Source: Patescibacteria group bacterium
GTDB lineage: Bacteria > Patescibacteriota > Patescibacteriia > UBA2196
DNA: 64,000 bases
Direction of reading: 5' to 3'
NCBI GenBank assembly: GCA_028748975.1
Contig: JAQTPI010000004.1
Location: 14,734-78,733, forward strand
Part shown: one piece after another, positions 1-64,000 of the stretch
Numbering within the stretch: position 1 is the stretch's first letter
Layout: every line of letters begins with the position of its first letter
Notes under the pieces: generated by a model
The model's database searches: none
Seen by the model: the letters and a program-made list of their open reading frames with translations, nothing else
Told to the model about the DNA's origin: nothing
Program-made: the position numbers and the translations under genes

Positions 1-1
1 A

Positions 2-649
2 GGAAATCAGCTCTTTGCCGGCACCCAGGCTGGCTTGTTCGTCTCCACTGATGACGGCGTTTCCTGGACAGCGGTTCCCGGCATCAGCTGGGACACTTCG
101 GTCAGAGCACTGGCGGTTAGTGGCAAGAATATTTTCCTCGGAACATGGGGAAAAGGATTGTTCCTCTCCACTGACAGTGGCACAACCTGGAGCAAGAATG
201 CCACAACTGGTTTGCCAACTGATGAATATGGAAGTGCTTTCATTATTTCTCTATTTGTCACGGACGACGGATATCTGTTGGCTGGCGCGTTCCATAACGG
301 TATCTGGCGCCGGGCACTCTCCGAGATGATTGAAACCTCGGTGGAGGAACCGGATCAGCCAGGTCAGCCAGAAGTTTCTTCGCCCACTGCTTTCCAGCTG
401 GCGCAGAACTTTCCCAACCCGTTCAATCCGACCACGACTATTGTCTACTCCATTCCCAAATCCAGCAGTGTCAGACTTTCTGTGTTTGACGCCTCTGGTC
501 GGGAAGTAGCAGTGCTCGTGAATGCTCGACAGAATGCCGGGGAATACCGCGCCACCTTCAATGGCGCCAATCTGCCGGCTGGCGTGTACTTCTACCGCCT
601 GCAGGCCGATAATTTCATTCAAACAAAAAAGATGTCTTACCTTAAATGA
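2..649 (+). CDS. 3' fragment of a secreted BNR/Asp-box repeat protein with a Por/T9SS-type C-terminal sorting domain. The gene is 5'-truncated by the window.
   Basis: The open frame enters from the window start (the track begins it at a TTG at 35). Repeated S-x-D-x-G-x-(T/S)-W motifs (STDDGVSW, STDSGTTW) are present. The C-terminal about 80 aa (FPNPFNPTTTIVYSIP...VYFYRL) matches the T9SS/Por C-terminal domain pattern. GC is about 55%, well above the window average. Confidence 0.6.
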   Translation, partial: GNQLFAGTQAGLFVSTDDGVSWTAVPGISWDTSVRALAVSGKNIFLGTWGKGLFLSTDSGTTWSKNATTGLPTDEYGSAFIISLFVTDDGYLLAGAFHNGIWRRALSEMIETSVEEPDQPGQPEVSSPTAFQLAQNFPNPFNPTTTIVYSIPKSSSVRLSVFDASGREVAVLVNARQNAGEYRATFNGANLPAGVYFYRLQADNFIQTKKMSYLK

Positions 650-665
650 GACATCTTCACTAATT

Positions 666-704
666 CATCAAACCCCGTTCCAATTGGAGCGGGTTTTTCT
701 TTTA
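666..704. terminator. Imperfect GC hairpin (cccgttcc aatt ggagcggg) with T-rich tracts on both sides; candidate bidirectional terminator between convergent genes.
   Basis: An inverted repeat with one mismatch is followed by ttttcttttatttc on the plus strand. It lies between the stop at 649 (+) and the stop at 702 (-). Confidence 0.4.
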
Positions 705-1352
705 TTTCTTTACCATTTCCTCAATTACCTTTTTAATATTTTTTTCTTTTTGCCACAGTTCGCCGATTTTTTGACGCATCGCAGTTTGATATTCCATGTT
801 GGGCTTATCTTTGCCTTCCACCAAATCAGAAAATTCGTGATTTAGGATTTCATTAAGTGATTCTTTTAAGTCGTAAAATTCTTTGGGATTCAAACCAATT
901 TCGTCTTTCAGCCATTTTTCAAAACAAAAATGAATGAAGAAATGAAAAATTTCATGAGCGCAGATTAATTTTGGCGCCAGAGTCAAAGCACTGACGAAAA
1001 AGTAATATTGGTTTGGATTATAGCCGCAGCGATCATTGACGGTTAAATAGGCCGTGATTTCTTCCACTGGCAATTTTACGCCAAAGATTTTTTCAATTTT
1101 TTGAAAAAATTCGTCATTGATCGAGGCCCATTCTTTTTGCAGAGTTTCAATTCTGTCCGCCATGTTGATTTTTCTTTCGGCGGTGAAATCAAGAATAAAC
1201 TTTTTGATTTTTTCTTTATCTAAATTCGGACCATAAATTTTTTCATACTCCGCCTGTCGCCGGGAAAGGTGCTCACGCGCGCCCACCGCGGTTTTGGCAA
1301 TGATGAAATTTTCAATATCTTTGTCTAAATTGTAGGTGAAATTTAGTTTCAT
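702..1352 (-). CDS. Hypothetical protein with an HExxH (AHEIFHFF) zinc-metallopeptidase-like motif.
   Basis: 216-aa ORF with an ATG start. Its HExxH motif sits in a context similar to that of the divergent neighbour (ITAYLTVN / ITVFVTH preceding HExxH), suggesting paralogy. Confidence 0.55.
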   Translation of the reverse strand: MKLNFTYNLDKDIENFIIAKTAVGAREHLSRRQAEYEKIYGPNLDKEKIKKFILDFTAERKINMADRIETLQKEWASINDEFFQKIEKIFGVKLPVEEITAYLTVNDRCGYNPNQYYFFVSALTLAPKLICAHEIFHFFIHFCFEKWLKDEIGLNPKEFYDLKESLNEILNHEFSDLVEGKDKPNMEYQTAMRQKIGELWQKEKNIKKVIEEMVKK

Positions 1353-1417
1353 AAATTTATTATACCATGGTTTGTGTTTTTTGCCTTTTTTGGTTTTTGG
1401 TGATAAGATAAGATTAT

Positions 1418-2146
1418 ATGAAACTGAAATTTTTGATAGACAAAAAATACCTTTTGGCGCACGCTTTATGGCGGAATGCGACGCCTTTTCCTGAATGGGA
1501 TGATTTTAAAAATTATCTTTGGCAGGAATCGATTTTGGGGTATCAATTTTTAGCCGGTTCACCAGAAGCATTATTACAAATTAATAAAACCAGCGAATTA
1601 ATCAAAGAAGGCGATAAATTATACAAGAAAGCATTGAAAAGAAAAGAATTTAAAAAATTATTAGCGGAGACGGAAAAATATCGGCAGTGGCTGGAAAAGG
1701 AATGGAATAAAAATGAAAAGAAAATTTTGGGCTGGGTGGAAGAACTTGGTGGATTAAAAATACCAAATAAAACTATTACGGTTTTTGTCACCCACCCGAA
1801 ATTTCGTAATGGCACAACTCTTATAGAAAAATATGTTATTTTATGGGGACACCCCGATGATTGGAAAAATTATTCTTTGGTTTATTTAACCCATGAATTA
1901 TTGCACCTTTTGACTAAAAAATGTAAAAAATTATTTATCATGCATGCCTTAATCGAGCTTCTCGCTGATAATGAAATTAGAATTAGATTAAATGGTGGAG
2001 GTGCGTATTTTAAAGAAGGCAAACATTCCGTCGGCCACCCATACTTAGCAAAATTAGAAAAGAAAATTTTGCCAAAATGGAAAGAGTTTATTAAAAATAG
2101 GAAAGGAAAAGATTTATTTGATTTTGAGAAAAAAATAAAGGGTTGA
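1418..2146 (+). CDS. Hypothetical protein with an HExxH (THELLHLL) motif; paralogue-like of 702..1352.
   Basis: 242-aa ORF transcribed divergently from a shared AT-rich 65-bp intergenic region. It is followed by a strong hairpin terminator. Confidence 0.55.
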   Translation: MKLKFLIDKKYLLAHALWRNATPFPEWDDFKNYLWQESILGYQFLAGSPEALLQINKTSELIKEGDKLYKKALKRKEFKKLLAETEKYRQWLEKEWNKNEKKILGWVEELGGLKIPNKTITVFVTHPKFRNGTTLIEKYVILWGHPDDWKNYSLVYLTHELLHLLTKKCKKLFIMHALIELLADNEIRIRLNGGGAYFKEGKHSVGHPYLAKLEKKILPKWKEFIKNRKGKDLFDFEKKIKG

Positions 2147-2177
2147 TTAGTATACTAATCAACCCTTTTGGTTCCCG
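2147..2177. terminator. Bidirectional rho-independent terminator.
   Basis: Perfect inverted repeat ggttgattag-tata-ctaatcaacc, flanked by cttttgg on plus and tttattttttt on minus. It closes gene 1418..2146 (+) and the peptide operon on the minus strand. Confidence 0.65.
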
Positions 2178-2190
2178 CACATAGCTTGCC

Positions 2191-2319
2191 TTAAGGAATG
2201 GAAGGCTGACATTCGGCGGTCGGCTGGCAATTTCCGAATTCCGGATTGCAGGGACCCGTGTCGGCCTCGTTTCCTGTTTGGCGGGCGGTAACCTCCAAGA
2301 TTTCGAAGGCATGTTCCAT
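2191..2319 (-). CDS. RiPP precursor peptide A2 (42 aa): MEHAFEILEVTARQTGNEADTGPCNPEFGNCQPTAECQPSIP.
   Basis: Absent from the ORF track (shorter than 60 aa). It has an ATG with the SD-like sequence aaggagtgggcc upstream. Its N-terminal FEILEVTA leader is shared with the neighbouring peptide, and the C-terminus is Cys/Pro/Asn-rich. It sits directly downstream of the rSAM/SPASM gene. Confidence 0.6.
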   Translation of the reverse strand: MEHAFEILEVTARQTGNEADTGPCNPEFGNCQPTAECQPSIP

Positions 2320-2348
2320 GGCCCACTCCTTGGTTTGGTTGTTATTGA

Positions 2349-2489
2349 TTAACCGGATCGCGGATTGCAATCCGGATTACACGAACCGCCCGGGAGACAG
2401 GTCGGGTTGCAATCGTTGTCCGTTGGGAAACAACGATTCTCGCCTTTCCTGAAGTCGGTGCCGGCTGTGACTTCCAGAATTTCGAACAT
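2349..2489 (-). CDS. RiPP precursor peptide A1 (46 aa): MFEILEVTAGTDFRKGENRCFPTDNDCNPTCLPGGSCNPDCNPRSG.
   Basis: Absent from the ORF track. A strong SD (ggaaggaggtgaaaagg) precedes the ATG, which begins 21 nt after the rSAM stop. The core has five Cys with CNP/DC motifs. Confidence 0.65.
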   Translation of the reverse strand: MFEILEVTAGTDFRKGENRCFPTDNDCNPTCLPGGSCNPDCNPRSG

Positions 2490-2509
2490 CCTTTTCACCT
2501 CCTTCCACC

Positions 2510-3769
2510 CTAGTTCCATTTGCCAGTATAAGGATTATACAAACAATCAATTGGTTTGGCAAATAAATCGCCAGTTGGAGAAGAGTTTTTGGCTTTAGGT
2601 CGGCAATCAAAACAACAATATCTATATTCGCAATCCTTACAAGTTTTCACTTGGTCTTTTGTAATGTTACGAATTTTTAATGCTTTTTCATTGCCGATTA
2701 TTTCTGACACTGAACCGTCAAAAACATTTCCTAAAACTAAATTCCTTTCCATAATACAGGGTATTATGTCTCCGGTTGGTGTTACGCAGATGTTTTTTGA
2801 AAAGCAATTGTGTCCACACTGAGCTCTTTGAAATTTTGGTAAGGTACAATGGCTAAAAGATGGTTTACTGATTTGATATTTCTTTAAGATTTCTTTGGGT
2901 ATTAACTGATTATTTTTTCCATTTCCACATGGCCTTACGGGATCTATCTTCACGTTTTGAATGCCTAAGTTTTGAACAAATCGTCGAGCATCATAAACAT
3001 TGTCTTGATTAATGTTCATCGCTACAATACCAACTCGTGTTTTGATTCCAACATCAACCATCTTTTTTAAATTGCTGATTGTTTTTTCAAAACTACCTTT
3101 TACGCGAGTCACTTTGTCGTGTATTTCCGCTTGATCTCCATAGATCGACACAGCGACGTTTATTTGATTGGCCCCGAAAAAAGCAATATTTGAATCGTTT
3201 ATCAGTGTGGCATTGGTGAAAACTTCAATAAATTCAAAACCTATTTTTTTACTTATCTCGATGAGTTTAATTAATCTTTTGGATATAATCATTGGCTCAC
3301 CACCGATAAATTGCAGTTTTTTACAACCAATAGCGTAGGATTGTTGCATCACCCTAACCCAATCCTTGTCGGTCATTTTATTTTTTGGATGGTTTTGTTT
3401 TTTCTTTTCGACCCGATAGCAGTGCAGACACTTTAGATTGCAAGCTCCGGTTATTTCTAACCAAACAAATTCCAAAGGAGCAGGTTTTTCAAAAACTATT
3501 TTATTTACCTTTTCCCTATTTGTTAAAATATGACCAAGTTTAAGATCGGTTAAATTTTTAATACAGGCGGCTGCTTTTTCTGCTAAAACACCGTCTTGGT
3601 AAGATTTAAGTAGTGTTTGAATTTCTAATCCGTCTTCCAGTTTTTTTATCAATTTCACAACGTATTCGTCAACTGAATAAACTTTTCCGTTTTCTAGATT
3701 ATGAACCACACCTCTTTTTGCTCCCTCAACAAGGAAGCAGTATTTTTCTAGAGCAAAAAAACCCTTCAT
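2510..3769 (-). CDS. Radical SAM enzyme with a C-terminal SPASM domain and an N-terminal about 100-aa extension (possible RiPP recognition element); candidate RiPP maturase.
   Basis: CNLKCLHC (CxxxCxxC) and the GGEP motif mark the rSAM core. The C-terminal Cys cluster CGHNCF...CVTPTGDIIPC...CKDCEYRYCCFDCRP is typical of SPASM auxiliary Fe-S domains. A strong SD (aaggaggaaagcaaa) precedes the ATG. Confidence 0.85.
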   Translation of the reverse strand: MKGFFALEKYCFLVEGAKRGVVHNLENGKVYSVDEYVVKLIKKLEDGLEIQTLLKSYQDGVLAEKAAACIKNLTDLKLGHILTNREKVNKIVFEKPAPLEFVWLEITGACNLKCLHCYRVEKKKQNHPKNKMTDKDWVRVMQQSYAIGCKKLQFIGGEPMIISKRLIKLIEISKKIGFEFIEVFTNATLINDSNIAFFGANQINVAVSIYGDQAEIHDKVTRVKGSFEKTISNLKKMVDVGIKTRVGIVAMNINQDNVYDARRFVQNLGIQNVKIDPVRPCGNGKNNQLIPKEILKKYQISKPSFSHCTLPKFQRAQCGHNCFSKNICVTPTGDIIPCIMERNLVLGNVFDGSVSEIIGNEKALKIRNITKDQVKTCKDCEYRYCCFDCRPKAKNSSPTGDLFAKPIDCLYNPYTGKWN

Positions 3770-4004
3770 TTTGCTTTCCTCCTTCCTTGTTTGGTTTTGA
3801 ATGAGCTTTTTGTTTATTTTTGGCTAAAATTAGCCATTTTAGTAAAATCAGTAGTACTTCATATTGTATAAGTGTGTTTTTTTAGATTTTCGTTACACTT
3901 GACTTTTTTCTTTACTCCAATTATACATCTATTTTATGATTTCTGTCAAGTTGGATTAAATGATATAATATAGATATAATACTTTATCCACAAAAAATTA
4001 AAGA

Positions 4005-4040
4005 TTCCCTCCGCTAGCTGGCGGATCACGGGAATGACAT
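4005..4040. repeat. Partial copy of the family-A palindromic element (ccgctagctggcgg hairpin followed by the ...ggaatgaca end).
   Basis: Its sequence motifs are shared with the copies at 23984..24141 and 24426..24486. Confidence 0.4.
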
Positions 4041-4065
4041 TAATAACAGACGACCTCACCCCCAA

Positions 4066-4088
4066 CCCTCTCCTTGTAAAGGAGAGGG
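4066..4088. repeat. GC-rich hairpin element of family B (ccctctcctt-gta-aaggagaggg), 14 nt upstream of the giant-gene ATG.
   Basis: A near-identical 45-bp copy lies at 31351..31400. The element contains AAGGAG / GGGGGA, which could act as a Shine-Dalgarno for 4102. Confidence 0.6.
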
Positions 4089-4101
4089 GGACGAACAAAA
4101 T

Positions 4102-7100
4102 ATGAAAATTAAAAGATATAAAATTTTATTGGTCGGAGTGATTTTAATTTTAATCGCCGGTGGTTTTTTTGTCATCCAAAAATCCGGCCAGGAAGCCGAA
4201 GCGCAGGGGCTCTTGCCGCTTAGCCCGCCGACCAATGTGCAAAAAAATTATGCCACCACCGCCCTGATTGATTGGAGTTGGAGCGCGCCAGTATCCGGCG
4301 GCCTGCCGATTGATTATTACAAAGTCTACACTGGCAGCGGTGGCTTCATCTCCGATGTCACCGGCACCAACTATACGCAACCCGGGCTTAATCCCAGCAC
4401 GCAATATTCCATTAAGGTTATGAGCTGTAAATATGGCAGTGACCCGACCTGCACCGGCCCATATTATGCCAGCACTTTTTCCAGCACGGCTTATGGCTAT
4501 ACCAAAGCCAACACTCCCAGTAATCTGACTGTTTCTCCATCCGCGGATTGCTTGGCTGATAATTACGGAGCCAGCGGGGAGTGCCAATTGACTTGGAGCT
4601 GGAGCGCGAATGACAACTCGGCGGGCACAAATTATTATTATTCAACAGATGAAGGTGCGGGCGCGTGGACAACCAGTTTGAGCTATACAGAAACAATCAG
4701 TTTTGACAGTTGCCGTACGCATACCGCGGGCAGCACGGCGCATACTTTTTACGTGAAAGCCAAGAATGGAGAAGGTGAAGAAACTGACACGACAAGTTTA
4801 AGCAAGACGGAATATAATGTGTGTGATTGGTTGGAAGATTTTGTTTTAAGTCATATTCCTCCTTATGCCAACCAATTTCGCGCTACCTGGACTCCCTCTC
4901 CAAATATTGAGATTCGAGCAGCATTAAATGGCGGTAATTTTCAGACAATAACAAACAATGGAACATTTATGGCTGGACCAGATGGGGTTTGGGCAAATGC
5001 AAGAAATTGGGTGGATTTTCAATGGCATTATGTTGGTGAAGCGTGGCCTCCTAATATAATAATAACCAAAGAAATAAAAGCCCTTCTTCCTCAAGTCGCT
5101 TCAGTTTCTTGTTCCGGCGCTACCACAAATTCTTTGACAGTGACAGCAGAGGGTGGGGGACTGGGTTTTCCAAACCTTTTTACTCTTCTAAGTGGAGTAA
5201 AAATGTCAAAGGCCGTGGTCTATGGAACAGATGATGATGTTGGGACGTATAGTAGTGGCTACCCAACATCAATACCTTTGACTTGGACGGTTTCCAATCT
5301 TTCTCCCAACACTTCCTATTCTTTTAAATTTATAAGCTATAACCAAGAAGGCACGGCAAACTGGGAAACAGAAGCTTTAACTGCCGGGAGCTGTCGGACG
5401 GCCGCGGCGGTTTATCCTCAATGCGGAACAACAACATATAGCCCGGCGCCGCCAACTTGGACCCACAGCAGCGTGCTGGTTTCCATCCCCTGCACGGAAG
5501 AGGGCGGGCCTGGCTGCTCCAAATCAACCTACACCTTGAGCCGTTCAAGCAATGGCAGCGGCACCATTGTTATTAGTGATATTGTCGGCAACACGACCGA
5601 GTGCCCCTACAACGTCACCAACATTGATAAAATTGCGCCAACAGTGAATTCTTTTACAGTTGACGATCATGCTTCTGATTTTACCAGCTCTGACACTGGG
5701 CCGGTGATTGACTGGACCGTGGCTGATTCTGGCGGGTCAGGACTGAAACAGGTGGAGGTTTGGCGCAAAACCGCTGGCGGAGATTGGATACTGATTTATA
5801 CCACCACTGATGTTTCCGGCAATGGCCCGACCAGCGGTTCTTTTACTGACTCGGTTGATTGTCTGCCTTCCCACCAACCCTACACCTATGGCATTCATGT
5901 TTTGGATAATGCCAATAATATCGGTTATGAAAATAATCCCATCGCGGTGACCCTTTCAAATTGCGGCGGGACGCCAACTTGCGGCAGTAATGACAATGGC
6001 GAAGGCGATTTGTTGCAGGCCACCTGCGAGAACGCGCCGATTTTTGGCAAATGGAATTATGCTTCTGACGACGCGACAGGCATGTGCTGGAAAAAAGACC
6101 GCGACGACCCCTATCTTTGCTGCGGTGACGACTCGGGTGAAAATTGGGATTATTTCCGCGAATTTTTTGGCAGTTTTGGCAGTTATTCCACCGATGAGAA
6201 TGACAATGCTTGCTGTAATAATGCTTCTGACTGCGTCTTTAATCACACCTGCTATGATGGTGATGCGAATGGCGCCAGTTTTGAATCCGCTTCCTGCATG
6301 AGCGGCCAAAGATATTGCGGCGGACCCAATGTTTATACTTGGGAAACCGACGCTGATTACAATTTTGCCGTCTGCCAATGTTTGCAAGGTTCTGCCGACC
6401 GCTGGAATGAAAGCGGCTGGTTTGGCGGCAACCAAATTAATTGGAGCATTGGTGGTTATTCGCAAGACCGTTGCTGCGGCGATGATGCTGGAGAAGTTTT
6501 TGCCAACGGTGTTTGTACCACTGGCGCGGCTCTGCCGGATTTGGTGGTGGAAAGCGTGACGCCGCCGACAGGCCTGATTTGCATGGGCAGAAGCGCCACA
6601 TTTTCCGCCGTGATTAAAAACACCGGCAATGCTTCAACCGGCGCGGGGTTTGCCAACCAGATTACTTTGGTGGACACGGGCTCGTGCTTGGCCAATTCTA
6701 CCGCGCTCACGGCGAGCGAAAGCAAAAATATTTCCTGCGCCATTACGCCGAGCGCGGCTGGAATTAAAACCGTGATGTCGCAGGCAGATTATGACGATGC
6801 CATTTCCGAATCCAATGAAGACAATAATGGCCGAGACACCACCGCCACAATTTTTGCCACGCCAAACACGCCCACGGGTTTGACAGCCACCGGCATTGGC
6901 GCCACGGACATCACTTGGGACTGGGACAACATGAGCGGCGCCACTTCTTATATAATTTTATTAAACGGCATTCCGGTTGACACGGTAACCAGCAGCCAAT
7001 ACATTGCCCAGGATCTTTGGGGCGCGGCTGATTATACCATCACAGTTCAAAGTTACAACGGTTGTGGTGTCAGCAGCGGAGCGCAACACACAGTCACCAG

Positions 7101-10100
7101 GGGCGTGAGTTTAGCCGGGTCGCCGGGCGCGCAGACAATTAACCAAGGCGCGAGCGCCATTTACACCATTACAGTTTCCTCGGTTAATGGTTTGGCTGAT
7201 ACAGTTAATCTTACTCTCTCCGGCTGTCCCAGCGGGGCAACTTGCCAGCTTTCGGGCAGTTCCGTGATTTTAAATAATAATTCACAGGGCGTGACTTTGA
7301 CAGTCAGCAATGCCAGCGTTGGCGGACCCTACACTCTAACCATTTCCGGACATGGCGTGGCTTCAAATAAAAACGGCGCCACCACCGTGGATTTGACCGT
7401 GGTTGAGGCCAACTATCCATCGGTTTCCATCTGGGCCATTCCGCAGACAATCGCGCGCGGGCAATCTTCCGTTGTTTCCTGGACTTCCAATAATGCCAGC
7501 AGTGTTGACATAACCAACATTGGCACTGGTCTTGCCACGAGTGGCAACCAGTCGGTGGCGCCGACAGTGACCACGACCTACACGGCCACGGCTTATGGCA
7601 GCGGCGGACGCACGGCCACGGCGAGCGTGACCGTGACCGTGACTAATCCGACAGAAATTTATTGCGGAGACGGAGTTTGTAATGGCGCGGAAACTTGCTC
7701 CACCTGCCCCTCTGACTGCGGAATATGCGTGGGCGGCGGCGGCGACTCTCCGAGCACCCCCACGAATTTAAGCGGTCCTTCCGGCTGTACCACCGACACC
7801 ACGCCAAGCTTCAGTTTTACAGTTTCCGACCCGGATTTTGGCGACAAGGTTGGCTATCAAATTCAAATTGATGACAGCGCCACTTTTGCATCGCCCTTGA
7901 TTGATTTCACCTGGAGCAGCTTGGGTGATACTCCGCAAAACGGCACTTTTGACACGCCAAGTTCCTGCCCCACGCCACTCGGCGGCTATGCTGTCTGCAA
8001 TACGCCTTTGCCGGCCGGCAACTATTATTGGCGCGTGCGCGCTTTGGACAACCACAGTAATTTTTCCTCCTATGAATCCGGCAGCGCTTTTTCCGTGGCG
8101 GCGGTTTGCGGCGGGGGTGGCGGCGTGAACGCGGATTTCACTGTTTGCAAATACAGCGCCGACACTTTTCAATTTTTAAACGCCACCGAGGGCGTCACTG
8201 TGCCAACCTATGGCTGGAATTTTGATGATGGCACGGGTTGCGCCGAAACCGGCTGTACGGCGAGCATTGGCGGCACCACCATTGGCACACGCATTGATCC
8301 GGCGCATAAATTTAATAATAATTATTGGGCCAAACGAATCAAGATTACTTTCAGCAATGGCGGACAGGCGGAAAATTTGGTGGATTTCCCGGTTTTAATC
8401 AAACTTAATGGCAGCCGCATTGATTACACTCAAACCCAAAACAGCGGGCAGGATTTGCGCTTTTTTGACGCGGACGGCGGCACGGAATTGGCTTATGAAA
8501 TTGAAAAATGGAATGAAAGCGGAGATTCTTTTGTCTGGGTGAAAGTGCCACAAATTGACGCCAGTTCTAATTCCGATTACATTTGGTTGTATTATGGCAA
8601 TCCGGCGGCAACGGCTGGCGCCAATGCCGAAAGTGTTTGGAACAGCGGTTATGCCGCGGTTTATCACCTGAAAGAAACTTCCGGTAAACATTATGATTCC
8701 ACGGCGAATAATAATGATTCCGAAAATAATCCAAACGTACAAACACAAGGCAGTGCCGCAGGCAAAATTGACGGCGCGGATGATTTCTTAAAAGAAGTAA
8801 ACGGAGAGGGCGAAGAAACCTCTAGTGATTCCATTACAATTAATGATAGTAATAGTTTGGATTTGACCAATGCTTTGACGATTGAGGCTTGGGTGCGCTC
8901 AGACTATTTGGAAAATCGTGACCGTATTGTGTCTAAGGGTTCTATTTCCCAGACCTATGTTTTGCGGCAAGAAATTTCTGACACCGGTGGTTCTTTCCCA
9001 GGTTCTTTGCATTTTTTTGGCGCTGGTGTTGCTCAAGCCAGAAGTATTTTAACCGCTGGCACTCTTCAATATATAGCGGCCACTTGGGATGGAATTAATG
9101 GCGACCATAAACCCAAACTTTTTAATAATGGTTCGGAAGTCAGTTCTTATTTTGCGCAAACAGCCAAAACAGCACCTATAAATGCAAACACCGAAGTTTT
9201 GACCATTGGCAATATTGATCAGGGTTGGGACGGTATTATTGATGAAATGCGGCTTTCCAATGTGGCGCGCTCCGCGGCCTGGCTCAAAGCGCAGTATCTT
9301 TCCATGAGCGACACGTTTAACACTTTCAGCAGCCAAGAAAGTTTGGGATACGTGATTGACGGAGGCAAAGTGGCGGGGGCGACGGATGAATTAAGAATTA
9401 TGAATCAAGAATTAAGGACGACTGATAACGGGCAACAAACAACCGACAACTTACAACAAATAACCAACAAAAATATTTTTGAAAAGATTTGGGCGGGAAT
9501 TAAAACGGCGGGGAAATGGGCGGTGAATTTATTCAAAGCCAAAGATTCAGAGGCCTTAAGCGCCACCTATTCGGTCATGCTTTCGGTCAATGACCCGGCT
9601 GGCAATGACACGGAAACAAAAGTGGTGAATTTGGCGAGCGTGCCGCTGTGTGAATTCAACCTGACTAATGTTTCTTCCTTGAGTTGCGGACGGGTGGACG
9701 GCGAATGGGAAAAATTTGGCGGTTTCGCTGACGCCGGCGCCTACACGGTGAAAAGATGCGCGGGCAGCGGCTGCAGTGATTTTGACACGGTCAGCGTAAC
9801 CAAGTCCTGTTCCACCTCTTGTTATTTTGAAGATATTGGCGTGGAGCCAAGCACCGCGTATTCATATTACATTTCTTTGCCAACGCAAGGAGTGAAAAAT
9901 TCCACTGACAATCCGGCTTGCGACGGTGCCTCCGCGATTTGTCCGCTCAGCGTCACTACTGCGGTGTGCGGCGTGGAAGGTTCGGACATAGTGACCACAC
10001 GCGCCTGCGGAAAAATTACTTTGATTTGGGACGAAGTGGAGGGTTCAACTATTTATGAAGTTCAAAGGGCGATTGGCGCCAGTGATAATACTTTTACCAC

Positions 10101-10308
10101 GGTGGCGACCTTGGGCGCGGGTACAACGCTTTATGAAGATGAGGACGTGGTTACAGTCAGCACCACCAAACCTGCTAACCAGTTCCGTTATTGGTATCGC
10201 GTGCGTTCGCAGGCAAGCAATGGCCAATGGTCTGATTGGTCAGCGGCCGCGCCGGTTGGCGGCGAGTATTCCTATTGTTACCGCGGGCCGAGCTGGGAGG
10301 AGAGGTAA
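4102..10308 (+). CDS. Giant (2068 aa) cell-surface protein: N-terminal signal anchor, several fibronectin-III-like modules, a CARDB-like module, Cys-rich segments, a DUF2341-like region followed by a LamG/concanavalin-like region, and further Ig-like repeats.
   Basis: One uninterrupted ORF. It begins with the hydrophobic helix MKIKRYKILLVGVILILIAGGFFVI. FN3-like W/Y/T-spaced segments are present, and LPDLVVESVTPP...NTGNASTG resembles CARDB. LVDFPVLIKLNGSRIDY...WVKVP resembles DUF2341, and EAWVRSD...DEMRLSNVARSAAW resembles LamG. GC is about 52%. Confidence 0.8.
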   Translation: MKIKRYKILLVGVILILIAGGFFVIQKSGQEAEAQGLLPLSPPTNVQKNYATTALIDWSWSAPVSGGLPIDYYKVYTGSGGFISDVTGTNYTQPGLNPSTQYSIKVMSCKYGSDPTCTGPYYASTFSSTAYGYTKANTPSNLTVSPSADCLADNYGASGECQLTWSWSANDNSAGTNYYYSTDEGAGAWTTSLSYTETISFDSCRTHTAGSTAHTFYVKAKNGEGEETDTTSLSKTEYNVCDWLEDFVLSHIPPYANQFRATWTPSPNIEIRAALNGGNFQTITNNGTFMAGPDGVWANARNWVDFQWHYVGEAWPPNIIITKEIKALLPQVASVSCSGATTNSLTVTAEGGGLGFPNLFTLLSGVKMSKAVVYGTDDDVGTYSSGYPTSIPLTWTVSNLSPNTSYSFKFISYNQEGTANWETEALTAGSCRTAAAVYPQCGTTTYSPAPPTWTHSSVLVSIPCTEEGGPGCSKSTYTLSRSSNGSGTIVISDIVGNTTECPYNVTNIDKIAPTVNSFTVDDHASDFTSSDTGPVIDWTVADSGGSGLKQVEVWRKTAGGDWILIYTTTDVSGNGPTSGSFTDSVDCLPSHQPYTYGIHVLDNANNIGYENNPIAVTLSNCGGTPTCGSNDNGEGDLLQATCENAPIFGKWNYASDDATGMCWKKDRDDPYLCCGDDSGENWDYFREFFGSFGSYSTDENDNACCNNASDCVFNHTCYDGDANGASFESASCMSGQRYCGGPNVYTWETDADYNFAVCQCLQGSADRWNESGWFGGNQINWSIGGYSQDRCCGDDAGEVFANGVCTTGAALPDLVVESVTPPTGLICMGRSATFSAVIKNTGNASTGAGFANQITLVDTGSCLANSTALTASESKNISCAITPSAAGIKTVMSQADYDDAISESNEDNNGRDTTATIFATPNTPTGLTATGIGATDITWDWDNMSGATSYIILLNGIPVDTVTSSQYIAQDLWGAADYTITVQSYNGCGVSSGAQHTVTRGVSLAGSPGAQTINQGASAIYTITVSSVNGLADTVNLTLSGCPSGATCQLSGSSVILNNNSQGVTLTVSNASVGGPYTLTISGHGVASNKNGATTVDLTVVEANYPSVSIWAIPQTIARGQSSVVSWTSNNASSVDITNIGTGLATSGNQSVAPTVTTTYTATAYGSGGRTATASVTVTVTNPTEIYCGDGVCNGAETCSTCPSDCGICVGGGGDSPSTPTNLSGPSGCTTDTTPSFSFTVSDPDFGDKVGYQIQIDDSATFASPLIDFTWSSLGDTPQNGTFDTPSSCPTPLGGYAVCNTPLPAGNYYWRVRALDNHSNFSSYESGSAFSVAAVCGGGGGVNADFTVCKYSADTFQFLNATEGVTVPTYGWNFDDGTGCAETGCTASIGGTTIGTRIDPAHKFNNNYWAKRIKITFSNGGQAENLVDFPVLIKLNGSRIDYTQTQNSGQDLRFFDADGGTELAYEIEKWNESGDSFVWVKVPQIDASSNSDYIWLYYGNPAATAGANAESVWNSGYAAVYHLKETSGKHYDSTANNNDSENNPNVQTQGSAAGKIDGADDFLKEVNGEGEETSSDSITINDSNSLDLTNALTIEAWVRSDYLENRDRIVSKGSISQTYVLRQEISDTGGSFPGSLHFFGAGVAQARSILTAGTLQYIAATWDGINGDHKPKLFNNGSEVSSYFAQTAKTAPINANTEVLTIGNIDQGWDGIIDEMRLSNVARSAAWLKAQYLSMSDTFNTFSSQESLGYVIDGGKVAGATDELRIMNQELRTTDNGQQTTDNLQQITNKNIFEKIWAGIKTAGKWAVNLFKAKDSEALSATYSVMLSVNDPAGNDTETKVVNLASVPLCEFNLTNVSSLSCGRVDGEWEKFGGFADAGAYTVKRCAGSGCSDFDTVSVTKSCSTSCYFEDIGVEPSTAYSYYISLPTQGVKNSTDNPACDGASAICPLSVTTAVCGVEGSDIVTTRACGKITLIWDEVEGSTIYEVQRAIGASDNTFTTVATLGAGTTLYEDEDVVTVSTTKPANQFRYWYRVRSQASNGQWSDWSAAAPVGGEYSYCYRGPSWEER

Positions 10309-10313
10309 CGATA

Positions 10314-10348
10314 GCATTAAAGCATTAAAGCATTAAAGCATTAAAGCA
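10314..10348. repeat. Tandem octamer microsatellite (GCATTAAA/CATTAAAG) x4, immediately after the stop codon.
   Basis: Direct reading of the sequence. The same octamer family recurs at other gene ends (14044, 20505) and, as the reverse complement TTTTAATG, just upstream of start codons (12100, 20575, 23590, 37040). Confidence 0.85.
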
Positions 10349-10374
10349 ATAGTTTTTGTAATAAAATTTTTTAG

Positions 10375-10414
10375 GCGGTTTTTGGCTAATCTTAGCCAAA
10401 AACCGCCTTTTTCG
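10375..10414 (+). terminator. Rho-independent terminator of the giant gene.
   Basis: Perfect hairpin ggcggtttttggctaa-tc-ttagccaaaaaccgcc, followed by ttttt. Confidence 0.85.
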
Positions 10415-10433
10415 TATATTAAAAGTTATCCAC

Positions 10434-10462
10434 TTGACAAATTTTCAAAAATGCGCTATACT
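10434..10462 (+). promoter_or_regulatory. Sigma-70-like promoter TTGACA-17-TATACT (copy 1 of a thrice-repeated promoter module).
   Basis: ttgacaaattttcaaaaatgcgctatactta is nearly identical to the copies at 11173 and 30304. It is followed by an about 90-nt leader containing the hairpin cttcaTAAAcgaag and the SD aaggagg. Confidence 0.6.
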
Positions 10463-10549
10463 TAAGGTAGCTGAAAGAAGCTAAAAAACAACCAAAAAAC
10501 ATACAAAAAAGCCCGCCTTCATAAACGAAGTCGAGGCAAGGAGGATGTC

Positions 10550-11038
10550 ATGAAACAGCTACTTTTTCTCGCGGCAATGATCGTATTTCTGGTCTACGCT
10601 TTCGCGCCGGGACAGACCCAGGAATTGAACAAGAATGGGTTCAGGCTGGAAAAGGACATTTTGGTCGACGGAGTCTTTGAAAATGACTTTGTCGCCACAG
10701 CCTTGTCCTTTTCGGTCCCGGCCAATGTGGACACCGCGATCATTGATCTTCAGGGGCACAGCATTGTGTCCTTGATGCGTCCGCCCGCGTATTCCTACGC
10801 GGCCGGAATCAGCGTGGCCTGCGCCAACGACGAGACCGTGATCATTGTCAAAAATGCCACGGTACGCAATTTTGACGCCGGCTTTGCTTTCCAAGGCGGG
10901 CAGATTATCCTGAACAACGTCACAGTTCAGGGAAATCGCATACCCCTGGTGGCCAACCGCGCCAGCGTCAAAATGACGGCAGTCACCATGCCGGCCAATG
11001 TGGAGATCCACAACGGCGGGCAGGCGCTGCTCCAGTAG
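10550..11038 (+). CDS. Secreted hypothetical protein (162 aa) with a signal peptide and beta-helix-like NxTVxN repeats.
   Basis: Preceded by an SD (aaggagg) and the promoter above. It has a hydrophobic N-terminus. It was preferred over the antisense ORF 10559..11050 because of its regulatory context. GC-rich. Confidence 0.65.
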   Translation: MKQLLFLAAMIVFLVYAFAPGQTQELNKNGFRLEKDILVDGVFENDFVATALSFSVPANVDTAIIDLQGHSIVSLMRPPAYSYAAGISVACANDETVIIVKNATVRNFDAGFAFQGGQIILNNVTVQGNRIPLVANRASVKMTAVTMPANVEIHNGGQALLQ

Positions 11039-11057
11039 CGGCCAAGCCAAACAAGTG

Positions 11058-11092
11058 CCGGTCCGATGATTACATCTCGGACCGGTTTTTTT
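11058..11092 (+). terminator. Rho-independent terminator.
   Basis: Hairpin ccggtccga...tcggaccgg followed by ttttttt. Confidence 0.85.
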
Positions 11093-11172
11093 ATTTGAAT
11101 ATAATATTAAGAGACGATTTGATGTTTATCTAACCACCTATTTATACCCTAAAATTATTTATTTTTTAGCCC

Positions 11173-11201
11173 TTGACAAGTTTCCAAAAATGCGCTATAC
11201 T
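11173..11201 (+). promoter_or_regulatory. Promoter module copy 2 (TTGACA-17-TATACT), with the same leader as copy 1.
   Basis: ttgacaagtttccaaaaatgcgctatactta. The downstream leader is about 90% identical to that of 10550 and ends in caaggaggaaagacc ATG. Confidence 0.6.
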
Positions 11202-11285
11202 TACGATAGCTGAAAGAAGCTAAAAAACATACATAAACCAAAAAGCCCGCCTTCGTAAACGAAGTCGAGGCAAGGAGGAAAGACC

Positions 11286-11888
11286 ATGAAAAAGTCTTTG
11301 ATCGCAATCGTAGCGGTTGCAACTTTATTCTGCAGCTGCGTGGTGGCACAGGCAAAAGAAGCGACCAGCTACCATCACCTGGAAGGCACCAGTGAGATCG
11401 GTTTTTATGTGGTGCCGCTAACCGACAATATTTTTGACCTGATCGGATCGAACCTGGAGAGTGCCAGGGTTTGGGACAGTGGCCAGCAGAAGTATGTGGA
11501 GCTGGACACCACGGGGTTGAAATATTACGCCCGCCACGGCGCCGGATTTATCATCAAGGTGAAAAATCCACAGGAGCTGGAAGTGGTGGGCGAACCGGTT
11601 TCCACCAGCGACATCAAATTACTGACGGGCTGGAATTTCGTCACCAACACCACGGGAAGCTTTTACAATTATTTGGAAAAAGATTGTAAAGTGATCGCGC
11701 TGTGGATTTATACCGACGACGGGTACAAACCAGTCTCCGTGCAAGATTTTGAACTGGGAGACGGGACTCCGTTCTGGGTTTGTGCCCGGAAACCAGGGAA
11801 TCTCAAGCTGAAAAATTCTCAAAAAGAACCGGACATAACCACGGTTTTTACGAGGAATTTGACAGCTACCCCGCCGCCGATTCAATAA
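11286..11888 (+). CDS. Secreted hypothetical protein (200 aa) with a signal peptide.
   Basis: Preceded by an SD and the promoter module. Hydrophobic N-terminus (IAIVAVATLFCSCVVAQA). GC-rich. Confidence 0.65.
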   Translation: MKKSLIAIVAVATLFCSCVVAQAKEATSYHHLEGTSEIGFYVVPLTDNIFDLIGSNLESARVWDSGQQKYVELDTTGLKYYARHGAGFIIKVKNPQELEVVGEPVSTSDIKLLTGWNFVTNTTGSFYNYLEKDCKVIALWIYTDDGYKPVSVQDFELGDGTPFWVCARKPGNLKLKNSQKEPDITTVFTRNLTATPPPIQ

Positions 11889-11906
11889 CAAGCCTTCTTC
11901 GGCAAG

Positions 11907-11933
11907 CCTCGACATTGTGTCGAGGTTTTTTTA
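11907..11933 (+). terminator. Rho-independent terminator.
   Basis: Hairpin cctcgacattgtgtcgagg followed by ttttttt. Confidence 0.85.
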
Positions 11934-12039
11934 TTTGGGCCTAGCGGCCTCCTACGAATGTACGAATTCTACCAAGATACTAATAATAAAAAACGAAATG
12001 ACAAAATGATTTTATTTCCCTATATCCTTATTTCTTTAT

Positions 12040-12132
12040 TTTCTGTTCCCCTTATTACTTATTACTTATTACTTATTACTAGTTACTTATTACCCGCTTC
12101 TAATGTTTTTATGCTTTAATGTTTTAATGTTT
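12040..12132. repeat. Microsatellite block: (TTATTAC)n / TTATTACTAGTTACTTATTAC, then (TTTTAATG)n running into the annotated start region.
   Basis: Direct reading. These are reverse complements of the GTAATAAG / CATTAAAG families seen after other genes. Confidence 0.8.
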
Positions 12133-12153
12133 TTATGGTATAATAAAATAGAT

Positions 12154-14043
12154 ATGCACCACAGAAAAATCTTACTGACTTTTCTGTTTTTAGCCGTTCT
12201 GATGATTGGCGGATTTTTGGCGTCAACAAAAGCGGCCTGGGCCGGCACTGGTAAAATCGTGGGCGATAAATATAACCTGCCCTATCCGCGCATCGGCGTG
12301 TTTCTTTGGGCCGGCACCACGGAATGGTTCGCGCAAAAAGGAATTGATTTGGTGGCGGCGAGCCCGGGCGTGGACATTGAGGGAGTAAAAAAATTAAGTC
12401 CGAAAGTTTTAGTCAGCCACACCAATGACATCAATAAATTATGCGGCGACGATCGGCCGGAAGAATGGTATTATCATGACGCCGATGGCAATCGTGTTTC
12501 CTACTGGGGCGGCTATCTTTGTAATTTTAATTATCAGCCTTTCCGTGAATTCGTCGGCAATACTTTTGCCGGCATGGTGGGCGGCGCCGATTTCGTCACC
12601 ACCGATGGGCTGTGGACCATGCCTGGCCGGGCAGAAATTTTACAGACGGTTCGAAGCCGGATTGGCGACACGCCTTTTATGGTCAATGGCAATGGCGGCT
12701 ATGAACAAGATAAAAGCATGTATGAATATTACAATGGCAGTTTTTTGGAAGATGGCGGCAATTTCAACAGCAATTGGGATTCAGCTTTTGGCACCTATGA
12801 AGACATGATGAATTATGCCCGCCAGCCGCACATCATCGTCATTGACGGCACCCCGACCAACTGGAGCTTGCCCAACATGACTGATGATTTCAAATTGATG
12901 CGCTTTGGCCTTGGCACGACGCTTCTTGGCGACGGCTATTTTTCTTACGAAGTCGGAATTAATAATCATTTTTATATCGGCTATTTTGACGAGTATGATT
13001 TGGATTTGGGCTATCCCAAAGGCGCGCCGCAGTGCATCAAAAACGAAGGCCGCTGGGGTTATGAAAAACGCTGCGTTTTCGTGAGGTTTTTTGACAAGGG
13101 CGTTTCCATTTTGAATGTCAAAGGCAAATCCGAATCAATCAGTGATAATGATTTAAAAAGCTTGCCCGGTTATGCTGGCCCGTATTATCGCTTTCGGGGC
13201 GGGCAGGACACGGTTTGGAATAATGGACAGCTTTTTACCAGTTTGAATTTGGACGGCCAGAAAGAATTAACCAACGAGCAGTACGAGCATTATAAAATTT
13301 GGGGTGACGCCATCATTCTTTTAAAAGAACCGAAAGTGGTGGTGGCGGACATTATTATTGATGACCACCCGCTGGTCACCTCGCCGGCTAACAAACAAAC
13401 AGAACTGAAAGGTGCGGCCTGGGAAATTGTCAAACCCGGTAAAGGCGATAAGTTTTGGCGGCTTTATAGTTCGGAATTGGGAGAAAGTCCGGCATCTTAC
13501 GGCGCGATTTCCGCCAGTAAAAACGCGGAAGCAATTTTTCGGCCAAAGATTGGCGTGCCGGGCCGCTACCGCGTCTCTGAATGGCATGGCAATGATTATG
13601 CCGAGAGTGAAACAACCAGCGCCATTTATGAAATAAATTATAAAGGCGGAGTTAAAGTTGAATCAATTAACCAATCCCAAAGTTATGGCCAATGGAATTT
13701 TTTAGGCGAGTTTTATTTCACAGAGGGAGACAGCGGCTATGTCAAATTGAATAATAATGGCCAAGGAGTTTTGGTAGCGGACGCGGTGAAATTTGAATAT
13801 CAAGACGCGGTGTTGATGGCTGACTTTAACTGTGACGGGCAGATTAATATCGCTGATTTCGGAATTTTATTGTCGCACTGGGGGCAAAAAGAAAATAACG
13901 GTTCGCTGAAAAAATACAAACATCCCCTGTGTCAGGAAGCAAAAAGTTTGGATTTAGTGTTAGATAATACAATTAACATCAAAGATTTGGGCGCCCTGCT
14001 TTCCTGCTGGGGCAATCCGGATAATGAGACGTGTTATCAGTAA
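12154..14043 (+). CDS. Secreted protein (about 629 aa) with a C-terminal pair of dockerin-like Ca-binding repeats.
   Basis: The likely true start is ATG 12154 (MHHRKILLTFLFLAVLMIGG); the track ORF 12103 begins inside the TTTTAATG repeats. The C-terminus carries DFNCDGQINIADFGILLSHWG ... NTINIKDLGALLSCWG, which resembles dockerin type-I duplicated repeats. Confidence 0.65.
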   Translation: MHHRKILLTFLFLAVLMIGGFLASTKAAWAGTGKIVGDKYNLPYPRIGVFLWAGTTEWFAQKGIDLVAASPGVDIEGVKKLSPKVLVSHTNDINKLCGDDRPEEWYYHDADGNRVSYWGGYLCNFNYQPFREFVGNTFAGMVGGADFVTTDGLWTMPGRAEILQTVRSRIGDTPFMVNGNGGYEQDKSMYEYYNGSFLEDGGNFNSNWDSAFGTYEDMMNYARQPHIIVIDGTPTNWSLPNMTDDFKLMRFGLGTTLLGDGYFSYEVGINNHFYIGYFDEYDLDLGYPKGAPQCIKNEGRWGYEKRCVFVRFFDKGVSILNVKGKSESISDNDLKSLPGYAGPYYRFRGGQDTVWNNGQLFTSLNLDGQKELTNEQYEHYKIWGDAIILLKEPKVVVADIIIDDHPLVTSPANKQTELKGAAWEIVKPGKGDKFWRLYSSELGESPASYGAISASKNAEAIFRPKIGVPGRYRVSEWHGNDYAESETTSAIYEINYKGGVKVESINQSQSYGQWNFLGEFYFTEGDSGYVKLNNNGQGVLVADAVKFEYQDAVLMADFNCDGQINIADFGILLSHWGQKENNGSLKKYKHPLCQEAKSLDLVLDNTINIKDLGALLSCWGNPDNETCYQ

Positions 14044-14118
14044 GCATTAAAGCAATAAAGCATTAAAGCAATAAAGCAATAAAGCAATAAAGCAATAAAG
14101 CAATAAAGCAATAAAGCA
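14044..14118. repeat. Tandem octamer microsatellite (CAATAAAG/CATTAAAG) x9.
   Basis: Direct reading between the stop at 14043 and the ATG at 14129. Confidence 0.9.
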
Positions 14119-14128
14119 AACAGAAACC

Positions 14129-16216
14129 ATGAAAGAAAAATCTGAAAATAAAACATTATCTATTGCCTTTGGAATAATTTTGGGCGTGCTTTTATTTTTC
14201 TTTGGCAAGCTGTGTCTGGCCGCTGTTTTTCCCGGCATTGATTTGCCGACTTTTGAAGAAAGGAGAGCGGCTTACATTAAAGACCAGGGGCAAAGCGTCA
14301 GCGGCGATTTTCCCTACTCCATGAGAATACCGCTTTTTGCCTGGCTGGAAACACCAGAGCAAAACAAAGGACGAATTAGCGAGGAAATTGGATACATGAC
14401 CAGTATGGGCGATGATTGCAGTAGTGGACAGCAAGATTGGAGCAATTGCTGGTGGACCGGCGACCACCCCAACACCATTGTCGCCAGTTATGTTTATTAC
14501 AAATATTATCAGGATAAAAAAGTTATTTATGATTCAGACGCGGCCAGAATCAGAGAAAAATTATTTTCCATCGCCGAAATGGGCACCAAAAAGGACTTGG
14601 CCAAAACTTTTTGGGGCTGCGACGGCAATTATTTTTATCGTTATTTTGTGACTGGATATCTTTACGCCGTCAGAATTGGCGGGCTGGGCAAGGCGTATTT
14701 TGATAACGTGCCAACCTGTGCCAATAAGTTCACTTACCAGGGCCGAAAATACACTAGTGGAAATTATTACGAGGCAAAACAATTTTATAGCGATTATCTG
14801 GGGTACACCATGGATTCCTTGCTGAAAAGTGGAGACAACGAGGATTTTGGCAATTACTATTATTCCCAAATTCAATCCATTGCTGCTGTTTATGATTTTA
14901 GTCCGGACGCGCAACTGAAAAGAAAGGCGAAAATGCTCTTGGATTGGCTGAACTTCACTTATGCTGTCGGTTTTAGCGTCGGACATTTTGCCGACGGCCA
15001 TGGCCGCACCTATTTTGAATATCACGGGCGAGTGATGGATAATTTTCCTTTTTCCACTTTTTTCTATCTTGATAAACACCTGGCCGAACAGCTGCAAATG
15101 TGGTCCAATTCCCAAGAATTTTATATTTCCGCTTACCGCTATCCGGAGGTGATGAGAAAAATTTTTGAAAAAATAAACGGTCCGAATATGTCGGAAACCG
15201 ACGGTGATTATTATCGGATTGTGCGCGGCAACGATCCGCGGCTGGGCTGTGAAAAAACAGATCGGGGAGAGAAATGCTATCGCTATGAATATGTGACGCC
15301 GTATTATAATCTGGGCGGTTCTGGTTTGGGCACGGGCTGGGAGTTGAATATCAAAAGCGAGACATTGCCGTTTCGGGTTTGGATAAATTCTTGCAACAAG
15401 GTTTATGAAAGAGGCTGCAACGGGCAGCTGACTTGGGGCTGGAGCGAACTGTTTAGAACAGGAGCTTTGGGTTACCAATATAAAAACGCCATTTTCTATT
15501 ATGGCGGCGGTAACATCCAGCAAGAGATTGGCAACGGTTCTTGGTCAGAGACGGCGGAATATGATTATAAAGATGGCTGGGGGGATGAAAGAAAGTGGCA
15601 GTTTTTTAGAAAAGAAGGCGTGGCTGTGGCGGCGGAAGTCAGAGGCAATGGCCCTTCGGCGCTGGAAGTGGTAAAACTGGGCGTGGATTATCCGGATTTC
15701 AACTCTTTCATTGGGGCGGTGAAGAGAAATTCTAAATTAAGCTGGGATGGTTTTACCACCAGTAAGGGCTTCACCATTACCAAAGGATTTGTTGATTATG
15801 GTTCGGAATATACCAAATTGCCTTTTGACCGGCTGGAAGTTTGGGAGGGACATGTTAATAAAAATGATGAGAAAAAAATTGTTGATTGGAATAACAATGT
15901 GATGACAGTGACACAAGGCAATTTAACGTGCAAATATAATTTTAACAGCTGGACTTTTTCTGGTAATGGCTGCGCGGGCCAGGGCGCCGCTTACAAGGCC
16001 GATTTCAACTGCGACGGGGTGATAAATATTTCCGATTTTGGAATTTTGCTGTCGCACTGGGGGCAGACGGAGAAAATTAAAGAGTATCAAAACGCCCAGT
16101 GCGGCGTGGCAAGAAGCTTGGATTTGGCGGCGAATAATCGAATTGACACCAGTGATTTAAGCGCCTTGCTTTCCTGTTGGGGCACGCCGGAGGAGGAAGT
16201 GTGCATGGAGAAGTGA
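14129..16216 (+). CDS. Secreted protein (695 aa) with the same C-terminal dockerin-like module as 12154..14043.
   Basis: It has an N-terminal signal anchor. The C-terminus DFNCDGVINISDFGILLSHWGQ ... NRIDTSDLSALLSCWGTPEEEVC is near-identical to the module of its neighbour. Confidence 0.7.
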   Translation: MKEKSENKTLSIAFGIILGVLLFFFGKLCLAAVFPGIDLPTFEERRAAYIKDQGQSVSGDFPYSMRIPLFAWLETPEQNKGRISEEIGYMTSMGDDCSSGQQDWSNCWWTGDHPNTIVASYVYYKYYQDKKVIYDSDAARIREKLFSIAEMGTKKDLAKTFWGCDGNYFYRYFVTGYLYAVRIGGLGKAYFDNVPTCANKFTYQGRKYTSGNYYEAKQFYSDYLGYTMDSLLKSGDNEDFGNYYYSQIQSIAAVYDFSPDAQLKRKAKMLLDWLNFTYAVGFSVGHFADGHGRTYFEYHGRVMDNFPFSTFFYLDKHLAEQLQMWSNSQEFYISAYRYPEVMRKIFEKINGPNMSETDGDYYRIVRGNDPRLGCEKTDRGEKCYRYEYVTPYYNLGGSGLGTGWELNIKSETLPFRVWINSCNKVYERGCNGQLTWGWSELFRTGALGYQYKNAIFYYGGGNIQQEIGNGSWSETAEYDYKDGWGDERKWQFFRKEGVAVAAEVRGNGPSALEVVKLGVDYPDFNSFIGAVKRNSKLSWDGFTTSKGFTITKGFVDYGSEYTKLPFDRLEVWEGHVNKNDEKKIVDWNNNVMTVTQGNLTCKYNFNSWTFSGNGCAGQGAAYKADFNCDGVINISDFGILLSHWGQTEKIKEYQNAQCGVARSLDLAANNRIDTSDLSALLSCWGTPEEEVCMEK

Positions 16217-16291
16217 GGGAGACAAAGCCTGCCCTGAGCGACCATAGGGAGTCGAAGGGCTCCGTTCAAACCCGGGAAGACAATATTAAAT

Positions 16292-16603
16292 ATGAAAAAA
16301 ATAATTGAATATTTTGTTTATATTTTAACTAATAACAAAAAATCAATGTTTTATGTCGGCCAATCAAATAATTTAATTCGTCGGACATGGCAACATAAAC
16401 ACAAACTCATTAATGGTTTTACTAAAAAATATAATCTTGATAAACTTGTTTATTATGAAATTTATGTGACGTTAGAGCAAGCACTAAAGAGGGAAAAACA
16501 ACTTAAGGGTTGGACAAAAGTAAAAAAGATAAATTTAATTAAAAAAATAAATCCCGAACTAAAAGATTTTTCCGATGATTGGTGGCATAAAAATTTGATG
16601 TAG
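16292..16603 (+). CDS. Stand-alone GIY-YIG nuclease domain protein (103 aa).
   Basis: YFVYILTNNKKSMFYVGQSNNLIRRTWQHK ... GFTKKYNLDKLVYYE ... REKQLKGW contains the GIY..YVG, R..QH and conserved E/N hallmarks. It is paralogous to 40046..40357. Confidence 0.7.
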   Translation: MKKIIEYFVYILTNNKKSMFYVGQSNNLIRRTWQHKHKLINGFTKKYNLDKLVYYEIYVTLEQALKREKQLKGWTKVKKINLIKKINPELKDFSDDWWHKNLM

Positions 16604-16621
16604 ATTATACTATAAAATCAT

Positions 16622-18731
<2,110 letters not shown>

Positions 18732-18760
18732 TAAATAATTAATTAAATATTTTATTAAAC

Positions 18761-18808
18761 TATTAATATCCACATCAGTCACGATCGTGACTGATGTGGA
18801 TATTAATA
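18761..18808. promoter_or_regulatory. 48-bp perfect palindrome centred on TCACGATCGTGA, overlapping or just upstream of the PaaX-like gene start; candidate operator or cruciform site.
   Basis: Base-by-base check shows 24/24 complementary arms (tattaatatccacatcagtcacga|tcgtgactgatgtggatattaata). Confidence 0.6.
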
Positions 18809-18816
18809 AAAACCAT

Positions 18817-19347
18817 ATGCCAAGTAAATTATCAAAATTTTCTAAGATTTGTTTAGAGTCTTTTATTGATCTAAGTAATTTTGTAATCAGTAGTCCAATC
18901 AGTTATATTAATATTCGCAAGTTTCTTTATGGCGGCGCACCCGATGATTTTTATAAGACGTTTTATAATTTAGAAAAAGGTCATTATTTAACTACCAAAA
19001 AAAGAAATGGTCAGAAATTTTATTATTTAACTAAAAAAGGTAAAAAAATTACAACAGAGTTGCTAGTAAAATATAAGATCAAAAAACAAAAATGGGATGG
19101 CCAGTGGCGTATCTTGATTTTTGATATTCCCGAAAATAAGCGTCGTTTCCGAGATAATATGCGCCAAAGTTTATTGAATCTTGGTTTTATCAAACTCCAA
19201 AAGAGCGTCTGGATTACTCCCTATGATATTATTGATGATTTATATGAAATTATCCCTGGTTTTCGGGAAGGCGATTGGTTTGAATATGTTGAAGCCAAGC
19301 ATATTAGCAGTAAAAAGAAATTGAAAGAATATTTTAGATTGAAGTGA
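18817..19347 (+). CDS. PaaX-like protein: N-terminal winged-helix domain plus a C-terminal Cas2/VapD-like fold region.
   Basis: KTFYNLEKGHYLTTKKRNGQKFYYLTKKGKK resembles a wHTH. WRILIFDIPENKRRFRDNMRQSLLNLGFIKLQKSVWI resembles the Cas2/PaaX_C core. The track start at 18787 lies inside the palindrome, and ATG 18817 (MPSKLSK) is more plausible. Confidence 0.5.
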   Translation: MPSKLSKFSKICLESFIDLSNFVISSPISYINIRKFLYGGAPDDFYKTFYNLEKGHYLTTKKRNGQKFYYLTKKGKKITTELLVKYKIKKQKWDGQWRILIFDIPENKRRFRDNMRQSLLNLGFIKLQKSVWITPYDIIDDLYEIIPGFREGDWFEYVEAKHISSKKKLKEYFRLK

Positions 19348-19367
19348 TTTTTATTTAATAAAATTAT

Positions 19368-19407
19368 TACTCGTACAATTCTCACGATCGTGAGAATTGT
19401 ACGAGTA
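19368..19407. promoter_or_regulatory. 40-bp perfect palindrome with the same 12-bp core TCACGATCGTGA, 21 nt after the PaaX-like stop.
   Basis: 20/20 complementary arms (attactcgtacaattctcacga|tcgtgagaattgtacgagtaat). Confidence 0.6.
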
Positions 19408-19540
19408 CGAGTTGGAGGACATGGTTTTTAATAGTAATTATTAATTTTAAAAAAATGATAAATAAAAAACGGTTAATTGAAAATGATGTTGAAATTCAAT
19501 TAACCGTTTATTGAGAATCACCAAAAAATTGGTGATGAGA

Positions 19541-19612
19541 GTCGGCGGAGGGATTCGAACCCCCGAACACGGATTTGCAATCCGTGTCCTTAAACCACTC
19601 GGACACGCCGAC
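19541..19612 (-). tRNA. tRNA-Cys (GCA).
   Basis: The reverse complement folds as a cloverleaf: acceptor GTCGGCG, D-arm TGTCCGAGTGGTTTAAGGACA, anticodon stem ACGGA/TCCGT with loop TTGCAAA, and T-arm GGGGGTTCGAATCCC. Confidence 0.8.
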
Positions 19613-19623
19613 AACTCTGTCAG

Positions 19624-19698
19624 TACGCCCGGAAGGATTCGAACCTTCAACCCTTCCCCACAAGAGCGGGGTGCTCTATCCAATTGAGCTACGGGCGC
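19624..19698 (-). tRNA. tRNA with a canonical D- and T-arm but an irregular anticodon stem; the anticodon is probably CTT (Lys).
   Basis: Acceptor GCGCCCG/CGGGCGT, D-arm TAGCTCAATTGGATAGAGC and T-arm GAAGGTTCGAATCCTTC are canonical. The anticodon region CCCCG-CTCTTGT-GGGGA pairs only 3-4 bp, so the anticodon assignment is tentative. Confidence 0.5.
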
Positions 19699-19731
19699 GC
19701 TGCCATGAAATGAATTCGTCACGGCTAGCTT

Positions 19732-19808
19732 TGGCGCCACCTACGGGTTTTGAACCCGTATTCCCCGGATCAATAATCCGAAGTCTTAACCAATTAGATG
19801 AAAGCGGC
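19732..19808 (-). tRNA. tRNA-like gene with an encoded CCA and an atypical anticodon loop (TTATTGA, giving anticodon ATT); possibly a pseudo-tRNA or a non-canonical decoder.
   Basis: Acceptor GCCGCTT/AGGTGGC (two G-U pairs), a weak D-stem, anticodon stem TCGGA/TCCGG, T-arm ACGGGTTCAAAACCCGT, and a 3' GCCA end. A34 with G37 is abnormal. Confidence 0.35.
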
Positions 19809-19827
19809 TCTGCTGAAATAATTTTGT

Positions 19828-19898
19828 AGCGGGCGAGGGACTCGGACCCCAACCTTCGGTGTATCAGACCGAAACTCTGCCAATTGAGCTACGCCCGC
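19828..19898 (-). tRNA. tRNA-Ile (GAT).
   Basis: Acceptor GCGGGCG/CGCCCGC, D-arm TAGCTCAATTGGCAGAGT, anticodon stem TCGGT/ACCGA with loop CTGATAC. The T-arm is somewhat irregular. Confidence 0.7.
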
Positions 19899-19903
19899 AG
19901 TTT

Positions 19904-20054
19904 TGGTGGAGCCGGCAGGATTCGAACCTGCGACCTTTCAAACTCGTAGAATTGGCCAATTTTTCCCTCACGCGCGCTTGGGAAAATTTGGGCAATTTTT
20001 ACCCTCTTTTTTAAGGAGAGAAGTTTGAAAACTCTCCCAACTGAGCTACGGCCC
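19904..20054 (-). tRNA. tRNA with Ala-type identity elements (G3:U70, D-arm TAGCTCAGTTGGGAGAG, encoded CCA), interrupted by an about 85-nt insertion between the two halves of the anticodon stem; intron-containing or disrupted.
   Basis: 5' half GGGGCCGTAGCTCAGTTGGGAGAGTTTTCAAAC, and 3' half GTTTGAAAGGTCGCAGGTTCGAATCCTGCCGGCTCCACCA. The halves TTCAAAC/GTTTGAA pair across an insert that has its own hairpins (ttttccc...gggaaaa; the AATTGGCCAATT palindrome). Confidence 0.55.
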
Positions 20055-20208
20055 CGATTCAACACGAGAACAAAATCGTAAAATAAAGTGACTTTTTTAT
20101 TTTAACAAGGTCTAAAAAACTTGTCAAATGTGGATAAGTAATATAAAATATAATAAGTAACTACCAATAAATAATAAGGGAAAAAATGAATAATCCCAAT
20201 GTTATTTT

Positions 20209-20502
20209 ATGCTAACACAAGAAGAAGTAAAACATATTGCGGATTTGGCGCGACTGGAACTGGTGCCGGAAGAGATTGAAAAATACCAAACACAGTTGGG
20301 GCGGATTTTGGATTATATAAATAAATTGGCGGAAGCCAAAACAGAAGGGGTGTCGACGGCGGATGGGGGAACGACGGATTTGGAAAACGTGTGGAGGACA
20401 GATGAAAAATCAGAAATTGGAAATCAGAAATCAGGTACGGATTTAATAAAAATGGCAGGAGAGGTGGAAGGAGGACAGGTGAAGGTGAAGAGTGTGTTTT
20501 AA
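20209..20502 (+). CDS. gatC: Asp/Glu-tRNA amidotransferase subunit C.
   Basis: MLTQEEVKHIADLARLELVPEEIEKYQTQLGRILDYINKL matches the GatC N-terminal pattern, and the gene sits immediately upstream of gatA. Confidence 0.85.
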   Translation: MLTQEEVKHIADLARLELVPEEIEKYQTQLGRILDYINKLAEAKTEGVSTADGGTTDLENVWRTDEKSEIGNQKSGTDLIKMAGEVEGGQVKVKSVF

Positions 20503-20611
20503 ACCATGAAAGCATGAAAACATAAAAGCATTAAAGCAAAAATAGTAATTAAAAATAAAGGTTAGTTGTTTTTGTTTTCATGTTTTAATGCTCTAATATT
20601 TTAATGTTGGT

Positions 20612-22030
20612 ATGATAAAAGAATTACATAATAAATTAATAAACAAAGAAATTTCGGCGGTGGAACTCACGACCGAGTATTTGGCGCGGGCTAAAAAATC
20701 AGATTTGAACGCTTTTATTACGATTACGGAAAGTGAAGCACTGGAACAAGCGGCGGTAGTGGACGAAGCGATTGAGAGAGGCGAAGAAATTCCGCTTTTG
20801 GCCGGCATACCGGCTTCCATTAAGGATTTATTAATGACAGAAGGCGTGCGCACGACCGCGGCTTCCAAAATTTTAGAAAATTATATCGCGCCTTATGACG
20901 CCACAGTGGTGAAAAAATTAAAAGAAAACGGTCTGGTCATGATTGGCAAAAACAACTGCGATGAATTTGCCATGGGGTCTTCCACCGAAAATTCAGCTTT
21001 TGGTCCGACTAAAAATCCTTATGACAAAACGCGAGTTGCGGGCGGCACTTCCGGCGGCTCCGCCGCCGCCGTAGCTAGTGATTTGTCCATCTATTCTATT
21101 GGCACGGACACTGGTGGCTCGGTGCGCCAACCAGCTGCTTTTTGTGGCGTGGTGGGAATGAAACCGACTTATGGGGCAGTTTCTCGTTTTGGGCTTATTG
21201 CTGACGCGTCATCACTGGATCAAGTCGGAGTGATTGCCAAAAGCGTGGAAGACGCGGAAATTGTTTTTAATGCTATTAAAGGGAAAGATGAGAGGGACGC
21301 GACTTCGACATTAAAACATGAAAACATTAAAACATTAAAACAAAACAATGGATTAAGGGGCATTAAAATTGGAATACCGAAAGAATATTTCAGCGAGGGT
21401 ATTGATCAGGAAGTGGGCGAGGCAATAGCTGATTTTATTAAACGGGCCAAAGATTTGGGCGCGGAAATTGTGGAAATAAGTTTGCCGCATATGGAGTATG
21501 CTTTGACCGTTTATTATATTATTCAGCCGGCCGAAGCCAGCGCGAATTTGGCACGTTATGACGGAGTTAGATACGGTAAATTAACAATTAACAATAAACA
21601 ATCAACAAATAACCAATTAATTGATATTTACAAAAAGACGCGGGCGGAGTTTTTGGGGCCGGAAGTGAAACGTAGAATAATGCTCGGGACATACGCTCTA
21701 TCTGCCGGCTACTATGATGCTTATTACAAAAAAGCGCAGCAGGTCCGGACTTTAATTCGAGAAGATTTTAAGAAAGCATTTGAGGAAGTGAATCTGATTT
21801 TCGCGCCAACCGCGCCGCATCCGGCTTGGAAAATTGGCGAAAAAATTGACGATCCCTTGGCAATGTATTTGGAAGATATTTTCACAGTGCCGGTTAATAT
21901 CGCAGGTTTGCCAGCACTGTCAGTGCCGGCCGGTATCACTAAAGCGGGGCTGCCAATTGGCGCGCAGATTATTGGTGGTTGGGGAAAAGAGGAAGAAATA
22001 TTTCAGGCGGGGAAAACGTTAGAGTTATAG
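20612..22030 (+). CDS. gatA: Glutamyl-tRNA(Gln) amidotransferase subunit A (amidase signature family).
   Basis: Gly/Ser-rich amidase signature GGSSGGSAAAVAS...GTDTGGSVRQPAAFCGVVGMKPTYG, and a Ser-cisSer-Lys triad context. Length is 472 aa. It contains short in-frame AT-rich repeat insertions (STLKHENIKTLKQNN; TINNKQSTNNQ). Confidence 0.95.
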   Translation: MIKELHNKLINKEISAVELTTEYLARAKKSDLNAFITITESEALEQAAVVDEAIERGEEIPLLAGIPASIKDLLMTEGVRTTAASKILENYIAPYDATVVKKLKENGLVMIGKNNCDEFAMGSSTENSAFGPTKNPYDKTRVAGGTSGGSAAAVASDLSIYSIGTDTGGSVRQPAAFCGVVGMKPTYGAVSRFGLIADASSLDQVGVIAKSVEDAEIVFNAIKGKDERDATSTLKHENIKTLKQNNGLRGIKIGIPKEYFSEGIDQEVGEAIADFIKRAKDLGAEIVEISLPHMEYALTVYYIIQPAEASANLARYDGVRYGKLTINNKQSTNNQLIDIYKKTRAEFLGPEVKRRIMLGTYALSAGYYDAYYKKAQQVRTLIREDFKKAFEEVNLIFAPTAPHPAWKIGEKIDDPLAMYLEDIFTVPVNIAGLPALSVPAGITKAGLPIGAQIIGGWGKEEEIFQAGKTLEL

Positions 22031-22113
22031 CCAAAAAACCTGGATTTGGTTTAGTGCTTGACATTTGGGTTTGAATTATTTTTTGTTTGTGTTAAAATTA
22101 AGTAATAAAATTT

Positions 22114-22186
22114 ACGAGATCCCTCGGCTCCCCGCCTAAATTTTTGCCCCGCAAAAATTTAGGCGGGTCGCTCGGGATAAACTAAA
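22114..22186. repeat. Family-A palindromic element (acgagatccctcg ... cgctcgggataaacta) with the internal hairpin ccgcctaaatttttgc/cccgcaaaaatttaggcgg.
   Basis: Its ends match the consensus of the other copies. Confidence 0.8.
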
Positions 22187-22192
22187 AACTTT

Positions 22193-22441
22193 ATGCATAT
22201 CAGAATCTATTCCACCCCGGCTTGCGGCTATTGTCGACTGGCCAAAGAATTTTTGAAAAGCAAAAACATGGAGTTTGAAGATGTGGACGTGATGGCTGAT
22301 GAAAAAGCGGCCGAAGAAATGATCAAGCTTTCCGGACAGATGGGCGTGCCGGTAATTGTCGTGACCAAAGATGACAGCTCGCAGGAAATTTTGGTGGGGT
22401 TTCAGGAAGAAAAACTTAAGCAAATATTAAAAATTAACTAA
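22193..22441 (+). CDS. Glutaredoxin/NrdH-like small redox protein.
   Basis: 82 aa, with the CGYC active-site motif near the N-terminus (IYSTPACGYCRLAKEFL) and GVPVIVV. Confidence 0.75.
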   Translation: MHIRIYSTPACGYCRLAKEFLKSKNMEFEDVDVMADEKAAEEMIKLSGQMGVPVIVVTKDDSSQEILVGFQEEKLKQILKIN

Positions 22442-22528
22442 CTGCGAATTTTGCGAATTACGGCGAATTGTGCGAATAGAGGATTATTCGTGAAATTAGC
22501 CTAAATTAGCAATATTAGCATCAAACAT

Positions 22529-23257
22529 ATGCCAGAAGAAACAAAAGAAACAAAAGCGCCAAAGACAGCCAAGTCGCCGAATCAATTTATGTTTGGTTTG
22601 GTGTCGGGCGTGGCCGTGATCGCGGTAATTGGCGCGGCAATTTTTGGAGTGATGTATTTTAAGGACAAAAAAAATGGCAATGTGGCCGGTGTAAACACCA
22701 ATAATCAACAACAACAGGCCCAGGAACAGCCGACGGCCAAACCATTTACGGCGCAGATTGCCGAGACCGACCACGTGCTTGGCAACAAAGACGCCAAAGT
22801 GAAAATTTTTGAATTTTCCGATTTTCAATGTCCCTATTGCGCGCGTTTTCATGAAGCGATGAAGGAATTGGTCAAAGCCTATCCCAATGACGTGGCTTGG
22901 GTTTTCAAAAATTTTCCAATTGAATCGCATCCGCTTGGTTTGCCAGGTGCTCTCGCGGCCGAATGCGCGGGCGAACAGGGCAAATTTTTTGAAATGGCTG
23001 ACAAAATTTTTGCCGGACAGACCAGTTTAACGACTGATAGTTTTAATACTTTCGCAACCGAATTAGGTTTAGATTTAACTAAATTTAAATCTTGCGTGGC
23101 CGAAGAAAAGCCGAAAAATAAAATCATCGCGGATTATCAGTTAGGGATTGATTCGGGCGTCGAGGGCACACCGACCAGTTTTGTGAATGGGGAAGCAGTA
23201 CCGGGCGCACTGCCGCTGGAAAGCTTAAAACAAATGGTTGATAAATTACTGAAGTAA
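22529..23257 (+). CDS. Membrane-anchored DsbA-like thiol:disulfide oxidoreductase.
   Basis: N-terminal TM helix, Gln-rich linker, and a thioredoxin fold with CPYC (FSDFQCPYCARFHE). Confidence 0.75.
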   Translation: MPEETKETKAPKTAKSPNQFMFGLVSGVAVIAVIGAAIFGVMYFKDKKNGNVAGVNTNNQQQQAQEQPTAKPFTAQIAETDHVLGNKDAKVKIFEFSDFQCPYCARFHEAMKELVKAYPNDVAWVFKNFPIESHPLGLPGALAAECAGEQGKFFEMADKIFAGQTSLTTDSFNTFATELGLDLTKFKSCVAEEKPKNKIIADYQLGIDSGVEGTPTSFVNGEAVPGALPLESLKQMVDKLLK

Positions 23258-23261
23258 GTTT

Positions 23262-23610
23262 TTCTTTTGCCACCTTTTTATAAAGGTGGCGCCAAAATCG
23301 CCGCTGTAAAAAAGTAGTTTTTATGCCCCTTTCTTTGGACAAAGACTTTTTTCCGTTCTTTTTTTAGAAAAAAGAACCAAAAAAGCGCCGCCAGCAAAAA
23401 AGCTTCCACAAAATCGGCTGCGTCCTCGCTAAACCCGTTAACTCCTTGTTCCGCCTCGTCCTGATGGACTTCGGCGGAACTGCGTCAGACAGAAGCGGGT
23501 TTTTCTCCGCCCCGGGCGGAGAACCGCTCCGACTTAGCTCGATTTTGTCGGGAACCTTTTTTGAAGCGGCAGTCGCAACGATGACATAATTGTTTTAATG
23601 TTTTAATGAC
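23262..23610. repeat. Long non-coding leader upstream of lgt; homologous to the leader upstream of ftsW (36800..37072).
   Basis: Blocks are shared in order: ttgccacctttttaNtaaaaggtggcgccaaaa.cgccgctgtaaaaaag ; gttaactcct ; cgtcagacagaagc ; ggcggcagtcgcRacgatRa ; ttttaatgttttaatg ATG. Confidence 0.6.
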
Positions 23611-24687
23611 TTGATGTTTTTACATAATTATATTCCCAATCCAATTTTACTTGATTTAGGATTTTATCAAATCCGCTGGTATGGCCTTATTTTAGCGTTG
23701 GCCGTGGCTGGCGGATTTTTTATTCTTGCCCGCCTTCGCCGCTACGGTCAAGCCGGCGGCTATGGCGGGCAAGTTTCTGATCTTTTTACCAAAGACAATT
23801 TTTTTAATCTATTATTTTGGGTTGCGATTTGGGGAATTATCGGCGGAAGGTTGGTTCATGTTTTAACTTTTTTTGATTATTACTGGCAGCGGCCGCTGCA
23901 GATACTCGCAATTTGGAACGGGGGAATCGCTTTCTATGGCGTGTTTGCTGGTGGGTTAATTGCGGCAGGGGTTTTGACGCGCCGTGTCATCCTGAGCGAA
24001 GCCCGAATCCGCCAGCTGGCGGAGAGGGCGAAGCCGAAGGATTCCTCATACTTTCCATATGATAAAGGCGAAGGCCCGCCCGCCATGACTTCGTCAAGGC
24101 GAAGTCGGGCGGGGATTCATCGCTCCGCTCGGAATGACAAGAAAAACAAAACCATTATTCATCATTCATTATTCATTATTCTTGATGCCCTCGTCGTCGG
24201 CTTGGCTTTCGGCCAATTCATCGGCCGGTGGGGAAATTGGTTTAATCAGGAGCTTTTTGGAGGGCCAACGAATTTGCCTTGGGGAATTCCGATTGATATT
24301 TGGCATAGGCCAGTCGGCTTGGAAAATTTTACTTACTTTCATCCAATTTTTTTGTATGAGAGTCTGTTTTCTTTGGTTTTGTTTTTGGGGTTGTATTTTT
24401 TATACAAAAAAATACATTGTCATTTCGGGCCGAGACCCGGAATCCAGGAGAGTGGATCCCGGATCGGAGTCCGGGATGACAAGGCGGGTTTTGTTTTCTC
24501 CGCTTTTTTAATCTTCCATTCCACTGCCCGGTTTTTTTTGGAGTTTTTGCGCCTTGACGCGCAGCCGGAGTTTTTGGGTCTGTGCCTTTTCCAGTGGGTG
24601 GCGATAATAGAATTTATTTTGGGGTGGGTTGTGTATTTTTATGTTAGGGTGTGGTATAATAAAAGTAAGCTACGAATTTACGAATAA
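23611..24687 (+). CDS. lgt: Prolipoprotein diacylglyceryl transferase carrying two in-frame palindromic-element insertions.
   Basis: Lgt hallmarks are present (WYGLILALAVAGG, GGRLVHVL, WNGGIAFYGVFAGG, GRWGNWFNQELFGG, FLRLDAQPEF). They are interrupted by an about 50-aa insert (VILSEARIRQ...NDKKNKT) and an about 20-aa insert (GPRPGIQESGSRIGVRDDKAGF), encoded by family-A elements. Confidence 0.85.
   Translation: MMFLHNYIPNPILLDLGFYQIRWYGLILALAVAGGFFILARLRRYGQAGGYGGQVSDLFTKDNFFNLLFWVAIWGIIGGRLVHVLTFFDYYWQRPLQILAIWNGGIAFYGVFAGGLIAAGVLTRRVILSEARIRQLAERAKPKDSSYFPYDKGEGPPAMTSSRRSRAGIHRSARNDKKNKTIIHHSLFIILDALVVGLAFGQFIGRWGNWFNQELFGGPTNLPWGIPIDIWHRPVGLENFTYFHPIFLYESLFSLVLFLGLYFLYKKIHCHFGPRPGIQESGSRIGVRDDKAGFVFSAFLIFHSTARFFLEFLRLDAQPEFLGLCLFQWVAIIEFILGWVVYFYVRVWYNKSKLRIYE
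23984..24141. repeat. Composite of two family-A palindromic elements inserted in-frame in lgt.
   Basis: gtcatcctgagcgaagcc...ccgccagctggcgg...cgaaggattcct and ...ggattcatcgctccgctcggaatgacaa. No stop codons are present in the lgt frame. Confidence 0.75.
24426..24486. repeat. Family-A palindromic element inserted in-frame in lgt (second site).
   Basis: gggccgagacccggaatccaggagagtggatcccggatcggagtccgggatgacaa. Confidence 0.7.
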
Positions 24688-24776
24688 AACGAATGTACGA
24701 ATAAAGCGCAGAAACTTACCGCTATTCGTATATTCGTAGGATTTGTACATTCGTAAATAAAATTATTATTAATTTT

Positions 24777-25505
24777 ATGAAACCAAAAATTTTATTGATC
24801 GTTATTTTAGGTCTTTTTCTAACCCTTGGCACAGCGAATTTTGCTTTGGCTGATTGTAATTGCCAGTGTGAACAAAACGCACCAATAACTAGGGTAAAAG
24901 ATTTGATTACTTGTCGATCAAGTTGTCCAACACCGGCATCTGGAATTCCAGTAGAATGTCCAGTAATAAACGATAATCAGTGTGTTTGTGTTTGTAATAG
25001 TGGTTTATTAAGACATTTAACAGAACCTGGATCAGATTGTTCGACGGTCTGTTCTTCTGCTCAGGGAATAAATCAACCACAAACAACATGCGGATTAGCT
25101 ACTGCAAAGGATTGCATATGTTCTGATGGAACAAGAATGGGAAAAGTAATTTTTGACGAAGACTGTAAATCGAGATGCGCGGCTGCCGTGAATAATACTA
25201 GTGCTTCGGCTGGCGGCACACCAAATTCACAAGTTGAGCCGAGTACCCTCAGTAATCCACTGGGAGAGGTAAAGAGTGTTTCGCAGATTGCTGGGAAAAT
25301 CATCCAGGTAATAATTAGTTTACTGGGCGTGATTTCTTTATGTATGTTTATTTTTGCCGGTTTCACCTGGCTCACGGCCGGCGGCCGACCGGACGCTGTT
25401 AAGAAGGGCAGGGAAACAATGATTTGGGCGGTGGCGGGTTTGGCCGTGGTGTTTTCCAGTTATATTATTTTGAAGTTTGTATTTAAGATTTTGAGTGGTT
25501 TTTAG
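24777..25505 (+). CDS. Secreted Cys-rich protein with a C-terminal double-TM pilin-like (TrbC/VirB2-like) module.
   Basis: Signal peptide, about 24 Cys in the central region, and the C-terminal IAGKIIQVIISLLGVISLCMFIFAGFTWLTAGGRPDAVKKGRETMIWAVAGLAVVFSSYIIL, which resembles the VirB2/TrbC two-helix topology. Confidence 0.5.
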   Translation: MKPKILLIVILGLFLTLGTANFALADCNCQCEQNAPITRVKDLITCRSSCPTPASGIPVECPVINDNQCVCVCNSGLLRHLTEPGSDCSTVCSSAQGINQPQTTCGLATAKDCICSDGTRMGKVIFDEDCKSRCAAAVNNTSASAGGTPNSQVEPSTLSNPLGEVKSVSQIAGKIIQVIISLLGVISLCMFIFAGFTWLTAGGRPDAVKKGRETMIWAVAGLAVVFSSYIILKFVFKILSGF

Positions 25506-25588
25506 TATTTTTTATTATAATTTAATTAGAAAAGGTTAATCAATTAAGGTTGGAAATTCTTTTTAGAATCTCCACGGAAAGAAAAAAT

Positions 25589-25762
25589 ATGGAAATGTTA
25601 GTCGTTGCCTCCAAAGTCAAAGCTTTTATTAAGGAAAAAGGCTGCCACACCTCTGGCGAACTGACCGACGCTTTGAATGTTAAAGTGGCGGAAATGTTAA
25701 CTGAAGCTGTAAAACGCACCCAAGGCAACAAAAGAAGCACGGTTAAAGATGTGGATCTATAG
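25589..25762 (+). CDS. Small hypothetical protein (58 aa).
   Basis: The ORF has a weak SD. There is a start ambiguity: the track start at 25550 versus the internal ATGs at 25589 and 25595. Confidence 0.3.
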   Translation: MEMLVVASKVKAFIKEKGCHTSGELTDALNVKVAEMLTEAVKRTQGNKRSTVKDVDL

Positions 25763-25883
25763 GGAAGACGCAGAAGGCCACGCGGAACCACACGGAAGAA
25801 ATAATTTATGTTTTTAGAAACCCCCTTAATGGGGGTTTAATTTTCCTTGCTATTGAACAGCGTTTATTCTATAATAAGTCTGT

Positions 25884-26624
25884 ATGACATTGTTTTATAT
25901 AATTTTGGCCACGCTTTTTATCAGCTTGATTTCGCTTTTGGCGGTTTTTTTATTTTTTAAATTTGGCCTGCATCGCCGGCTGGGAAATTTAATCAGTTTA
26001 TCAGCCGGAGTACTCCTCGCGGTGGCCTGGCTGGACACCTTGCCCGAGGCCTATAAGAACGGCCTGTCTTTTGAAAATTTGGGTTTGACCGTGCTTTTAA
26101 CTATTTTAATTTTATTTTTAGCCGAAGCGACTTTTCATTGGCATTCTTGCCAGCACGGTGATTGTGAAGCGGAAAAACACAAACACTTGGCTTGGTTTAA
26201 TTTGTTTGGCGACGGCTTGCATAATTTCGTGGATGGCGCGGTCATTGCGGCGGCTTTTTTGGCTGATGTTAAACTGGGACTGATTACGACGCTCGCGGTT
26301 TTGGTTCATGAAATTCCGCAGGAACTTTCCGATGCCAGCATTTTGAATTTTTCCGGTTTAACTAAAAAAAGAATTTATGGGTTTAATTTTTTATTCGCAA
26401 TTCTCGCCATGGCTGGCGGAGTGGCGACCTATTGTTTTGTTTTAAAATTTTCCATCATGGCTTATCTTTTGGCCATTGCCGGCGCGAATTTTATTTATCT
26501 GTCCTTGACAGATTTGATGCCTTTGGTGCACGAAGGGAATGAAAGAAAAAAAATTGTGAGTCAGGTGATTTGGTTTTTAATCGGAGTGAGTGTGATTTAT
26601 GGGTTGGGGGTGGTGGCGAAATAG
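25884..26624 (+). CDS. ZIP-family metal cation transporter (ZupT-like).
   Basis: Eight hydrophobic segments, the HEIPQELSDASIL signature (HExPxE) and a His-rich loop HWHSCQHGDCEAEKHKH. Confidence 0.85.
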   Translation: MTLFYIILATLFISLISLLAVFLFFKFGLHRRLGNLISLSAGVLLAVAWLDTLPEAYKNGLSFENLGLTVLLTILILFLAEATFHWHSCQHGDCEAEKHKHLAWFNLFGDGLHNFVDGAVIAAAFLADVKLGLITTLAVLVHEIPQELSDASILNFSGLTKKRIYGFNFLFAILAMAGGVATYCFVLKFSIMAYLLAIAGANFIYLSLTDLMPLVHEGNERKKIVSQVIWFLIGVSVIYGLGVVAK

Positions 26625-26701
26625 TCGTTTGTCGTTGAATGGCATCGCGGCCCGTATTGTGATACGGTTTACATTTTACGGCTATTAAATAGAATAAATT
26701 T
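26625..26701. repeat. Left inverted-repeat arm of the cassette carrying the four-helix-bundle gene; it begins TAGTCGTTT directly at the upstream stop codon.
   Basis: tagtcgtttgtcgttgaatggcatcgcggcccgtat... matches the reverse complement of the right arm (27098..27155) and both ends of the empty element at 41206..41322. Confidence 0.65.
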
Positions 26702-27145
26702 ATGGAACAGATTCCAATAAAAAAACCAATAATAAGTTTTAGAGATCTTGATGTTTATCAAAATTCTTATCGAGCAAGTATTGTCGTGATGACCAAAATA
26801 ATTCCCGCACTTCCAGCAAATGAGAAATATGATTTAAAAGATCAAATACAAAGAGCGTGTAAAGCAATTCCGCGTTTAATAGCCGAGGGTTTTGCAAAGA
26901 AACATCAGAAATTTGGTTTTCAGAAGTATCTTGATGATGCAATGGCCGAGTGTAATGAAATGATTGTTTGTATAGAACATGTAAAAGATATTTATAGAAT
27001 TCAAACAGATTTATGCGAAGAATTAATTGATACTTATGATAAGTCTGCAAGACAGCTGTTTAAATTAGGTGAGGCATGGTGCAATTTTAAGAATAGGAGA
27101 CGAATGACGATGCCGAATGACGATACGGGTGGCGACGCCGTATAA
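26702..27145 (+). CDS. Four-helix-bundle protein of the '23S rRNA intervening-sequence protein' family.
   Basis: FRDLDVYQNSYRASIVVMT...IQRACKAIPRLIAEGFAKK...YLDDAMAECNEM matches the family pattern (F.DL.VYQ...R...SIP.NIAEG). Its last about 15 codons are encoded by the right IR arm. Confidence 0.7.
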   Translation: MEQIPIKKPIISFRDLDVYQNSYRASIVVMTKIIPALPANEKYDLKDQIQRACKAIPRLIAEGFAKKHQKFGFQKYLDDAMAECNEMIVCIEHVKDIYRIQTDLCEELIDTYDKSARQLFKLGEAWCNFKNRRRMTMPNDDTGGDAV

Positions 27146-27155
27146 CGTAAAACAA
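27098..27155. repeat. Right inverted-repeat arm of the four-helix-bundle cassette.
   Basis: The reverse complement gttttacgttatacggcgtcgccacccgtatcgtcattcg is approximately equal to the left end of the 41206 element (cgttttacgttaaacggcgtcgccgcccgtatcgtttacg). Confidence 0.65.
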
Positions 27156-27180
27156 TTAATAATTTTTTAAGATAAAATAT

Positions 27181-28911
27181 ATGAAACGAATTTTTATTAT
27201 TTTATTTCTGTTTGTATTGGTTTTTCCGTTAGCTACGCGCGCGGAAGAAATTTCTTCGTTTAAGGTGGCGATGGAAGTTAATCCCAACGGGAAGTTTTTG
27301 GTAGTGGAAAAAATCGTTTATGATTTTGGGGTGCCAATGGTGGAGAAGCACGGGATTTATCGCGATATTCCTTACCAATATAAGATAGAAAATAAGACCC
27401 GCGAGATTGGTTTGAAGGTTTTAAGCGTTAAAGACGAAAATGGCGCGTCGGTTAATTACGAAAGAAGCACCGGTAATGGCGTGGTGCGCCTGAAAATCGG
27501 CAAAGCCAATGTTTTGGTTTCTGGCCTTAAAACCTACGTCATTACCTATGAAATTTCGGACGCGGTTAATTTTTTTGATAATCAGGATGAAATCTATTGG
27601 AATGTGACGGGCAACGGCTGGGAAGTGCCGATTATTTTGGCGGAAGCCAGAATTTCCGCGCCGTTTTTTGGCACAGAAAAAGATAAAATTCAAGCCGTCT
27701 GTTATACCGGCGTTTATGGCGCTAAAGACAAAAATTGCCAAATTGGCTGGCAGGGCGAGGAAATAGTTTTAACAGCAGGTTCTTTAGCGGCGAGCGAAGG
27801 GCTTTCGGTGGCAGTGGGTTGGCCCAAGGGCTTGGTGAAAGGGCCATCAGAGGCAAGTATTTTATGGAATAAAATTCGCCAGTTTTTACCATTACTTTTT
27901 CCCATCATTATTTTTATTTATTTATATATTTATTGGAAAAAGCACGGCAAAGATCCGGCTGGGCGCGGCACGATTATTCCGGAATATGAACCGCCAAAAC
28001 AAATGCTCCCGGGTGAAGGCGGAGTAGTGATTGATGAAAAAATGGACACGCGCGACATCACGGCGACGGTGATTGATTTGGCGCGGCGCGGATATTTCAA
28101 GTTGGCAGAAGTGGAGAAAAAAGTTTTGGGAATTGGAGCGGGCAAGGACTGGAAAATTATTAAAACCAAAGAAGCGGACGCCAATTTAAGTGATTTTGAA
28201 AAAGAATTATACGATACGTTTTTATCCGGACGGCAGGAAGTTTTGGTTTCTGATTTGAAACAACAGACAACTGCGCGCCAACATATTAAAAAAATGAAGG
28301 AATTAGTTTATGAAGCAGTAGTGGTTAAGGGCTGGTTTGCGGCTAATCCGGATAAGGCCAGACAAAAATTTGTGGGAATTGGTACGGCAATTATTATTGG
28401 GTTGTTTGTAGCTGGTGGGGCGCTGGGTCTTTTTCAATTTGGCGCGATCATGATTATTTCTTTAATTATTTCCGCAGCCTTGTTTATTATCTTTGGCAAA
28501 TATATGCCGCAGAAAACAGAAGAGGGCGCTTTGGCCAAAGAATATTTGGATGGATTTAAAATGTTTTTAAGTGTGACAGAGAAAGATCGGGTGGAGTTTC
28601 ATTTTTCACCTTCGGCACACCCGGAAAAGTTTGCGGAGTATCTGCCCTGGGCGATTATTTTTGGAGTGGAAAAACAATGGGCGGAAGTTTTCAAAGGTAT
28701 TGATTTGCCGGCGCCGGATTGGTATGAAGGCAATTGGAGCGGAATGTATACAGCGATGATTTTGAGCGATTCGCTCCATTCTTTTGATTCCAATTTTAGC
28801 AAAGCCATGACAGCGGTTGGGGCGAGCGCCGCCGCGGGCGGAGCTTCGGGCTTTGGCGGCGGGGGATTTTCCGGCGGCGGCTTTGGCGGCGGCGGGGGAG
28901 GGAGTTGGTAA
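27181..28911 (+). CDS. DUF2207-like membrane protein with a Gly-rich C-terminus.
   Basis: Signal peptide, a large extracytoplasmic domain, TM helices, a YIYWKKHGKDPAGRGTIIPEYEPP segment and a C-terminal (GGGF)n tail. Confidence 0.65.
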   Translation: MKRIFIILFLFVLVFPLATRAEEISSFKVAMEVNPNGKFLVVEKIVYDFGVPMVEKHGIYRDIPYQYKIENKTREIGLKVLSVKDENGASVNYERSTGNGVVRLKIGKANVLVSGLKTYVITYEISDAVNFFDNQDEIYWNVTGNGWEVPIILAEARISAPFFGTEKDKIQAVCYTGVYGAKDKNCQIGWQGEEIVLTAGSLAASEGLSVAVGWPKGLVKGPSEASILWNKIRQFLPLLFPIIIFIYLYIYWKKHGKDPAGRGTIIPEYEPPKQMLPGEGGVVIDEKMDTRDITATVIDLARRGYFKLAEVEKKVLGIGAGKDWKIIKTKEADANLSDFEKELYDTFLSGRQEVLVSDLKQQTTARQHIKKMKELVYEAVVVKGWFAANPDKARQKFVGIGTAIIIGLFVAGGALGLFQFGAIMIISLIISAALFIIFGKYMPQKTEEGALAKEYLDGFKMFLSVTEKDRVEFHFSPSAHPEKFAEYLPWAIIFGVEKQWAEVFKGIDLPAPDWYEGNWSGMYTAMILSDSLHSFDSNFSKAMTAVGASAAAGGASGFGGGGFSGGGFGGGGGGSW

Positions 28912-28915
28912 ATTG

Positions 28916-28970
28916 TAGTTTATCCCGAGCGAGGCCGATAGCCATCGGCTGAGTCGAGGGATCTCGTGGA
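28916..28970. repeat. Family-A palindromic element (reverse orientation).
   Basis: tagtttatcccgagcgaggccgatagccatcggctgagtcgagggatctcgtgg. Confidence 0.8.
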
Positions 28971-29117
28971 AGAAAAAGGTAATAAGTAACTAGTAATAAG
29001 TAATAAGGAAAACAAAACCCAACGAGAATTACAAAAGCCGCCCCGACATTCGTCGGGGCGGCTTATTATTAAATTTTATTAGCATTATTCGCCCATCATT
29101 CGCAGTATTTGTAAATT

Positions 29118-29306
29118 CTAATCATCAAACTTAAACAGAAAATAAAATGATTTGAATACTTGCCAGCCAAAAGCTAAAACAAAACCGTAATAGATATATT
29201 TGTTTAAACCCATATTTTTTAAAGACGGAAAAAGCAACAAAATTAATCCGCAAAAAATTAATGTGGCCAGAAGAATTACTAAGGTTTGAAATTTTGGTTT
29301 TTTCAT
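29118..29306 (-). CDS. Small membrane protein (about 62 aa).
   Basis: The track ORF 29118..29423 overlaps the upstream gene. The internal start MKKPKFQTLVILLATLIF... at 29306 avoids the overlap and begins a hydrophobic helix. Confidence 0.35.
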   Translation of the reverse strand: MKKPKFQTLVILLATLIFCGLILLLFPSLKNMGLNKYIYYGFVLAFGWQVFKSFYFLFKFDD

Positions 29307-29310
29307 ATAT

Positions 29311-30036
29311 TTAAATTTTTTCAGAAAGTATTTTTCTTTCTTTAAAGCCATTAAGACGATACTTAATACGATTAATTGTGTCTTCAAAATCTTTTTTATC
29401 TTCTGCTTTAAGCCCAATTTCAATCAATTTTTTAATCCCTTCTTTAAATTTTTCTGTAGCTTCTATTTTATGCTCCAAATTCCCAATTTCCATTTGTGTT
29501 ACTTGGGGTAATTTTGAAATAGCATTTTTTATGGTCATTCCAAACTCTTTTACATCTTTATCTGTTTGTTTTAATAAAACTTCCAATTCATTATAAAAAT
29601 TTTGTAAATTATTTTCTATCACCAATAACAAATCTTTACAAAATCCATTTTCAAATTTTTCTTTAGCAGTTGCCAATTCCGCGGCTAATTCTTTGTAAGT
29701 AGCTTCCCGCAGGCGGGTTTCCAATGCCTGAATTTCGGTATTAATTTTTTCACACTTAATTACATTGTTGTTATTGGCCAGCGTTAATAATCTCTGAGCT
29801 TCTTCCATGGAGATTCCAGTTGACATTTCAAAAATAAAACGTTCTCCCTTTTTTGATCCTTGAAGCAGAGCTTTTAATCTGGGTTTTATCTCAAGATATT
29901 TTTTTTCATCTTCAGTTAAAACAGTATTGTAAATATTTTCTTTTTCTTTTTTCTTCTGTTCTAAAAATATCTGAATATCCTCAGTCTTTTCCGCAAAATT
30001 TGTTCGCTCATTAGTTGATGTTTCGGATAATTTCAT
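29311..30036 (-). CDS. Hypothetical coiled-coil protein (241 aa).
   Basis: Long Lys/Glu-rich heptad-like ORF. Confidence 0.55.
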   Translation of the reverse strand: MKLSETSTNERTNFAEKTEDIQIFLEQKKKEKENIYNTVLTEDEKKYLEIKPRLKALLQGSKKGERFIFEMSTGISMEEAQRLLTLANNNNVIKCEKINTEIQALETRLREATYKELAAELATAKEKFENGFCKDLLLVIENNLQNFYNELEVLLKQTDKDVKEFGMTIKNAISKLPQVTQMEIGNLEHKIEATEKFKEGIKKLIEIGLKAEDKKDFEDTINRIKYRLNGFKERKILSEKI

Positions 30037-30047
30037 TTTTTTAGATT

Positions 30048-30121
30048 CGGAGCGGACGGGACTCGAACCCGCGACCTCTTCCGTGACAGGGAAGCGTTCT
30101 AACCAACTGAACTACCGCTCC
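30048..30121 (-). tRNA. tRNA-Asp (GTC).
   Basis: The reverse complement is GGAGCGGTAGTTCAGTTGGTTAGAACGCTTCCCTGTCACGGAAGAGGTCGCGGGTTCGAGTCCCGTCCGCTCCG, a canonical cloverleaf with anticodon loop CTGTCAC. Confidence 0.9.
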
Positions 30122-30132
30122 AAAATTTTCAT

Positions 30133-30251
30133 CCCCTCCTTTCGAAGGAGGGGTGCCGAGTGAAACGAGGCGGGGTGGTTGTGGTAAAAATAATCACACA
30201 ACCCCTCCGGGTTTCGCTCCGCTCAACCCACCTCCCCTTCGAAAGGGGAGG
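30133..30251. repeat. GC-rich structured block bounded by two family-B hairpins (cccctcc-tttcgaa-ggagggg and cctcccc-ttcgaaa-ggggagg).
   Basis: Direct reading. It is related to the hairpins at 4066, 31373 and 36160. Confidence 0.6.
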
Positions 30252-30303
30252 ATAAAATCACAAAACAATTCTATCAAAATAAGTATAGCAAATCAAATTT
30301 TAT

Positions 30304-30332
30304 TTGACAAGTGCCAAAAAATTTGCTATACT
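30304..30332 (+). promoter_or_regulatory. Promoter module copy 3 (TTGACA-17-TATACT).
   Basis: ttgacaagtgccaaaaaatttgctatactta has the same architecture as the modules at 10434 and 11173. Confidence 0.55.
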
Positions 30333-30375
30333 TATAATAGAGGGTAGGAAAAAAGCGTAAAACAAAAACAAAAAT

Positions 30376-30438
30376 ATGAAAATTAAGGTTAAAAATGCGA
30401 CTCCAGCTGTTTATCACCTGACTGTCCGCAAACGATGA
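30376..30438 (+). CDS. Candidate 20-aa peptide (MKIKVKNATPAVYHLTVRKR), or the body of a small RNA, followed by a short GC hairpin and T7.
   Basis: ATG 38 nt after the -10 element; stop at 30436..30438; then gacgc-ttagc-gcgtt, cgg and ttttttt. Confidence 0.3.
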   Translation: MKIKVKNATPAVYHLTVRKR

Positions 30439-30657
30439 CCTGACGCTTAGCGCGTTCGGTTTTTTTATGCTTAAAATAGCCAACAACAAGATTTCCGAGC
30501 TTTTACCTGTTGTTGCCAAAAAACTACCTGTCAAAAATAGGTTAAAATTACTTTGGAAAAAATGGCGGCAATTTCCACCTTGGCAACGCCACCGCCGTAT
30601 TTTGTGGCCATATTAAAAACTAAAACCCCGCCTTACGGCGGGATTTTTTATATTTTT

Positions 30658-31020
30658 TTATTTCACCGCGTCTACGATGGCTTTGAAAACAGCGGGATAT
30701 TTGGCAGCAATTTCAGAAAGAACCTTGCGGTCTAATTCTATATTTTTCTTTTTAAGTAGACCGATAAATTTGGAATAGGAAAGTCCGTGCTCGCGCACCG
30801 CGGCATTGATGCGGATATTAAAAGTGCCGCGCATATCGCGCTTTTTTTGTTTGCGGCCGGAAAAAGCATGCACGCCGGCTTTTTTGATGGCTGTCCGGGC
30901 CAGTTTATTTTGATTTTTTCTTCCCCAGCGGAAACCCTTGACCTGCACGCGCAGCGCTCTGCGGCGGCTGGCTCTAACTCTTCCACGTTTGACTCTTGGC
31001 ATATGTTTTATAACTATCAA
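30658..31020 (-). CDS. rplT: 50S ribosomal protein L20.
   Basis: MPRVKRGRVRASRRRALRVQVKGFRWGRKNQ...AAVREHGLSYSKFIGLLKKKNIELDRKVLSEIA is a clear L20 sequence. Confidence 0.95.
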   Translation of the reverse strand: MIVIKHMPRVKRGRVRASRRRALRVQVKGFRWGRKNQNKLARTAIKKAGVHAFSGRKQKKRDMRGTFNIRINAAVREHGLSYSKFIGLLKKKNIELDRKVLSEIAAKYPAVFKAIVDAVK

Positions 31021-31105
31021 CTAACAACAAACAACTAACAACTTACAATTCGCAACAAACAGCTTGCAATTTGTTGATAATAATTTATTGATTAGACTGA
31101 TACAA

Positions 31106-31297
31106 TTATTTTTTAATAAAAAGAAGCTTTCTGATGACCTTGGCAGAATCTTCTGACAACGACGGATCGCGCCGTTTGTTTAAAGTAATTTTGCCGGATT
31201 CCTTGGCATTCAAGTGGCTTTGGCCGCATTTGCGTTTCATCACCTTGCCGTTTTTGGAAACGGAAAATCTTTTGGAAATAGATTTAATAGTTTTCAT
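31106..31297 (-). CDS. rpmI: 50S ribosomal protein L35.
   Basis: MKTIKSISKRFSVSKNGKVMKRKCGQSHLNAKESGKITLNKRR is L35-like. The track ORF is extended upstream through a repeat region, and the start was chosen at the internal ATG. Confidence 0.85.
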   Translation of the reverse strand: MKTIKSISKRFSVSKNGKVMKRKCGQSHLNAKESGKITLNKRRDPSLSEDSAKVIRKLLFIKK

Positions 31298-31447
31298 ATG
31301 ATAAATAACAGATAGACACAGATGTAAAACAGATAGACACAGATGCACAGATGCTGACGACCTCACCCCCGACCCTCTCCTTATAAAGGAGAGGGGGACG
31401 GAATCTGTGTATTTGTGTAAATCTGTAAAAAATCTGTGATAATTTGT
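31298..31447 (-). promoter_or_regulatory. Structured infC-rpmI intergenic leader, possibly an L20 autoregulatory site. It holds CACAGAT heptamer arrays in inverted orientation around the family-B hairpin ccctctcctt-ataa-aggagaggg.
   Basis: A 21-bp direct repeat (acagatagacacagatg x2) occurs at 31308..31345. The hairpin is at 31373..31395, and atctgtg x4 at 31402..31435. Confidence 0.35.
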
Positions 31448-31999
31448 TTAGTTAATTGGCGCGACTATCAAGGAGAATTTTCCACCCAAGCGCTGGAGCG
31501 GCTGGATTGATTTTGTTTCTCCTAATTTTTTAACGAAATCATTCATGGTTTCGGTGGCCAATTGGCCATGAGCTTTTTCCCGGCCTTTTAAAATCATTTC
31601 CACCTTGACCTGATTTTTTTCTTCCAAGAATTTTTTAGCTTGTTCAATTCTGATGTCCAGATCGGCGCCCTTCATTTTGAAAGTCAGGCGCAGACATTTT
31701 AATTCAGTTTTTTTACTGGCCACTTTTTGCTTGTGCGCCAGTTTTTCCTGCTCGTATTTATATTTGCCGAAATTCATGATTTTGCAAACCGGCGGATTGC
31801 CCTTGGGGTTGACCTCCACCAGATCCAGTTCCGCTTCCGCTGCTTTTTTCAGCGCTTCGGCAATGGCCACCGTGCCCTGACTTTCTCCATTTTCATCAAT
31901 TAAAAAAACTTGCGGCACTTTGATTTGATGGTTGACGCGAGTGAGCTTTTTATCTTCCATTTCCGGCCGTTTAAAAGGCCGGCGACGTTTGATTTGCAT
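31448..31999 (-). CDS. infC: Translation initiation factor IF-3.
   Basis: KVPQVFLIDENGESQGTVAIAEALKKAAEAELDLVEVNPKGNPPVCKIMNFGKYKYEQ and a C-terminal domain, in the conserved infC-rpmI-rplT order. Confidence 0.9.
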   Translation of the reverse strand: MQIKRRRPFKRPEMEDKKLTRVNHQIKVPQVFLIDENGESQGTVAIAEALKKAAEAELDLVEVNPKGNPPVCKIMNFGKYKYEQEKLAHKQKVASKKTELKCLRLTFKMKGADLDIRIEQAKKFLEEKNQVKVEMILKGREKAHGQLATETMNDFVKKLGETKSIQPLQRLGGKFSLIVAPIN

Positions 32000-32088
32000 A
32001 ATAATTTAGTAACAGAGTAATAAAGTAATAAAGTAACAAAGGAGACCACGGGGCACGTAAAATAACTCATTTCATTCGTTACTTTACG

Positions 32089-32485
32089 TGGTGGAGGCGG
32101 CCGGAATTTCACCGGCGTCTAACGTTAATCAATAAACTATTCTACAAGCGTAGTTCGTTTTATGGTTCAACTTTAAGCTTGAAAACGGACAAAACACTTA
32201 AAGTTAAAGCCCAGAGTTTCGCCATTTTTACCGGGCCAGTAACAATGGCTAGTCCACTGTTTATAACACCCAAAACGACTTAGTGAACCTCGGTCGTTTG
32301 GATGGCCATAGGATTTAAGCTATGGCATAAGCCGGTTGAGAAACAAAAGCGTTAGCCAAAGAGGCAACGCCAGCTTTCACCCGGTTATATAGATTGGCAT
32401 TTATAGCCTTTGAGGCGGTTTTACGGGGCACCCCGGCCCGACTTGCTTAATTTAAAGCTTAAAGCTATCAAATTAAAACGCCCCC
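32089..32485 (-). ncRNA. ssrA: Candidate tmRNA (ssrA), about 397 nt, with an encoded CCA.
   Basis: 5' GGGGGCG pairs with 3' CGCCUCC-A-CCA and includes G3:U70. A T-arm GCCGG-UGAAAUU-CCGGC is present. A pseudoknot-like CCGGGGUGCCCCGUAAAACCGCC precedes an internal reading frame ending ...QPAYAIA-UAA (GCC AUA GCU UAA), which resembles tag-peptide termini. smpB lies 0.7 kb away, and a TTGACA-17-TATACT promoter lies 58 nt upstream. Confidence 0.55.
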
Positions 32486-32550
32486 GTAATTTAATTTTTA
32501 ATTTCTAATTTCTAATTTTTAATACTCTGCTTAATACAGGCATCAAGATA

Positions 32551-32579
32551 AGTATAAATCAAGAAGGAAAAAATGTCAA
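32551..32579 (-). promoter_or_regulatory. Sigma-70-like promoter (TTGACA-17-TATACT) reading towards the tmRNA candidate.
   Basis: Minus-strand sequence ttgacattttttccttcttgatttatact. Confidence 0.5.
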
Positions 32580-32762
32580 ATGAGAGATGAGAGATTAGGG
32601 AAGAGAGAAGAGAGAAGAGTGTTTAGTTTACTAATCTCTAATCACTATTCACTAATCGCTGGTTTGACAAAATTTTTTAGGTATGCTACCATAAAAACAA
32701 CAAAAAGCCGCGGAAACGCCGCGGTGGGAGGCAGGTTCACAATTTACAAAAGGAGGTTGGTA

Positions 32763-33110
32763 ATGTGCACTTTTTCTAAAAAAGGTTTTTTAAAGATGGT
32801 CAACGAATTAATTAAACAGACAAAAAACAGAAAACAATCATGGAGGGAGTGTATTTTTCATCCATTGTTTTTTTCTAAATATCATACCGAGTATAAGGAT
32901 GAAGAAATACAAATTGCGAGGTCGTTGTTTTTGGGGTTTTTTATTAGGATTTTATCCGTTGATTATTTTTGTCCAGCTACAGAGGATGGAAAAAGATTAC
33001 TACGAGAATTATATAATCTTGCCAAAACAAGCAATAAAGAGTATTCGCGCCTATCTCACGAAGAAGATCTAAAGACGAAAAGAAAAATATTGGCCAAATT
33101 GGCCCAATAA
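32763..33110 (+). CDS. Hypothetical protein (about 115 aa).
   Basis: Internal ATG preceded by aaaaggaggttggta. The longer track ORF from 32580 would begin inside the divergent promoter. Confidence 0.45.
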   Translation: MCTFSKKGFLKMVNELIKQTKNRKQSWRECIFHPLFFSKYHTEYKDEEIQIARSLFLGFFIRILSVDYFCPATEDGKRLLRELYNLAKTSNKEYSRLSHEEDLKTKRKILAKLAQ

Positions 33111-33158
33111 ATGTTCAATCAAAAAACGCACTCCGGCAAAAGGGGTGCGTATTTTATT

Positions 33159-33599
33159 TTACATAATTTGTCTTTTACTTCTTTCAAACTCTCTTTTCTT
33201 GATGCTTTCTCTTTTATCAAATTTCTTTTTGCCGCGGGCGACGGCGATTTTGATTTTGATTAAATTGTGCGCCAAGTGGACGGAAAGAGGAATAATACTG
33301 ACGGTTTTTTCGTTTTGTTTGCCGAGCAAATAATTTAATTCTTTTTTAGTGAGCAATAATTTGCGGGAACGGTTGGGATCATAGCCTTTTTGCGCGGTCT
33401 TCGCGGGTTTATAGGCGGCAATGTAGGATTTTTCCAAATATGCTTCGCCATGGGCGTTGATGGTGACATAGGCGCCTTTCAAATCAATTTGGCCGGCGCG
33501 GGCGGATTTGACTTCGGGGCCGGTCAAAACCAAACCCGCCTCGAAGGTTTCGAGTATTTGATAATCAAAATTGGCTTTTCTGTTTTCAGCGAGTAACAT
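33159..33599 (-). CDS. smpB: SsrA-binding protein.
   Basis: NRKANFDYQILETFEAGLVLTGPEVKS...GKQNEKTVSIIPLSVHL...ARGKKKFDKRE matches SmpB. Confidence 0.95.
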   Translation of the reverse strand: MLLAENRKANFDYQILETFEAGLVLTGPEVKSARAGQIDLKGAYVTINAHGEAYLEKSYIAAYKPAKTAQKGYDPNRSRKLLLTKKELNYLLGKQNEKTVSIIPLSVHLAHNLIKIKIAVARGKKKFDKRESIKKREFERSKRQIM

Positions 33600-33636
33600 A
33601 CTTTTATTATAGCAAAGAAATAGGTATAATAGATAT

Positions 33637-35217
33637 ATGAAGATGACTGTTAAAAATACTATTAAACAAGCGATAAGTCAAGTTTTGGCCAAGAAATATA
33701 AACTTGGTAATTTTGAGTTGGAGATTAATTATCCGCCAGTGGCGGAAATGGGCGATTATGCCACGAGCGCGGCAATGGCTCTGGCTAAAATTTTAAAAAG
33801 AAAACCACTGGAAGTGGCAGAGGAAATTGCCGGAGAATTGAAAGGAATGAAAGAATTCAAGGAAATAAAAGTGGCGGCGCCGGGCTTTATCAATTTTTTT
33901 GTGGCAGAAGAATTTTTACAGGAAAACTTGAAAGAAATCTGGAAAGAGAAAGAAAAATACGGGCAATTGAAGCCAGATAAAAAATTAAAAATTCAAGTGG
34001 AATTTATTTCCGCCAATCCCACCGGGCCGTTAACTTTGGCCAATGGCCGCGGTGGTTTTTCCGGTGATGTTTTGGCCAATGTTTTAAGTTTGGCCGGAAA
34101 CAAGGTGGAAAGAGAATATTATGTGAATGATATCGGTAATCAAGTAGAAAAATTAGGACATTCCATATTGAAAGATGAAGAAACGGTTTATACCGGAGAA
34201 TATATTGATGAATTAGTAAAAAAGATAAAAGAAAAAGATCCAAAGAAAGCTGGCCTAATCGCGGCCGAGTTTATTTTGAAAAATTATATTCAACCAGTTG
34301 TTAAAAAAGTTGGTATAGAGTTTGATAATTATTTTTCCGAGAGAAAACTTCATGAATCCGGAGCAGTAGAAAAAATGTTGGAGGTTTTAAAAAAGAAAAA
34401 TTTGGTTTATGAAAAAGATGGCGCGTGGTGGCTGAAAACCAGCGAACAAAACGAAGGCGATGATGACAAGGATCGCGTACTTGTTAAATCTGACAGCAGT
34501 AAGACATATTTTTTGGCTGACATCGCCTATCATTGGAATAAATTTCATGATCGGAAATTTGATAAAGTCATTAATCTTTGGGGCGCGGACCACCACGGTT
34601 ACGTGGCGCGGATGAAATCGGCCATGGCCATGCTGGGTTTCCCCGGACAATTGGAAATTCTTTTGATGCAAATGGTGCGCTTGATTGAAAACGGACAGGA
34701 GAAAAGAATGTCCAAACGCCAGGGTGTTTATGTTTTACTGGAAGATTTAATTGACGAGGTGGGCTTGGACGTGGCGCGTTTCTTTTTCTTGATGCACGCC
34801 AATAATAAGGGCATGGATTTTGATCTGAATTTGGCCAAAGAAAGATCAAATAATAATCCGGTTTTTTACGTGCAATACGCGCACGCCAGAATTTGTTCCA
34901 TTTTGGAAAAAACCAAAGGTTTGAAACAAAAGGCAGGTGACAAAAACTATAAATTACACCGGGCGGAAAAAGAATTAATTAAAGAATTGATTAAATGGCC
35001 GGAATTAATTTTTGAGGTGGCGCAAAATTATGAAGTCCACAAAATTCCGTTTTATACCATTGCCTTGGCGGACAAATTCCATGATTTTTATGAGAATTGC
35101 CGGGTAATTGAAGATGAAGAGGTTAATAAATTTAGATTGGATTTGATTAAAGCCACTAAGCAGGTTTTGAAAAACAGTTTGAGTTGTTTGGGGGTAACGG
35201 CGCCGGAGAAGATGTGA
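33637..35217 (+). CDS. argS: Arginine--tRNA ligase.
   Basis: Class-I signature region SANPTGPLTLANGRGG (HIGH-equivalent), a KMSKS-like MSKRQG, the DALR anticodon-binding C-terminus, and the Arg-tRNA-synthetase N-terminal domain. Length is 526 aa. Confidence 0.95.
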   Translation: MKMTVKNTIKQAISQVLAKKYKLGNFELEINYPPVAEMGDYATSAAMALAKILKRKPLEVAEEIAGELKGMKEFKEIKVAAPGFINFFVAEEFLQENLKEIWKEKEKYGQLKPDKKLKIQVEFISANPTGPLTLANGRGGFSGDVLANVLSLAGNKVEREYYVNDIGNQVEKLGHSILKDEETVYTGEYIDELVKKIKEKDPKKAGLIAAEFILKNYIQPVVKKVGIEFDNYFSERKLHESGAVEKMLEVLKKKNLVYEKDGAWWLKTSEQNEGDDDKDRVLVKSDSSKTYFLADIAYHWNKFHDRKFDKVINLWGADHHGYVARMKSAMAMLGFPGQLEILLMQMVRLIENGQEKRMSKRQGVYVLLEDLIDEVGLDVARFFFLMHANNKGMDFDLNLAKERSNNNPVFYVQYAHARICSILEKTKGLKQKAGDKNYKLHRAEKELIKELIKWPELIFEVAQNYEVHKIPFYTIALADKFHDFYENCRVIEDEEVNKFRLDLIKATKQVLKNSLSCLGVTAPEKM

Positions 35218-35274
35218 TAAATAATAATTCAATAATTTGATAATTCAATAACGAGATCCTTCGCTTTGCTCAGG

Positions 35275-36762
35275 ATGACAATCACTAAAAAAATCCATTT
35301 TATCGGCATTGGCGGGACGGCCATGGCAGCACTCGCCGTGGCTTTTAAACGCGCCGGATTTATTGTGACCGGTTCGGACTCGGGTAATATTTTTCCGCCG
35401 ATGAGCACGCATTTAAAAAAAAATGGAATTAAATATGGCTTGGGGTTTAAAGAAAAAAATTTAGGCCAGCCGAACGAAGTGGTTCTTGGCAATGCCCATG
35501 TCAGTAATTTAAATCCGGAAATCGCGATGGCTAAGAAAAGAGGATTGCCAATCATTCACTTTCCGCGGTTGATAGAAAAATATCTGATTAAGAAAAATTC
35601 AGTGGTAGTGGCAGGAACTTATGGTAAAACAACCATCACGGCCATGGCAGCCTGGCTTTTGGAAAAGGCGGGTAAAAATCCAAATTATATGCTCGGCGGC
35701 ATTCCGATTGATTTGGAAAACGGCGCACGATTAATAAAATCTGATTGGTCAGTCACCGAAGGCGATGAATATCCGGCAGCCTCTCCCTGGGACAGCGCGC
35801 CAAAATTTAAATATTATCATCCCAAATTTTTAATTTTGACTTCGGCGGAATGGGATCACATGGATGTTTATAAAACTAAAGAAAGTTATTTGGAGGTTTT
35901 TCGGAAATTGGTAGCAAGCGTGCCAGAAAATGGATTGATTGTGGCAAAGGCGGGCGGAGAGAATTTGGCTGGTGTTTTGAAGGGGGCGAAGTGTAAAATA
36001 ATTTATTATAGCAATCAGAAATTAGAAAACAGAAATCAGGATGAAAAATTATATTATATTAGTGGTGTGGAGGTAATTGGTGATAAGACTAAATTTATAG
36101 TAAAGAAACGCCTATCGGCGAAAATAAATAACCACCCCCGCTCCGTTGCTACGGAGCGACCCCTCCTTGAAAAGGAGGGGATGACCACCACCGTTGGCGA
36201 GTTTGAGACAAAACTTTTAGGCGAATTTAATTTGGAAAATTGGTGTGCGGCAGTGGCGCTGGCGATAGAGTTGAGAATTCCATTGAAGAAAATTCAGGCC
36301 GGAGTGAAAAGTTTTTCCGGAGTGAAAAGGAGATTGGAGATTCGCGGAGTGAAAAAAGGCGTGACCATAATTGATGATTTCGCGCATAATCCGGCGAAAG
36401 CGCGGCAGTCGGTTTTGGCCTTGCGCCGGCATTTTCCCAAAAATAAAATTTACGTAATTTTTGAACCAAATCGCGGTGGCCGATCGGAAAAATGTCTATC
36501 GGGATATAATAAAGTTTTTGCCGGTATAACAAAAGTTTTTATTTCAAAATTAACCGAATATCCGCCCAAAAAGGGAGTGAAAGATGTTTCGGGTAAGGAA
36601 TTGGTAAAGTATTTGAAAAAGACGCACGGAGGCGTAACTTATGAACCAGAAACGAAGGAACTAATAAACAAGTTGAAGAAAATTGCTAAAAGCGGCGATG
36701 TGATCGCGTTTTTGGGGTCGAGGAATTTTGGAGGTGTACTTGAACGGTTGTTGTCATCCTGA
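35275..36762 (+). CDS. Mur ligase family protein (MurC/Mpl-like) with an in-frame hairpin-element insertion; its stop codon lies inside a family-A element.
   Basis: KKIHFIGIGGTAMAALAVAF N-terminus, GTYGKTTITAM P-loop, DEYPAASP, and a C-terminal Mur ligase domain. ATG 35275 is preferred over the TTG track start at 35266. Confidence 0.8.
   Translation: MTITKKIHFIGIGGTAMAALAVAFKRAGFIVTGSDSGNIFPPMSTHLKKNGIKYGLGFKEKNLGQPNEVVLGNAHVSNLNPEIAMAKKRGLPIIHFPRLIEKYLIKKNSVVVAGTYGKTTITAMAAWLLEKAGKNPNYMLGGIPIDLENGARLIKSDWSVTEGDEYPAASPWDSAPKFKYYHPKFLILTSAEWDHMDVYKTKESYLEVFRKLVASVPENGLIVAKAGGENLAGVLKGAKCKIIYYSNQKLENRNQDEKLYYISGVEVIGDKTKFIVKKRLSAKINNHPRSVATERPLLEKEGMTTTVGEFETKLLGEFNLENWCAAVALAIELRIPLKKIQAGVKSFSGVKRRLEIRGVKKGVTIIDDFAHNPAKARQSVLALRRHFPKNKIYVIFEPNRGGRSEKCLSGYNKVFAGITKVFISKLTEYPPKKGVKDVSGKELVKYLKKTHGGVTYEPETKELINKLKKIAKSGDVIAFLGSRNFGGVLERLLSS
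36125..36185. repeat. Two GC hairpins (cgctccgt-tgct-acggagcg and family-B cccctcctt-gaaa-aggagggg) inserted in-frame in the Mur ligase gene (encoding NHPRSVATERPLLEKEGM).
   Basis: Direct reading. The reading frame is maintained. Confidence 0.65.
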
Positions 36763-36800
36763 GGACGAGCGGAGCGAGGACGAAGGATCTCGTAGTTTTT
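36757..36800. repeat. Family-A palindromic element overlapping the Mur ligase stop codon (gtcatccTGAgg...).
   Basis: tgtcatcctgaggacgagcggagcgaggacgaaggatctcgtag. Confidence 0.7.
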
Positions 36801-37072
36801 TTCTTGCCACCTTTTTTAGTAAAAGGTGGCGCCAAAAAGCGCCGCTGTAAAAAAGTTTTGACAAATTCAAGCTCGTCGTCATTAATTTTGTTAACTCCTC
36901 GTTTTGCTCGGTTTGCGCTCAAACCTCGCAAAACTTCGTCAGACAGAAGCAAAATTTTTTCACTGCGGTGAAAACCACTCCTCCTCGCCTCGAATTTATA
37001 CCAAAACTTTTTTAAGGCGGCAGTCGCGACGATAATGTTATTGTTTTTATGTTTTAATACTTTAATGTTTTT
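36800..37072. repeat. Long non-coding leader upstream of ftsW; homologous to the lgt leader (23262..23610).
   Basis: See 23262..23610. It ends in ttttatgttttaatactttaatgttttt ATG. Confidence 0.6.
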
Positions 37073-38173
37073 ATGAAAAACCAACACACCGACTATTCGC
37101 TCATAATTTTAATATTTATTCTGGTGGTTTTTGGTTTGACCATGCTTTCTTCCGCCTCCACGGTGGCGGGGTTTACCAGATATAATGACAGCTATTATTT
37201 TTTAAAACACCAGCTTTTATACGGTTTATTGCCGGGCTTGATTTTATTTGTGATTTTGGCGCGGATGGACCCAAAAATTTGGCAGAAAAAATCAAGATTA
37301 ATTTTGGGTGCGGCATTGGTTTTGCTTGGCGCTTTGTTTTTGCCAGGCGTGGGCTCGATTTTTAATGGCGCGCGGTCATGGCTGAATTTGGGGCCATTTT
37401 CTTTGCAACCATCAGAGTTGGCAAAATTGGCACTGTTAATTTATCTTTCGGCCAGATTAACTGACAGCGGAGATAAATTACATAGTTTTTGGGGCGGATT
37501 AATGCCGCAAATTATTGTTATCGGTTTAATTGCGGGACTGGTGGCTATACAGCCTGACTTTGGCACAATGATGATTATTGTTTTAATCGGTCTCGGAGTT
37601 TGTTTTGTGGCCGGGATGCGCTGGCGGCATTTAATTTTTCTTTTGGCAGTTGGCGGACTAATGCTAATGGCGGCGATTAAAAAAATGCCGGAGCGCTTGG
37701 CGCGCCTGACTGTTTTTTTAAATCCAAATTTTGACCCGCAAGGTGTTGGTTATCATATTAAACAGGCGCTACTCGCGGTGGGCACTGGCGGATTGTTTGG
37801 TTTGGGACTGGGGCACTCGCGGCAGAAATTTCAATACTTGCCAGAAGTTTCCGGCGATTCAATTTTCGCGGTGATGGCGGAGGAATTGGGCTTTGTTTTT
37901 TCCATTGTTTTTATTATTTTGGTGGTGCTTTTGATTTTGAAATTGTTGCGTTTGGCGCGCCAAAGCCAAAATGGTTTTAATCGGCTGTATCTTGCCGGTT
38001 TGGCCATTTGGATTGGCGGGCAAACAATTTTTAATATTGGCGCGATGCTGGGAATTCTGCCCTTGACTGGCGTGCCCTTGCCTTTTGTGAGTTATGGCGG
38101 AACGGCTTTGATGACACTGCTCGCGGCAAGCGGAATCGCGGTCGGGATGGCAAAAGAAGTAACTAGTAATTAG
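37073..38173 (+). CDS. ftsW: SEDS-family peptidoglycan glycosyltransferase (FtsW/RodA).
   Basis: About 10 TM helices, with conserved QPDFGT, LPEVSGDSIFAVMAEELGF and PFVSYGGTAL motifs. Confidence 0.9.
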   Translation: MKNQHTDYSLIILIFILVVFGLTMLSSASTVAGFTRYNDSYYFLKHQLLYGLLPGLILFVILARMDPKIWQKKSRLILGAALVLLGALFLPGVGSIFNGARSWLNLGPFSLQPSELAKLALLIYLSARLTDSGDKLHSFWGGLMPQIIVIGLIAGLVAIQPDFGTMMIIVLIGLGVCFVAGMRWRHLIFLLAVGGLMLMAAIKKMPERLARLTVFLNPNFDPQGVGYHIKQALLAVGTGGLFGLGLGHSRQKFQYLPEVSGDSIFAVMAEELGFVFSIVFIILVVLLILKLLRLARQSQNGFNRLYLAGLAIWIGGQTIFNIGAMLGILPLTGVPLPFVSYGGTALMTLLAASGIAVGMAKEVTSN

Positions 38174-38331
38174 TAATAAGTAATAAGGATACGACGACAC
38201 AATAACCCCCCTATTATTAGTTACCTGCCTGCCGGCAGGCAGGCTTATTACTTAATTACCTTTATCTTTTTTACTCTTGTCATTTTTCTAAAAAAATACT
38301 ATAATATAGATATATTTAATTCAATCTATTT

Positions 38332-39978
38332 ATGTCAAAAAAGAAGAAAATTATCTTAGTTGTTACGGCCGTAATAGTGCTTTTTATTATTGGCGGAATT
38401 GTGTTTAAGCCGAAAGCGAAAATTACCTATCAAACCGAGAAAGTTAAGCGCGGGGATTTGGTGCAGACGGTGGAGGCCACGGGCGAAGTGAAGTCGGCAA
38501 CAGATATTGCCTTAAATTTTCGGACGAGCGGACGAGTGGCAAAAATCAGCGTCAAAGAAGGGCAGGTGGTAAAAACCGGCGCAGTTTTGGCGAATCTGGA
38601 AAATAATAAAGAAAATAGCCAAGTTTTAAGCGCGCAAAGCCAACTGCTTTCAGCCAGGGCGGAATTGGAAAAACTTTTAGCCGGCGCGTCGCGGGCGGAT
38701 ATTTCTGTTTCCGAAGCCACCGTGGCACAGCGTCAGCAAGATTTAACAACAGCCAGGAATGTTTTAGAAGATACCAAGAAAATACGCGATACGGAAATTA
38801 ATAATTTAAAAGAAACGGCTTTGGCCACGATGAATAACGAATTGGCCACGGCCTTGGGATCCCTCTCCACAGTGAAAAATACTTTGGATGACAACGATTT
38901 AAGTTATACTTTAGGTGCCTTAAACGTTAATTCAGTGGAAGATGCCAGAAATGCAAAAATTGCAGCCGATAGTTCTTGGAATGAGATTGATTTATTATTA
39001 AACACCTTAAGTTCTGTTTCCACTACAGAGCAGATTTTGACGGGATTAGATCAGGAAATTTTAATGCTGGACAAAGTGGCGGACGCAGTGAATAAAACTT
39101 TGACAGTGTTGCAAAATTCTTTGACATCAAATTATGTTACGCAAACAGAATTGGATGCTTTTAAAGCCAATATCAAAGCGGAACAGGTAAAAATTAATGC
39201 CAGCCGCACCGCTGTGGTCACGGCGAAGAATAATATTAACAGTAAAATTTCCTATTATCTTGATTTAATCCGGCAAAAAGAAAATGCCGTCAGCGCGGCA
39301 GAATTGGCCTATGGCGCGGCCGAGGCCGCATTGACACTGAAGCGCGAACCGGCGCGGCCGTTTGAAATTAAAATCGCGGAAAGCAAAGTGAAACAGGCGG
39401 AGGCGAGTTTGCTTTCAGCGTCAGCGCAATTGGAAGACACAATTATTCGGGCGCCAATTGATGGAATTGTGACGCAAATTATGCCCAAGGCCGGAGAATT
39501 AGTGTCGTTGTCTACGCCGGTGATGCAAATTTTGGGCGCTTCTGAATTTGAAGTGGACGTGGATGTGCCGGAGTCGGATATTGTGAAATTGGCAATCGGC
39601 CAAAAAGCGGAAGTGACTTTTGACGCGCTGGGTTTGGAGAAAAAGTTTGGCGCCACCATTTCTTCCATTGAAATGGCGGAAACAAAAATTCAGGATGTGA
39701 TATATTATAAAGTCAGAATTCAGCCGGAAACCGAACAGTTGGAAATTAAATCCGGCATGACGGCCAACGTGACAATTTTTACGGCGCAGAAAAATGGGGT
39801 TTTGATCGTGCCTTCCCGCGCGATTAAAACCAACACGGAAAAATATGTGGAAATTTTAAAAGACGACAACGCGGTGGAGCGGCGCACGGTGGTGGTGGGA
39901 CTGCGCGGGGATGATGGAGTGGAAGTGGTGTCGGGAGTTAATGAAGGAGAGGATGTTATAACATTTACGAAGAAGTAA
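38332..39978 (+). CDS. HlyD/MacA-type periplasmic adaptor (membrane fusion protein) with a long coiled-coil hairpin.
   Basis: N-terminal TM helix, a lipoyl-like segment (GEVKSATDIALNFRTSGRVAKISVKEGQVV), an about 250-aa coiled coil, a barrel (IIRAPIDGIVTQI) and an MP domain. It lies upstream of the MacB-like ATPase and permeases. Confidence 0.8.
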   Translation: MSKKKKIILVVTAVIVLFIIGGIVFKPKAKITYQTEKVKRGDLVQTVEATGEVKSATDIALNFRTSGRVAKISVKEGQVVKTGAVLANLENNKENSQVLSAQSQLLSARAELEKLLAGASRADISVSEATVAQRQQDLTTARNVLEDTKKIRDTEINNLKETALATMNNELATALGSLSTVKNTLDDNDLSYTLGALNVNSVEDARNAKIAADSSWNEIDLLLNTLSSVSTTEQILTGLDQEILMLDKVADAVNKTLTVLQNSLTSNYVTQTELDAFKANIKAEQVKINASRTAVVTAKNNINSKISYYLDLIRQKENAVSAAELAYGAAEAALTLKREPARPFEIKIAESKVKQAEASLLSASAQLEDTIIRAPIDGIVTQIMPKAGELVSLSTPVMQILGASEFEVDVDVPESDIVKLAIGQKAEVTFDALGLEKKFGATISSIEMAETKIQDVIYYKVRIQPETEQLEIKSGMTANVTIFTAQKNGVLIVPSRAIKTNTEKYVEILKDDNAVERRTVVVGLRGDDGVEVVSGVNEGEDVITFTKK

Positions 39979-39987
39979 CACGCGGGG

Positions 39988-40038
39988 TTGTCATCCCGAG
40001 AAGGTTTGATAGCAATCAAACCGACGAGGGATCTCGTA
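39988..40038. repeat. Family-A palindromic element (reverse orientation) directly upstream of the GIY-YIG gene.
   Basis: ttgtcatcccgagaaggtttgatagcaatcaaaccgacgagggatctcgtaag. Confidence 0.8.
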
Positions 40039-40045
40039 AGAATTT

Positions 40046-40357
40046 ATGAAGAAAAGCAAGAATTACTGTGTTTATATCACGACGAACATTTGGGATAATG
40101 TTTTCTATGTCGGCATTTCTGGTAATTTGATAAAAAGAGAAAATCAGCATAAAGTAAAATTTAAAGACGGTTTTACTAAAAAATATAATGTTGATAAATT
40201 AGTCTATTTTGAATGTTTTGATAATCCAACCGAAGCTATCAAAAGAGAAAAAGAAATTAAGAGCTGGAGAAGAGAAAAGAAAATAAATTTGATAAAAACA
40301 ATAAATCCGGAGTTTAAAGAGTTGGGTGGAGATTGGTGGAGAAATATAATGGCGTGA
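40046..40357 (+). CDS. Stand-alone GIY-YIG nuclease domain protein (103 aa); paralogue of 16292..16603.
   Basis: NYCVYITTNIWDNVFYVGISGNLIKRENQHK...GFTKKYNVDKLVYFE...REKEIKSW. Confidence 0.7.
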   Translation: MKKSKNYCVYITTNIWDNVFYVGISGNLIKRENQHKVKFKDGFTKKYNVDKLVYFECFDNPTEAIKREKEIKSWRREKKINLIKTINPEFKELGGDWWRNIMA

Positions 40358-40479
40358 TGTCATCCCGAGCGGAGCGTGGGATCTCGTGGATGACAGTAAA
40401 TTATAATAAAATTAATTTGCGGAGTAAGCTACGAGATTCCTCGTCGTCCCGAAGCGTCAGGACTCCTCGGAATGACATC
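40358..40479. repeat. Two family-A elements: a hairpin-less 'joined-ends' copy overlapping the GIY-YIG stop, and a full forward copy.
   Basis: gtcatcccgagcggagcgtgggatctcgtgg ; acgagattcctcgtcgtcccgaagcgtcaggactcctcggaatgacat. Confidence 0.75.
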
Positions 40480-40488
40480 CGTCTGAAT

Positions 40489-41205
40489 ATGCCTCTCATC
40501 CAAACCAAAAACTTAAACAAAGAATACTGCACTGACGAGGTGAAAACGCCGGTGCTTTTTGATATTGATTTGGAAATCAATTCTGGGGAATTCGTGTCCA
40601 TCATGGGGCCTTCTGGTTCTGGCAAATCGACACTTATGCACATTTTGGGTTTTTTGGATCGATTAACGAGCGGCCAATATCTTTTTGAGAGTGCTGATGT
40701 GACCGGCTTTGATGATAAAAAATTAGCGCGGATTCGCAATGAAAAAATCGGTTTTGTTTTTCAGTCATTTAATCTTTTGCCGCGCACCACTGTTTTGGAA
40801 AACGTAAAACTACCTTTGCAATATCGGCCGGGGTTGAAAGAAAAAGAAAAAAATGAAATGGCAGAGAGTGCCTTGAAAGCGGTCGGGCTGGAACATCGCA
40901 TGAATTTTTTCTCCAACCAGCTTTCGGGCGGAGAAAAGCAAAGAGTGGCAATTGCGCGGGCTTTGGTTACAGACCCAACTTTAATTTTTGCCGATGAACC
41001 AACGGGTAATTTGGATTCCAAATCCGGGCTACAAATTATGGAAATTTTAGACAAGCTTAACAAGGCCGGCAAAACCATAATTTTGGTGACACACGAAACC
41101 AACACGGCCAGTTTTGCGCACCGGATAATTGCGTTGAAAGACGGCAGAATTGTGAGCGATAGGAAGGTTGATAATAGAAATCAGTTTAACGGAACCTTAA
41201 AGTAG
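40489..41205 (+). CDS. MacB/LolD-type ABC transporter ATP-binding protein.
   Basis: Walker [10 protein letters not shown], signature [15 protein letters not shown] and Walker [13 protein letters not shown]. The track ORF start at 40333 is an artefact of reading through the repeat elements, and ATG 40489 (MPLIQTKNL) is used. Confidence 0.9.
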
Positions 41206-41322
41206 TCGTTTTACGTTAAACGGCGTCGCCGCCCGTATCGTTTACGATTTGGTTGGACGTAAAACCTTTAACGACTGCCGATACGCGCCGCGAGGCCGTA
41301 TAACGACAAATGAAAATAATTT
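41206..41322. repeat. Empty (ORF-less) copy of the inverted-repeat element that carries the four-helix-bundle gene at 26625..27155.
   Basis: It begins TAGTCGTTT at the stop codon. Both ends match the cassette arms, and the element is internally self-complementary. Confidence 0.65.
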
Positions 41323-41349
41323 AGTTTTTGGAATTTAGGATTTAAGATT

Positions 41350-42582
41350 ATGACATACAAATTACTCCTCCATTCATCAATCAGAGCTCTCCGAGCGAAT
41401 CGCAATCGCACGTTTTTGACGATTCTTGGAATTGTCATCGGCATTTCTTCAGTGATTGTGATTATGTCCGTGGGCGCCGGCGCGCAGAGCTTGATTTTTA
41501 ATCAAATGGCGTCGGTCGGCACCAATATGATTGGAATTTTGCCGGGCTATAGCGATGAAGAAGGGCCGCCGGCATCGGTGATGGGGGTGGTGATTACCAC
41601 CCTGAAGGCCAAAGACGCCGAGGAATTGAAAAAAATTAAGGAAGTGACGGCCGTGGCTGCCTATGTGCGCGGCGTGGACACGGCCCAAGCGCAGGGTCAA
41701 AAAATGGATATAACTTTTTTAGGAGTATCCGCTGATTACCCGAGAGTGGAGAATGCCGAACTGGAGCTCGGTTCTTTTTTTGATCAAGCCCAAGACAAAG
41801 AAATGGCGCGGGTGGCGGTTTTGGGCTATGAGGTCTGGCAGCAATTGTTTAACGGTGATAATCCCATAGGCGCGCATGTAAAAATTAAAAACGAAAGTTT
41901 TGACGTGATTGGGGTTTTTGAAAAACGCGGGACGGAGTCGTTTGAAAATAAAGACAATATGATTTTAGTGCCCTTAACTACGGCGCAAAAATTGCTTTTG
42001 GGTATTGACCATATCAGTATGATTCATCTACTGGTCAAAAGCGACAATGACGTGCCGGCGGCCCTGGAACAAATTAAAAGCATTTTGCGCGAAGAGCACG
42101 ACATTGAACCCGGCATGAGCGATGATTTTACGGCGCGCTCCGCGGCGCAGGGGCTGGAAGCTTTGAAACAAGTAACCAATGCCTTGAAATTTTTTCTGGC
42201 CGGCATGGCGGCAATTTCACTCATTGTCGGGGGAGTGGGGATTATGAATATCATGCTCGTGGCGGTGAATGAAAGAACCAGAGAAATTGGACTGCGCAAA
42301 GCGATTGGCGCTACGGCCAGAAATGTCCAAGAACAATTTTTGATTGAAGCGGTCACGGTAACAATTCTTGGCGGCATTGTCGGAATTATTTTTGGAATTT
42401 TAACTTCGGCCATGGTGGCCGGAGTGGCAAAATATTTGGGCTATGACTGGGATTTGGTGGTGACCATGCCTTCAATTTTAATGGGCGTAGGAGTTTCCGG
42501 GGCAGTGGGGATTTTATTTGGGTGGTATCCCGCGAAAAAAGCGGCGGGGTTGGAACCGGTGGAGGCGTTGAGGCACGAGTAG
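41350..42582 (+). CDS. ABC transporter permease of the MacB/FtsX family.
   Basis: N-terminal TM helix, a large periplasmic domain, and a C-terminal FtsX-type three-TM bundle (LRKAIGATARNVQEQFLIEAV...). Confidence 0.85.
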   Translation: MTYKLLLHSSIRALRANRNRTFLTILGIVIGISSVIVIMSVGAGAQSLIFNQMASVGTNMIGILPGYSDEEGPPASVMGVVITTLKAKDAEELKKIKEVTAVAAYVRGVDTAQAQGQKMDITFLGVSADYPRVENAELELGSFFDQAQDKEMARVAVLGYEVWQQLFNGDNPIGAHVKIKNESFDVIGVFEKRGTESFENKDNMILVPLTTAQKLLLGIDHISMIHLLVKSDNDVPAALEQIKSILREEHDIEPGMSDDFTARSAAQGLEALKQVTNALKFFLAGMAAISLIVGGVGIMNIMLVAVNERTREIGLRKAIGATARNVQEQFLIEAVTVTILGGIVGIIFGILTSAMVAGVAKYLGYDWDLVVTMPSILMGVGVSGAVGILFGWYPAKKAAGLEPVEALRHE

Positions 42583-42750
42583 AATAATCTAATAATCTAA
42601 TAACGGATAATAAGTAACTAGTAATAAGTAATAGAGAGAACCAGAAATAAGGATATAGGAATATGGGGATATAAGGAAATAAAATTGTTGAATTGTTAAA
42701 GGGAAATAAAAAAGCGGCCATGATGATGACCGCGTGAAGATCGGATTGAA

Positions 42751-43026
42751 TTAAGGTTTTGGGCAAAAGACACTTGTTAAAATAGCCGTCCCAACCAGAC
42801 CAGTAGTAACAGCGCCAAAAATTTTCCAATAAGCTTCTTTACGTTTTTTTTGTATTACGTCGTGCTGTGGTAAATAACGACTTAAACAATTATTTTCGTC
42901 GCGGATGGTGTAAACAGCTTGTTTGGTGAGAAGTCCAGCAAGCCCAATCAGAGACAGACCCACTAAAAAGAAAAACAAATCAAAAAAAGTATAGTAGGAC
43001 CAAAATTCTTTCCATATGCTTTCCAT
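42751..43026 (-). CDS. Small membrane protein (91 aa, two TM helices).
   Basis: Strong SD (caaaggaggaggtct ATG), with hydrophobic helices. Confidence 0.5.
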   Translation of the reverse strand: MESIWKEFWSYYTFFDLFFFLVGLSLIGLAGLLTKQAVYTIRDENNCLSRYLPQHDVIQKKRKEAYWKIFGAVTTGLVGTAILTSVFCPKP

Positions 43027-43059
43027 AGACCTCCTCCTTTGTGGTAGTGGTTTGTAAAA

Positions 43060-44352
43060 GTGTCTAATTTAAGTATAGCGCTGAATAAAAATTATGTCAA
43101 TATGAATTTCATATCTCTACTCAAAACAGCCTTTAATTCTCTTCGGGCGCATAAGGTGCGATCGGCTTTGACTGTGCTCGGGCTGATGATTGGCGTGACG
43201 TCCATAATTTTGGTTTTGAATATGGGCGAGGGGATTAAAAATTATGTTTTAGGCACTCTTGATGTTTTTGGCGCGGATTTGATTGAGGTGGAAATTAAGG
43301 TACCCAACACCAGTCAAGCTTCATCCGAAAATGCCATGGGCATGGCAAGCGGGGTGTCCATCACTACTTTGAAAATGGAAGACGCTGAAGCGGTTGCCAA
43401 ACATCCAAACGTTCGCGGAATGTACGCGGGACTGATGGGCCAGCAGGTGGTAAGTTTTGAAGATGAACACAACACCTCTTTAATTTGGGGCATGACCGCC
43501 AGTTTTTTTGATCTTTACAACGCGAAGGTGGTAGAAGGCCGTCCATATTTGGAGGAAGAGGATCGGGCGCAGGCGCGGGTGGCGGTGATTGGACCAAAGC
43601 TGAGCGAAAAATTTTTCGCGGGCGGCGAAGCAATCGGGCAATACATTAAAATCGGCAACAAAAAATTCCGAGTGATTGGCGTTATGGAAGAGCAGGGGAC
43701 ATATATGGGGATGATGGATATGGACAGTGTGGTTTATATGCCGGCCAGAACTTTGCAAAAACAAGTTATGGGCGTTGATTATATTCAATACATCATGATG
43801 TTTCCCAAAGACAAAACACAAAGCGCGGCTACGGCGGCTGACATTATTGATATTATGCGCAGCCAACATGAGATAACCGATCCTAATAAAGATGATTTCG
43901 CGGTGACCACAGCCGAGGAAGCCATGAAAATGATGAATACCGTGACTGGCGGCATTACTTTGCTTTTGATGGCGATTGCCGGCATCTCGCTTATTGTCGG
44001 GGGAGTGGGAATTATGAATATTATGTATGTGTCGGTTTCCGAGCGCACTTATGAAATTGGTTTAAGAAAAGCGATTGGCGCGACTTCGGGAAATATTTTA
44101 TGGCAGTTCATGTGGGAAGCAATTTTTTTAACTTTTATGGGCGGAGTTGTCGGCGTGGTTTTTGGCACTTTATTAAGTTTTATTTCGGCGCTGGCTGCCA
44201 AGTCGTTTGGCATTGATTGGGGGTTTAATTTTTCCGTGCCAGGATTATTTTTGGCCGTGGGATTTTCCGTGGCCGTGGGTTTGATTTTTGGCGTGCGGCC
44301 AGCCCGCCATGCCGCGAGTTTAGAGCCAGTGGAGGCGATGAGGATGGAATAA
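43060..44352 (+). CDS. Second ABC transporter permease of the MacB/FtsX family.
   Basis: Same architecture as 41350..42582 (LRKAIGATSGNILWQFMWEAIFLT...). The start may be the internal ATG near 43105. Confidence 0.85.
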   Translation: MSNLSIALNKNYVNMNFISLLKTAFNSLRAHKVRSALTVLGLMIGVTSIILVLNMGEGIKNYVLGTLDVFGADLIEVEIKVPNTSQASSENAMGMASGVSITTLKMEDAEAVAKHPNVRGMYAGLMGQQVVSFEDEHNTSLIWGMTASFFDLYNAKVVEGRPYLEEEDRAQARVAVIGPKLSEKFFAGGEAIGQYIKIGNKKFRVIGVMEEQGTYMGMMDMDSVVYMPARTLQKQVMGVDYIQYIMMFPKDKTQSAATAADIIDIMRSQHEITDPNKDDFAVTTAEEAMKMMNTVTGGITLLLMAIAGISLIVGGVGIMNIMYVSVSERTYEIGLRKAIGATSGNILWQFMWEAIFLTFMGGVVGVVFGTLLSFISALAAKSFGIDWGFNFSVPGLFLAVGFSVAVGLIFGVRPARHAASLEPVEAMRME

Positions 44353-44946
44353 AATTAGAACCAAGAACTAAGGAGCAACTTCTAATAATTTGAAGAACGG
44401 GCAAACGCCTATTTTTTTTAGTTTCAGATAATTGGGCCAGTAGGAATCTGGCATAAAACAGCATAGTTTAAGGGCGTTTAAAAAATCAAAAAGAATTAAA
44501 GGAAAAAATAGTAAAAAATTTAATCTAGGGATGTGAAAAAACATTAAATAAATACCAAAAAATTCAAAATAAATACCAAAAAATTCAAAAATAATTAAAA
44601 TTTAATGCCAGAAATCTTCAATTTTACCCAATTTTTAATGGTTTTAAGGCTGAAATTTGCTATTTTAAATAAGAGATGAACGGGGAATGAGGCAGTGAAT
44701 TTTGCTGGAATCAGGCCTGTTTTTATGTAAATTTTCTATTGAAAAGCAGAAATTTTCTATAAGGCCACCTAGCGTTGTTTTTTAGTCCCTGTTTTTGTGG
44801 ATAAATTGGCAAAGGTTAAAAAGAAAAAACTGGGAATCAAAGAAAGGCAGTGTATAACTTCAAAAAAATTTTAAAGTTAATAAACTTTTATGAGCAAAGA
44901 AGCGCGCATATCGGCCCTTTTTAAGCTTATTGGAGACAAATTTTTT

Positions 44947-44974
44947 GAAAGCCGATAAACGTTTATCGGCTTTC
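44947..44974. promoter_or_regulatory. 28-bp perfect palindrome gaaagccgataaacgtttatcggctttc, immediately upstream of the -35 element of the giant-gene promoter.
   Basis: Direct reading. A possible operator, or the terminator of upstream transcription. Confidence 0.5.
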
Positions 44975-44984
44975 AAAATTTTAT

Positions 44985-45013
44985 TTGACTTTTTGGTTTT
45001 TTTGCGCTATAAT
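44985..45013 (+). promoter_or_regulatory. Sigma-70 consensus promoter TTGACT-17-TATAAT heading an about 290-nt leader before giant gene 45306.
   Basis: ttgactttttggtttttttgcgctataat. The same architecture is seen at 53368. Confidence 0.6.
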
Positions 45014-45305
45014 TAATATAGAGACAAATTAGGTTTGTTCGCCAAGTCAAAGGGGGCGTCTCGGAAACGCTCAGGTGGGTTGAAAAACCACCACCAATGA
45101 CCTGAAGAGGATCCTGTTTATAGCCTTTGGCTAAGACAGGGTTTCGGAACAAAAAAGTTAATTAAAATCTTGATTTACTGGTGCTTAAAAGCACGAGGCC
45201 ATTTTGTTTAGCCAAAAACGTTTTTAGGAGATGTTTAAGGGCGCTATATATGTATATAATAGAAATAAATAAATAAAAATAAATTAAAATAAAAATAAAT
45301 TCCCC

Positions 45306-48300
45306 ATGTTCCGTTGTCAAAATTACCATGCTCAAAAGACAGAAAACCACGCTCAAGAAAAGAGTCGTGGTTTTATTTCTTTAACCGAGGCGGCGGAGCT
45401 ATGCACTTACTCACAGGAATATCTATCACTTTTGGCCAGACGGGGGGAACTTCGGGCGCAGAAGTTTGGCAACAACTGGTTTACTAAAACTAAATGGCTG
45501 AAAAAATACGTGGCAGAACACGCCGAAGGCACCATCCTTAATGGCAAGGGAAAATTTTTGGCGAAAGAAAAGATGGCCATGGATTTTAGGAGTTTTAGAG
45601 AAGAAGTTGAGGATTTGATTATGACAGCGAAGAAAAAAACAGTAGCGGTTGGCAGAGGCGGATTGGTGGCCGCGGTGGCATTAGCAATGGTGACCGGAGC
45701 GATTTTGGTCAAACCAAATTATGTGAGAGATTTTGCGCTGACGGAAATTAAATTGGCGCGCATTGGAGTTGGTGAAATTAAAAATATTTTGTGGAGCGAT
45801 GGCGTGATTCGGTTTGGAGTACAGATGAAAGAGGTGGTGCTGGGCATGAAGGAAGATTTTTTAGTAGCTGATAATTTATCGTCTGACCCTCTCCAAACTT
45901 CCTCCCTAGCAAGGGGAAGAGCTTACGGACTAGTGGCGGGAGCAAAGACCGATGAAATTTGGAAAAATTTTGTTGGTAAACTTAATCGAATAAAGATTTT
46001 GAATGTCAACATGGCGCAAAATTTTGAAAATTCCGATCAGGAAATTTATTTGGTACATAATTATTGGCAAAAAATTGGAGGACTGGCAGATAATTTCATT
46101 CCGATTTTTTCTTTTGTAAAAAGAGAGAGCTCACAAATTATCGATGGCGCGGCAAAAATTATTGGCAAAGCCGGAGAGAGAATTGATCGCTCGACCGCTA
46201 ATTTTGGCGGAAAAATTGGCGAGTGGTTTTCATCTTTCCAAAAAACAGAATGGGATCCACAATTGTTAAGTCAGTTAGCAAAGAAAACCCAAGAGACACA
46301 GATTGTTTATCAAACGAATAACATAATCAACAACACAACTTTGGTCAGTGGAAATAAAACAACTGCCGGGCCGGGCGTAATTGACACACAGGGAACAACC
46401 GGCATTAACGGCGCAACTGGCAAAACTGGCAGCCAAGGGCCACGCGGTGAAAAAGGTGAAACCGGGCCACAAGGATTACAGGGAATACAAGGACCAGCCG
46501 GTATCTGTGGTGGAACATGTTCGGGTAGTGGCGGTTCGGTTACCAATATTTACAATGTGGGCGTGCAAGGCGCCACGGCCCATGATGGCGCGGGTAGTTC
46601 GCTGGCCACTAAATATTTGGGCGCAGGCGAACTCTCGGTTTCCGGCAACACCAGCTTAGTTGGCGTCTTGACAGTGGGGGGCGGCGCTTCTTTTAGCAGT
46701 GGCGTGTCCATTGCCGGCATCTTGAATGGCGGCAACGCGACTTTTGGCGGTGTTTCCATGGCCACATTGAATGCCACAACCACCAATGCTGACAGTCTTT
46801 ATATTTTTAATAATGCCACGACCACGGGCGCGCAATATATCGGCGGAGATTTAACTGTGGCTGGTACTGCGGTTTTCACTGGTGGCAGTTCTTTCAATTC
46901 CATCACGACGACTGATACGGCCTACATTGGTGGCAGAAGTTTTTTGATGGGCAACGTCGGCATCGGCACCACAAATGCTACGGCCACCCTGCTTGTTATT
47001 AGCGACCAATATGAAGGCGCAAAATTCGTAGTGGCCTCATCCACGGCTTTGGCTACGCCGAGTTTGTATGTTGATAAAGGAGGCAACGTAGGCATTGGCA
47101 AAACTAATCCCGAATTTAAATTGGATGTTGCGGGAATAATAAATGCCACCTCTTTGTATGTTGATGGCAGTCCCTATGTTGGTAGCCAATGGACAACAGC
47201 TGTTAATGATATTTATTATAATACTGGTAATGTAGGCATTGGCATTACTAACCCAGCTGCTTTGTTTGAAATCGCCACAACCACAACTGACTGGGCCGCG
47301 GGAACTCGTCCTTTAATGCGCGTGGCCACGAAGACCACGGAGGCGTTGTATGTGGGAGCGAGCGGGAATGTGGGAATTGGGACGACCGTGCCGACATCCA
47401 CTTTGCAGGTGGCTGGTAATTTCAATATCACCACCACTTCGGCTTTGACGACTAATCAAAGTGTTTTCTTTGTGAACAATGCGACGAAGAACGTGGGAAT
47501 TGGCACCACCGCGCCAGGAGCTAAATTAGAAGTCAATGGCTCAATCCTTCCAAGTTCAAGTTTGGCCAATGATTTGGGAAGCGGAACTCGCTATTATAAC
47601 AATGGCTATATTTATACACTTGATCAGGGTGGCGGCGTTATTCAAAATACTACTTATATAAAATCTCAAGGCAGTTTGGGTATATTTCCTTTTAGCGGCG
47701 GCACCACCGCAACTTTAAGAATTGGCTCCTTGCCAGGCCAAGGCACAACTTATTCTTATAAAGATATTTATTTTGACACAGCGGATGTTAATAGAATGTA
47801 TATTGCCAATGCGGGCAACGTCGGCATCGGCACGACTAATCCACAGGGCGCATTGTCCGTGATGAATGGTAATGTGGGCATTGGCACCACCAATCCCGGC
47901 GCTTTATTTGAAATCGCTACGACCACGACTGACTGGGCCGCGGGAACTCGTCCTTTAATGCGCGTGGCCACGAAGACAACAGAAGCTTTTTATATCGCGG
48001 CAAGCGGAAACGTCGGCATTGGGACGACGAATCCGCAATACAAATTTGATATTGCTGGCTATGCTTCTTCTACCCAAGATATTTACGCGGCGAACCTTGG
48101 TTATAATGAAGGCATGTTGGAAGACCCAACCATTATTGACGCAACCGGTGCGGCAATTAATATTTCAGCAGCTTATGTTTTAATCCGTTCCAGTAGTGAT
48201 TGGACTGGTTATAAACTAGAAAGACATTTGGTGCCGGCAAATACCGCTTTAGCTTTAACCGATAATGATCTTAACTACGTTTATATTAATTATAATAGCG

Positions 48301-51300
48301 GTTCGCCAATTTACGCCGCTACCACCAATCGTGATGTAATTAATAACTCCAATGCCGTGCCAGTATCAAGAATTATGATGACTTCCGGCAATATTGAATA
48401 CAAAATTAATTATGGCGCGATTGGTAAATCAGTGGCCATCCGCAATTTTGACCGCGTGATGCGCACCCGCGGCATAACCGGCATTGAAAGAGAAAGCGGC
48501 TTAGCCATTTCTGAAAGTGCTTCTCGTGTTTTGTCTGTTACTTCGGGTTACGTCTGGTTTGGCATGGATAGAATTACAATTGATGCCATGACTGTCGGCA
48601 CTGGCGGAGCCACGGCAGAAGTTTGGTATCATTCGGGCGGCAATTGGGTTGCTTCTTCCACGCCGACTTATGAACATTTAAGTTATGATAATGGTACAAA
48701 TTTAACCACGCTTACCGCCAACCGTTACGCCGTGAACTGGGTTTTTCGCAATGTGGCCAATGGAGCCGAAATTGATATTATTTTGGGTTCTGGTGATTAT
48801 ACTTTAGCCCAAGCTGAAGCCAGCATGCTACCATCTTTGCCAGAAGAGGTTACTAATTTTTATGCTTTGGTTGCTAGAATTATTATTAAGAAAAATAACA
48901 CAGTGGCTTACGCCATTGAAAATGAAGCAGATTTTTCTTTCCGGCAGGCCGCGGTAACCATTCATAATGATTTGTCTTCAATTCAGGGTGGCACCACAGG
49001 CGAGTATTATCACTTAACCGCGTCCGAACAAATAGAACTGAACGGCTGGCTGGATGATGCCATTTTGACTTCCACTGGTGGTTTAAGTGTTAATTCCGCC
49101 ACTACCACGGGCTCATTTTATTTTCCCGGCGGCGTAGTTATGGAAAACGGTAATGTGGGAATTGGAACAACAGTGCCGACTTCCACCTTGCAGGTGGCTG
49201 GTAATTTTAATATCACCACCACTTCGGCTTTGACTACAAATGAAAGTGTTTTCTTTGTGAACAATGCAACAAAGAATGTGGGAATTGGGACGACAACCCC
49301 CCTAACTTCATTAAGTGTTCAGGGAGCGCCGGGAAAGCCAGTAATGAACATTGCTTCTTCCACCGGAGCTTCATTACTATATGTGGGTGAAGATGGAAAG
49401 GTCAATATTGGTGGTGAATTTACAGGGGCATACAAATCATCATTAAATGTAACAGGTAATGCGGTTGTGACCGGTATCATTTATGGCCCGAGTTATGGGG
49501 CAACAATTAATATGTCCACCGGCAAGTTAACAAACACCAGTTCGGCAATGGAATTTGATTGGACTAACGGCTTATGGTCTACTTATCGCACTAACATTAC
49601 TTTGTATCCTTACGGGGCATATGATGAAGGCGGGGGAAAAATTATACTTAAAGGCAATGTTGGCATCGGGACGACAAATCCACAAGGTGCCTTGTCGGTG
49701 ATGAATGGTAATGTGGGCATTGGCATGACGAATCCTATAGCAGTATTTGAAATTGCTACCACCTCCAATGATTGGGTTGGTGGGAGTAATGTTCCTTTAA
49801 TGCGGGTGTCTACCAAAACGACGGAAGTTTTCTATATAAATGCTACGGGCAATGTCGGCATCGGGACAACTGCACCTTTGGCAAAACTTAACGCTTCCTC
49901 CACCACGGCGCAGTTAAGATTAACCAATGGCGAAACTGTCAGCACTAATTTTACTGATTTTAATGTTCTCTCAGCCGGTGATTTGATTATTGACCCACAA
50001 GGCACGGCTACGACTACTTTTGTGCGGAGTAATCTGAAAGTGGAGGGAAATGCGACGACAACAGGAAGTTTGGTGGTAGGCAATCCGACTGGCGGCGGCA
50101 TGGGTGCCGGTACAATTAATGCCGAACACACCCTTTATGTGAATGGCGCAGATTACGCGGAATATTTTTTAACTAATGATGTTGACTTGCAACCAGGCGA
50201 AGCAGTTTGTATTGATGTCACTAATGACAAAGCGGTTAAAAGATGCTACCGTGGCGCTGACCCGGACATCATTGGTATCGTTTCTACTAAGCCGGCGCTT
50301 GTTGGTAATAATCAAGAATTTGACGGGGAAACCGTGATTGTCGGTTTAATCGGCCAGGTGCCAGCTTTTGCTTCCGTTGAAAACGGAATTATTCGGCCGG
50401 GCGATTCTTTAACTTCGGCTTCCTCCACCCCGGGCTATTTAATGAAAGCGAGCGCGGGCGATTCCACCGTGGGCGTGGCTTTGACCGGACTTCAAAATGG
50501 CACTGGTGGTATTAATGTTTTAATTTCCAGAAGGAATAAATCTTTGACCGTGGAACAAGTGGAAGAACAGGTGACGAAGCGCGTGGCCGACATGAAAATT
50601 GAGGATGAAGTGAACATGATGGTCTCGGACGCCGTGAGGACACTGGGTGTTGATGAACAAATTAAACTTTTGGATTTGAAAGTGGTGGAGTTGGAAGAAA
50701 AAGAGAAGCTAGCGGTTAAATCATTTGACGAGGTTACAGCCAATAATTTAAAAATTATTACTTTAGCTGAAATAGAAGAATTAAAAGCGAAAAATATTAT
50801 GACGGAAAAGATAACCGCTGATATGGCTCAAGCCACAACTGGCAATTTCCAAGAATTGGTGCTCGGGACAAGTGAAGAGAGAATAGAGAATAGCGAAGAG
50901 CAGGCTGCAACGACGGCGACGACAACCAATGAAGGGGAAAGAGAGAAGAGCGAAGAGTTATTGGTAAACAACAAACAAGTGCGGATTACGGTGATTGACG
51001 ATCCAGATGATAGTGAAGTCAGAATTAAAATCTCCGGCGGGGCGGAATTTGGCGGCACGGTTAAGGTGGTGAATTTGGAAGTGGGTGGTAAAATTACAAT
51101 TAAGGGCGGGGCGGAATTTTTGGGTGAAGCTACTTTCAGAAATAATTTGAATCTGGAAAGTGCTTTAACCCGAACCTATCAAGAAAAGAAAGATGAAATG
51201 TTAAAAATTGGCGACGCGGTTTATATTTCCGGCGACAATGAAGTGGCCAGAGCTTTTGCCGACATTGTTGACGGAAGCGGCATGTTTAAACCAGCCATAG

Positions 51301-51938
51301 GCATAGTAATTGGGTTTGAGGATAAAAATACGGGCGAAACGAAATCCCTTGTTGCCGGCGCTCCGCGGGACAACATCACTGTGAGGGTTGCAATTGGCGG
51401 CACGATTGGCGGATTTAGTAACCTTTTGCCGGGCGTGACCTACTATTTATCTGATGTGGAAACCGCGATTTTGGCTAATAAGACTACCGCCGAGATTGGT
51501 GACGGTGAATTTAGTGCCATTAGTTCGCTGACCAATTCTCCGGCGCAAGAAGTCGGCGTCTTTTTCCAGCCACTGGCAGTGGCCGAATCCACCAGCACCT
51601 TACTAATTATGCCTTCGCTTGTGTATCAGGAATACAACAAAGAAATGAGTTTAGCGCCAGCGGAATACGAACCAATTTATGTAGAGAATTTAAATTCGGA
51701 GATTAACAACCAGCCAGTTTCACCAAGAGTGGAGGAACAGCCAATAATAGATAATCCACAGTCAATCACTGACAGCACGCCAGCAACAACCACCGACGCA
51801 ATTACGGCCACTTCCACTCCGGTGATTGAAGAAATTACACCACCAGTCACAGAAGAAATCGTGTCGGCAGAGGAGCCGTTGGTAATAACCGAGGCGCCGC
51901 CAGTGGGGGAGGTGGTAGTGGAGGTACCGGTGGAATAA
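45306..51938 (+). CDS. Giant (2210 aa) fibre-like surface protein: N-terminal excisionase-type HTH-like region, one TM helix, a collagen Gly-X-Y tract, a long array of tail-fibre-like GNVGIGTTNP repeats and a C-terminal intramolecular-chaperone (peptidase S74-like) region.
   Basis: N-terminus ISLTEAAELCTYSQEYLSLLARRGELRAQKFGNNWF resembles the HTH_17 pattern. TM helix VAAVALAMVTGAILV. Collagen-like GPRGEKGETGPQGLQGIQGPAG. More than 15 repeats of GNVGIGTT.P...L.V / ALFEIATTTTDWAAGTRPLMRVATKTTEA. C-terminus ...DYAEYF...DPDIIGIVSTKPALVGNN.... Confidence 0.8.
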   Translation: MFRCQNYHAQKTENHAQEKSRGFISLTEAAELCTYSQEYLSLLARRGELRAQKFGNNWFTKTKWLKKYVAEHAEGTILNGKGKFLAKEKMAMDFRSFREEVEDLIMTAKKKTVAVGRGGLVAAVALAMVTGAILVKPNYVRDFALTEIKLARIGVGEIKNILWSDGVIRFGVQMKEVVLGMKEDFLVADNLSSDPLQTSSLARGRAYGLVAGAKTDEIWKNFVGKLNRIKILNVNMAQNFENSDQEIYLVHNYWQKIGGLADNFIPIFSFVKRESSQIIDGAAKIIGKAGERIDRSTANFGGKIGEWFSSFQKTEWDPQLLSQLAKKTQETQIVYQTNNIINNTTLVSGNKTTAGPGVIDTQGTTGINGATGKTGSQGPRGEKGETGPQGLQGIQGPAGICGGTCSGSGGSVTNIYNVGVQGATAHDGAGSSLATKYLGAGELSVSGNTSLVGVLTVGGGASFSSGVSIAGILNGGNATFGGVSMATLNATTTNADSLYIFNNATTTGAQYIGGDLTVAGTAVFTGGSSFNSITTTDTAYIGGRSFLMGNVGIGTTNATATLLVISDQYEGAKFVVASSTALATPSLYVDKGGNVGIGKTNPEFKLDVAGIINATSLYVDGSPYVGSQWTTAVNDIYYNTGNVGIGITNPAALFEIATTTTDWAAGTRPLMRVATKTTEALYVGASGNVGIGTTVPTSTLQVAGNFNITTTSALTTNQSVFFVNNATKNVGIGTTAPGAKLEVNGSILPSSSLANDLGSGTRYYNNGYIYTLDQGGGVIQNTTYIKSQGSLGIFPFSGGTTATLRIGSLPGQGTTYSYKDIYFDTADVNRMYIANAGNVGIGTTNPQGALSVMNGNVGIGTTNPGALFEIATTTTDWAAGTRPLMRVATKTTEAFYIAASGNVGIGTTNPQYKFDIAGYASSTQDIYAANLGYNEGMLEDPTIIDATGAAINISAAYVLIRSSSDWTGYKLERHLVPANTALALTDNDLNYVYINYNSGSPIYAATTNRDVINNSNAVPVSRIMMTSGNIEYKINYGAIGKSVAIRNFDRVMRTRGITGIERESGLAISESASRVLSVTSGYVWFGMDRITIDAMTVGTGGATAEVWYHSGGNWVASSTPTYEHLSYDNGTNLTTLTANRYAVNWVFRNVANGAEIDIILGSGDYTLAQAEASMLPSLPEEVTNFYALVARIIIKKNNTVAYAIENEADFSFRQAAVTIHNDLSSIQGGTTGEYYHLTASEQIELNGWLDDAILTSTGGLSVNSATTTGSFYFPGGVVMENGNVGIGTTVPTSTLQVAGNFNITTTSALTTNESVFFVNNATKNVGIGTTTPLTSLSVQGAPGKPVMNIASSTGASLLYVGEDGKVNIGGEFTGAYKSSLNVTGNAVVTGIIYGPSYGATINMSTGKLTNTSSAMEFDWTNGLWSTYRTNITLYPYGAYDEGGGKIILKGNVGIGTTNPQGALSVMNGNVGIGMTNPIAVFEIATTSNDWVGGSNVPLMRVSTKTTEVFYINATGNVGIGTTAPLAKLNASSTTAQLRLTNGETVSTNFTDFNVLSAGDLIIDPQGTATTTFVRSNLKVEGNATTTGSLVVGNPTGGGMGAGTINAEHTLYVNGADYAEYFLTNDVDLQPGEAVCIDVTNDKAVKRCYRGADPDIIGIVSTKPALVGNNQEFDGETVIVGLIGQVPAFASVENGIIRPGDSLTSASSTPGYLMKASAGDSTVGVALTGLQNGTGGINVLISRRNKSLTVEQVEEQVTKRVADMKIEDEVNMMVSDAVRTLGVDEQIKLLDLKVVELEEKEKLAVKSFDEVTANNLKIITLAEIEELKAKNIMTEKITADMAQATTGNFQELVLGTSEERIENSEEQAATTATTTNEGEREKSEELLVNNKQVRITVIDDPDDSEVRIKISGGAEFGGTVKVVNLEVGGKITIKGGAEFLGEATFRNNLNLESALTRTYQEKKDEMLKIGDAVYISGDNEVARAFADIVDGSGMFKPAIGIVIGFEDKNTGETKSLVAGAPRDNITVRVAIGGTIGGFSNLLPGVTYYLSDVETAILANKTTAEIGDGEFSAISSLTNSPAQEVGVFFQPLAVAESTSTLLIMPSLVYQEYNKEMSLAPAEYEPIYVENLNSEINNQPVSPRVEEQPIIDNPQSITDSTPATTTDAITATSTPVIEEITPPVTEEIVSAEEPLVITEAPPVGEVVVEVPVE
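45343..45380 (+). promoter_or_regulatory. Intragenic hairpin plus U-tract (aaaaccacg-N14-cgtggtttt atttct) 38 nt into the giant ORF; candidate attenuator, conserved in the paralogue at 53779..53816.
   Basis: The same 9-bp stem and trailing T-run occur in both genes within about 88%-identical 5' coding sequence. Confidence 0.45.
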
Positions 51939-52171
51939 TTTAATAATTCAACTTTTCTTGTTTACTTGCGCACCGGGCGGCAGGGGAGTATAATATATTA
52001 GTAACAGAATAACGAAGTAATAAAGGGAAATAGGGATATAAGGATATAAAAAATAAAATTATTTTATTATCAATATAAATTATTTTACGAATTCATATAT
52101 TCGCCCGCCTTGCCCGCTTCGCAGCGAGGCGAGCCGACGAGGCAGGTACAATTCGTAATTCGTAGGATTCT

Positions 52172-52612
52172 ATGGAAGAACAACAACCAATAAAAAACTA
52201 TTCTTATAAAATTACCACGAGTGGCTGGGTGGTGATTGGTATTATAGTTTTGGCGGTGATTGGCAGCGTTTTATTTTTTATCAGCAAAAAAAGCGGAGGC
52301 TTGAACAAAAACAGTTCTGATTGGCAAGCAATCTTTTTGTCCAATGGGCAAACATATTTTGGACAGGTAGTTTCTGAAAACAATGACAGCGTGATCATCA
52401 GAAATGTTTATTATTTGGTAGGCATGACAAGCCCGCAAGAAATAAGCGAAACAGATAAAAACAAAGATTTTTCTTTAATTAAGTTAGGCAGTGAAGTTCA
52501 TGGACCAATTGATGAAATGCGCATCAATCGAAATCATATTTTGTTTGTAGAAGATTTGCGCGCTGATTCCAAAATCGTGAAAGCGATTGACGAGTATCAG
52601 AAGAAGAAGTAA
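52172..52612 (+). CDS. Small membrane-anchored hypothetical protein (146 aa).
   Basis: One N-terminal TM helix (WVVIGIIVLAVIGSVLFFI), followed by a strong terminator. Confidence 0.55.
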   Translation: MEEQQPIKNYSYKITTSGWVVIGIIVLAVIGSVLFFISKKSGGLNKNSSDWQAIFLSNGQTYFGQVVSENNDSVIIRNVYYLVGMTSPQEISETDKNKDFSLIKLGSEVHGPIDEMRINRNHILFVEDLRADSKIVKAIDEYQKKK

Positions 52613-52641
52613 TAAGTAATAAGGAAAATAAAAAACAAAAA

Positions 52642-52664
52642 AACGAGCAAGACTCGTTTTTTTG
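52642..52664 (+). terminator. Rho-independent terminator.
   Basis: acgag-caaga-ctcgt followed by ttttttt. Confidence 0.8.
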
Positions 52665-52743
52665 TTTGAAGATATCTATCCTTTGTTACCCTGTTACTCT
52701 GTTACTCTGTTACTTTGTTATTATGTTATTTTTTATTTATTAG

Positions 52744-52800
52744 TTACGAGATCCCTCGACTCCGGCCGACTATTGTCGGCCTTCGCTCGGGATAAACTAA
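52744..52800. repeat. Family-A palindromic element.
   Basis: acgagatccctcgactccggccgactattgtcggccttcgctcgggataaactaa. Confidence 0.85.
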
Positions 52801-53137
52801 AAAAATACAAAACAATTCCCAAATAAATACTAAAAAAATTAAGAAAATTAAATCAAAACAATTCAATAAATAAATAAAACAATAATTCTAATTATTGGTG
52901 AATAAAAAATATAAAATAAATTAAAATAAATAATAAAAAATACTAAAATTTGAGAGAAAAACACCTGATTTTTAAAAAGTAGGGGAAAAAGATGGCCATT
53001 TTTTGGCCCTAGGATGCCCGTTGAAAGGTTTTTTGATGGAGGACACCAAAACTACCATTAAAAAACGCGCCAGGGAAAAATTGAGGGAAGTTTTTTAGTA
53101 AAACAAGATCCTTTGCTCTGAGTTTTCGGAGTTTAGG

Positions 53138-53176
53138 ACGCCGTTGTTTTATTGCAACAAAACAACGGCGTTTTTG
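53138..53176 (+). terminator. Strong rho-independent terminator (13-bp stem).
   Basis: acgccgttgtttt-attgcaac-aaaacaacggcgt followed by ttttt. Confidence 0.75.
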
Positions 53177-53367
53177 TGGATAAGTGCCATCTTTTTTTTA
53201 TAAAAATTTAAAAAACGAGAAAAACGGTTGTGTATAAGTGGAGTGCGACAAAAATTGATTTATAAAATATTTTCTGGAAACAATGCCCAAAAAACGTATT
53301 TTACGACTATTTGGCGCCTAGTTGATGCATATTGCATATCTGGAAGGTAATATCGGATAGAAATTGA

Positions 53368-53396
53368 TTGACTTTTGGTATTTTTCGCGATATAAT
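53368..53396 (+). promoter_or_regulatory. Sigma-70 consensus promoter TTGACT-17-TATAAT heading the leader of the second giant gene.
   Basis: ttgacttttggtatttttcgcgatataat. It parallels 44985. Confidence 0.6.
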
Positions 53397-53741
53397 TAAT
53401 ACAGGAAAGCTAAATTTTTAGGAACCAACACCAGATATGCGACGCCTCGGACGCGTCCGGAAACCCCAACAGGTTTTCTAAAACTGGTTTTGGTAAATTT
53501 TACTCCGCTTTGAGTCAGGCAAACAAAAAAGCCCACTCGAGCCAGGCAATAGGGTTTTGGAAAGCGTAAATTAATTAGGATTTTTAATTTACTTGGTGCC
53601 AAAAGCACGAGGTGAGCTTGTTTTAATTATAGCATAATTTTTAAAGCAAGGCAAACGGCCTATATATGTATATATATTAATATATAAAAAATAAAATATA
53701 AAATATAAAAAATTTATATTGAAAATTGAAAATTAACTTCC

Positions 53742-56700
53742 ATGCTTCGTCGTCAAAATTACCATGCTCAAAAGACAGAAAACCACGCTCAAGAAAAGAG
53801 TCGTGGTTTTATTTCTCTCTCGGAGGCGGCGAAGCTCTGTACTTACTCACAAGAATACCTGTCGCTTTTGGCCAGACGGGGGGAACTTAAAGCGCAAAAA
53901 ATAGGACGCAATTGGTTTACCAAAACCGACTGGTTGAAAAAATATATTGAGGACCACCCAGCGGATTTGAACGGCAATATCAAAGGGCGCCTGCTGGAAG
54001 AAGAAAAATTAAAAAAAATAATACATAAAAAAAGATTTAAGAATTTAAATGTCTTAGGAGAAGTTGGAGCGACAACCAGGGTGATGAAGAAAAAGATGGC
54101 AGGAGCGAGAACGAAAGTTTTGTTGGCAACAATGTTGATGGTATTATTGGTGGGTGTGGTTTTGATCAAACCAAACTATGTGAAAGATTTCGCGACGATG
54201 GAAATTAAACTGGCGCAGATAGGAACTAATGAATTCAAAAGAATTTTTTGGAATGAAAACGCGGCGAAGTTTGAGGCGCCAGAACAAGAAACGGCAAAAC
54301 AGACGATGGAAAAAATTGGGGGAAAAAAAATTGTGGCGGGGGCGAAAATCAGCGAAGTTTGGAAAAATCTGATCAGCCAGTTTAATCAGGTAAAAAATTT
54401 AAATCTCAGCATCGCGAAGAATTTTGACAAGGCTGAGCAAGAAATTTATTTGGCGCACTATAATTGGCAGAAAACCGGAGAAAGAATTTTTAGTTGGTTG
54501 GAGAAGAAAAATTTTGCCATCAATTTGGGTGATTTTAAAATGTTTGGGAAATCTGGGGAGATCAGAGACTGGGGAATAGTTGGAGCAATGAAGAAAATTT
54601 TAGCTAGTGCAAATAAAATTGTTGGCGAAGCTGGTGGAAGCGCTACCGAACTGGCCAGTAACATTGGTGATAAGATTGGCGAGTGGCTTTCATCTTTTCA
54701 AAAAACAGAATGGGATTCACGGTTATTAATTCAGCTGGCCAAAAGAAAAAGCGAAACAACACAAATTGTTTATGAGGGTGATTGGATCAATCAAATAGGC
54801 CAAGGAGAAGCAGGCCAGGCGGGGGCTAGTGGAAAGCCAGGAGCGACTGGCGCGACTGGTAAAATCGGCAGTCAAGGACCGCGCGGTGAAAAAGGTGAAA
54901 AAGGCGAAACCGGACCACAAGGATTACAAGGATTACAGGGATTACAAGGAATAGCTGGACCAGCTGGCGCGAGCGGTGGAACCAGTATTACCAATGTTTA
55001 CAATGTGGGTGTGCCAGGAACAACTGCCCATGACGGCGCGGGCTCTTCCTTCGCCGCTAAATATATTGGCGCGGGCGAACTCTCGGTTTCCGGCAACACC
55101 AGTTTGAATGGCAGTTTAACTGTTCAGGGTGGAACCAGTTTTAATAGCGCGGTAAATATTGCCGGGATTTTGAATGGCGGTAACGCGGTCTTTAGCGGAG
55201 TTACGATGAACACACTTAATGCCACGACCACAAATATTGATTTTGCCAGAATTGTTGATGGCAGAATAACCACACTTAACGCCACCACCACGAACATTGA
55301 CACGCTCCAAGTTTTTGGCAACGCCACCACGACTGGCGTGCAAAGCATTGTGGGCCAACTGAAAGTCGCCACTTCCACTTTGGATGAGTATTATAAATTC
55401 GGCGTGGGCGGACCGGTTTACATCGCGGGCAGTTTATATCACGAGGGCAATGCCACGACTACGGGCACAGGAGTTTTTTCTAATTCTTTGGCTGTGGCAA
55501 CCACCACTCATCCTTACACTCTAAACATCGGAGGCACAGGATATTTTAGCGACGGACTGATGATTGGCGGTTATGCCACCACTTCCAATTTGACAGTTCA
55601 GGGTAATGCCACCACCACCGGATCACATTACATTGGCGGAGATTTAACAGTGGCAAGAGCTTCTGCTTTTCTTAGTGGCGCTTCTTTCAATTCCATCACT
55701 ACGACCGACACTGCTTACTTTGGCGGTAATTTAACCGTGGTTGGTGCCACTGATTTACAAGATAATGTTTTTGATTCACTGGGTGATTTTACGATCGCGG
55801 ATAATTTGATGGTCAGCGGTAATGCCACCACCACCGGATCACATTACATTGGCGGAGATTTAACAGTGGCAAGAGCTTCTGCTTTTCTTAGTGGCGCTTC
55901 TTTTAATTCCATCACGACGACCGACACTGCCTACATCAGTGGCAGAAGTTTTTTGATGGGCAACGTCGGCATCGGCACAACCGCGCCGACTTCCACACTC
56001 GCGGTTTATGGAAATTTCAATGTGCAGAATGCCAGCAATGGCACCAGTAATTTATATGTTAATTCAACAAGTGGCAATATCGGCATTGGCACAACAGGAC
56101 CGCTACAAAAACTGGACGTGAATGGCAATCTAGCCTTTGGCGGCAGCCGTGCTTTTGGATTATTTGGAACCATATTAGATTTTGGGAGAGGCAGTTCTTA
56201 TTTTACAGGATTTAATCTCGGAGTTGGAGCGTCAAGCGGTTTATTTATTAATTCAAACGGCAACGTCGGCATTGGAATGACGAACCCGGTTTATAAACTG
56301 GAAGTCAATGGCACCGCTTCCACTTCGGCTTTGTATGTTGGCACGAACGCGACGACCACCGGAGTAGCTTATGTTGGTTTAGCTTTGGCCGTGGCCACCA
56401 CCACTTCTGATGATTTTTCTTTTCAAATCGGTGCTAAGCCATCAATTTTTCAACACGGCGTTTCCATTTTGGGTTATGCCACTACTTCTAATTTGACAGT
56501 GCAGGGTAACGCCACCACCACTGGCACACAATATTTTGGCGGCGACATCAACATGGCTGGCGCAATGAATCAGGCTGGCGGTAGCGCGGCTTTGGCCACC
56601 ACCACGGTGGTGGGAAGTTTTACGGTACAGGATGCCGATGGCAACTCCAGATTTTTAGTCAATAATTTAACCGGCAAGGTGGGTATTGGTACGAGCGGAC

Positions 56701-59700
56701 CGGATGGCAGTTTGGAAGTTCTAAATGCTGATAGCGCGCAATTACGTCTAAGCCAAGCCAATGAAGTTTTTTACGCTGATTTCCAGGTGGATAATACCGG
56801 CGATTTGCTTTTGAACATGAGCGACAACACTGGCCAAGGGCAATTAATTTTGGCCAACGAAGACACCATCGCGATTGGCGGCGTGGCGGGACAAATTTAC
56901 AATGCCATCGCCAATGATGCCACAAGCATGGGGCATGGCTTGAATACAGACACAGATTTATACATTGGTGGCAAATTGGAAGTTGATGACAATGTTTTTT
57001 TTGATGGCAACGTAACAATTGCCGGCGACCAGACCGTGGTGGGCACAACGGCTTATGAAAGCAATGTGGACATGCAGAATAATTTAATTTTGAATGTAGG
57101 CCATGCCAATACTGATTTCACTACTGGCGGCGGACTTAATTTGGCCGGTGATTTGGCCGTCAATTCCGGTAATCTTACTTCCTCTGGCAATTTGACTTTG
57201 AATCCGACCGGCACTTTGAATTTGGGTGGGGCAAATACGACAGTGATTTCTACACCTAACACGGTGGCAACTTACAACGTCAATGGCACTGGATTGACCG
57301 CGGTTAATATCGCGGTAGCCAACGTTAACCCGGCCATTTTGAATTTTGGCACTTCGGCCGCGGGGAACGACATTAACATCGGTGGTTCGACAGCTACGGT
57401 GGATTTGGAAAATGGCACTGTGTATGTTATTGGTGGCAACATAGGAATTAATACCACCGCGCCGACTTCCACCCTGCAAACCATTGGCAATTTTTCCATT
57501 GCCACCACTTCCGCTCTCGGTTTTAACAAGCGCGAGGTTTTCAGCGTCAATAGCACTAATCATTTTGCCACCACGACCGTGAAAGATTATTTCCAGGTGG
57601 TGCAGGCAAACGAGGCGACAAGTTTGTTTGTTGATAAAGGAGGAAATGTCGGCATCGGGACAACTGCGCCGAATAATATTTTAGATGTAAATGGAACAGC
57701 CAACATTCCAATTATACGGCCCGGCTCGGTCACGTCTTATGTCGGAGGAGTTATTAATCTTAGCACCTTAAGTTTATCAGACACAGCGGCTGCCGAAGCA
57801 AGTTTAAATTGGAGAACTGGCACTTGGACCACTTATCGCCAAAATATGACGATAACTCCTTACGGGGCTTATGACGAAGGCGGGGCTGGAAAAATTTCTT
57901 TTATAGGCAACGTCGGCATCGCCACCACCAACCCGACCGCATTTTTGGAAATTTCTACCACGACTAATGATTGGGTAGGAGCAGACCGCGCGCGTCCTTT
58001 AATGCGCGTGGCAACTAAAACCACTGAAGCTTTTTACATCGCGGCGAGCGGAAATGTGGGGGTGGGGACGACCAATCCTTTAGGATTACTTCAAGTTGGA
58101 GACAATAATGCAACTCTTGGTAATAAATACGCTCTTTTTTCCAACAATGTCGGAGGAAATAATCCATCAAGTGTTGTTGGACTTGCTATTGGGTGGAATA
58201 AATCCAATGGGCAAGGTGAATCTAATATTATTTTTAACACAACTGGAGGGGGTACAGCACCAGGACTTGCGATCGGCGACTTTAATGGCGCAACTTACAA
58301 AGAAGATATGCGCATAGATCAAAATGGCAACGTCGGCATCGCCACCACTAATCCGACCGCATTTTTGGAAATTTCTACCACGACTAATGATTGGATAGGA
58401 GCAGACCGCGCGCGTCCTTTAATGCGCGTGGCGACAAAAACTACCGAAGCTTTCTACATCGCGGCATCGGGTGCGGTTGGAATTGGCACCACGGATCCAA
58501 GCTGGACTGGTTTTGATGTTAATAAATCTGGTTTCTATTTTCATAACGGTGCCACCGCCTTTATCTATAACAATGGCGTTAATACCGGCTTTAATAGTGG
58601 CACCACCCCAGGTTCAAAAGTATCAATTGCGGGAAATTTATCAGTGGGAAGCACTTTTTATTCTGTTGCCGCGCCAACTAATGGAGCAATTATTGAAGGC
58701 AATGTCGGCGTTGGGACGACCGCGCCCTCTGCCTTACTTCACGCTTCTTCCACCACGGAACAATTACGATTATCCAATGGCAATGTCGCTTCCACTAACT
58801 TCACATCTTTTAAAGTTCTCTCTGCCGGTGATTTAATCATTGACCCGCAGGGAACAGCGACTTCCACCGTGATTGGCAGTAATCTGCAAGTGGAAGGCAA
58901 CGCCAGCACGACTGGCGCATTGTATGTTGGTGGGCATTTTAATGTGGTTGGCATCGCGGCTTTTACCGGCGGCGCGAGTTTCAATTCCATCACTACCACG
59001 GATACGGCCTATATTGGCGGAAAAAGTTATTTTGGCGGTAACGTTGGCATTGGCGCGACCGCGCCACTGGCCAAATTGGATGTGCGCGGCGACGTTTACA
59101 TTGGCGCGGGCGCGGAAATTTACACCAATGGCGGCTATGAATCTGGTGGAGTGACCACTGTTAGCACTCTGCAAAACAATATGTATGTTTGGCAGGGCGG
59201 CACGGGCAATGTTACGCCTTCAGTGGAAACGACCATTGTCCACACCGGCACCAATTCGCAAAAAATAGTAGTGACTGATGACGGCACTTCTCTTTCTGAT
59301 GTCCGCGCGGCTACCGCTTCGTCCAATTACAACGCGGTCGTGGGCGATGTTTTCACTTACAGTTTTTGGGTTTATTCCAGCGTGGCTATCACCAACGCGC
59401 AAGTGGCTTTTGCCAGTATTGGGCAGAGCGGCTGGGGAACAGCGGTAAGTTTTAGCGTGCCAACCATCAATACTTGGACTAAAATTTCCGGCATGGTGAC
59501 TTGCAATGCGACCGTGGCCAATAATGGCACCAACATTCAGGCAAAAATCGGCGACACTTTAAGCGGCGGAACCGGCACGGTATATTTTGATGATTTTTCA
59601 ATTTATCGGACGGGCTTGGCTTTGGTCAATGCCAACGCGGCCGTGGCGGGCGGACAACAAAATTCTCCGGTTGTGAGATGGTCGGGTTATGGTTGGAAAA

Positions 59701-62700
59701 CAGATGCCACGGCTGGGAGCCAAGCAGTGGATTTCCGAAGTTATGTGGTGCCGGTGCAGGGAGCGGCCGCGCCAACCGGTTATCTGACTTTTGAATCTGC
59801 CATCAATGGCGCGACTTATGGCAATACCATGAATTTCACTTCTGGTGGAAATTTGGGCATCGGCACCACTGCGCCAACTTCCACCTTGGCAGTTTATGGA
59901 AATTTCAATGTGCAGAATGCCAGCAATGGTACTAGTAATTTATATGTTAATCCAACAAGCGGTAATGTTGGCATTGGGACGACGGGGCCGACACAAAAGT
60001 TAGATGTTAACGGTAATATGAGAGTTGGGAGCGGAATAATTTATGGCCCAGCCACGACCGAATATCTTTCTTTTGATAGCACAAATGGTTCTTACCTTGT
60101 TTCTAATGGAACTTATGTTAGAGCAGCGCCAGCTTCTGATTTAGTATTTGTTAATAATAATAACGAGAGCATGAGAATAAAACTAGGTGGTAATGTTGGT
60201 ATTGGCACTAATGCACCAACTGCTTTATTTGAAATCGCCACCACCACAAATGACTGGCCGGCCGGTGTTCGTCCTTTAATGCGAGTGGCCACGAAGACGA
60301 TCGAAGCGTTGTATGTTTCCGCGGCGGGAAATGTGGGGATTGGGACGGCGACGCCGGAGCAAAAGTTGGATGTAGCCGGTAGCACTCGTTTGAGTTCTTA
60401 TTTACAATTAAGAGATTTTGACGCTGGCAGTTGGGATGGCGTAACTCTTGGTTCAACTATTATTTCTAGAGATTATGCCACGGTGTTTTGGAACGGCGGA
60501 GTGATAGTTGGTGGATATGCCAACGACGCCACACCAGCCGCTTACAGCGCTGGTGGCGCGTTTTTGTCGCAAGGCCCGACCGCTTTGGCCGTGAATTCTG
60601 GCAATGTCGGTATTGGAATAACAAACCCGGTCGGGCAATTTCAAGTTTCCACCACCACCATGTTTGCTTCAGCTTCTGGCACAGAACCGAGAGTGGGTAT
60701 TGGCACTTCCGCGCCTTCTGTGCCTTTGCATGTTTCTAAAACAGGGCTGGCAGCCGATGGCAATAATTGGGTTGGTTATTTTTTAACTCCAAATGTTGTC
60801 ACTGATGCCCACACAGTAAATCTTTTGCTTGGAAAGACAACTGCCACCGGAGCTTCCGCAGCTTTAAGTTACAAGTATGACACAACTTCCGGCGATGAGG
60901 GTTTTGGCATCGCTTTGTATGGCGACGCTTTAGGCAGCGGTTTTTTCCAAAGAAAGGGCGGCAATGTGGGAATTGGGACATTAACACCGGGCGCAGAATT
61001 AGTAGTGGTTTCCGATACTTACGGAGCGCCCAAATTTATGGTTTCCTCATCAACCACTGTAACCACGCCGAGTTTGTATGTGGCCAATACCGGCAACGTC
61101 GGCATCGGAAATACCAACCCAACCCAAAAATTAGAGGTGACCGGCAATCTTATGATTCCAAATGGAAACGCTTATTATTCTAAAGATAGTTCGGGAAACG
61201 CTATACCATTAATTCAGTTAAATGGTTCTAATAATTTGCGCATGCTGGCTGGCTACAATACCCAAATAGAAATTTATAATACCGCGCAGACTTACGCTTT
61301 GATGGCAATAAAAAATAACGGCAATGTCGGCATTGGTACCACTAATCCGACTGCCTTATTCGAAGTTTCTACCACGACCGCGCATTCCACCATTTCTAAT
61401 CGACCAATGATGCGGGTAGCCACGGGTACGACAGAAGCATTTTTTGTTGATAGATTTGGCAATGTGGGGATTGGACAGATTAACCCGCAATACAAACTTG
61501 ATGTCGCTGGCAATTTGAATTTGAACGCCACTTCCACCATTTACATGAACTCGTTGCCGGCGTTTAACGCTTCTTCTACCAGTCTTTCTGTCTCGGCTGG
61601 CACGCAGGCGGGCAATGCTTTGCTTGATAGCGGAATACGTAATGTTTTTGTGGGCTATCAGGCCGGCTATTCGGCGACCACTTCTGATTATAATGTTGGC
61701 GTCGGTTATTTGGCATTAAAGAATACCAACAGATCTGGCGGTGGCGACCAAGGCGGCGACAGAAATGTGGCCGTGGGGGATACTTCCATGGATGCCAACA
61801 CTTATGGCGGATATAACACAGCGGTGGGTTTTGATTCTTTAGGCGCTCTTATAAGCGGTAATCAGAATACGGTGGTTGGCAATTCCGCGTTGTATCAAAA
61901 TACCACTGGTTCTCTTAATGTCGCCATGGGTTATGTGGCTGGTTATCTAAACAAAGGCACTGGCAATGTTTTTTTGGGCACAGGCAGTGGCACGACCGAA
62001 CAGTTTGATACTTCAAACTATTCAGTGGCCATTGGCTATTACGCCAAAACTTTTGGCAGTAATCAGCTTTCCATTGATAATGCTTCCACCACCGCGCCAT
62101 TGATTTTTGGTGATTTTTCCACGCGCCGAGTTGGCTTAGGCACGACCGCGCCAGTGGCGATGTTTGAAATTTCAACTACGACTGATTGGGTGGCGGGAGT
62201 TATGCCTTTGATGCGCGTGGCAACTAAAACCACCGAAGCTTTCTATATCGCGGCGACTGGCAATGTAGGAGTGGGGACGACCGCGCCTGATGCCAAACTT
62301 TCAATCTTGAATGGCTCAGGATATCTTTTGTCTTCCAAAGACACGGCCGGTACCACTCGTTTTGCTATTAATGCTTTGCATTCTAATCCTTATTACTATG
62401 ACATAGCGTCCACTAATTATGATTTGCGAATATCTTCTTATTTGACTGGCGGCACTGGCGGCAATATCCAGTTTCAAACCAACAGCGTGGCAGGCGCGGT
62501 AGAGAGAATGCGCATTAATCCATATGGTAATGTCGGTATCGCTACCACCAACCCGACTGCGTTTTTGGAAATTTCTACCACGACAACCGACTGGGTTGCG
62601 GGCGTGCGTCCTTTGATGCGCGTGGCCACGAAGACGACGGAGGCGCTGTATGTTTCCACGGCGGGGAATTTGGGAATAGGATCAACAAACCCATCTTTCA

Positions 62701-64000
62701 AGACCGAAATTATTCATAATTCAAGCGGAACAAGTTTTGCAGGGGCGGTTGCAGATTTTGGTTTGGGTCTAATTAATATAAACGGCGCTGCTAATACTTG
62801 GAGCAATATTTCATTTGCCCAAGCCGGAAGTGGTTCAGTGAAAGCGAGTATTGGAACGCAATTTCCAACAAACAATGCCGATGTGGTAATTGGAACATGG
62901 AATTCCGGGGCTGGACTAACAGAGAAAATGAGAATTACTGGTCTTGGCAACGTCGGCATCGGGACAACTGCACCGACTTCTACTTTGCAAACCATCGGCA
63001 ATTTTTCCATTGCCACCACTTCGGCTCTCGGCTTTACCAAACGCGAGGTTTTCAGCGTCAATGGCACGAATTCTTTTGCCACGACCAGCGTGAAAGATTA
63101 TTTTAAAGTAGTGCAGGATAATGAGGCAACCAGTTTTGGTGTGGAAAAGAGCGGTTATGTTGGAATCAACACCACAAATTATGGGGTGGGTTATCAGAGA
63201 TTAGAAGTTAATGGCGGCGCGGCTTTGCGCGCCGGCGGGTATTTATATTTGCAGACAAGCGATGCCCAATCATCTTTCGGCATTGTTAATTTGGGTAGTG
63301 GCGGTTCGGACAAAGCAATTTTTACAGGCAATAATTTAACAATGGGCGTTGGCCAAATTGCGCCGACAGCCATGATCCATGCTTCCACCACTGATGAAGC
63401 CACGGTGGGCATGAGAATTAATTTATCCGGCACGGCGCCGACGGCCAATGCTTTTGACATTCAAAGCCAGGCGGGCGCGATTTTGACTGCTTTTACGGCG
63501 AGCGGTGGATTAATCATGAATGTGGCTTCTTCCACCGTGCTTAATGTTCAGGATGGCTCGGGCAATAAAGTTTTTGTGGTTGATTCGGATGCTTCCCCGG
63601 CCATTTTGATTTATGAAGACGCTGGCGTGAAAAATATTTCTATTTCTCATGATGGCACTAACGCGGTCATCGTGGCTTCTTCCGGTGAAATTCAAATCGG
63701 CACGGCGGGCAACGATGTTTATGTCGGCACCGCGGGCACGGCTTCCAATTTGGTGTTTGAAGAATCTTCCAGCATTTTGGGCCAGGGCGGCAACACTATT
63801 ACTTTAGGACAGTCCGGCGATCATTTTAATTTGGCAGTGACCGGCGTAAATTATTGGTTTAAAAATATTGTTTCCACTTCCACTAATTTATATTTATACG
63901 CATCGTCTACCAGCGAAAGCGTAATTGTGATGGAGAATCCGGCGGATAATAAAAATTTGCGCGTCTTTATTGAAGGCGCCATCACTACGGGCTCTTCCAC
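53742..64000 (+). CDS. Second giant fibre-like surface protein, longer than 3400 aa and 3'-truncated by the window. It is a paralogue of 45306..51938, with the same N-terminal HTH-like/TM module, a collagen Gly-X-Y tract and many GNVGIGTT-type repeats.
   Basis: The frame was checked open at more than 8 positions through to the window end. N-terminus MLRRQNYHAQKTENHAQEKSRGFISLSEAAKLCTYSQEYLSLLARRGELKAQKIGRNWFTKTDWLKKYI. Collagen-like GPRGEKGEKGETGPQGLQGLQGLQGIAGPAG. It is not in the ORF track because no stop occurs before the window end. Confidence 0.8.
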   Translation, partial: MLRRQNYHAQKTENHAQEKSRGFISLSEAAKLCTYSQEYLSLLARRGELKAQKIGRNWFTKTDWLKKYIEDHPADLNGNIKGRLLEEEKLKKIIHKKRFKNLNVLGEVGATTRVMKKKMAGARTKVLLATMLMVLLVGVVLIKPNYVKDFATMEIKLAQIGTNEFKRIFWNENAAKFEAPEQETAKQTMEKIGGKKIVAGAKISEVWKNLISQFNQVKNLNLSIAKNFDKAEQEIYLAHYNWQKTGERIFSWLEKKNFAINLGDFKMFGKSGEIRDWGIVGAMKKILASANKIVGEAGGSATELASNIGDKIGEWLSSFQKTEWDSRLLIQLAKRKSETTQIVYEGDWINQIGQGEAGQAGASGKPGATGATGKIGSQGPRGEKGEKGETGPQGLQGLQGLQGIAGPAGASGGTSITNVYNVGVPGTTAHDGAGSSFAAKYIGAGELSVSGNTSLNGSLTVQGGTSFNSAVNIAGILNGGNAVFSGVTMNTLNATTTNIDFARIVDGRITTLNATTTNIDTLQVFGNATTTGVQSIVGQLKVATSTLDEYYKFGVGGPVYIAGSLYHEGNATTTGTGVFSNSLAVATTTHPYTLNIGGTGYFSDGLMIGGYATTSNLTVQGNATTTGSHYIGGDLTVARASAFLSGASFNSITTTDTAYFGGNLTVVGATDLQDNVFDSLGDFTIADNLMVSGNATTTGSHYIGGDLTVARASAFLSGASFNSITTTDTAYISGRSFLMGNVGIGTTAPTSTLAVYGNFNVQNASNGTSNLYVNSTSGNIGIGTTGPLQKLDVNGNLAFGGSRAFGLFGTILDFGRGSSYFTGFNLGVGASSGLFINSNGNVGIGMTNPVYKLEVNGTASTSALYVGTNATTTGVAYVGLALAVATTTSDDFSFQIGAKPSIFQHGVSILGYATTSNLTVQGNATTTGTQYFGGDINMAGAMNQAGGSAALATTTVVGSFTVQDADGNSRFLVNNLTGKVGIGTSGPDGSLEVLNADSAQLRLSQANEVFYADFQVDNTGDLLLNMSDNTGQGQLILANEDTIAIGGVAGQIYNAIANDATSMGHGLNTDTDLYIGGKLEVDDNVFFDGNVTIAGDQTVVGTTAYESNVDMQNNLILNVGHANTDFTTGGGLNLAGDLAVNSGNLTSSGNLTLNPTGTLNLGGANTTVISTPNTVATYNVNGTGLTAVNIAVANVNPAILNFGTSAAGNDINIGGSTATVDLENGTVYVIGGNIGINTTAPTSTLQTIGNFSIATTSALGFNKREVFSVNSTNHFATTTVKDYFQVVQANEATSLFVDKGGNVGIGTTAPNNILDVNGTANIPIIRPGSVTSYVGGVINLSTLSLSDTAAAEASLNWRTGTWTTYRQNMTITPYGAYDEGGAGKISFIGNVGIATTNPTAFLEISTTTNDWVGADRARPLMRVATKTTEAFYIAASGNVGVGTTNPLGLLQVGDNNATLGNKYALFSNNVGGNNPSSVVGLAIGWNKSNGQGESNIIFNTTGGGTAPGLAIGDFNGATYKEDMRIDQNGNVGIATTNPTAFLEISTTTNDWIGADRARPLMRVATKTTEAFYIAASGAVGIGTTDPSWTGFDVNKSGFYFHNGATAFIYNNGVNTGFNSGTTPGSKVSIAGNLSVGSTFYSVAAPTNGAIIEGNVGVGTTAPSALLHASSTTEQLRLSNGNVASTNFTSFKVLSAGDLIIDPQGTATSTVIGSNLQVEGNASTTGALYVGGHFNVVGIAAFTGGASFNSITTTDTAYIGGKSYFGGNVGIGATAPLAKLDVRGDVYIGAGAEIYTNGGYESGGVTTVSTLQNNMYVWQGGTGNVTPSVETTIVHTGTNSQKIVVTDDGTSLSDVRAATASSNYNAVVGDVFTYSFWVYSSVAITNAQVAFASIGQSGWGTAVSFSVPTINTWTKISGMVTCNATVANNGTNIQAKIGDTLSGGTGTVYFDDFSIYRTGLALVNANAAVAGGQQNSPVVRWSGYGWKTDATAGSQAVDFRSYVVPVQGAAAPTGYLTFESAINGATYGNTMNFTSGGNLGIGTTAPTSTLAVYGNFNVQNASNGTSNLYVNPTSGNVGIGTTGPTQKLDVNGNMRVGSGIIYGPATTEYLSFDSTNGSYLVSNGTYVRAAPASDLVFVNNNNESMRIKLGGNVGIGTNAPTALFEIATTTNDWPAGVRPLMRVATKTIEALYVSAAGNVGIGTATPEQKLDVAGSTRLSSYLQLRDFDAGSWDGVTLGSTIISRDYATVFWNGGVIVGGYANDATPAAYSAGGAFLSQGPTALAVNSGNVGIGITNPVGQFQVSTTTMFASASGTEPRVGIGTSAPSVPLHVSKTGLAADGNNWVGYFLTPNVVTDAHTVNLLLGKTTATGASAALSYKYDTTSGDEGFGIALYGDALGSGFFQRKGGNVGIGTLTPGAELVVVSDTYGAPKFMVSSSTTVTTPSLYVANTGNVGIGNTNPTQKLEVTGNLMIPNGNAYYSKDSSGNAIPLIQLNGSNNLRMLAGYNTQIEIYNTAQTYALMAIKNNGNVGIGTTNPTALFEVSTTTAHSTISNRPMMRVATGTTEAFFVDRFGNVGIGQINPQYKLDVAGNLNLNATSTIYMNSLPAFNASSTSLSVSAGTQAGNALLDSGIRNVFVGYQAGYSATTSDYNVGVGYLALKNTNRSGGGDQGGDRNVAVGDTSMDANTYGGYNTAVGFDSLGALISGNQNTVVGNSALYQNTTGSLNVAMGYVAGYLNKGTGNVFLGTGSGTTEQFDTSNYSVAIGYYAKTFGSNQLSIDNASTTAPLIFGDFSTRRVGLGTTAPVAMFEISTTTDWVAGVMPLMRVATKTTEAFYIAATGNVGVGTTAPDAKLSILNGSGYLLSSKDTAGTTRFAINALHSNPYYYDIASTNYDLRISSYLTGGTGGNIQFQTNSVAGAVERMRINPYGNVGIATTNPTAFLEISTTTTDWVAGVRPLMRVATKTTEALYVSTAGNLGIGSTNPSFKTEIIHNSSGTSFAGAVADFGLGLININGAANTWSNISFAQAGSGSVKASIGTQFPTNNADVVIGTWNSGAGLTEKMRITGLGNVGIGTTAPTSTLQTIGNFSIATTSALGFTKREVFSVNGTNSFATTSVKDYFKVVQDNEATSFGVEKSGYVGINTTNYGVGYQRLEVNGGAALRAGGYLYLQTSDAQSSFGIVNLGSGGSDKAIFTGNNLTMGVGQIAPTAMIHASTTDEATVGMRINLSGTAPTANAFDIQSQAGAILTAFTASGGLIMNVASSTVLNVQDGSGNKVFVVDSDASPAILIYEDAGVKNISISHDGTNAVIVASSGEIQIGTAGNDVYVGTAGTASNLVFEESSSILGQGGNTITLGQSGDHFNLAVTGVNYWFKNIVSTSTNLYLYASSTSESVIVMENPADNKNLRVFIEGAITTGSS

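Follow-up and report, generated by a model that had tools for sequence, protein, structure and literature searches.

Mosaic adhesive trimer (MAT) fibres of Bdellovibrio bacteriovorus, such as Bd2133 and Bd3182, are cell-surface beta-helix fibres formed by homotrimers in a bacterium living on bacteria, and Bd2133 is a surface-displayed trimeric fibre with a solved structure (PMC10769870). MATs are about 1000 aa long, constitute a paralogous family with exchanged tips, begin with a signal peptide and a conserved beta-rich N-domain of ~130 aa and, in many members, carry a C-terminal self-cleaving chaperone of the S74 type (SDxxxK) (PMC10769870). The two genes reported here, designated gene 1 and gene 2, are likewise paralogues and encode putative cell-surface fibres whose GNVGIGT-repeat regions match the solved Bd2133 beta-helix directly. 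On the other hand, they are longer (2210 and more than 3419 aa), the signal peptide and N-domain set out for MATs are replaced by an HTH domain, a TM helix and a juxtamembrane region, the chaperone-type domain of gene 1 is of the G2 type, and the host is a member of the Patescibacteria and not a diderm proteobacterium. They also possess a collagen tract, a feature that does not appear in the accessible text on MATs (PMC10769870).

In the phi29 gp12 pre-neck appendage (tail spike) and in the marine podovirus Dpo31, a trimerisation chaperone domain follows a trimeric beta-structured fibre (PMC13317679, PMC4690869), an arrangement to which gene 1 is likened; the sequence (S/A)DYAEYF at the start of the domain is also common to them. 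However, sequence identity is only ~22%, the domain of gene 1 is followed by ~450 more residues (coiled coil, another domain and acidic tail), its cleavage is putative, and its carrier is a predicted membrane-anchored cellular protein that would fold outside the cell, without ATP. Endosialidase, T5 pb1 and MYRF (Peptidase_S74) share with gene 1 the idea of a C-terminal trimerising chaperone that cuts itself, here without an S74 match or SDxxxK. MYRF, in addition, resembles the present design in that a single chain unites a TM segment with a triple beta-helix and a DNA-binding domain; its DNA-binding domain and chaperone are on the same side of the membrane and cleavage frees the factor, whereas in the present proteins they would be on opposite sides.

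Bacillus BclA and Streptococcus Scl combine a Gly-X-Y stalk with a trimerising globular domain, as here, and a weak PDB match to BclA was obtained, but collagen is a minor component (14–20 triplets) of the mainly beta-helical fibres of this study, and anchoring and chaperone also differ. With respect to topology only, ToxR, CadC and RodZ are comparable, with a cytoplasmic HTH, a single TM helix and an exterior domain. ToxR and CadC bind DNA while tethered, and RacA, one of the fold matches of the HTH described below, is a MerR-like chromosome anchor. In contrast to ToxR, CadC and RodZ, the HTH family is here excisionase/HTH_17 and the exterior is a fibre of 2000 to >3300 aa, not a small sensor domain.

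Concerning host attachment in Patescibacteria, type IV pili are the only factor tested in the literature searched (PMC11623550), and large surface proteins are only named as candidates (PMC13059738). No description of an HTH-TM-fibre architecture was found in literature searches that covered HTH domains and the surface and fibre proteins of Patescibacteria.

Genomic context of the two giant genes

The window, i.e., the whole stretch of 64 kb that was analysed, belongs to a 95-kb contig of a MAG of Patescibacteria (CPR) and contains two neighbouring giant ORFs on the same strand (+). Gene 1 (45306..51938, + strand) is complete, encodes 2210 aa and is deposited as NCBI MDD5290010.1, annotated as 'hypothetical protein'. 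Gene 2 (53742..64000, + strand) starts with ATG at 53742, encodes at least 3419 aa and runs past the end of the window; its frame is still open after 3419 codons, and the 3' end and C-terminus lie beyond. No protein record of gene 2 was found in the two databases searched, and it could be a partial gene or a pseudogene in the source annotation. The chance of open frames this long was about 1e-58 for gene 1 and 1e-90 for gene 2.

Both genes occupy 26.4% of the window, in agreement with the figure of more than 25% given in the initial annotation, which had also proposed that they are tandem paralogues. The comparison confirmed this, and they are diverged tandem paralogues on a Patescibacteria (CPR) chromosome. 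The identity of ~88% attributed to their starts holds for the first ~60–70 aa (7 differences in 60 aligned residues) and falls to 55% when ~170 aa are compared and to 52% for ~345 aa; at the nucleotide level, identity was 82–85% over 200–270 nt, upstream DNA included.

The genes around the pair have housekeeping functions (ArgRS, Mur ligase, FtsW, LigA, GatA, Lgt, tRNAs and tmRNA). A hairpin with a 16-bp stem (44943..44978), terminator-like in both directions, lies between the gene 1 unit and the MacB/FtsX gene upstream of it. Promoter-like sites TTGACT-17-TATAAT, each with an 11/12 match, were detected for gene 1 (44985..45013, + strand; implied leader ~290 nt) and for gene 2 (53368..53396, + strand; implied leader ~345 nt). 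The leader of gene 1 holds blocks conserved in that of gene 2, and neither leader matched Rfam. At the start of both genes there is an identical block of 65 nt with two 13-nt direct repeats, and the 13-nt repeat is confined to the insides of genes 1 and 2.

Domain organisation of the encoded proteins

The N-terminus had been initially annotated as an excisionase/HTH_17-type domain before a single TM helix. The winged-helix (HTH_17/excisionase-type) domain of gene 1 (45372..45545, + strand) covers aa ~23–80 of a basic, predicted cytoplasmic region of aa 1–116 (pI 9.5), and the HTH_17-type domain of gene 2 (53808..53981, + strand) covers also aa ~23–80, the corresponding region comprising aa 1–121 (pI 10.1); the basic region with domain and linker had pI values of 9.3–10.1. 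When compared with Pfam HTH_17 (PF12728), with a gathering score of 27 bits, both genes remained below the cut-off (15 bits for gene 1; 20.6 bits for gene 2, or 23.4 bits as an isolated 60-aa segment), with an alignment spanning profile positions 2–49 of 51, and the assignment became convincing through homologues and fold. HTH_17 was matched by 20 of 23 homologous segments (aligned), with a best E of 1.3e-10, the relatives retrieved with the N-terminal profile scored 29.5–36.1 bits, over the cut-off, and Fic-HTH_17 proteins were direct matches. The AlphaFold model of the domain (pLDDT 88) consists of strand-helix-helix, a beta-hairpin wing and a final helix, and its top Foldseek matches were RdfS excisionase, TraN, BldC, Pukovnik Xis, gpNu1, RacA and CarH, with TM-scores of 0.65–0.70 and a probability of ~1, yet an E of only 0.014. 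The HTH alignment profile, compared by sequence with PDB, retrieved no solved structure and only spurious ankyrin matches. As judged from the homologous sequences and the model, the N-terminus, predicted to be cytoplasmic, is a true winged helix of the HTH_17 type, excisionase/MerR-like in character.

The recognition helix of this domain is almost invariant across proteins as different as Fic fusions, 145-aa proteins and giants. This speaks against operators specific to each gene, and a conserved protein partner would fit it equally well. Within the window the HTH domain is present in the two fibre genes only, and no close relatives of the N-terminal region were found in genome or metagenome collections. 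As put forward in the initial annotation, the N-terminal region may couple fibre status to gene regulation or serve as a recombination handle.

Each protein has one hydrophobic helix, short (17–18 residues), located at aa 118–135 in gene 1 (45657..45710, + strand), as a signal-anchor, and at aa 126–142 in gene 2 (54117..54167, + strand). The N-terminal side is basic (pI 9.5–10.1) versus an acidic exterior (pI 4.6–4.9), and hydropathy and charge point to a type-II single-pass topology (N-in/C-out). The juxtamembrane region of gene 1 (aa 136–362; 45711..46391, + strand) has the blocks KPNYV.DFA and KIGEW.SSFQKTEWD in common with gene 2 and belongs to no known family according to Pfam, where nothing significant was obtained.

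The combination of collagen triplets and tail-fibre-like repeats proposed for the exterior was upheld. The collagen-like tract of gene 1 (aa 363–404; 46392..46517, + strand) has 14 Gly-X-Y triplets, with a Cys pair (ICGGTC) at its end, and that of gene 2 (aa 355–414; 54804..54983, + strand) has 20; gene 2 was over the Pfam Collagen (PF01391) threshold (33.2 vs 27.2 bits) and gene 1 under it (19.8 bits). Fibre region 1 of gene 1 (aa 405–918; 46518..48059, + strand) contains GNVGIGTT and FEIATTT...RVATKTTEA repeats and matches the Bd2133 beta-helix and tail-fibre PHROGs. It is followed by a non-repetitive insert (aa 919–1251; 48060..49058, + strand), a putative globular or ligand-binding domain, and by fibre region 2 (aa 1252–1613; 49059..50144, + strand). 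The fibre region of gene 2 (54984..63998, + strand) matches Bd2133 and phrog_9942/18345 and has non-repetitive inserts, e.g., at aa 1783–1956 and aa 2591–2800. GNVGIG-type motifs number 11 in gene 1 and 26 in gene 2, and the FEIATTT...PLMRVATKTTEA unit is present in 3 and 6 copies, respectively. The repeats matched the phage tail-fibre phrog_9942 with E of 1e-22 and 1e-23, and phmmer against PDB 8ond (Bd2133 beta-helix) gave E of 2e-5 for gene 1 and 2.6e-7 for gene 2, aligned over the GNVGIGT motifs; 8ojn was a further PDB match. No significant Pfam match was obtained with the non-repetitive inserts, that of gene 1 being without family match. Judged by eye only, aa 2591–2800 of gene 2 look YadA-head-like.

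At the DNA level the repeats are short (≤223 nt) and mostly 70–95% identical, the longest exact repeat being of 86 nt, and they differ mainly at third codon positions. The rapid repeat shuffling that had been suggested is unsupported by these identities and third-position differences, with no DGR-type pattern, and repeat lengths, identities and third-position bias likewise give no support to recent shuffling or assembly collapse. DGR-type hypervariation was also discarded, as mismatches of the best repeat pairs were not adenine-specific; no reverse transcriptase was present among the ORFs scanned in the window.

Gene 1 had been described as ending with a DYAEYF...IIGIVST segment resembling an S74-like chaperone. 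The segment is a phi29 gp12-type (Peptidase_G2) domain which starts at aa 1614 and does not form the very end, with 596 residues from Ala1615 to the last residue of the protein. The class, an intramolecular chaperone of trimeric fibres, was correct, and the family was not: Peptidase_S74 (PF13884) gave no Pfam match even at E 10, neither protein contains an SDxxxK motif, and the S74 reading was rejected. The C-terminal cassette comprises a Peptidase_G2-like auto-chaperone beta domain (aa 1614–1754; 50145..50567, + strand), which opens with G-ADYAEYF, a long alpha-helix predicted as coiled coil (aa ~1755–1855; 50568..50870, + strand), and a terminal domain (aa ~1892–2110) plus an acidic Pro/Glu/Thr-rich tail (50979..51935, + strand); it is conserved as a whole in relatives such as that of locus L011. 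Although gene 1 itself did not match PF11962 (Peptidase_G2) at E 0.01, 12 of 28 homologues, 31–59% identical to gene 1 over the aligned region, did so (best E 2.8e-10), and the domain agrees with the fold of the gp12 C-terminal domain. The motif GADYAEYF is located at aa 1614–1621, and its D, Y, A, E, Y and F do not vary among 8 close homologues; the motif also stands at the beginning of the Dpo31 D4 chaperone chain (GSDYAEYF) and is present in PBCV-1 P22. A second G2-like domain at aa 1892–2110 was considered and rejected, with no significant similarity to the first.

The D4 chaperone domain of Dpo31 is cleaved off, and an ATP site reportedly takes part in gp12-type self-cleavage (PMC13317679), which sits uneasily with extracellular folding. 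In some relatives of gene 1 the G2-like domains are internal and repeated, which makes obligatory cleavage doubtful.

Distribution in other genomes

The G2 core was found in 308 genome loci, mostly of Patescibacteria. Cellular relatives from this group were 52–72% identical over 141 aa, versus 35–46% over ~60 aa for viral relatives. Six genes with the complete HTH-TM-fibre-G2 organisation were identified (loci L069, L053, L015, L023, L019 and L045), plus one cut at the N-terminus (L044), and such genes are present in at least six other Patescibacteria genomes.

With a profile of the N-terminal ~345 aa of the two genes, 2498 protein clusters (50% identity) were matched, with exteriors in proteins of up to 6890 aa. 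Among the best 145 of the 2498 clusters, an N-terminal HTH was present in all (145/145) and one TM helix after it in 110, while 106 have at least two tandem HTHs and 12 exceed 2000 aa. The rarity of an HTH joined to a giant fibre, implied by the initial annotation, is at variance with these 2498 clusters, since an HTH-TM module with a large exterior is common in Patescibacteria. The HTH is a hallmark of a very large, uncharacterised class of HTH-TM proteins of this group.

Proposed function and alternative explanations

We consider it probable, by a modest margin over even, that genes 1 and 2 encode membrane-anchored trimeric host-attachment fibres with a tethered HTH of DNA-binding type. Each product would be a type-II single-pass membrane protein whose exterior forms a very long homotrimeric fibre, with a short collagen triple helix and a long tail-fibre-type beta-helix (GNVGIGTT 'capping' repeats), interrupted by non-repetitive inserts that are probably ligand-binding. 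The cassette of ~600 aa of gene 1 most likely brings the three chains into register, which would allow the fibre to fold, and may then cut itself off at Ala1615|Asp1616. The likeliest task of the fibres would be to let an ultra-small, episymbiotic bacterium attach to a host cell or surface, or recognise it. Inside the cell, the HTH would bind DNA while tethered, and trimerisation of the fibre would gather three HTH domains under the membrane, linking the base of the fibre with the nucleoid or with specific sites; head-to-tail multimers are the form in which excisionase-like domains typically act.

An unlikely explanation, which nevertheless deserves attention, retains the same fibre and takes the winged helix for a protein-interaction adaptor, not a DNA binder, that would position, cluster or export fibres; the cytoplasmic HTH of RodZ reportedly binds MreB. 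The HTH core (YSQEYLSLLARRG.L.A.K.GRNW) is nearly invariant in giants, 145-aa HTH-TM proteins and Fic fusions, for which a common partner fits better than many operators, and the module is joined to very diverse exteriors and limited, within the window, to the fibre genes. However, by fold and family the domain belongs with excisionases and MerR-type proteins that bind DNA, domain and linker are strongly basic, the tandem duplication seen in 106/145 relatives is a typical trait of excisionase-like DNA binders, TraN among them, and no partner is known. A decidedly improbable alternative regards the proteins as membrane-tethered transcription factors freed on demand, host contact or fibre damage leading to proteolysis near or within the membrane, as in the anti-sigma RsgI or, by analogy, MYRF. 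The DNA-binding-type domain inside and the giant sensor-like exterior outside would suit it, as would the precedent of MYRF, a transcription factor with tail-spike trimerisation and self-cleavage modules (PMC3742443, PMC3742440), and the promoter-like site, long leader and 65-nt block with 13-nt repeats shared by both genes, a possible autoregulatory site. Yet the sole recognisable self-cleaving module is ~1500 residues away, on the outside, where a cut leaves the HTH tethered, and neither a signal nor a gene for a site-1 or site-2 protease was identified; moreover, the invariant recognition helix argues against dedicated regulons, and in a very small cell a tethered factor reaches DNA without release.

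A very improbable explanation takes the giant ORFs for pseudogenes or for products of faulty assembly, with repeats collapsed or chimeric: the repetitive content, the lack of a protein record for gene 2 in the databases searched and the short, broken contigs that carry many homologues would favour it, and against it stand open frames of 2210 and 3419 codons, the short and divergent repeats with differences chiefly at third codon positions, and the same architecture in independent assemblies. Extremely improbable is an identity as phage or prophage tail-fibre structural genes instead of cellular surface proteins, in spite of the tail-fibre PHROG matches, the gp12-type auto-chaperone, which is a phage hallmark, and the distant relatives of the G2 domain on viral contigs. 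The neighbourhood is of the housekeeping type and lacks genes for capsid, terminase or integrase, each protein combines a cytoplasmic domain with a TM anchor, no tblastn match was obtained in 50,697 phage genomes, and the viral relatives are more distant than the cellular ones; a prophage origin was rejected on context and for want of matches in these phage genomes.

As putative membrane-anchored attachment fibres, these genes are concrete candidate factors for the way in which Patescibacteria recognise and grip their hosts, related to Bdellovibrio prey-recognition fibres and equipped with modular inserts and a defined folding cassette. An excisionase-type domain ahead of a signal-anchor, often with tandem HTHs, is a mass phenomenon in Patescibacteria; be its role that of an adaptor, a regulator or a nucleoid tether, it is generally part of the way in which the surface of these cells is built. 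Another question is how an auto-chaperone of the gp12 type, in a secreted protein of a cell, would fold and cleave without cytoplasmic ATP. A broader proposal, which we regard as clearly unlikely, is that HTH-TM-fibre proteins are an outside-in coupling class, in which fibre assembly, host contact or fibre loss would lead to clustering or release of the HTH at the base and to altered expression or nucleoid attachment, the 65-nt block being one binding site; if so, thousands of CPR 'hypothetical proteins' would be membrane-tethered one-component regulators with adhesin-sized sensors.

With regard to neighbouring genes, a functional tie to the upstream HlyD/ABC/MacB genes was rejected, as only 2 of 80 loci have HlyD homologues in the vicinity of G2-type fibres and only 1 has the full HlyD-ABC-MacB set. 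Downstream of gene 1, a small membrane protein gene (52172..52612, + strand) encodes 146 aa with an N-terminal TM helix and nothing significant in Pfam, and a terminator-like hairpin with a 16-bp stem (52633..52667) is located 3' of it. This is a possible accessory gene; in 10 of 80 genomes, homologues follow G2-type fibre genes at a distance of ≤10 kb.

Gene structure and paralogy of the two giant genes

Gene 1 (45306-51938, forward strand) was a complete open reading frame of 2210 aa, deposited as MDD5290010.1 and labelled 'hypothetical protein' (NCBI). Gene 2, on the same strand, started at the ATG at 53742 and was open for at least 3419 codons, to the end of the window; its 3' end lies beyond, and no protein record was found in either of the two databases searched. 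Given the base composition of the region, frames of this length would stay open by chance with a probability of about 1e-58 (gene 1) and 1e-90 (gene 2). Together the genes occupied 26.4% of the window, in line with the more than 25% estimated in the initial annotation. Flanking genes were of housekeeping type (ArgRS, Mur ligase, FtsW, LigA, GatA, DsbA-like, Lgt, ZIP transporter, T4SS-type pilin, tRNAs and tmRNA), and none of the surrounding genes in the window was prophage-like.

The two products were about 88% identical over the first 60-70 residues or so, which is as far as the value initially given for their N-termini holds; identity fell to 55% over about 170 aa and to 52% over about 345 aa. 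In the exteriors, identity was only about 25-31%, and off-diagonal matches between repeats were numerous. At the DNA level, identity was 82-85% over the first ~200 coding nt. Both genes were preceded by a promoter-like TTGACT-17-TATAAT site (11/12), at 44985-45013 (gene 1) and 53368-53396 (gene 2), and by unusually long leaders of ~290 nt (within 44985-45305) and ~345 nt (within 53368-53741), respectively. The blocks AGGGTTT.GGAA, TTAATTA, ATTTACT and AAAAGCACGAGG were conserved between both leaders. Shared N-terminal protein and DNA identity, promoter-like site and leader blocks thus support the paralogy already proposed, and indicate that the duplicated unit takes in the regulatory region. 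Neither leader had a match in Rfam; they could contain a regulatory RNA or an operator. The strong hairpins found at 44943-44978 and 52633-52667 point to two transcription units, one with gene 1 and the gene of a 146-aa membrane protein with an N-terminal TM helix (52172-52612, between both giant genes), and the other with gene 2.

A block of 65 nt at the gene starts was 100% identical in both genes (45316-45380 and 53752-53816), and in the adjoining HTH-coding DNA a synonymous change was found every ~6-10 nt. Inside the identical block (45325-45358 in gene 1) is a pair of 13-nt direct repeats, ACCAYGCTCAARA, with a distance of 21 nt. They were absent elsewhere in the window, and four matches were reached in 0 of 100 shuffles. 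The block could have arisen as a tract of gene conversion, or could be a substrate for recombination (as direct repeats at a distance of 8.4 kb) or a binding site.

N-terminal HTH domain, predicted membrane anchor and exterior fibre

The Pfam HTH_17 alignment spanned profile positions 2-49 of 51, with scores of 15 bits (gene 1) and 20.6-23.4 bits (gene 2), under the gathering score of 27 bits. Gene 2 aa 1-173 were searched against 5.8 billion proteins. The motif YSQEYLSLLAR.G.L.A.K.GRNW.T recurred in two further settings, small Patescibacteria proteins (141-158 aa) with HTH and TM helix, and Fic proteins with the annotation PF12728+PF02661, which had it C-terminally. HTH_17 was matched by 20 of the 23 aligned homologous segments (best E 1.3e-10), and more distant relatives scored 29.5-36 bits. 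The AlphaFold model of the 60-aa HTH core (pLDDT 88) was closest to RdfS, TraN, BldC, Pukovnik Xis, lambda gpNu1, RacA and CarH, that is, to excisionase/MerR-type winged helices, with probabilities of ~1 and TM-scores of 0.65-0.70, E being only 0.014 for so short a domain; the sequence profile of the domain matched no solved structure. It was concluded that the N-terminal domain, although divergent, genuinely belongs to the HTH_17 superfamily.

A single hydrophobic helix was present in each protein, at aa 118-135 (gene 1) or aa 126-142 (gene 2). The N-side of the helix was basic (pI 9.5 and 10.1), and the rest of the proteins was acidic (pI 4.6 and 4.9), with abundant Gly, Thr, Ala and Asn; an N-in/C-out signal-anchor would be the natural reading of this topology. 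The helix was followed by a juxtamembrane region of ~220 aa without known family and then by an unbroken Gly-X-Y run, of 14 triplets in gene 1 and 20 in gene 2. GNVGIG-type motifs numbered 11 and 26, and the FEIATTT...PLMRVATKTTEA unit was present in three and six copies, respectively. The fibre regions matched the phage tail-fibre family phrog_9942 (E 1e-22 and 1e-23), and that of gene 2 also phrog_18345 (E 4e-19). The excisionase-like N-terminus, the single TM helix and the exterior of collagen triplets and tail-fibre-like repeats described in the initial annotation were therefore recovered, the first one on the homologous segments and fold matches, with its own Pfam scores below cut-off.

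Among solved structures, the fibre regions matched the beta-helix part of Bd2133 (8ond; E 2e-5 and 2.6e-7) and, more weakly, 8ojn. Bd2133 is one of 21 'mosaic adhesive trimer' fibres in Bdellovibrio, surface-displayed homotrimers with exchangeable tips and a role in prey handling (PMC10769870). In its solved fragment ~370 aa extend over ~142-150 A, and a rough extrapolation from this value would give the gene 1 and gene 2 type of fibre a length of ≥50 nm. No family match was found for the non-repetitive inserts of the fibres (gene 1 aa 919-1251; gene 2 aa 1783-1956 and 2591-2800). DNA repeats within and between the genes were up to 223 nt long and mostly 70-95% identical, with a longest exact repeat of 86 nt. 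The differences among them fell mainly at third codon positions and lacked adenine bias, which rules out the involvement of a DGR.

C-terminal cassette of gene 1

The DYAEYF...IIGIVST segment of gene 1 had been considered an S74-like chaperone (Peptidase_S74, PF13884). No S74 match and no SDxxxK motif were found in it, excluding this identity, and it was reassigned to G2, the phi29 gp12-type auto-chaperone family (Peptidase_G2, PF11962); the concept of an intramolecular chaperone of a trimeric fibre holds. The assignment is based on very many homologues, for the most part patescibacterial and with 52-72% identity over 141 aa, of which 12 of 28 had PF11962 (best E 2.8e-10), and on a profile match to the 'GADYAEMMEW' region of PBCV-1 P22 (E 3e-11). 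A weaker match (E 0.026) was to the Dpo31 D4 chaperone chain, which starts with GSDYAEYF and is described as a gp12-like auto-chaperone lost from the mature tail spike (PMC13317679). AlphaFold predicted a beta domain (pLDDT >90) followed by a helix of ~100 aa.

The G2 domain started at aa 1614, with 596 residues from the motif alanine (aa 1615) to the end, arranged as beta domain, predicted coiled coil, acidic linker, further domain and Pro/Glu/Thr-rich tail. In relatives, 350-650 residues usually followed the motif, and the entire cassette was conserved, e.g., in the Kuenenbacteria locus L011. Removal of the cassette by cleavage is doubtful on two counts: the ATP site reported in gp12 (PMC13317679) fits extracellular folding poorly, and in some relatives G2-like domains were internal. 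Among relatives retrieved by the N-terminal profile (P0216, P0142 and P0088), G2-like beta domains were internal and repeated, in up to five copies, in some HTH-anchored giants, and small HTH-TM proteins (458-590 aa) likewise had one. From these copies, the domain may be a general trimerisation node and perhaps not solely a terminal cleaved chaperone.

The cassette was also observed as a separate gene of ~700-900 aa, in L011 (3575-6259) and in P0041, P0062, L036, L042, L046 and L059, spanning from 'EGNATTTGSLVVGNPTGGGMGAGT.NAEH..GADYAEYF' through the acidic tail. At the start of this gene is a fragment of intein/Hint type (Pfam Intein_splicing, E 2.3e-13), which ends in '...THNFVANGIFAHNT'. 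The arrangement points to trans-splicing of fibre C-termini by a split intein, or to a mobile cassette.

Recurrence in other genomes and proposed function

With one genome per species, the G2 core of gene 1 (the beta domain opening with GADYAEYF) had 308 relatives, and the best 80 were mostly from Patescibacteria (Magasanikii-, Kuenen-, Falkow-, Moran-, Kaiser-, Pace-, Peri-/Peregrini- and Saccharibacteria, and WWE3). Many were giant, the domain being preceded by >3300 aa. Where the N-terminus was complete, it began with an ordinary signal/anchor sequence or with HTH and TM helix; the latter group was L069, L053, L015, L023, L019 and L045 (1650-2500 aa each; L019 and L045 are labelled Saccharibacteria), plus L044, whose N-terminus was cut. 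The core had no tblastn match in a phage collection of 50,697 records, and viral metagenome contigs held only distant relatives. Among 1.84 billion cluster representatives, a profile of the N-terminal regions (the initial ~345 aa of either gene) retrieved 2498 proteins at E <= 1e-3 (793 at E <= 1e-10). All of the best 145 of these had an N-terminal HTH, in two or three tandem copies in 106, followed by one TM helix in 110; 23 exceeded 1000 aa and 12 exceeded 2000 aa (maximum 6890 aa), and the long ones had GNVGIG repeats and/or collagen tracts. The HTH-TM design is thus common, and unnamed, in Patescibacteria. The initial annotation, which took the combination of HTH and fibre for odd, was otherwise largely confirmed, its scope being corrected from singular to common and S74 replaced by G2.

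Additional small HTH-TM genes adjoined HTH-anchored or G2-type fibre genes in L019 (2525-3433), L023 (3612-4454), L040 (6289-7380) and L006 (20214-20426), indicating that such genes tend to cluster, as gene 1 and gene 2 do. In 10 of 80 other genomes, homologues of the 146-aa membrane protein (29-50% identity) were encoded downstream of G2-type fibre genes at a distance of up to 10 kb; this protein is a possible accessory factor for the fibres. Genes for HlyD, an ABC ATPase and two MacB/FtsX permeases, at 38332-44352, immediately precede gene 1. A role of these in fibre export is unsupported, since among the best 80 related loci HlyD homologues were present in two (L069 and L048) and the complete HlyD-ABC-MacB set only in L069, in divergent orientation.

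Beyond the demonstrated gene structures, domain homologies and recurrence of the architecture, the products would be homotrimeric fibres anchored N-in/C-out, in which the C-terminal cassette would nucleate trimer folding and may self-cleave, the candidate site being Ala1615|Asp1616. They would serve in attachment to a host or surface; the Patescibacteria cultivated so far are episymbionts, and the usual candidates for adhesion are large surface proteins (PMC13059738). Trimeric tail-fibre-like adhesins with an auto-chaperone are already known. The distinguishing features are the cytoplasmic HTH_17-type domain with a signal-anchor and the presence, in a secreted cellular protein, of the G2 cassette in extended form.

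The HTH would bind DNA while membrane-tethered, three domains being brought together per fibre, the preferred reading, based on family, fold, basic character and frequent tandem duplication. Gene-specific regulation is weakened by the near-invariance of the recognition helix across unrelated fusion contexts, which leaves a RodZ-like adaptor role of the HTH in place as a serious rival. Release of the HTH by proteolysis, as in MYRF or RsgI, would be possible, but no feature supports it, and the sole recognisable self-cleaving module is on the wrong side of the membrane. The data offer testable host-attachment candidates for CPR bacteria, and the class of membrane-tethered HTH proteins that they expose is very large and uncharacterised.

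Another giant surface protein, the third in the window (2068 aa; 4102-10308), with fn3, CARDB, DUF2341 and Laminin_G_3 domains, was without HTH and unrelated to the gene 1 and gene 2 fibres. In a tRNA cluster on the reverse strand (19539-20055; ARAGORN and Rfam), ARAGORN left the anticodon of one tRNA undetermined ('ct') and called a tRNA-Asn whose anticodon is att. An Rfam match of 149 nt (19907-20055), without an ARAGORN call, is possibly an intron-containing or otherwise atypical tRNA.
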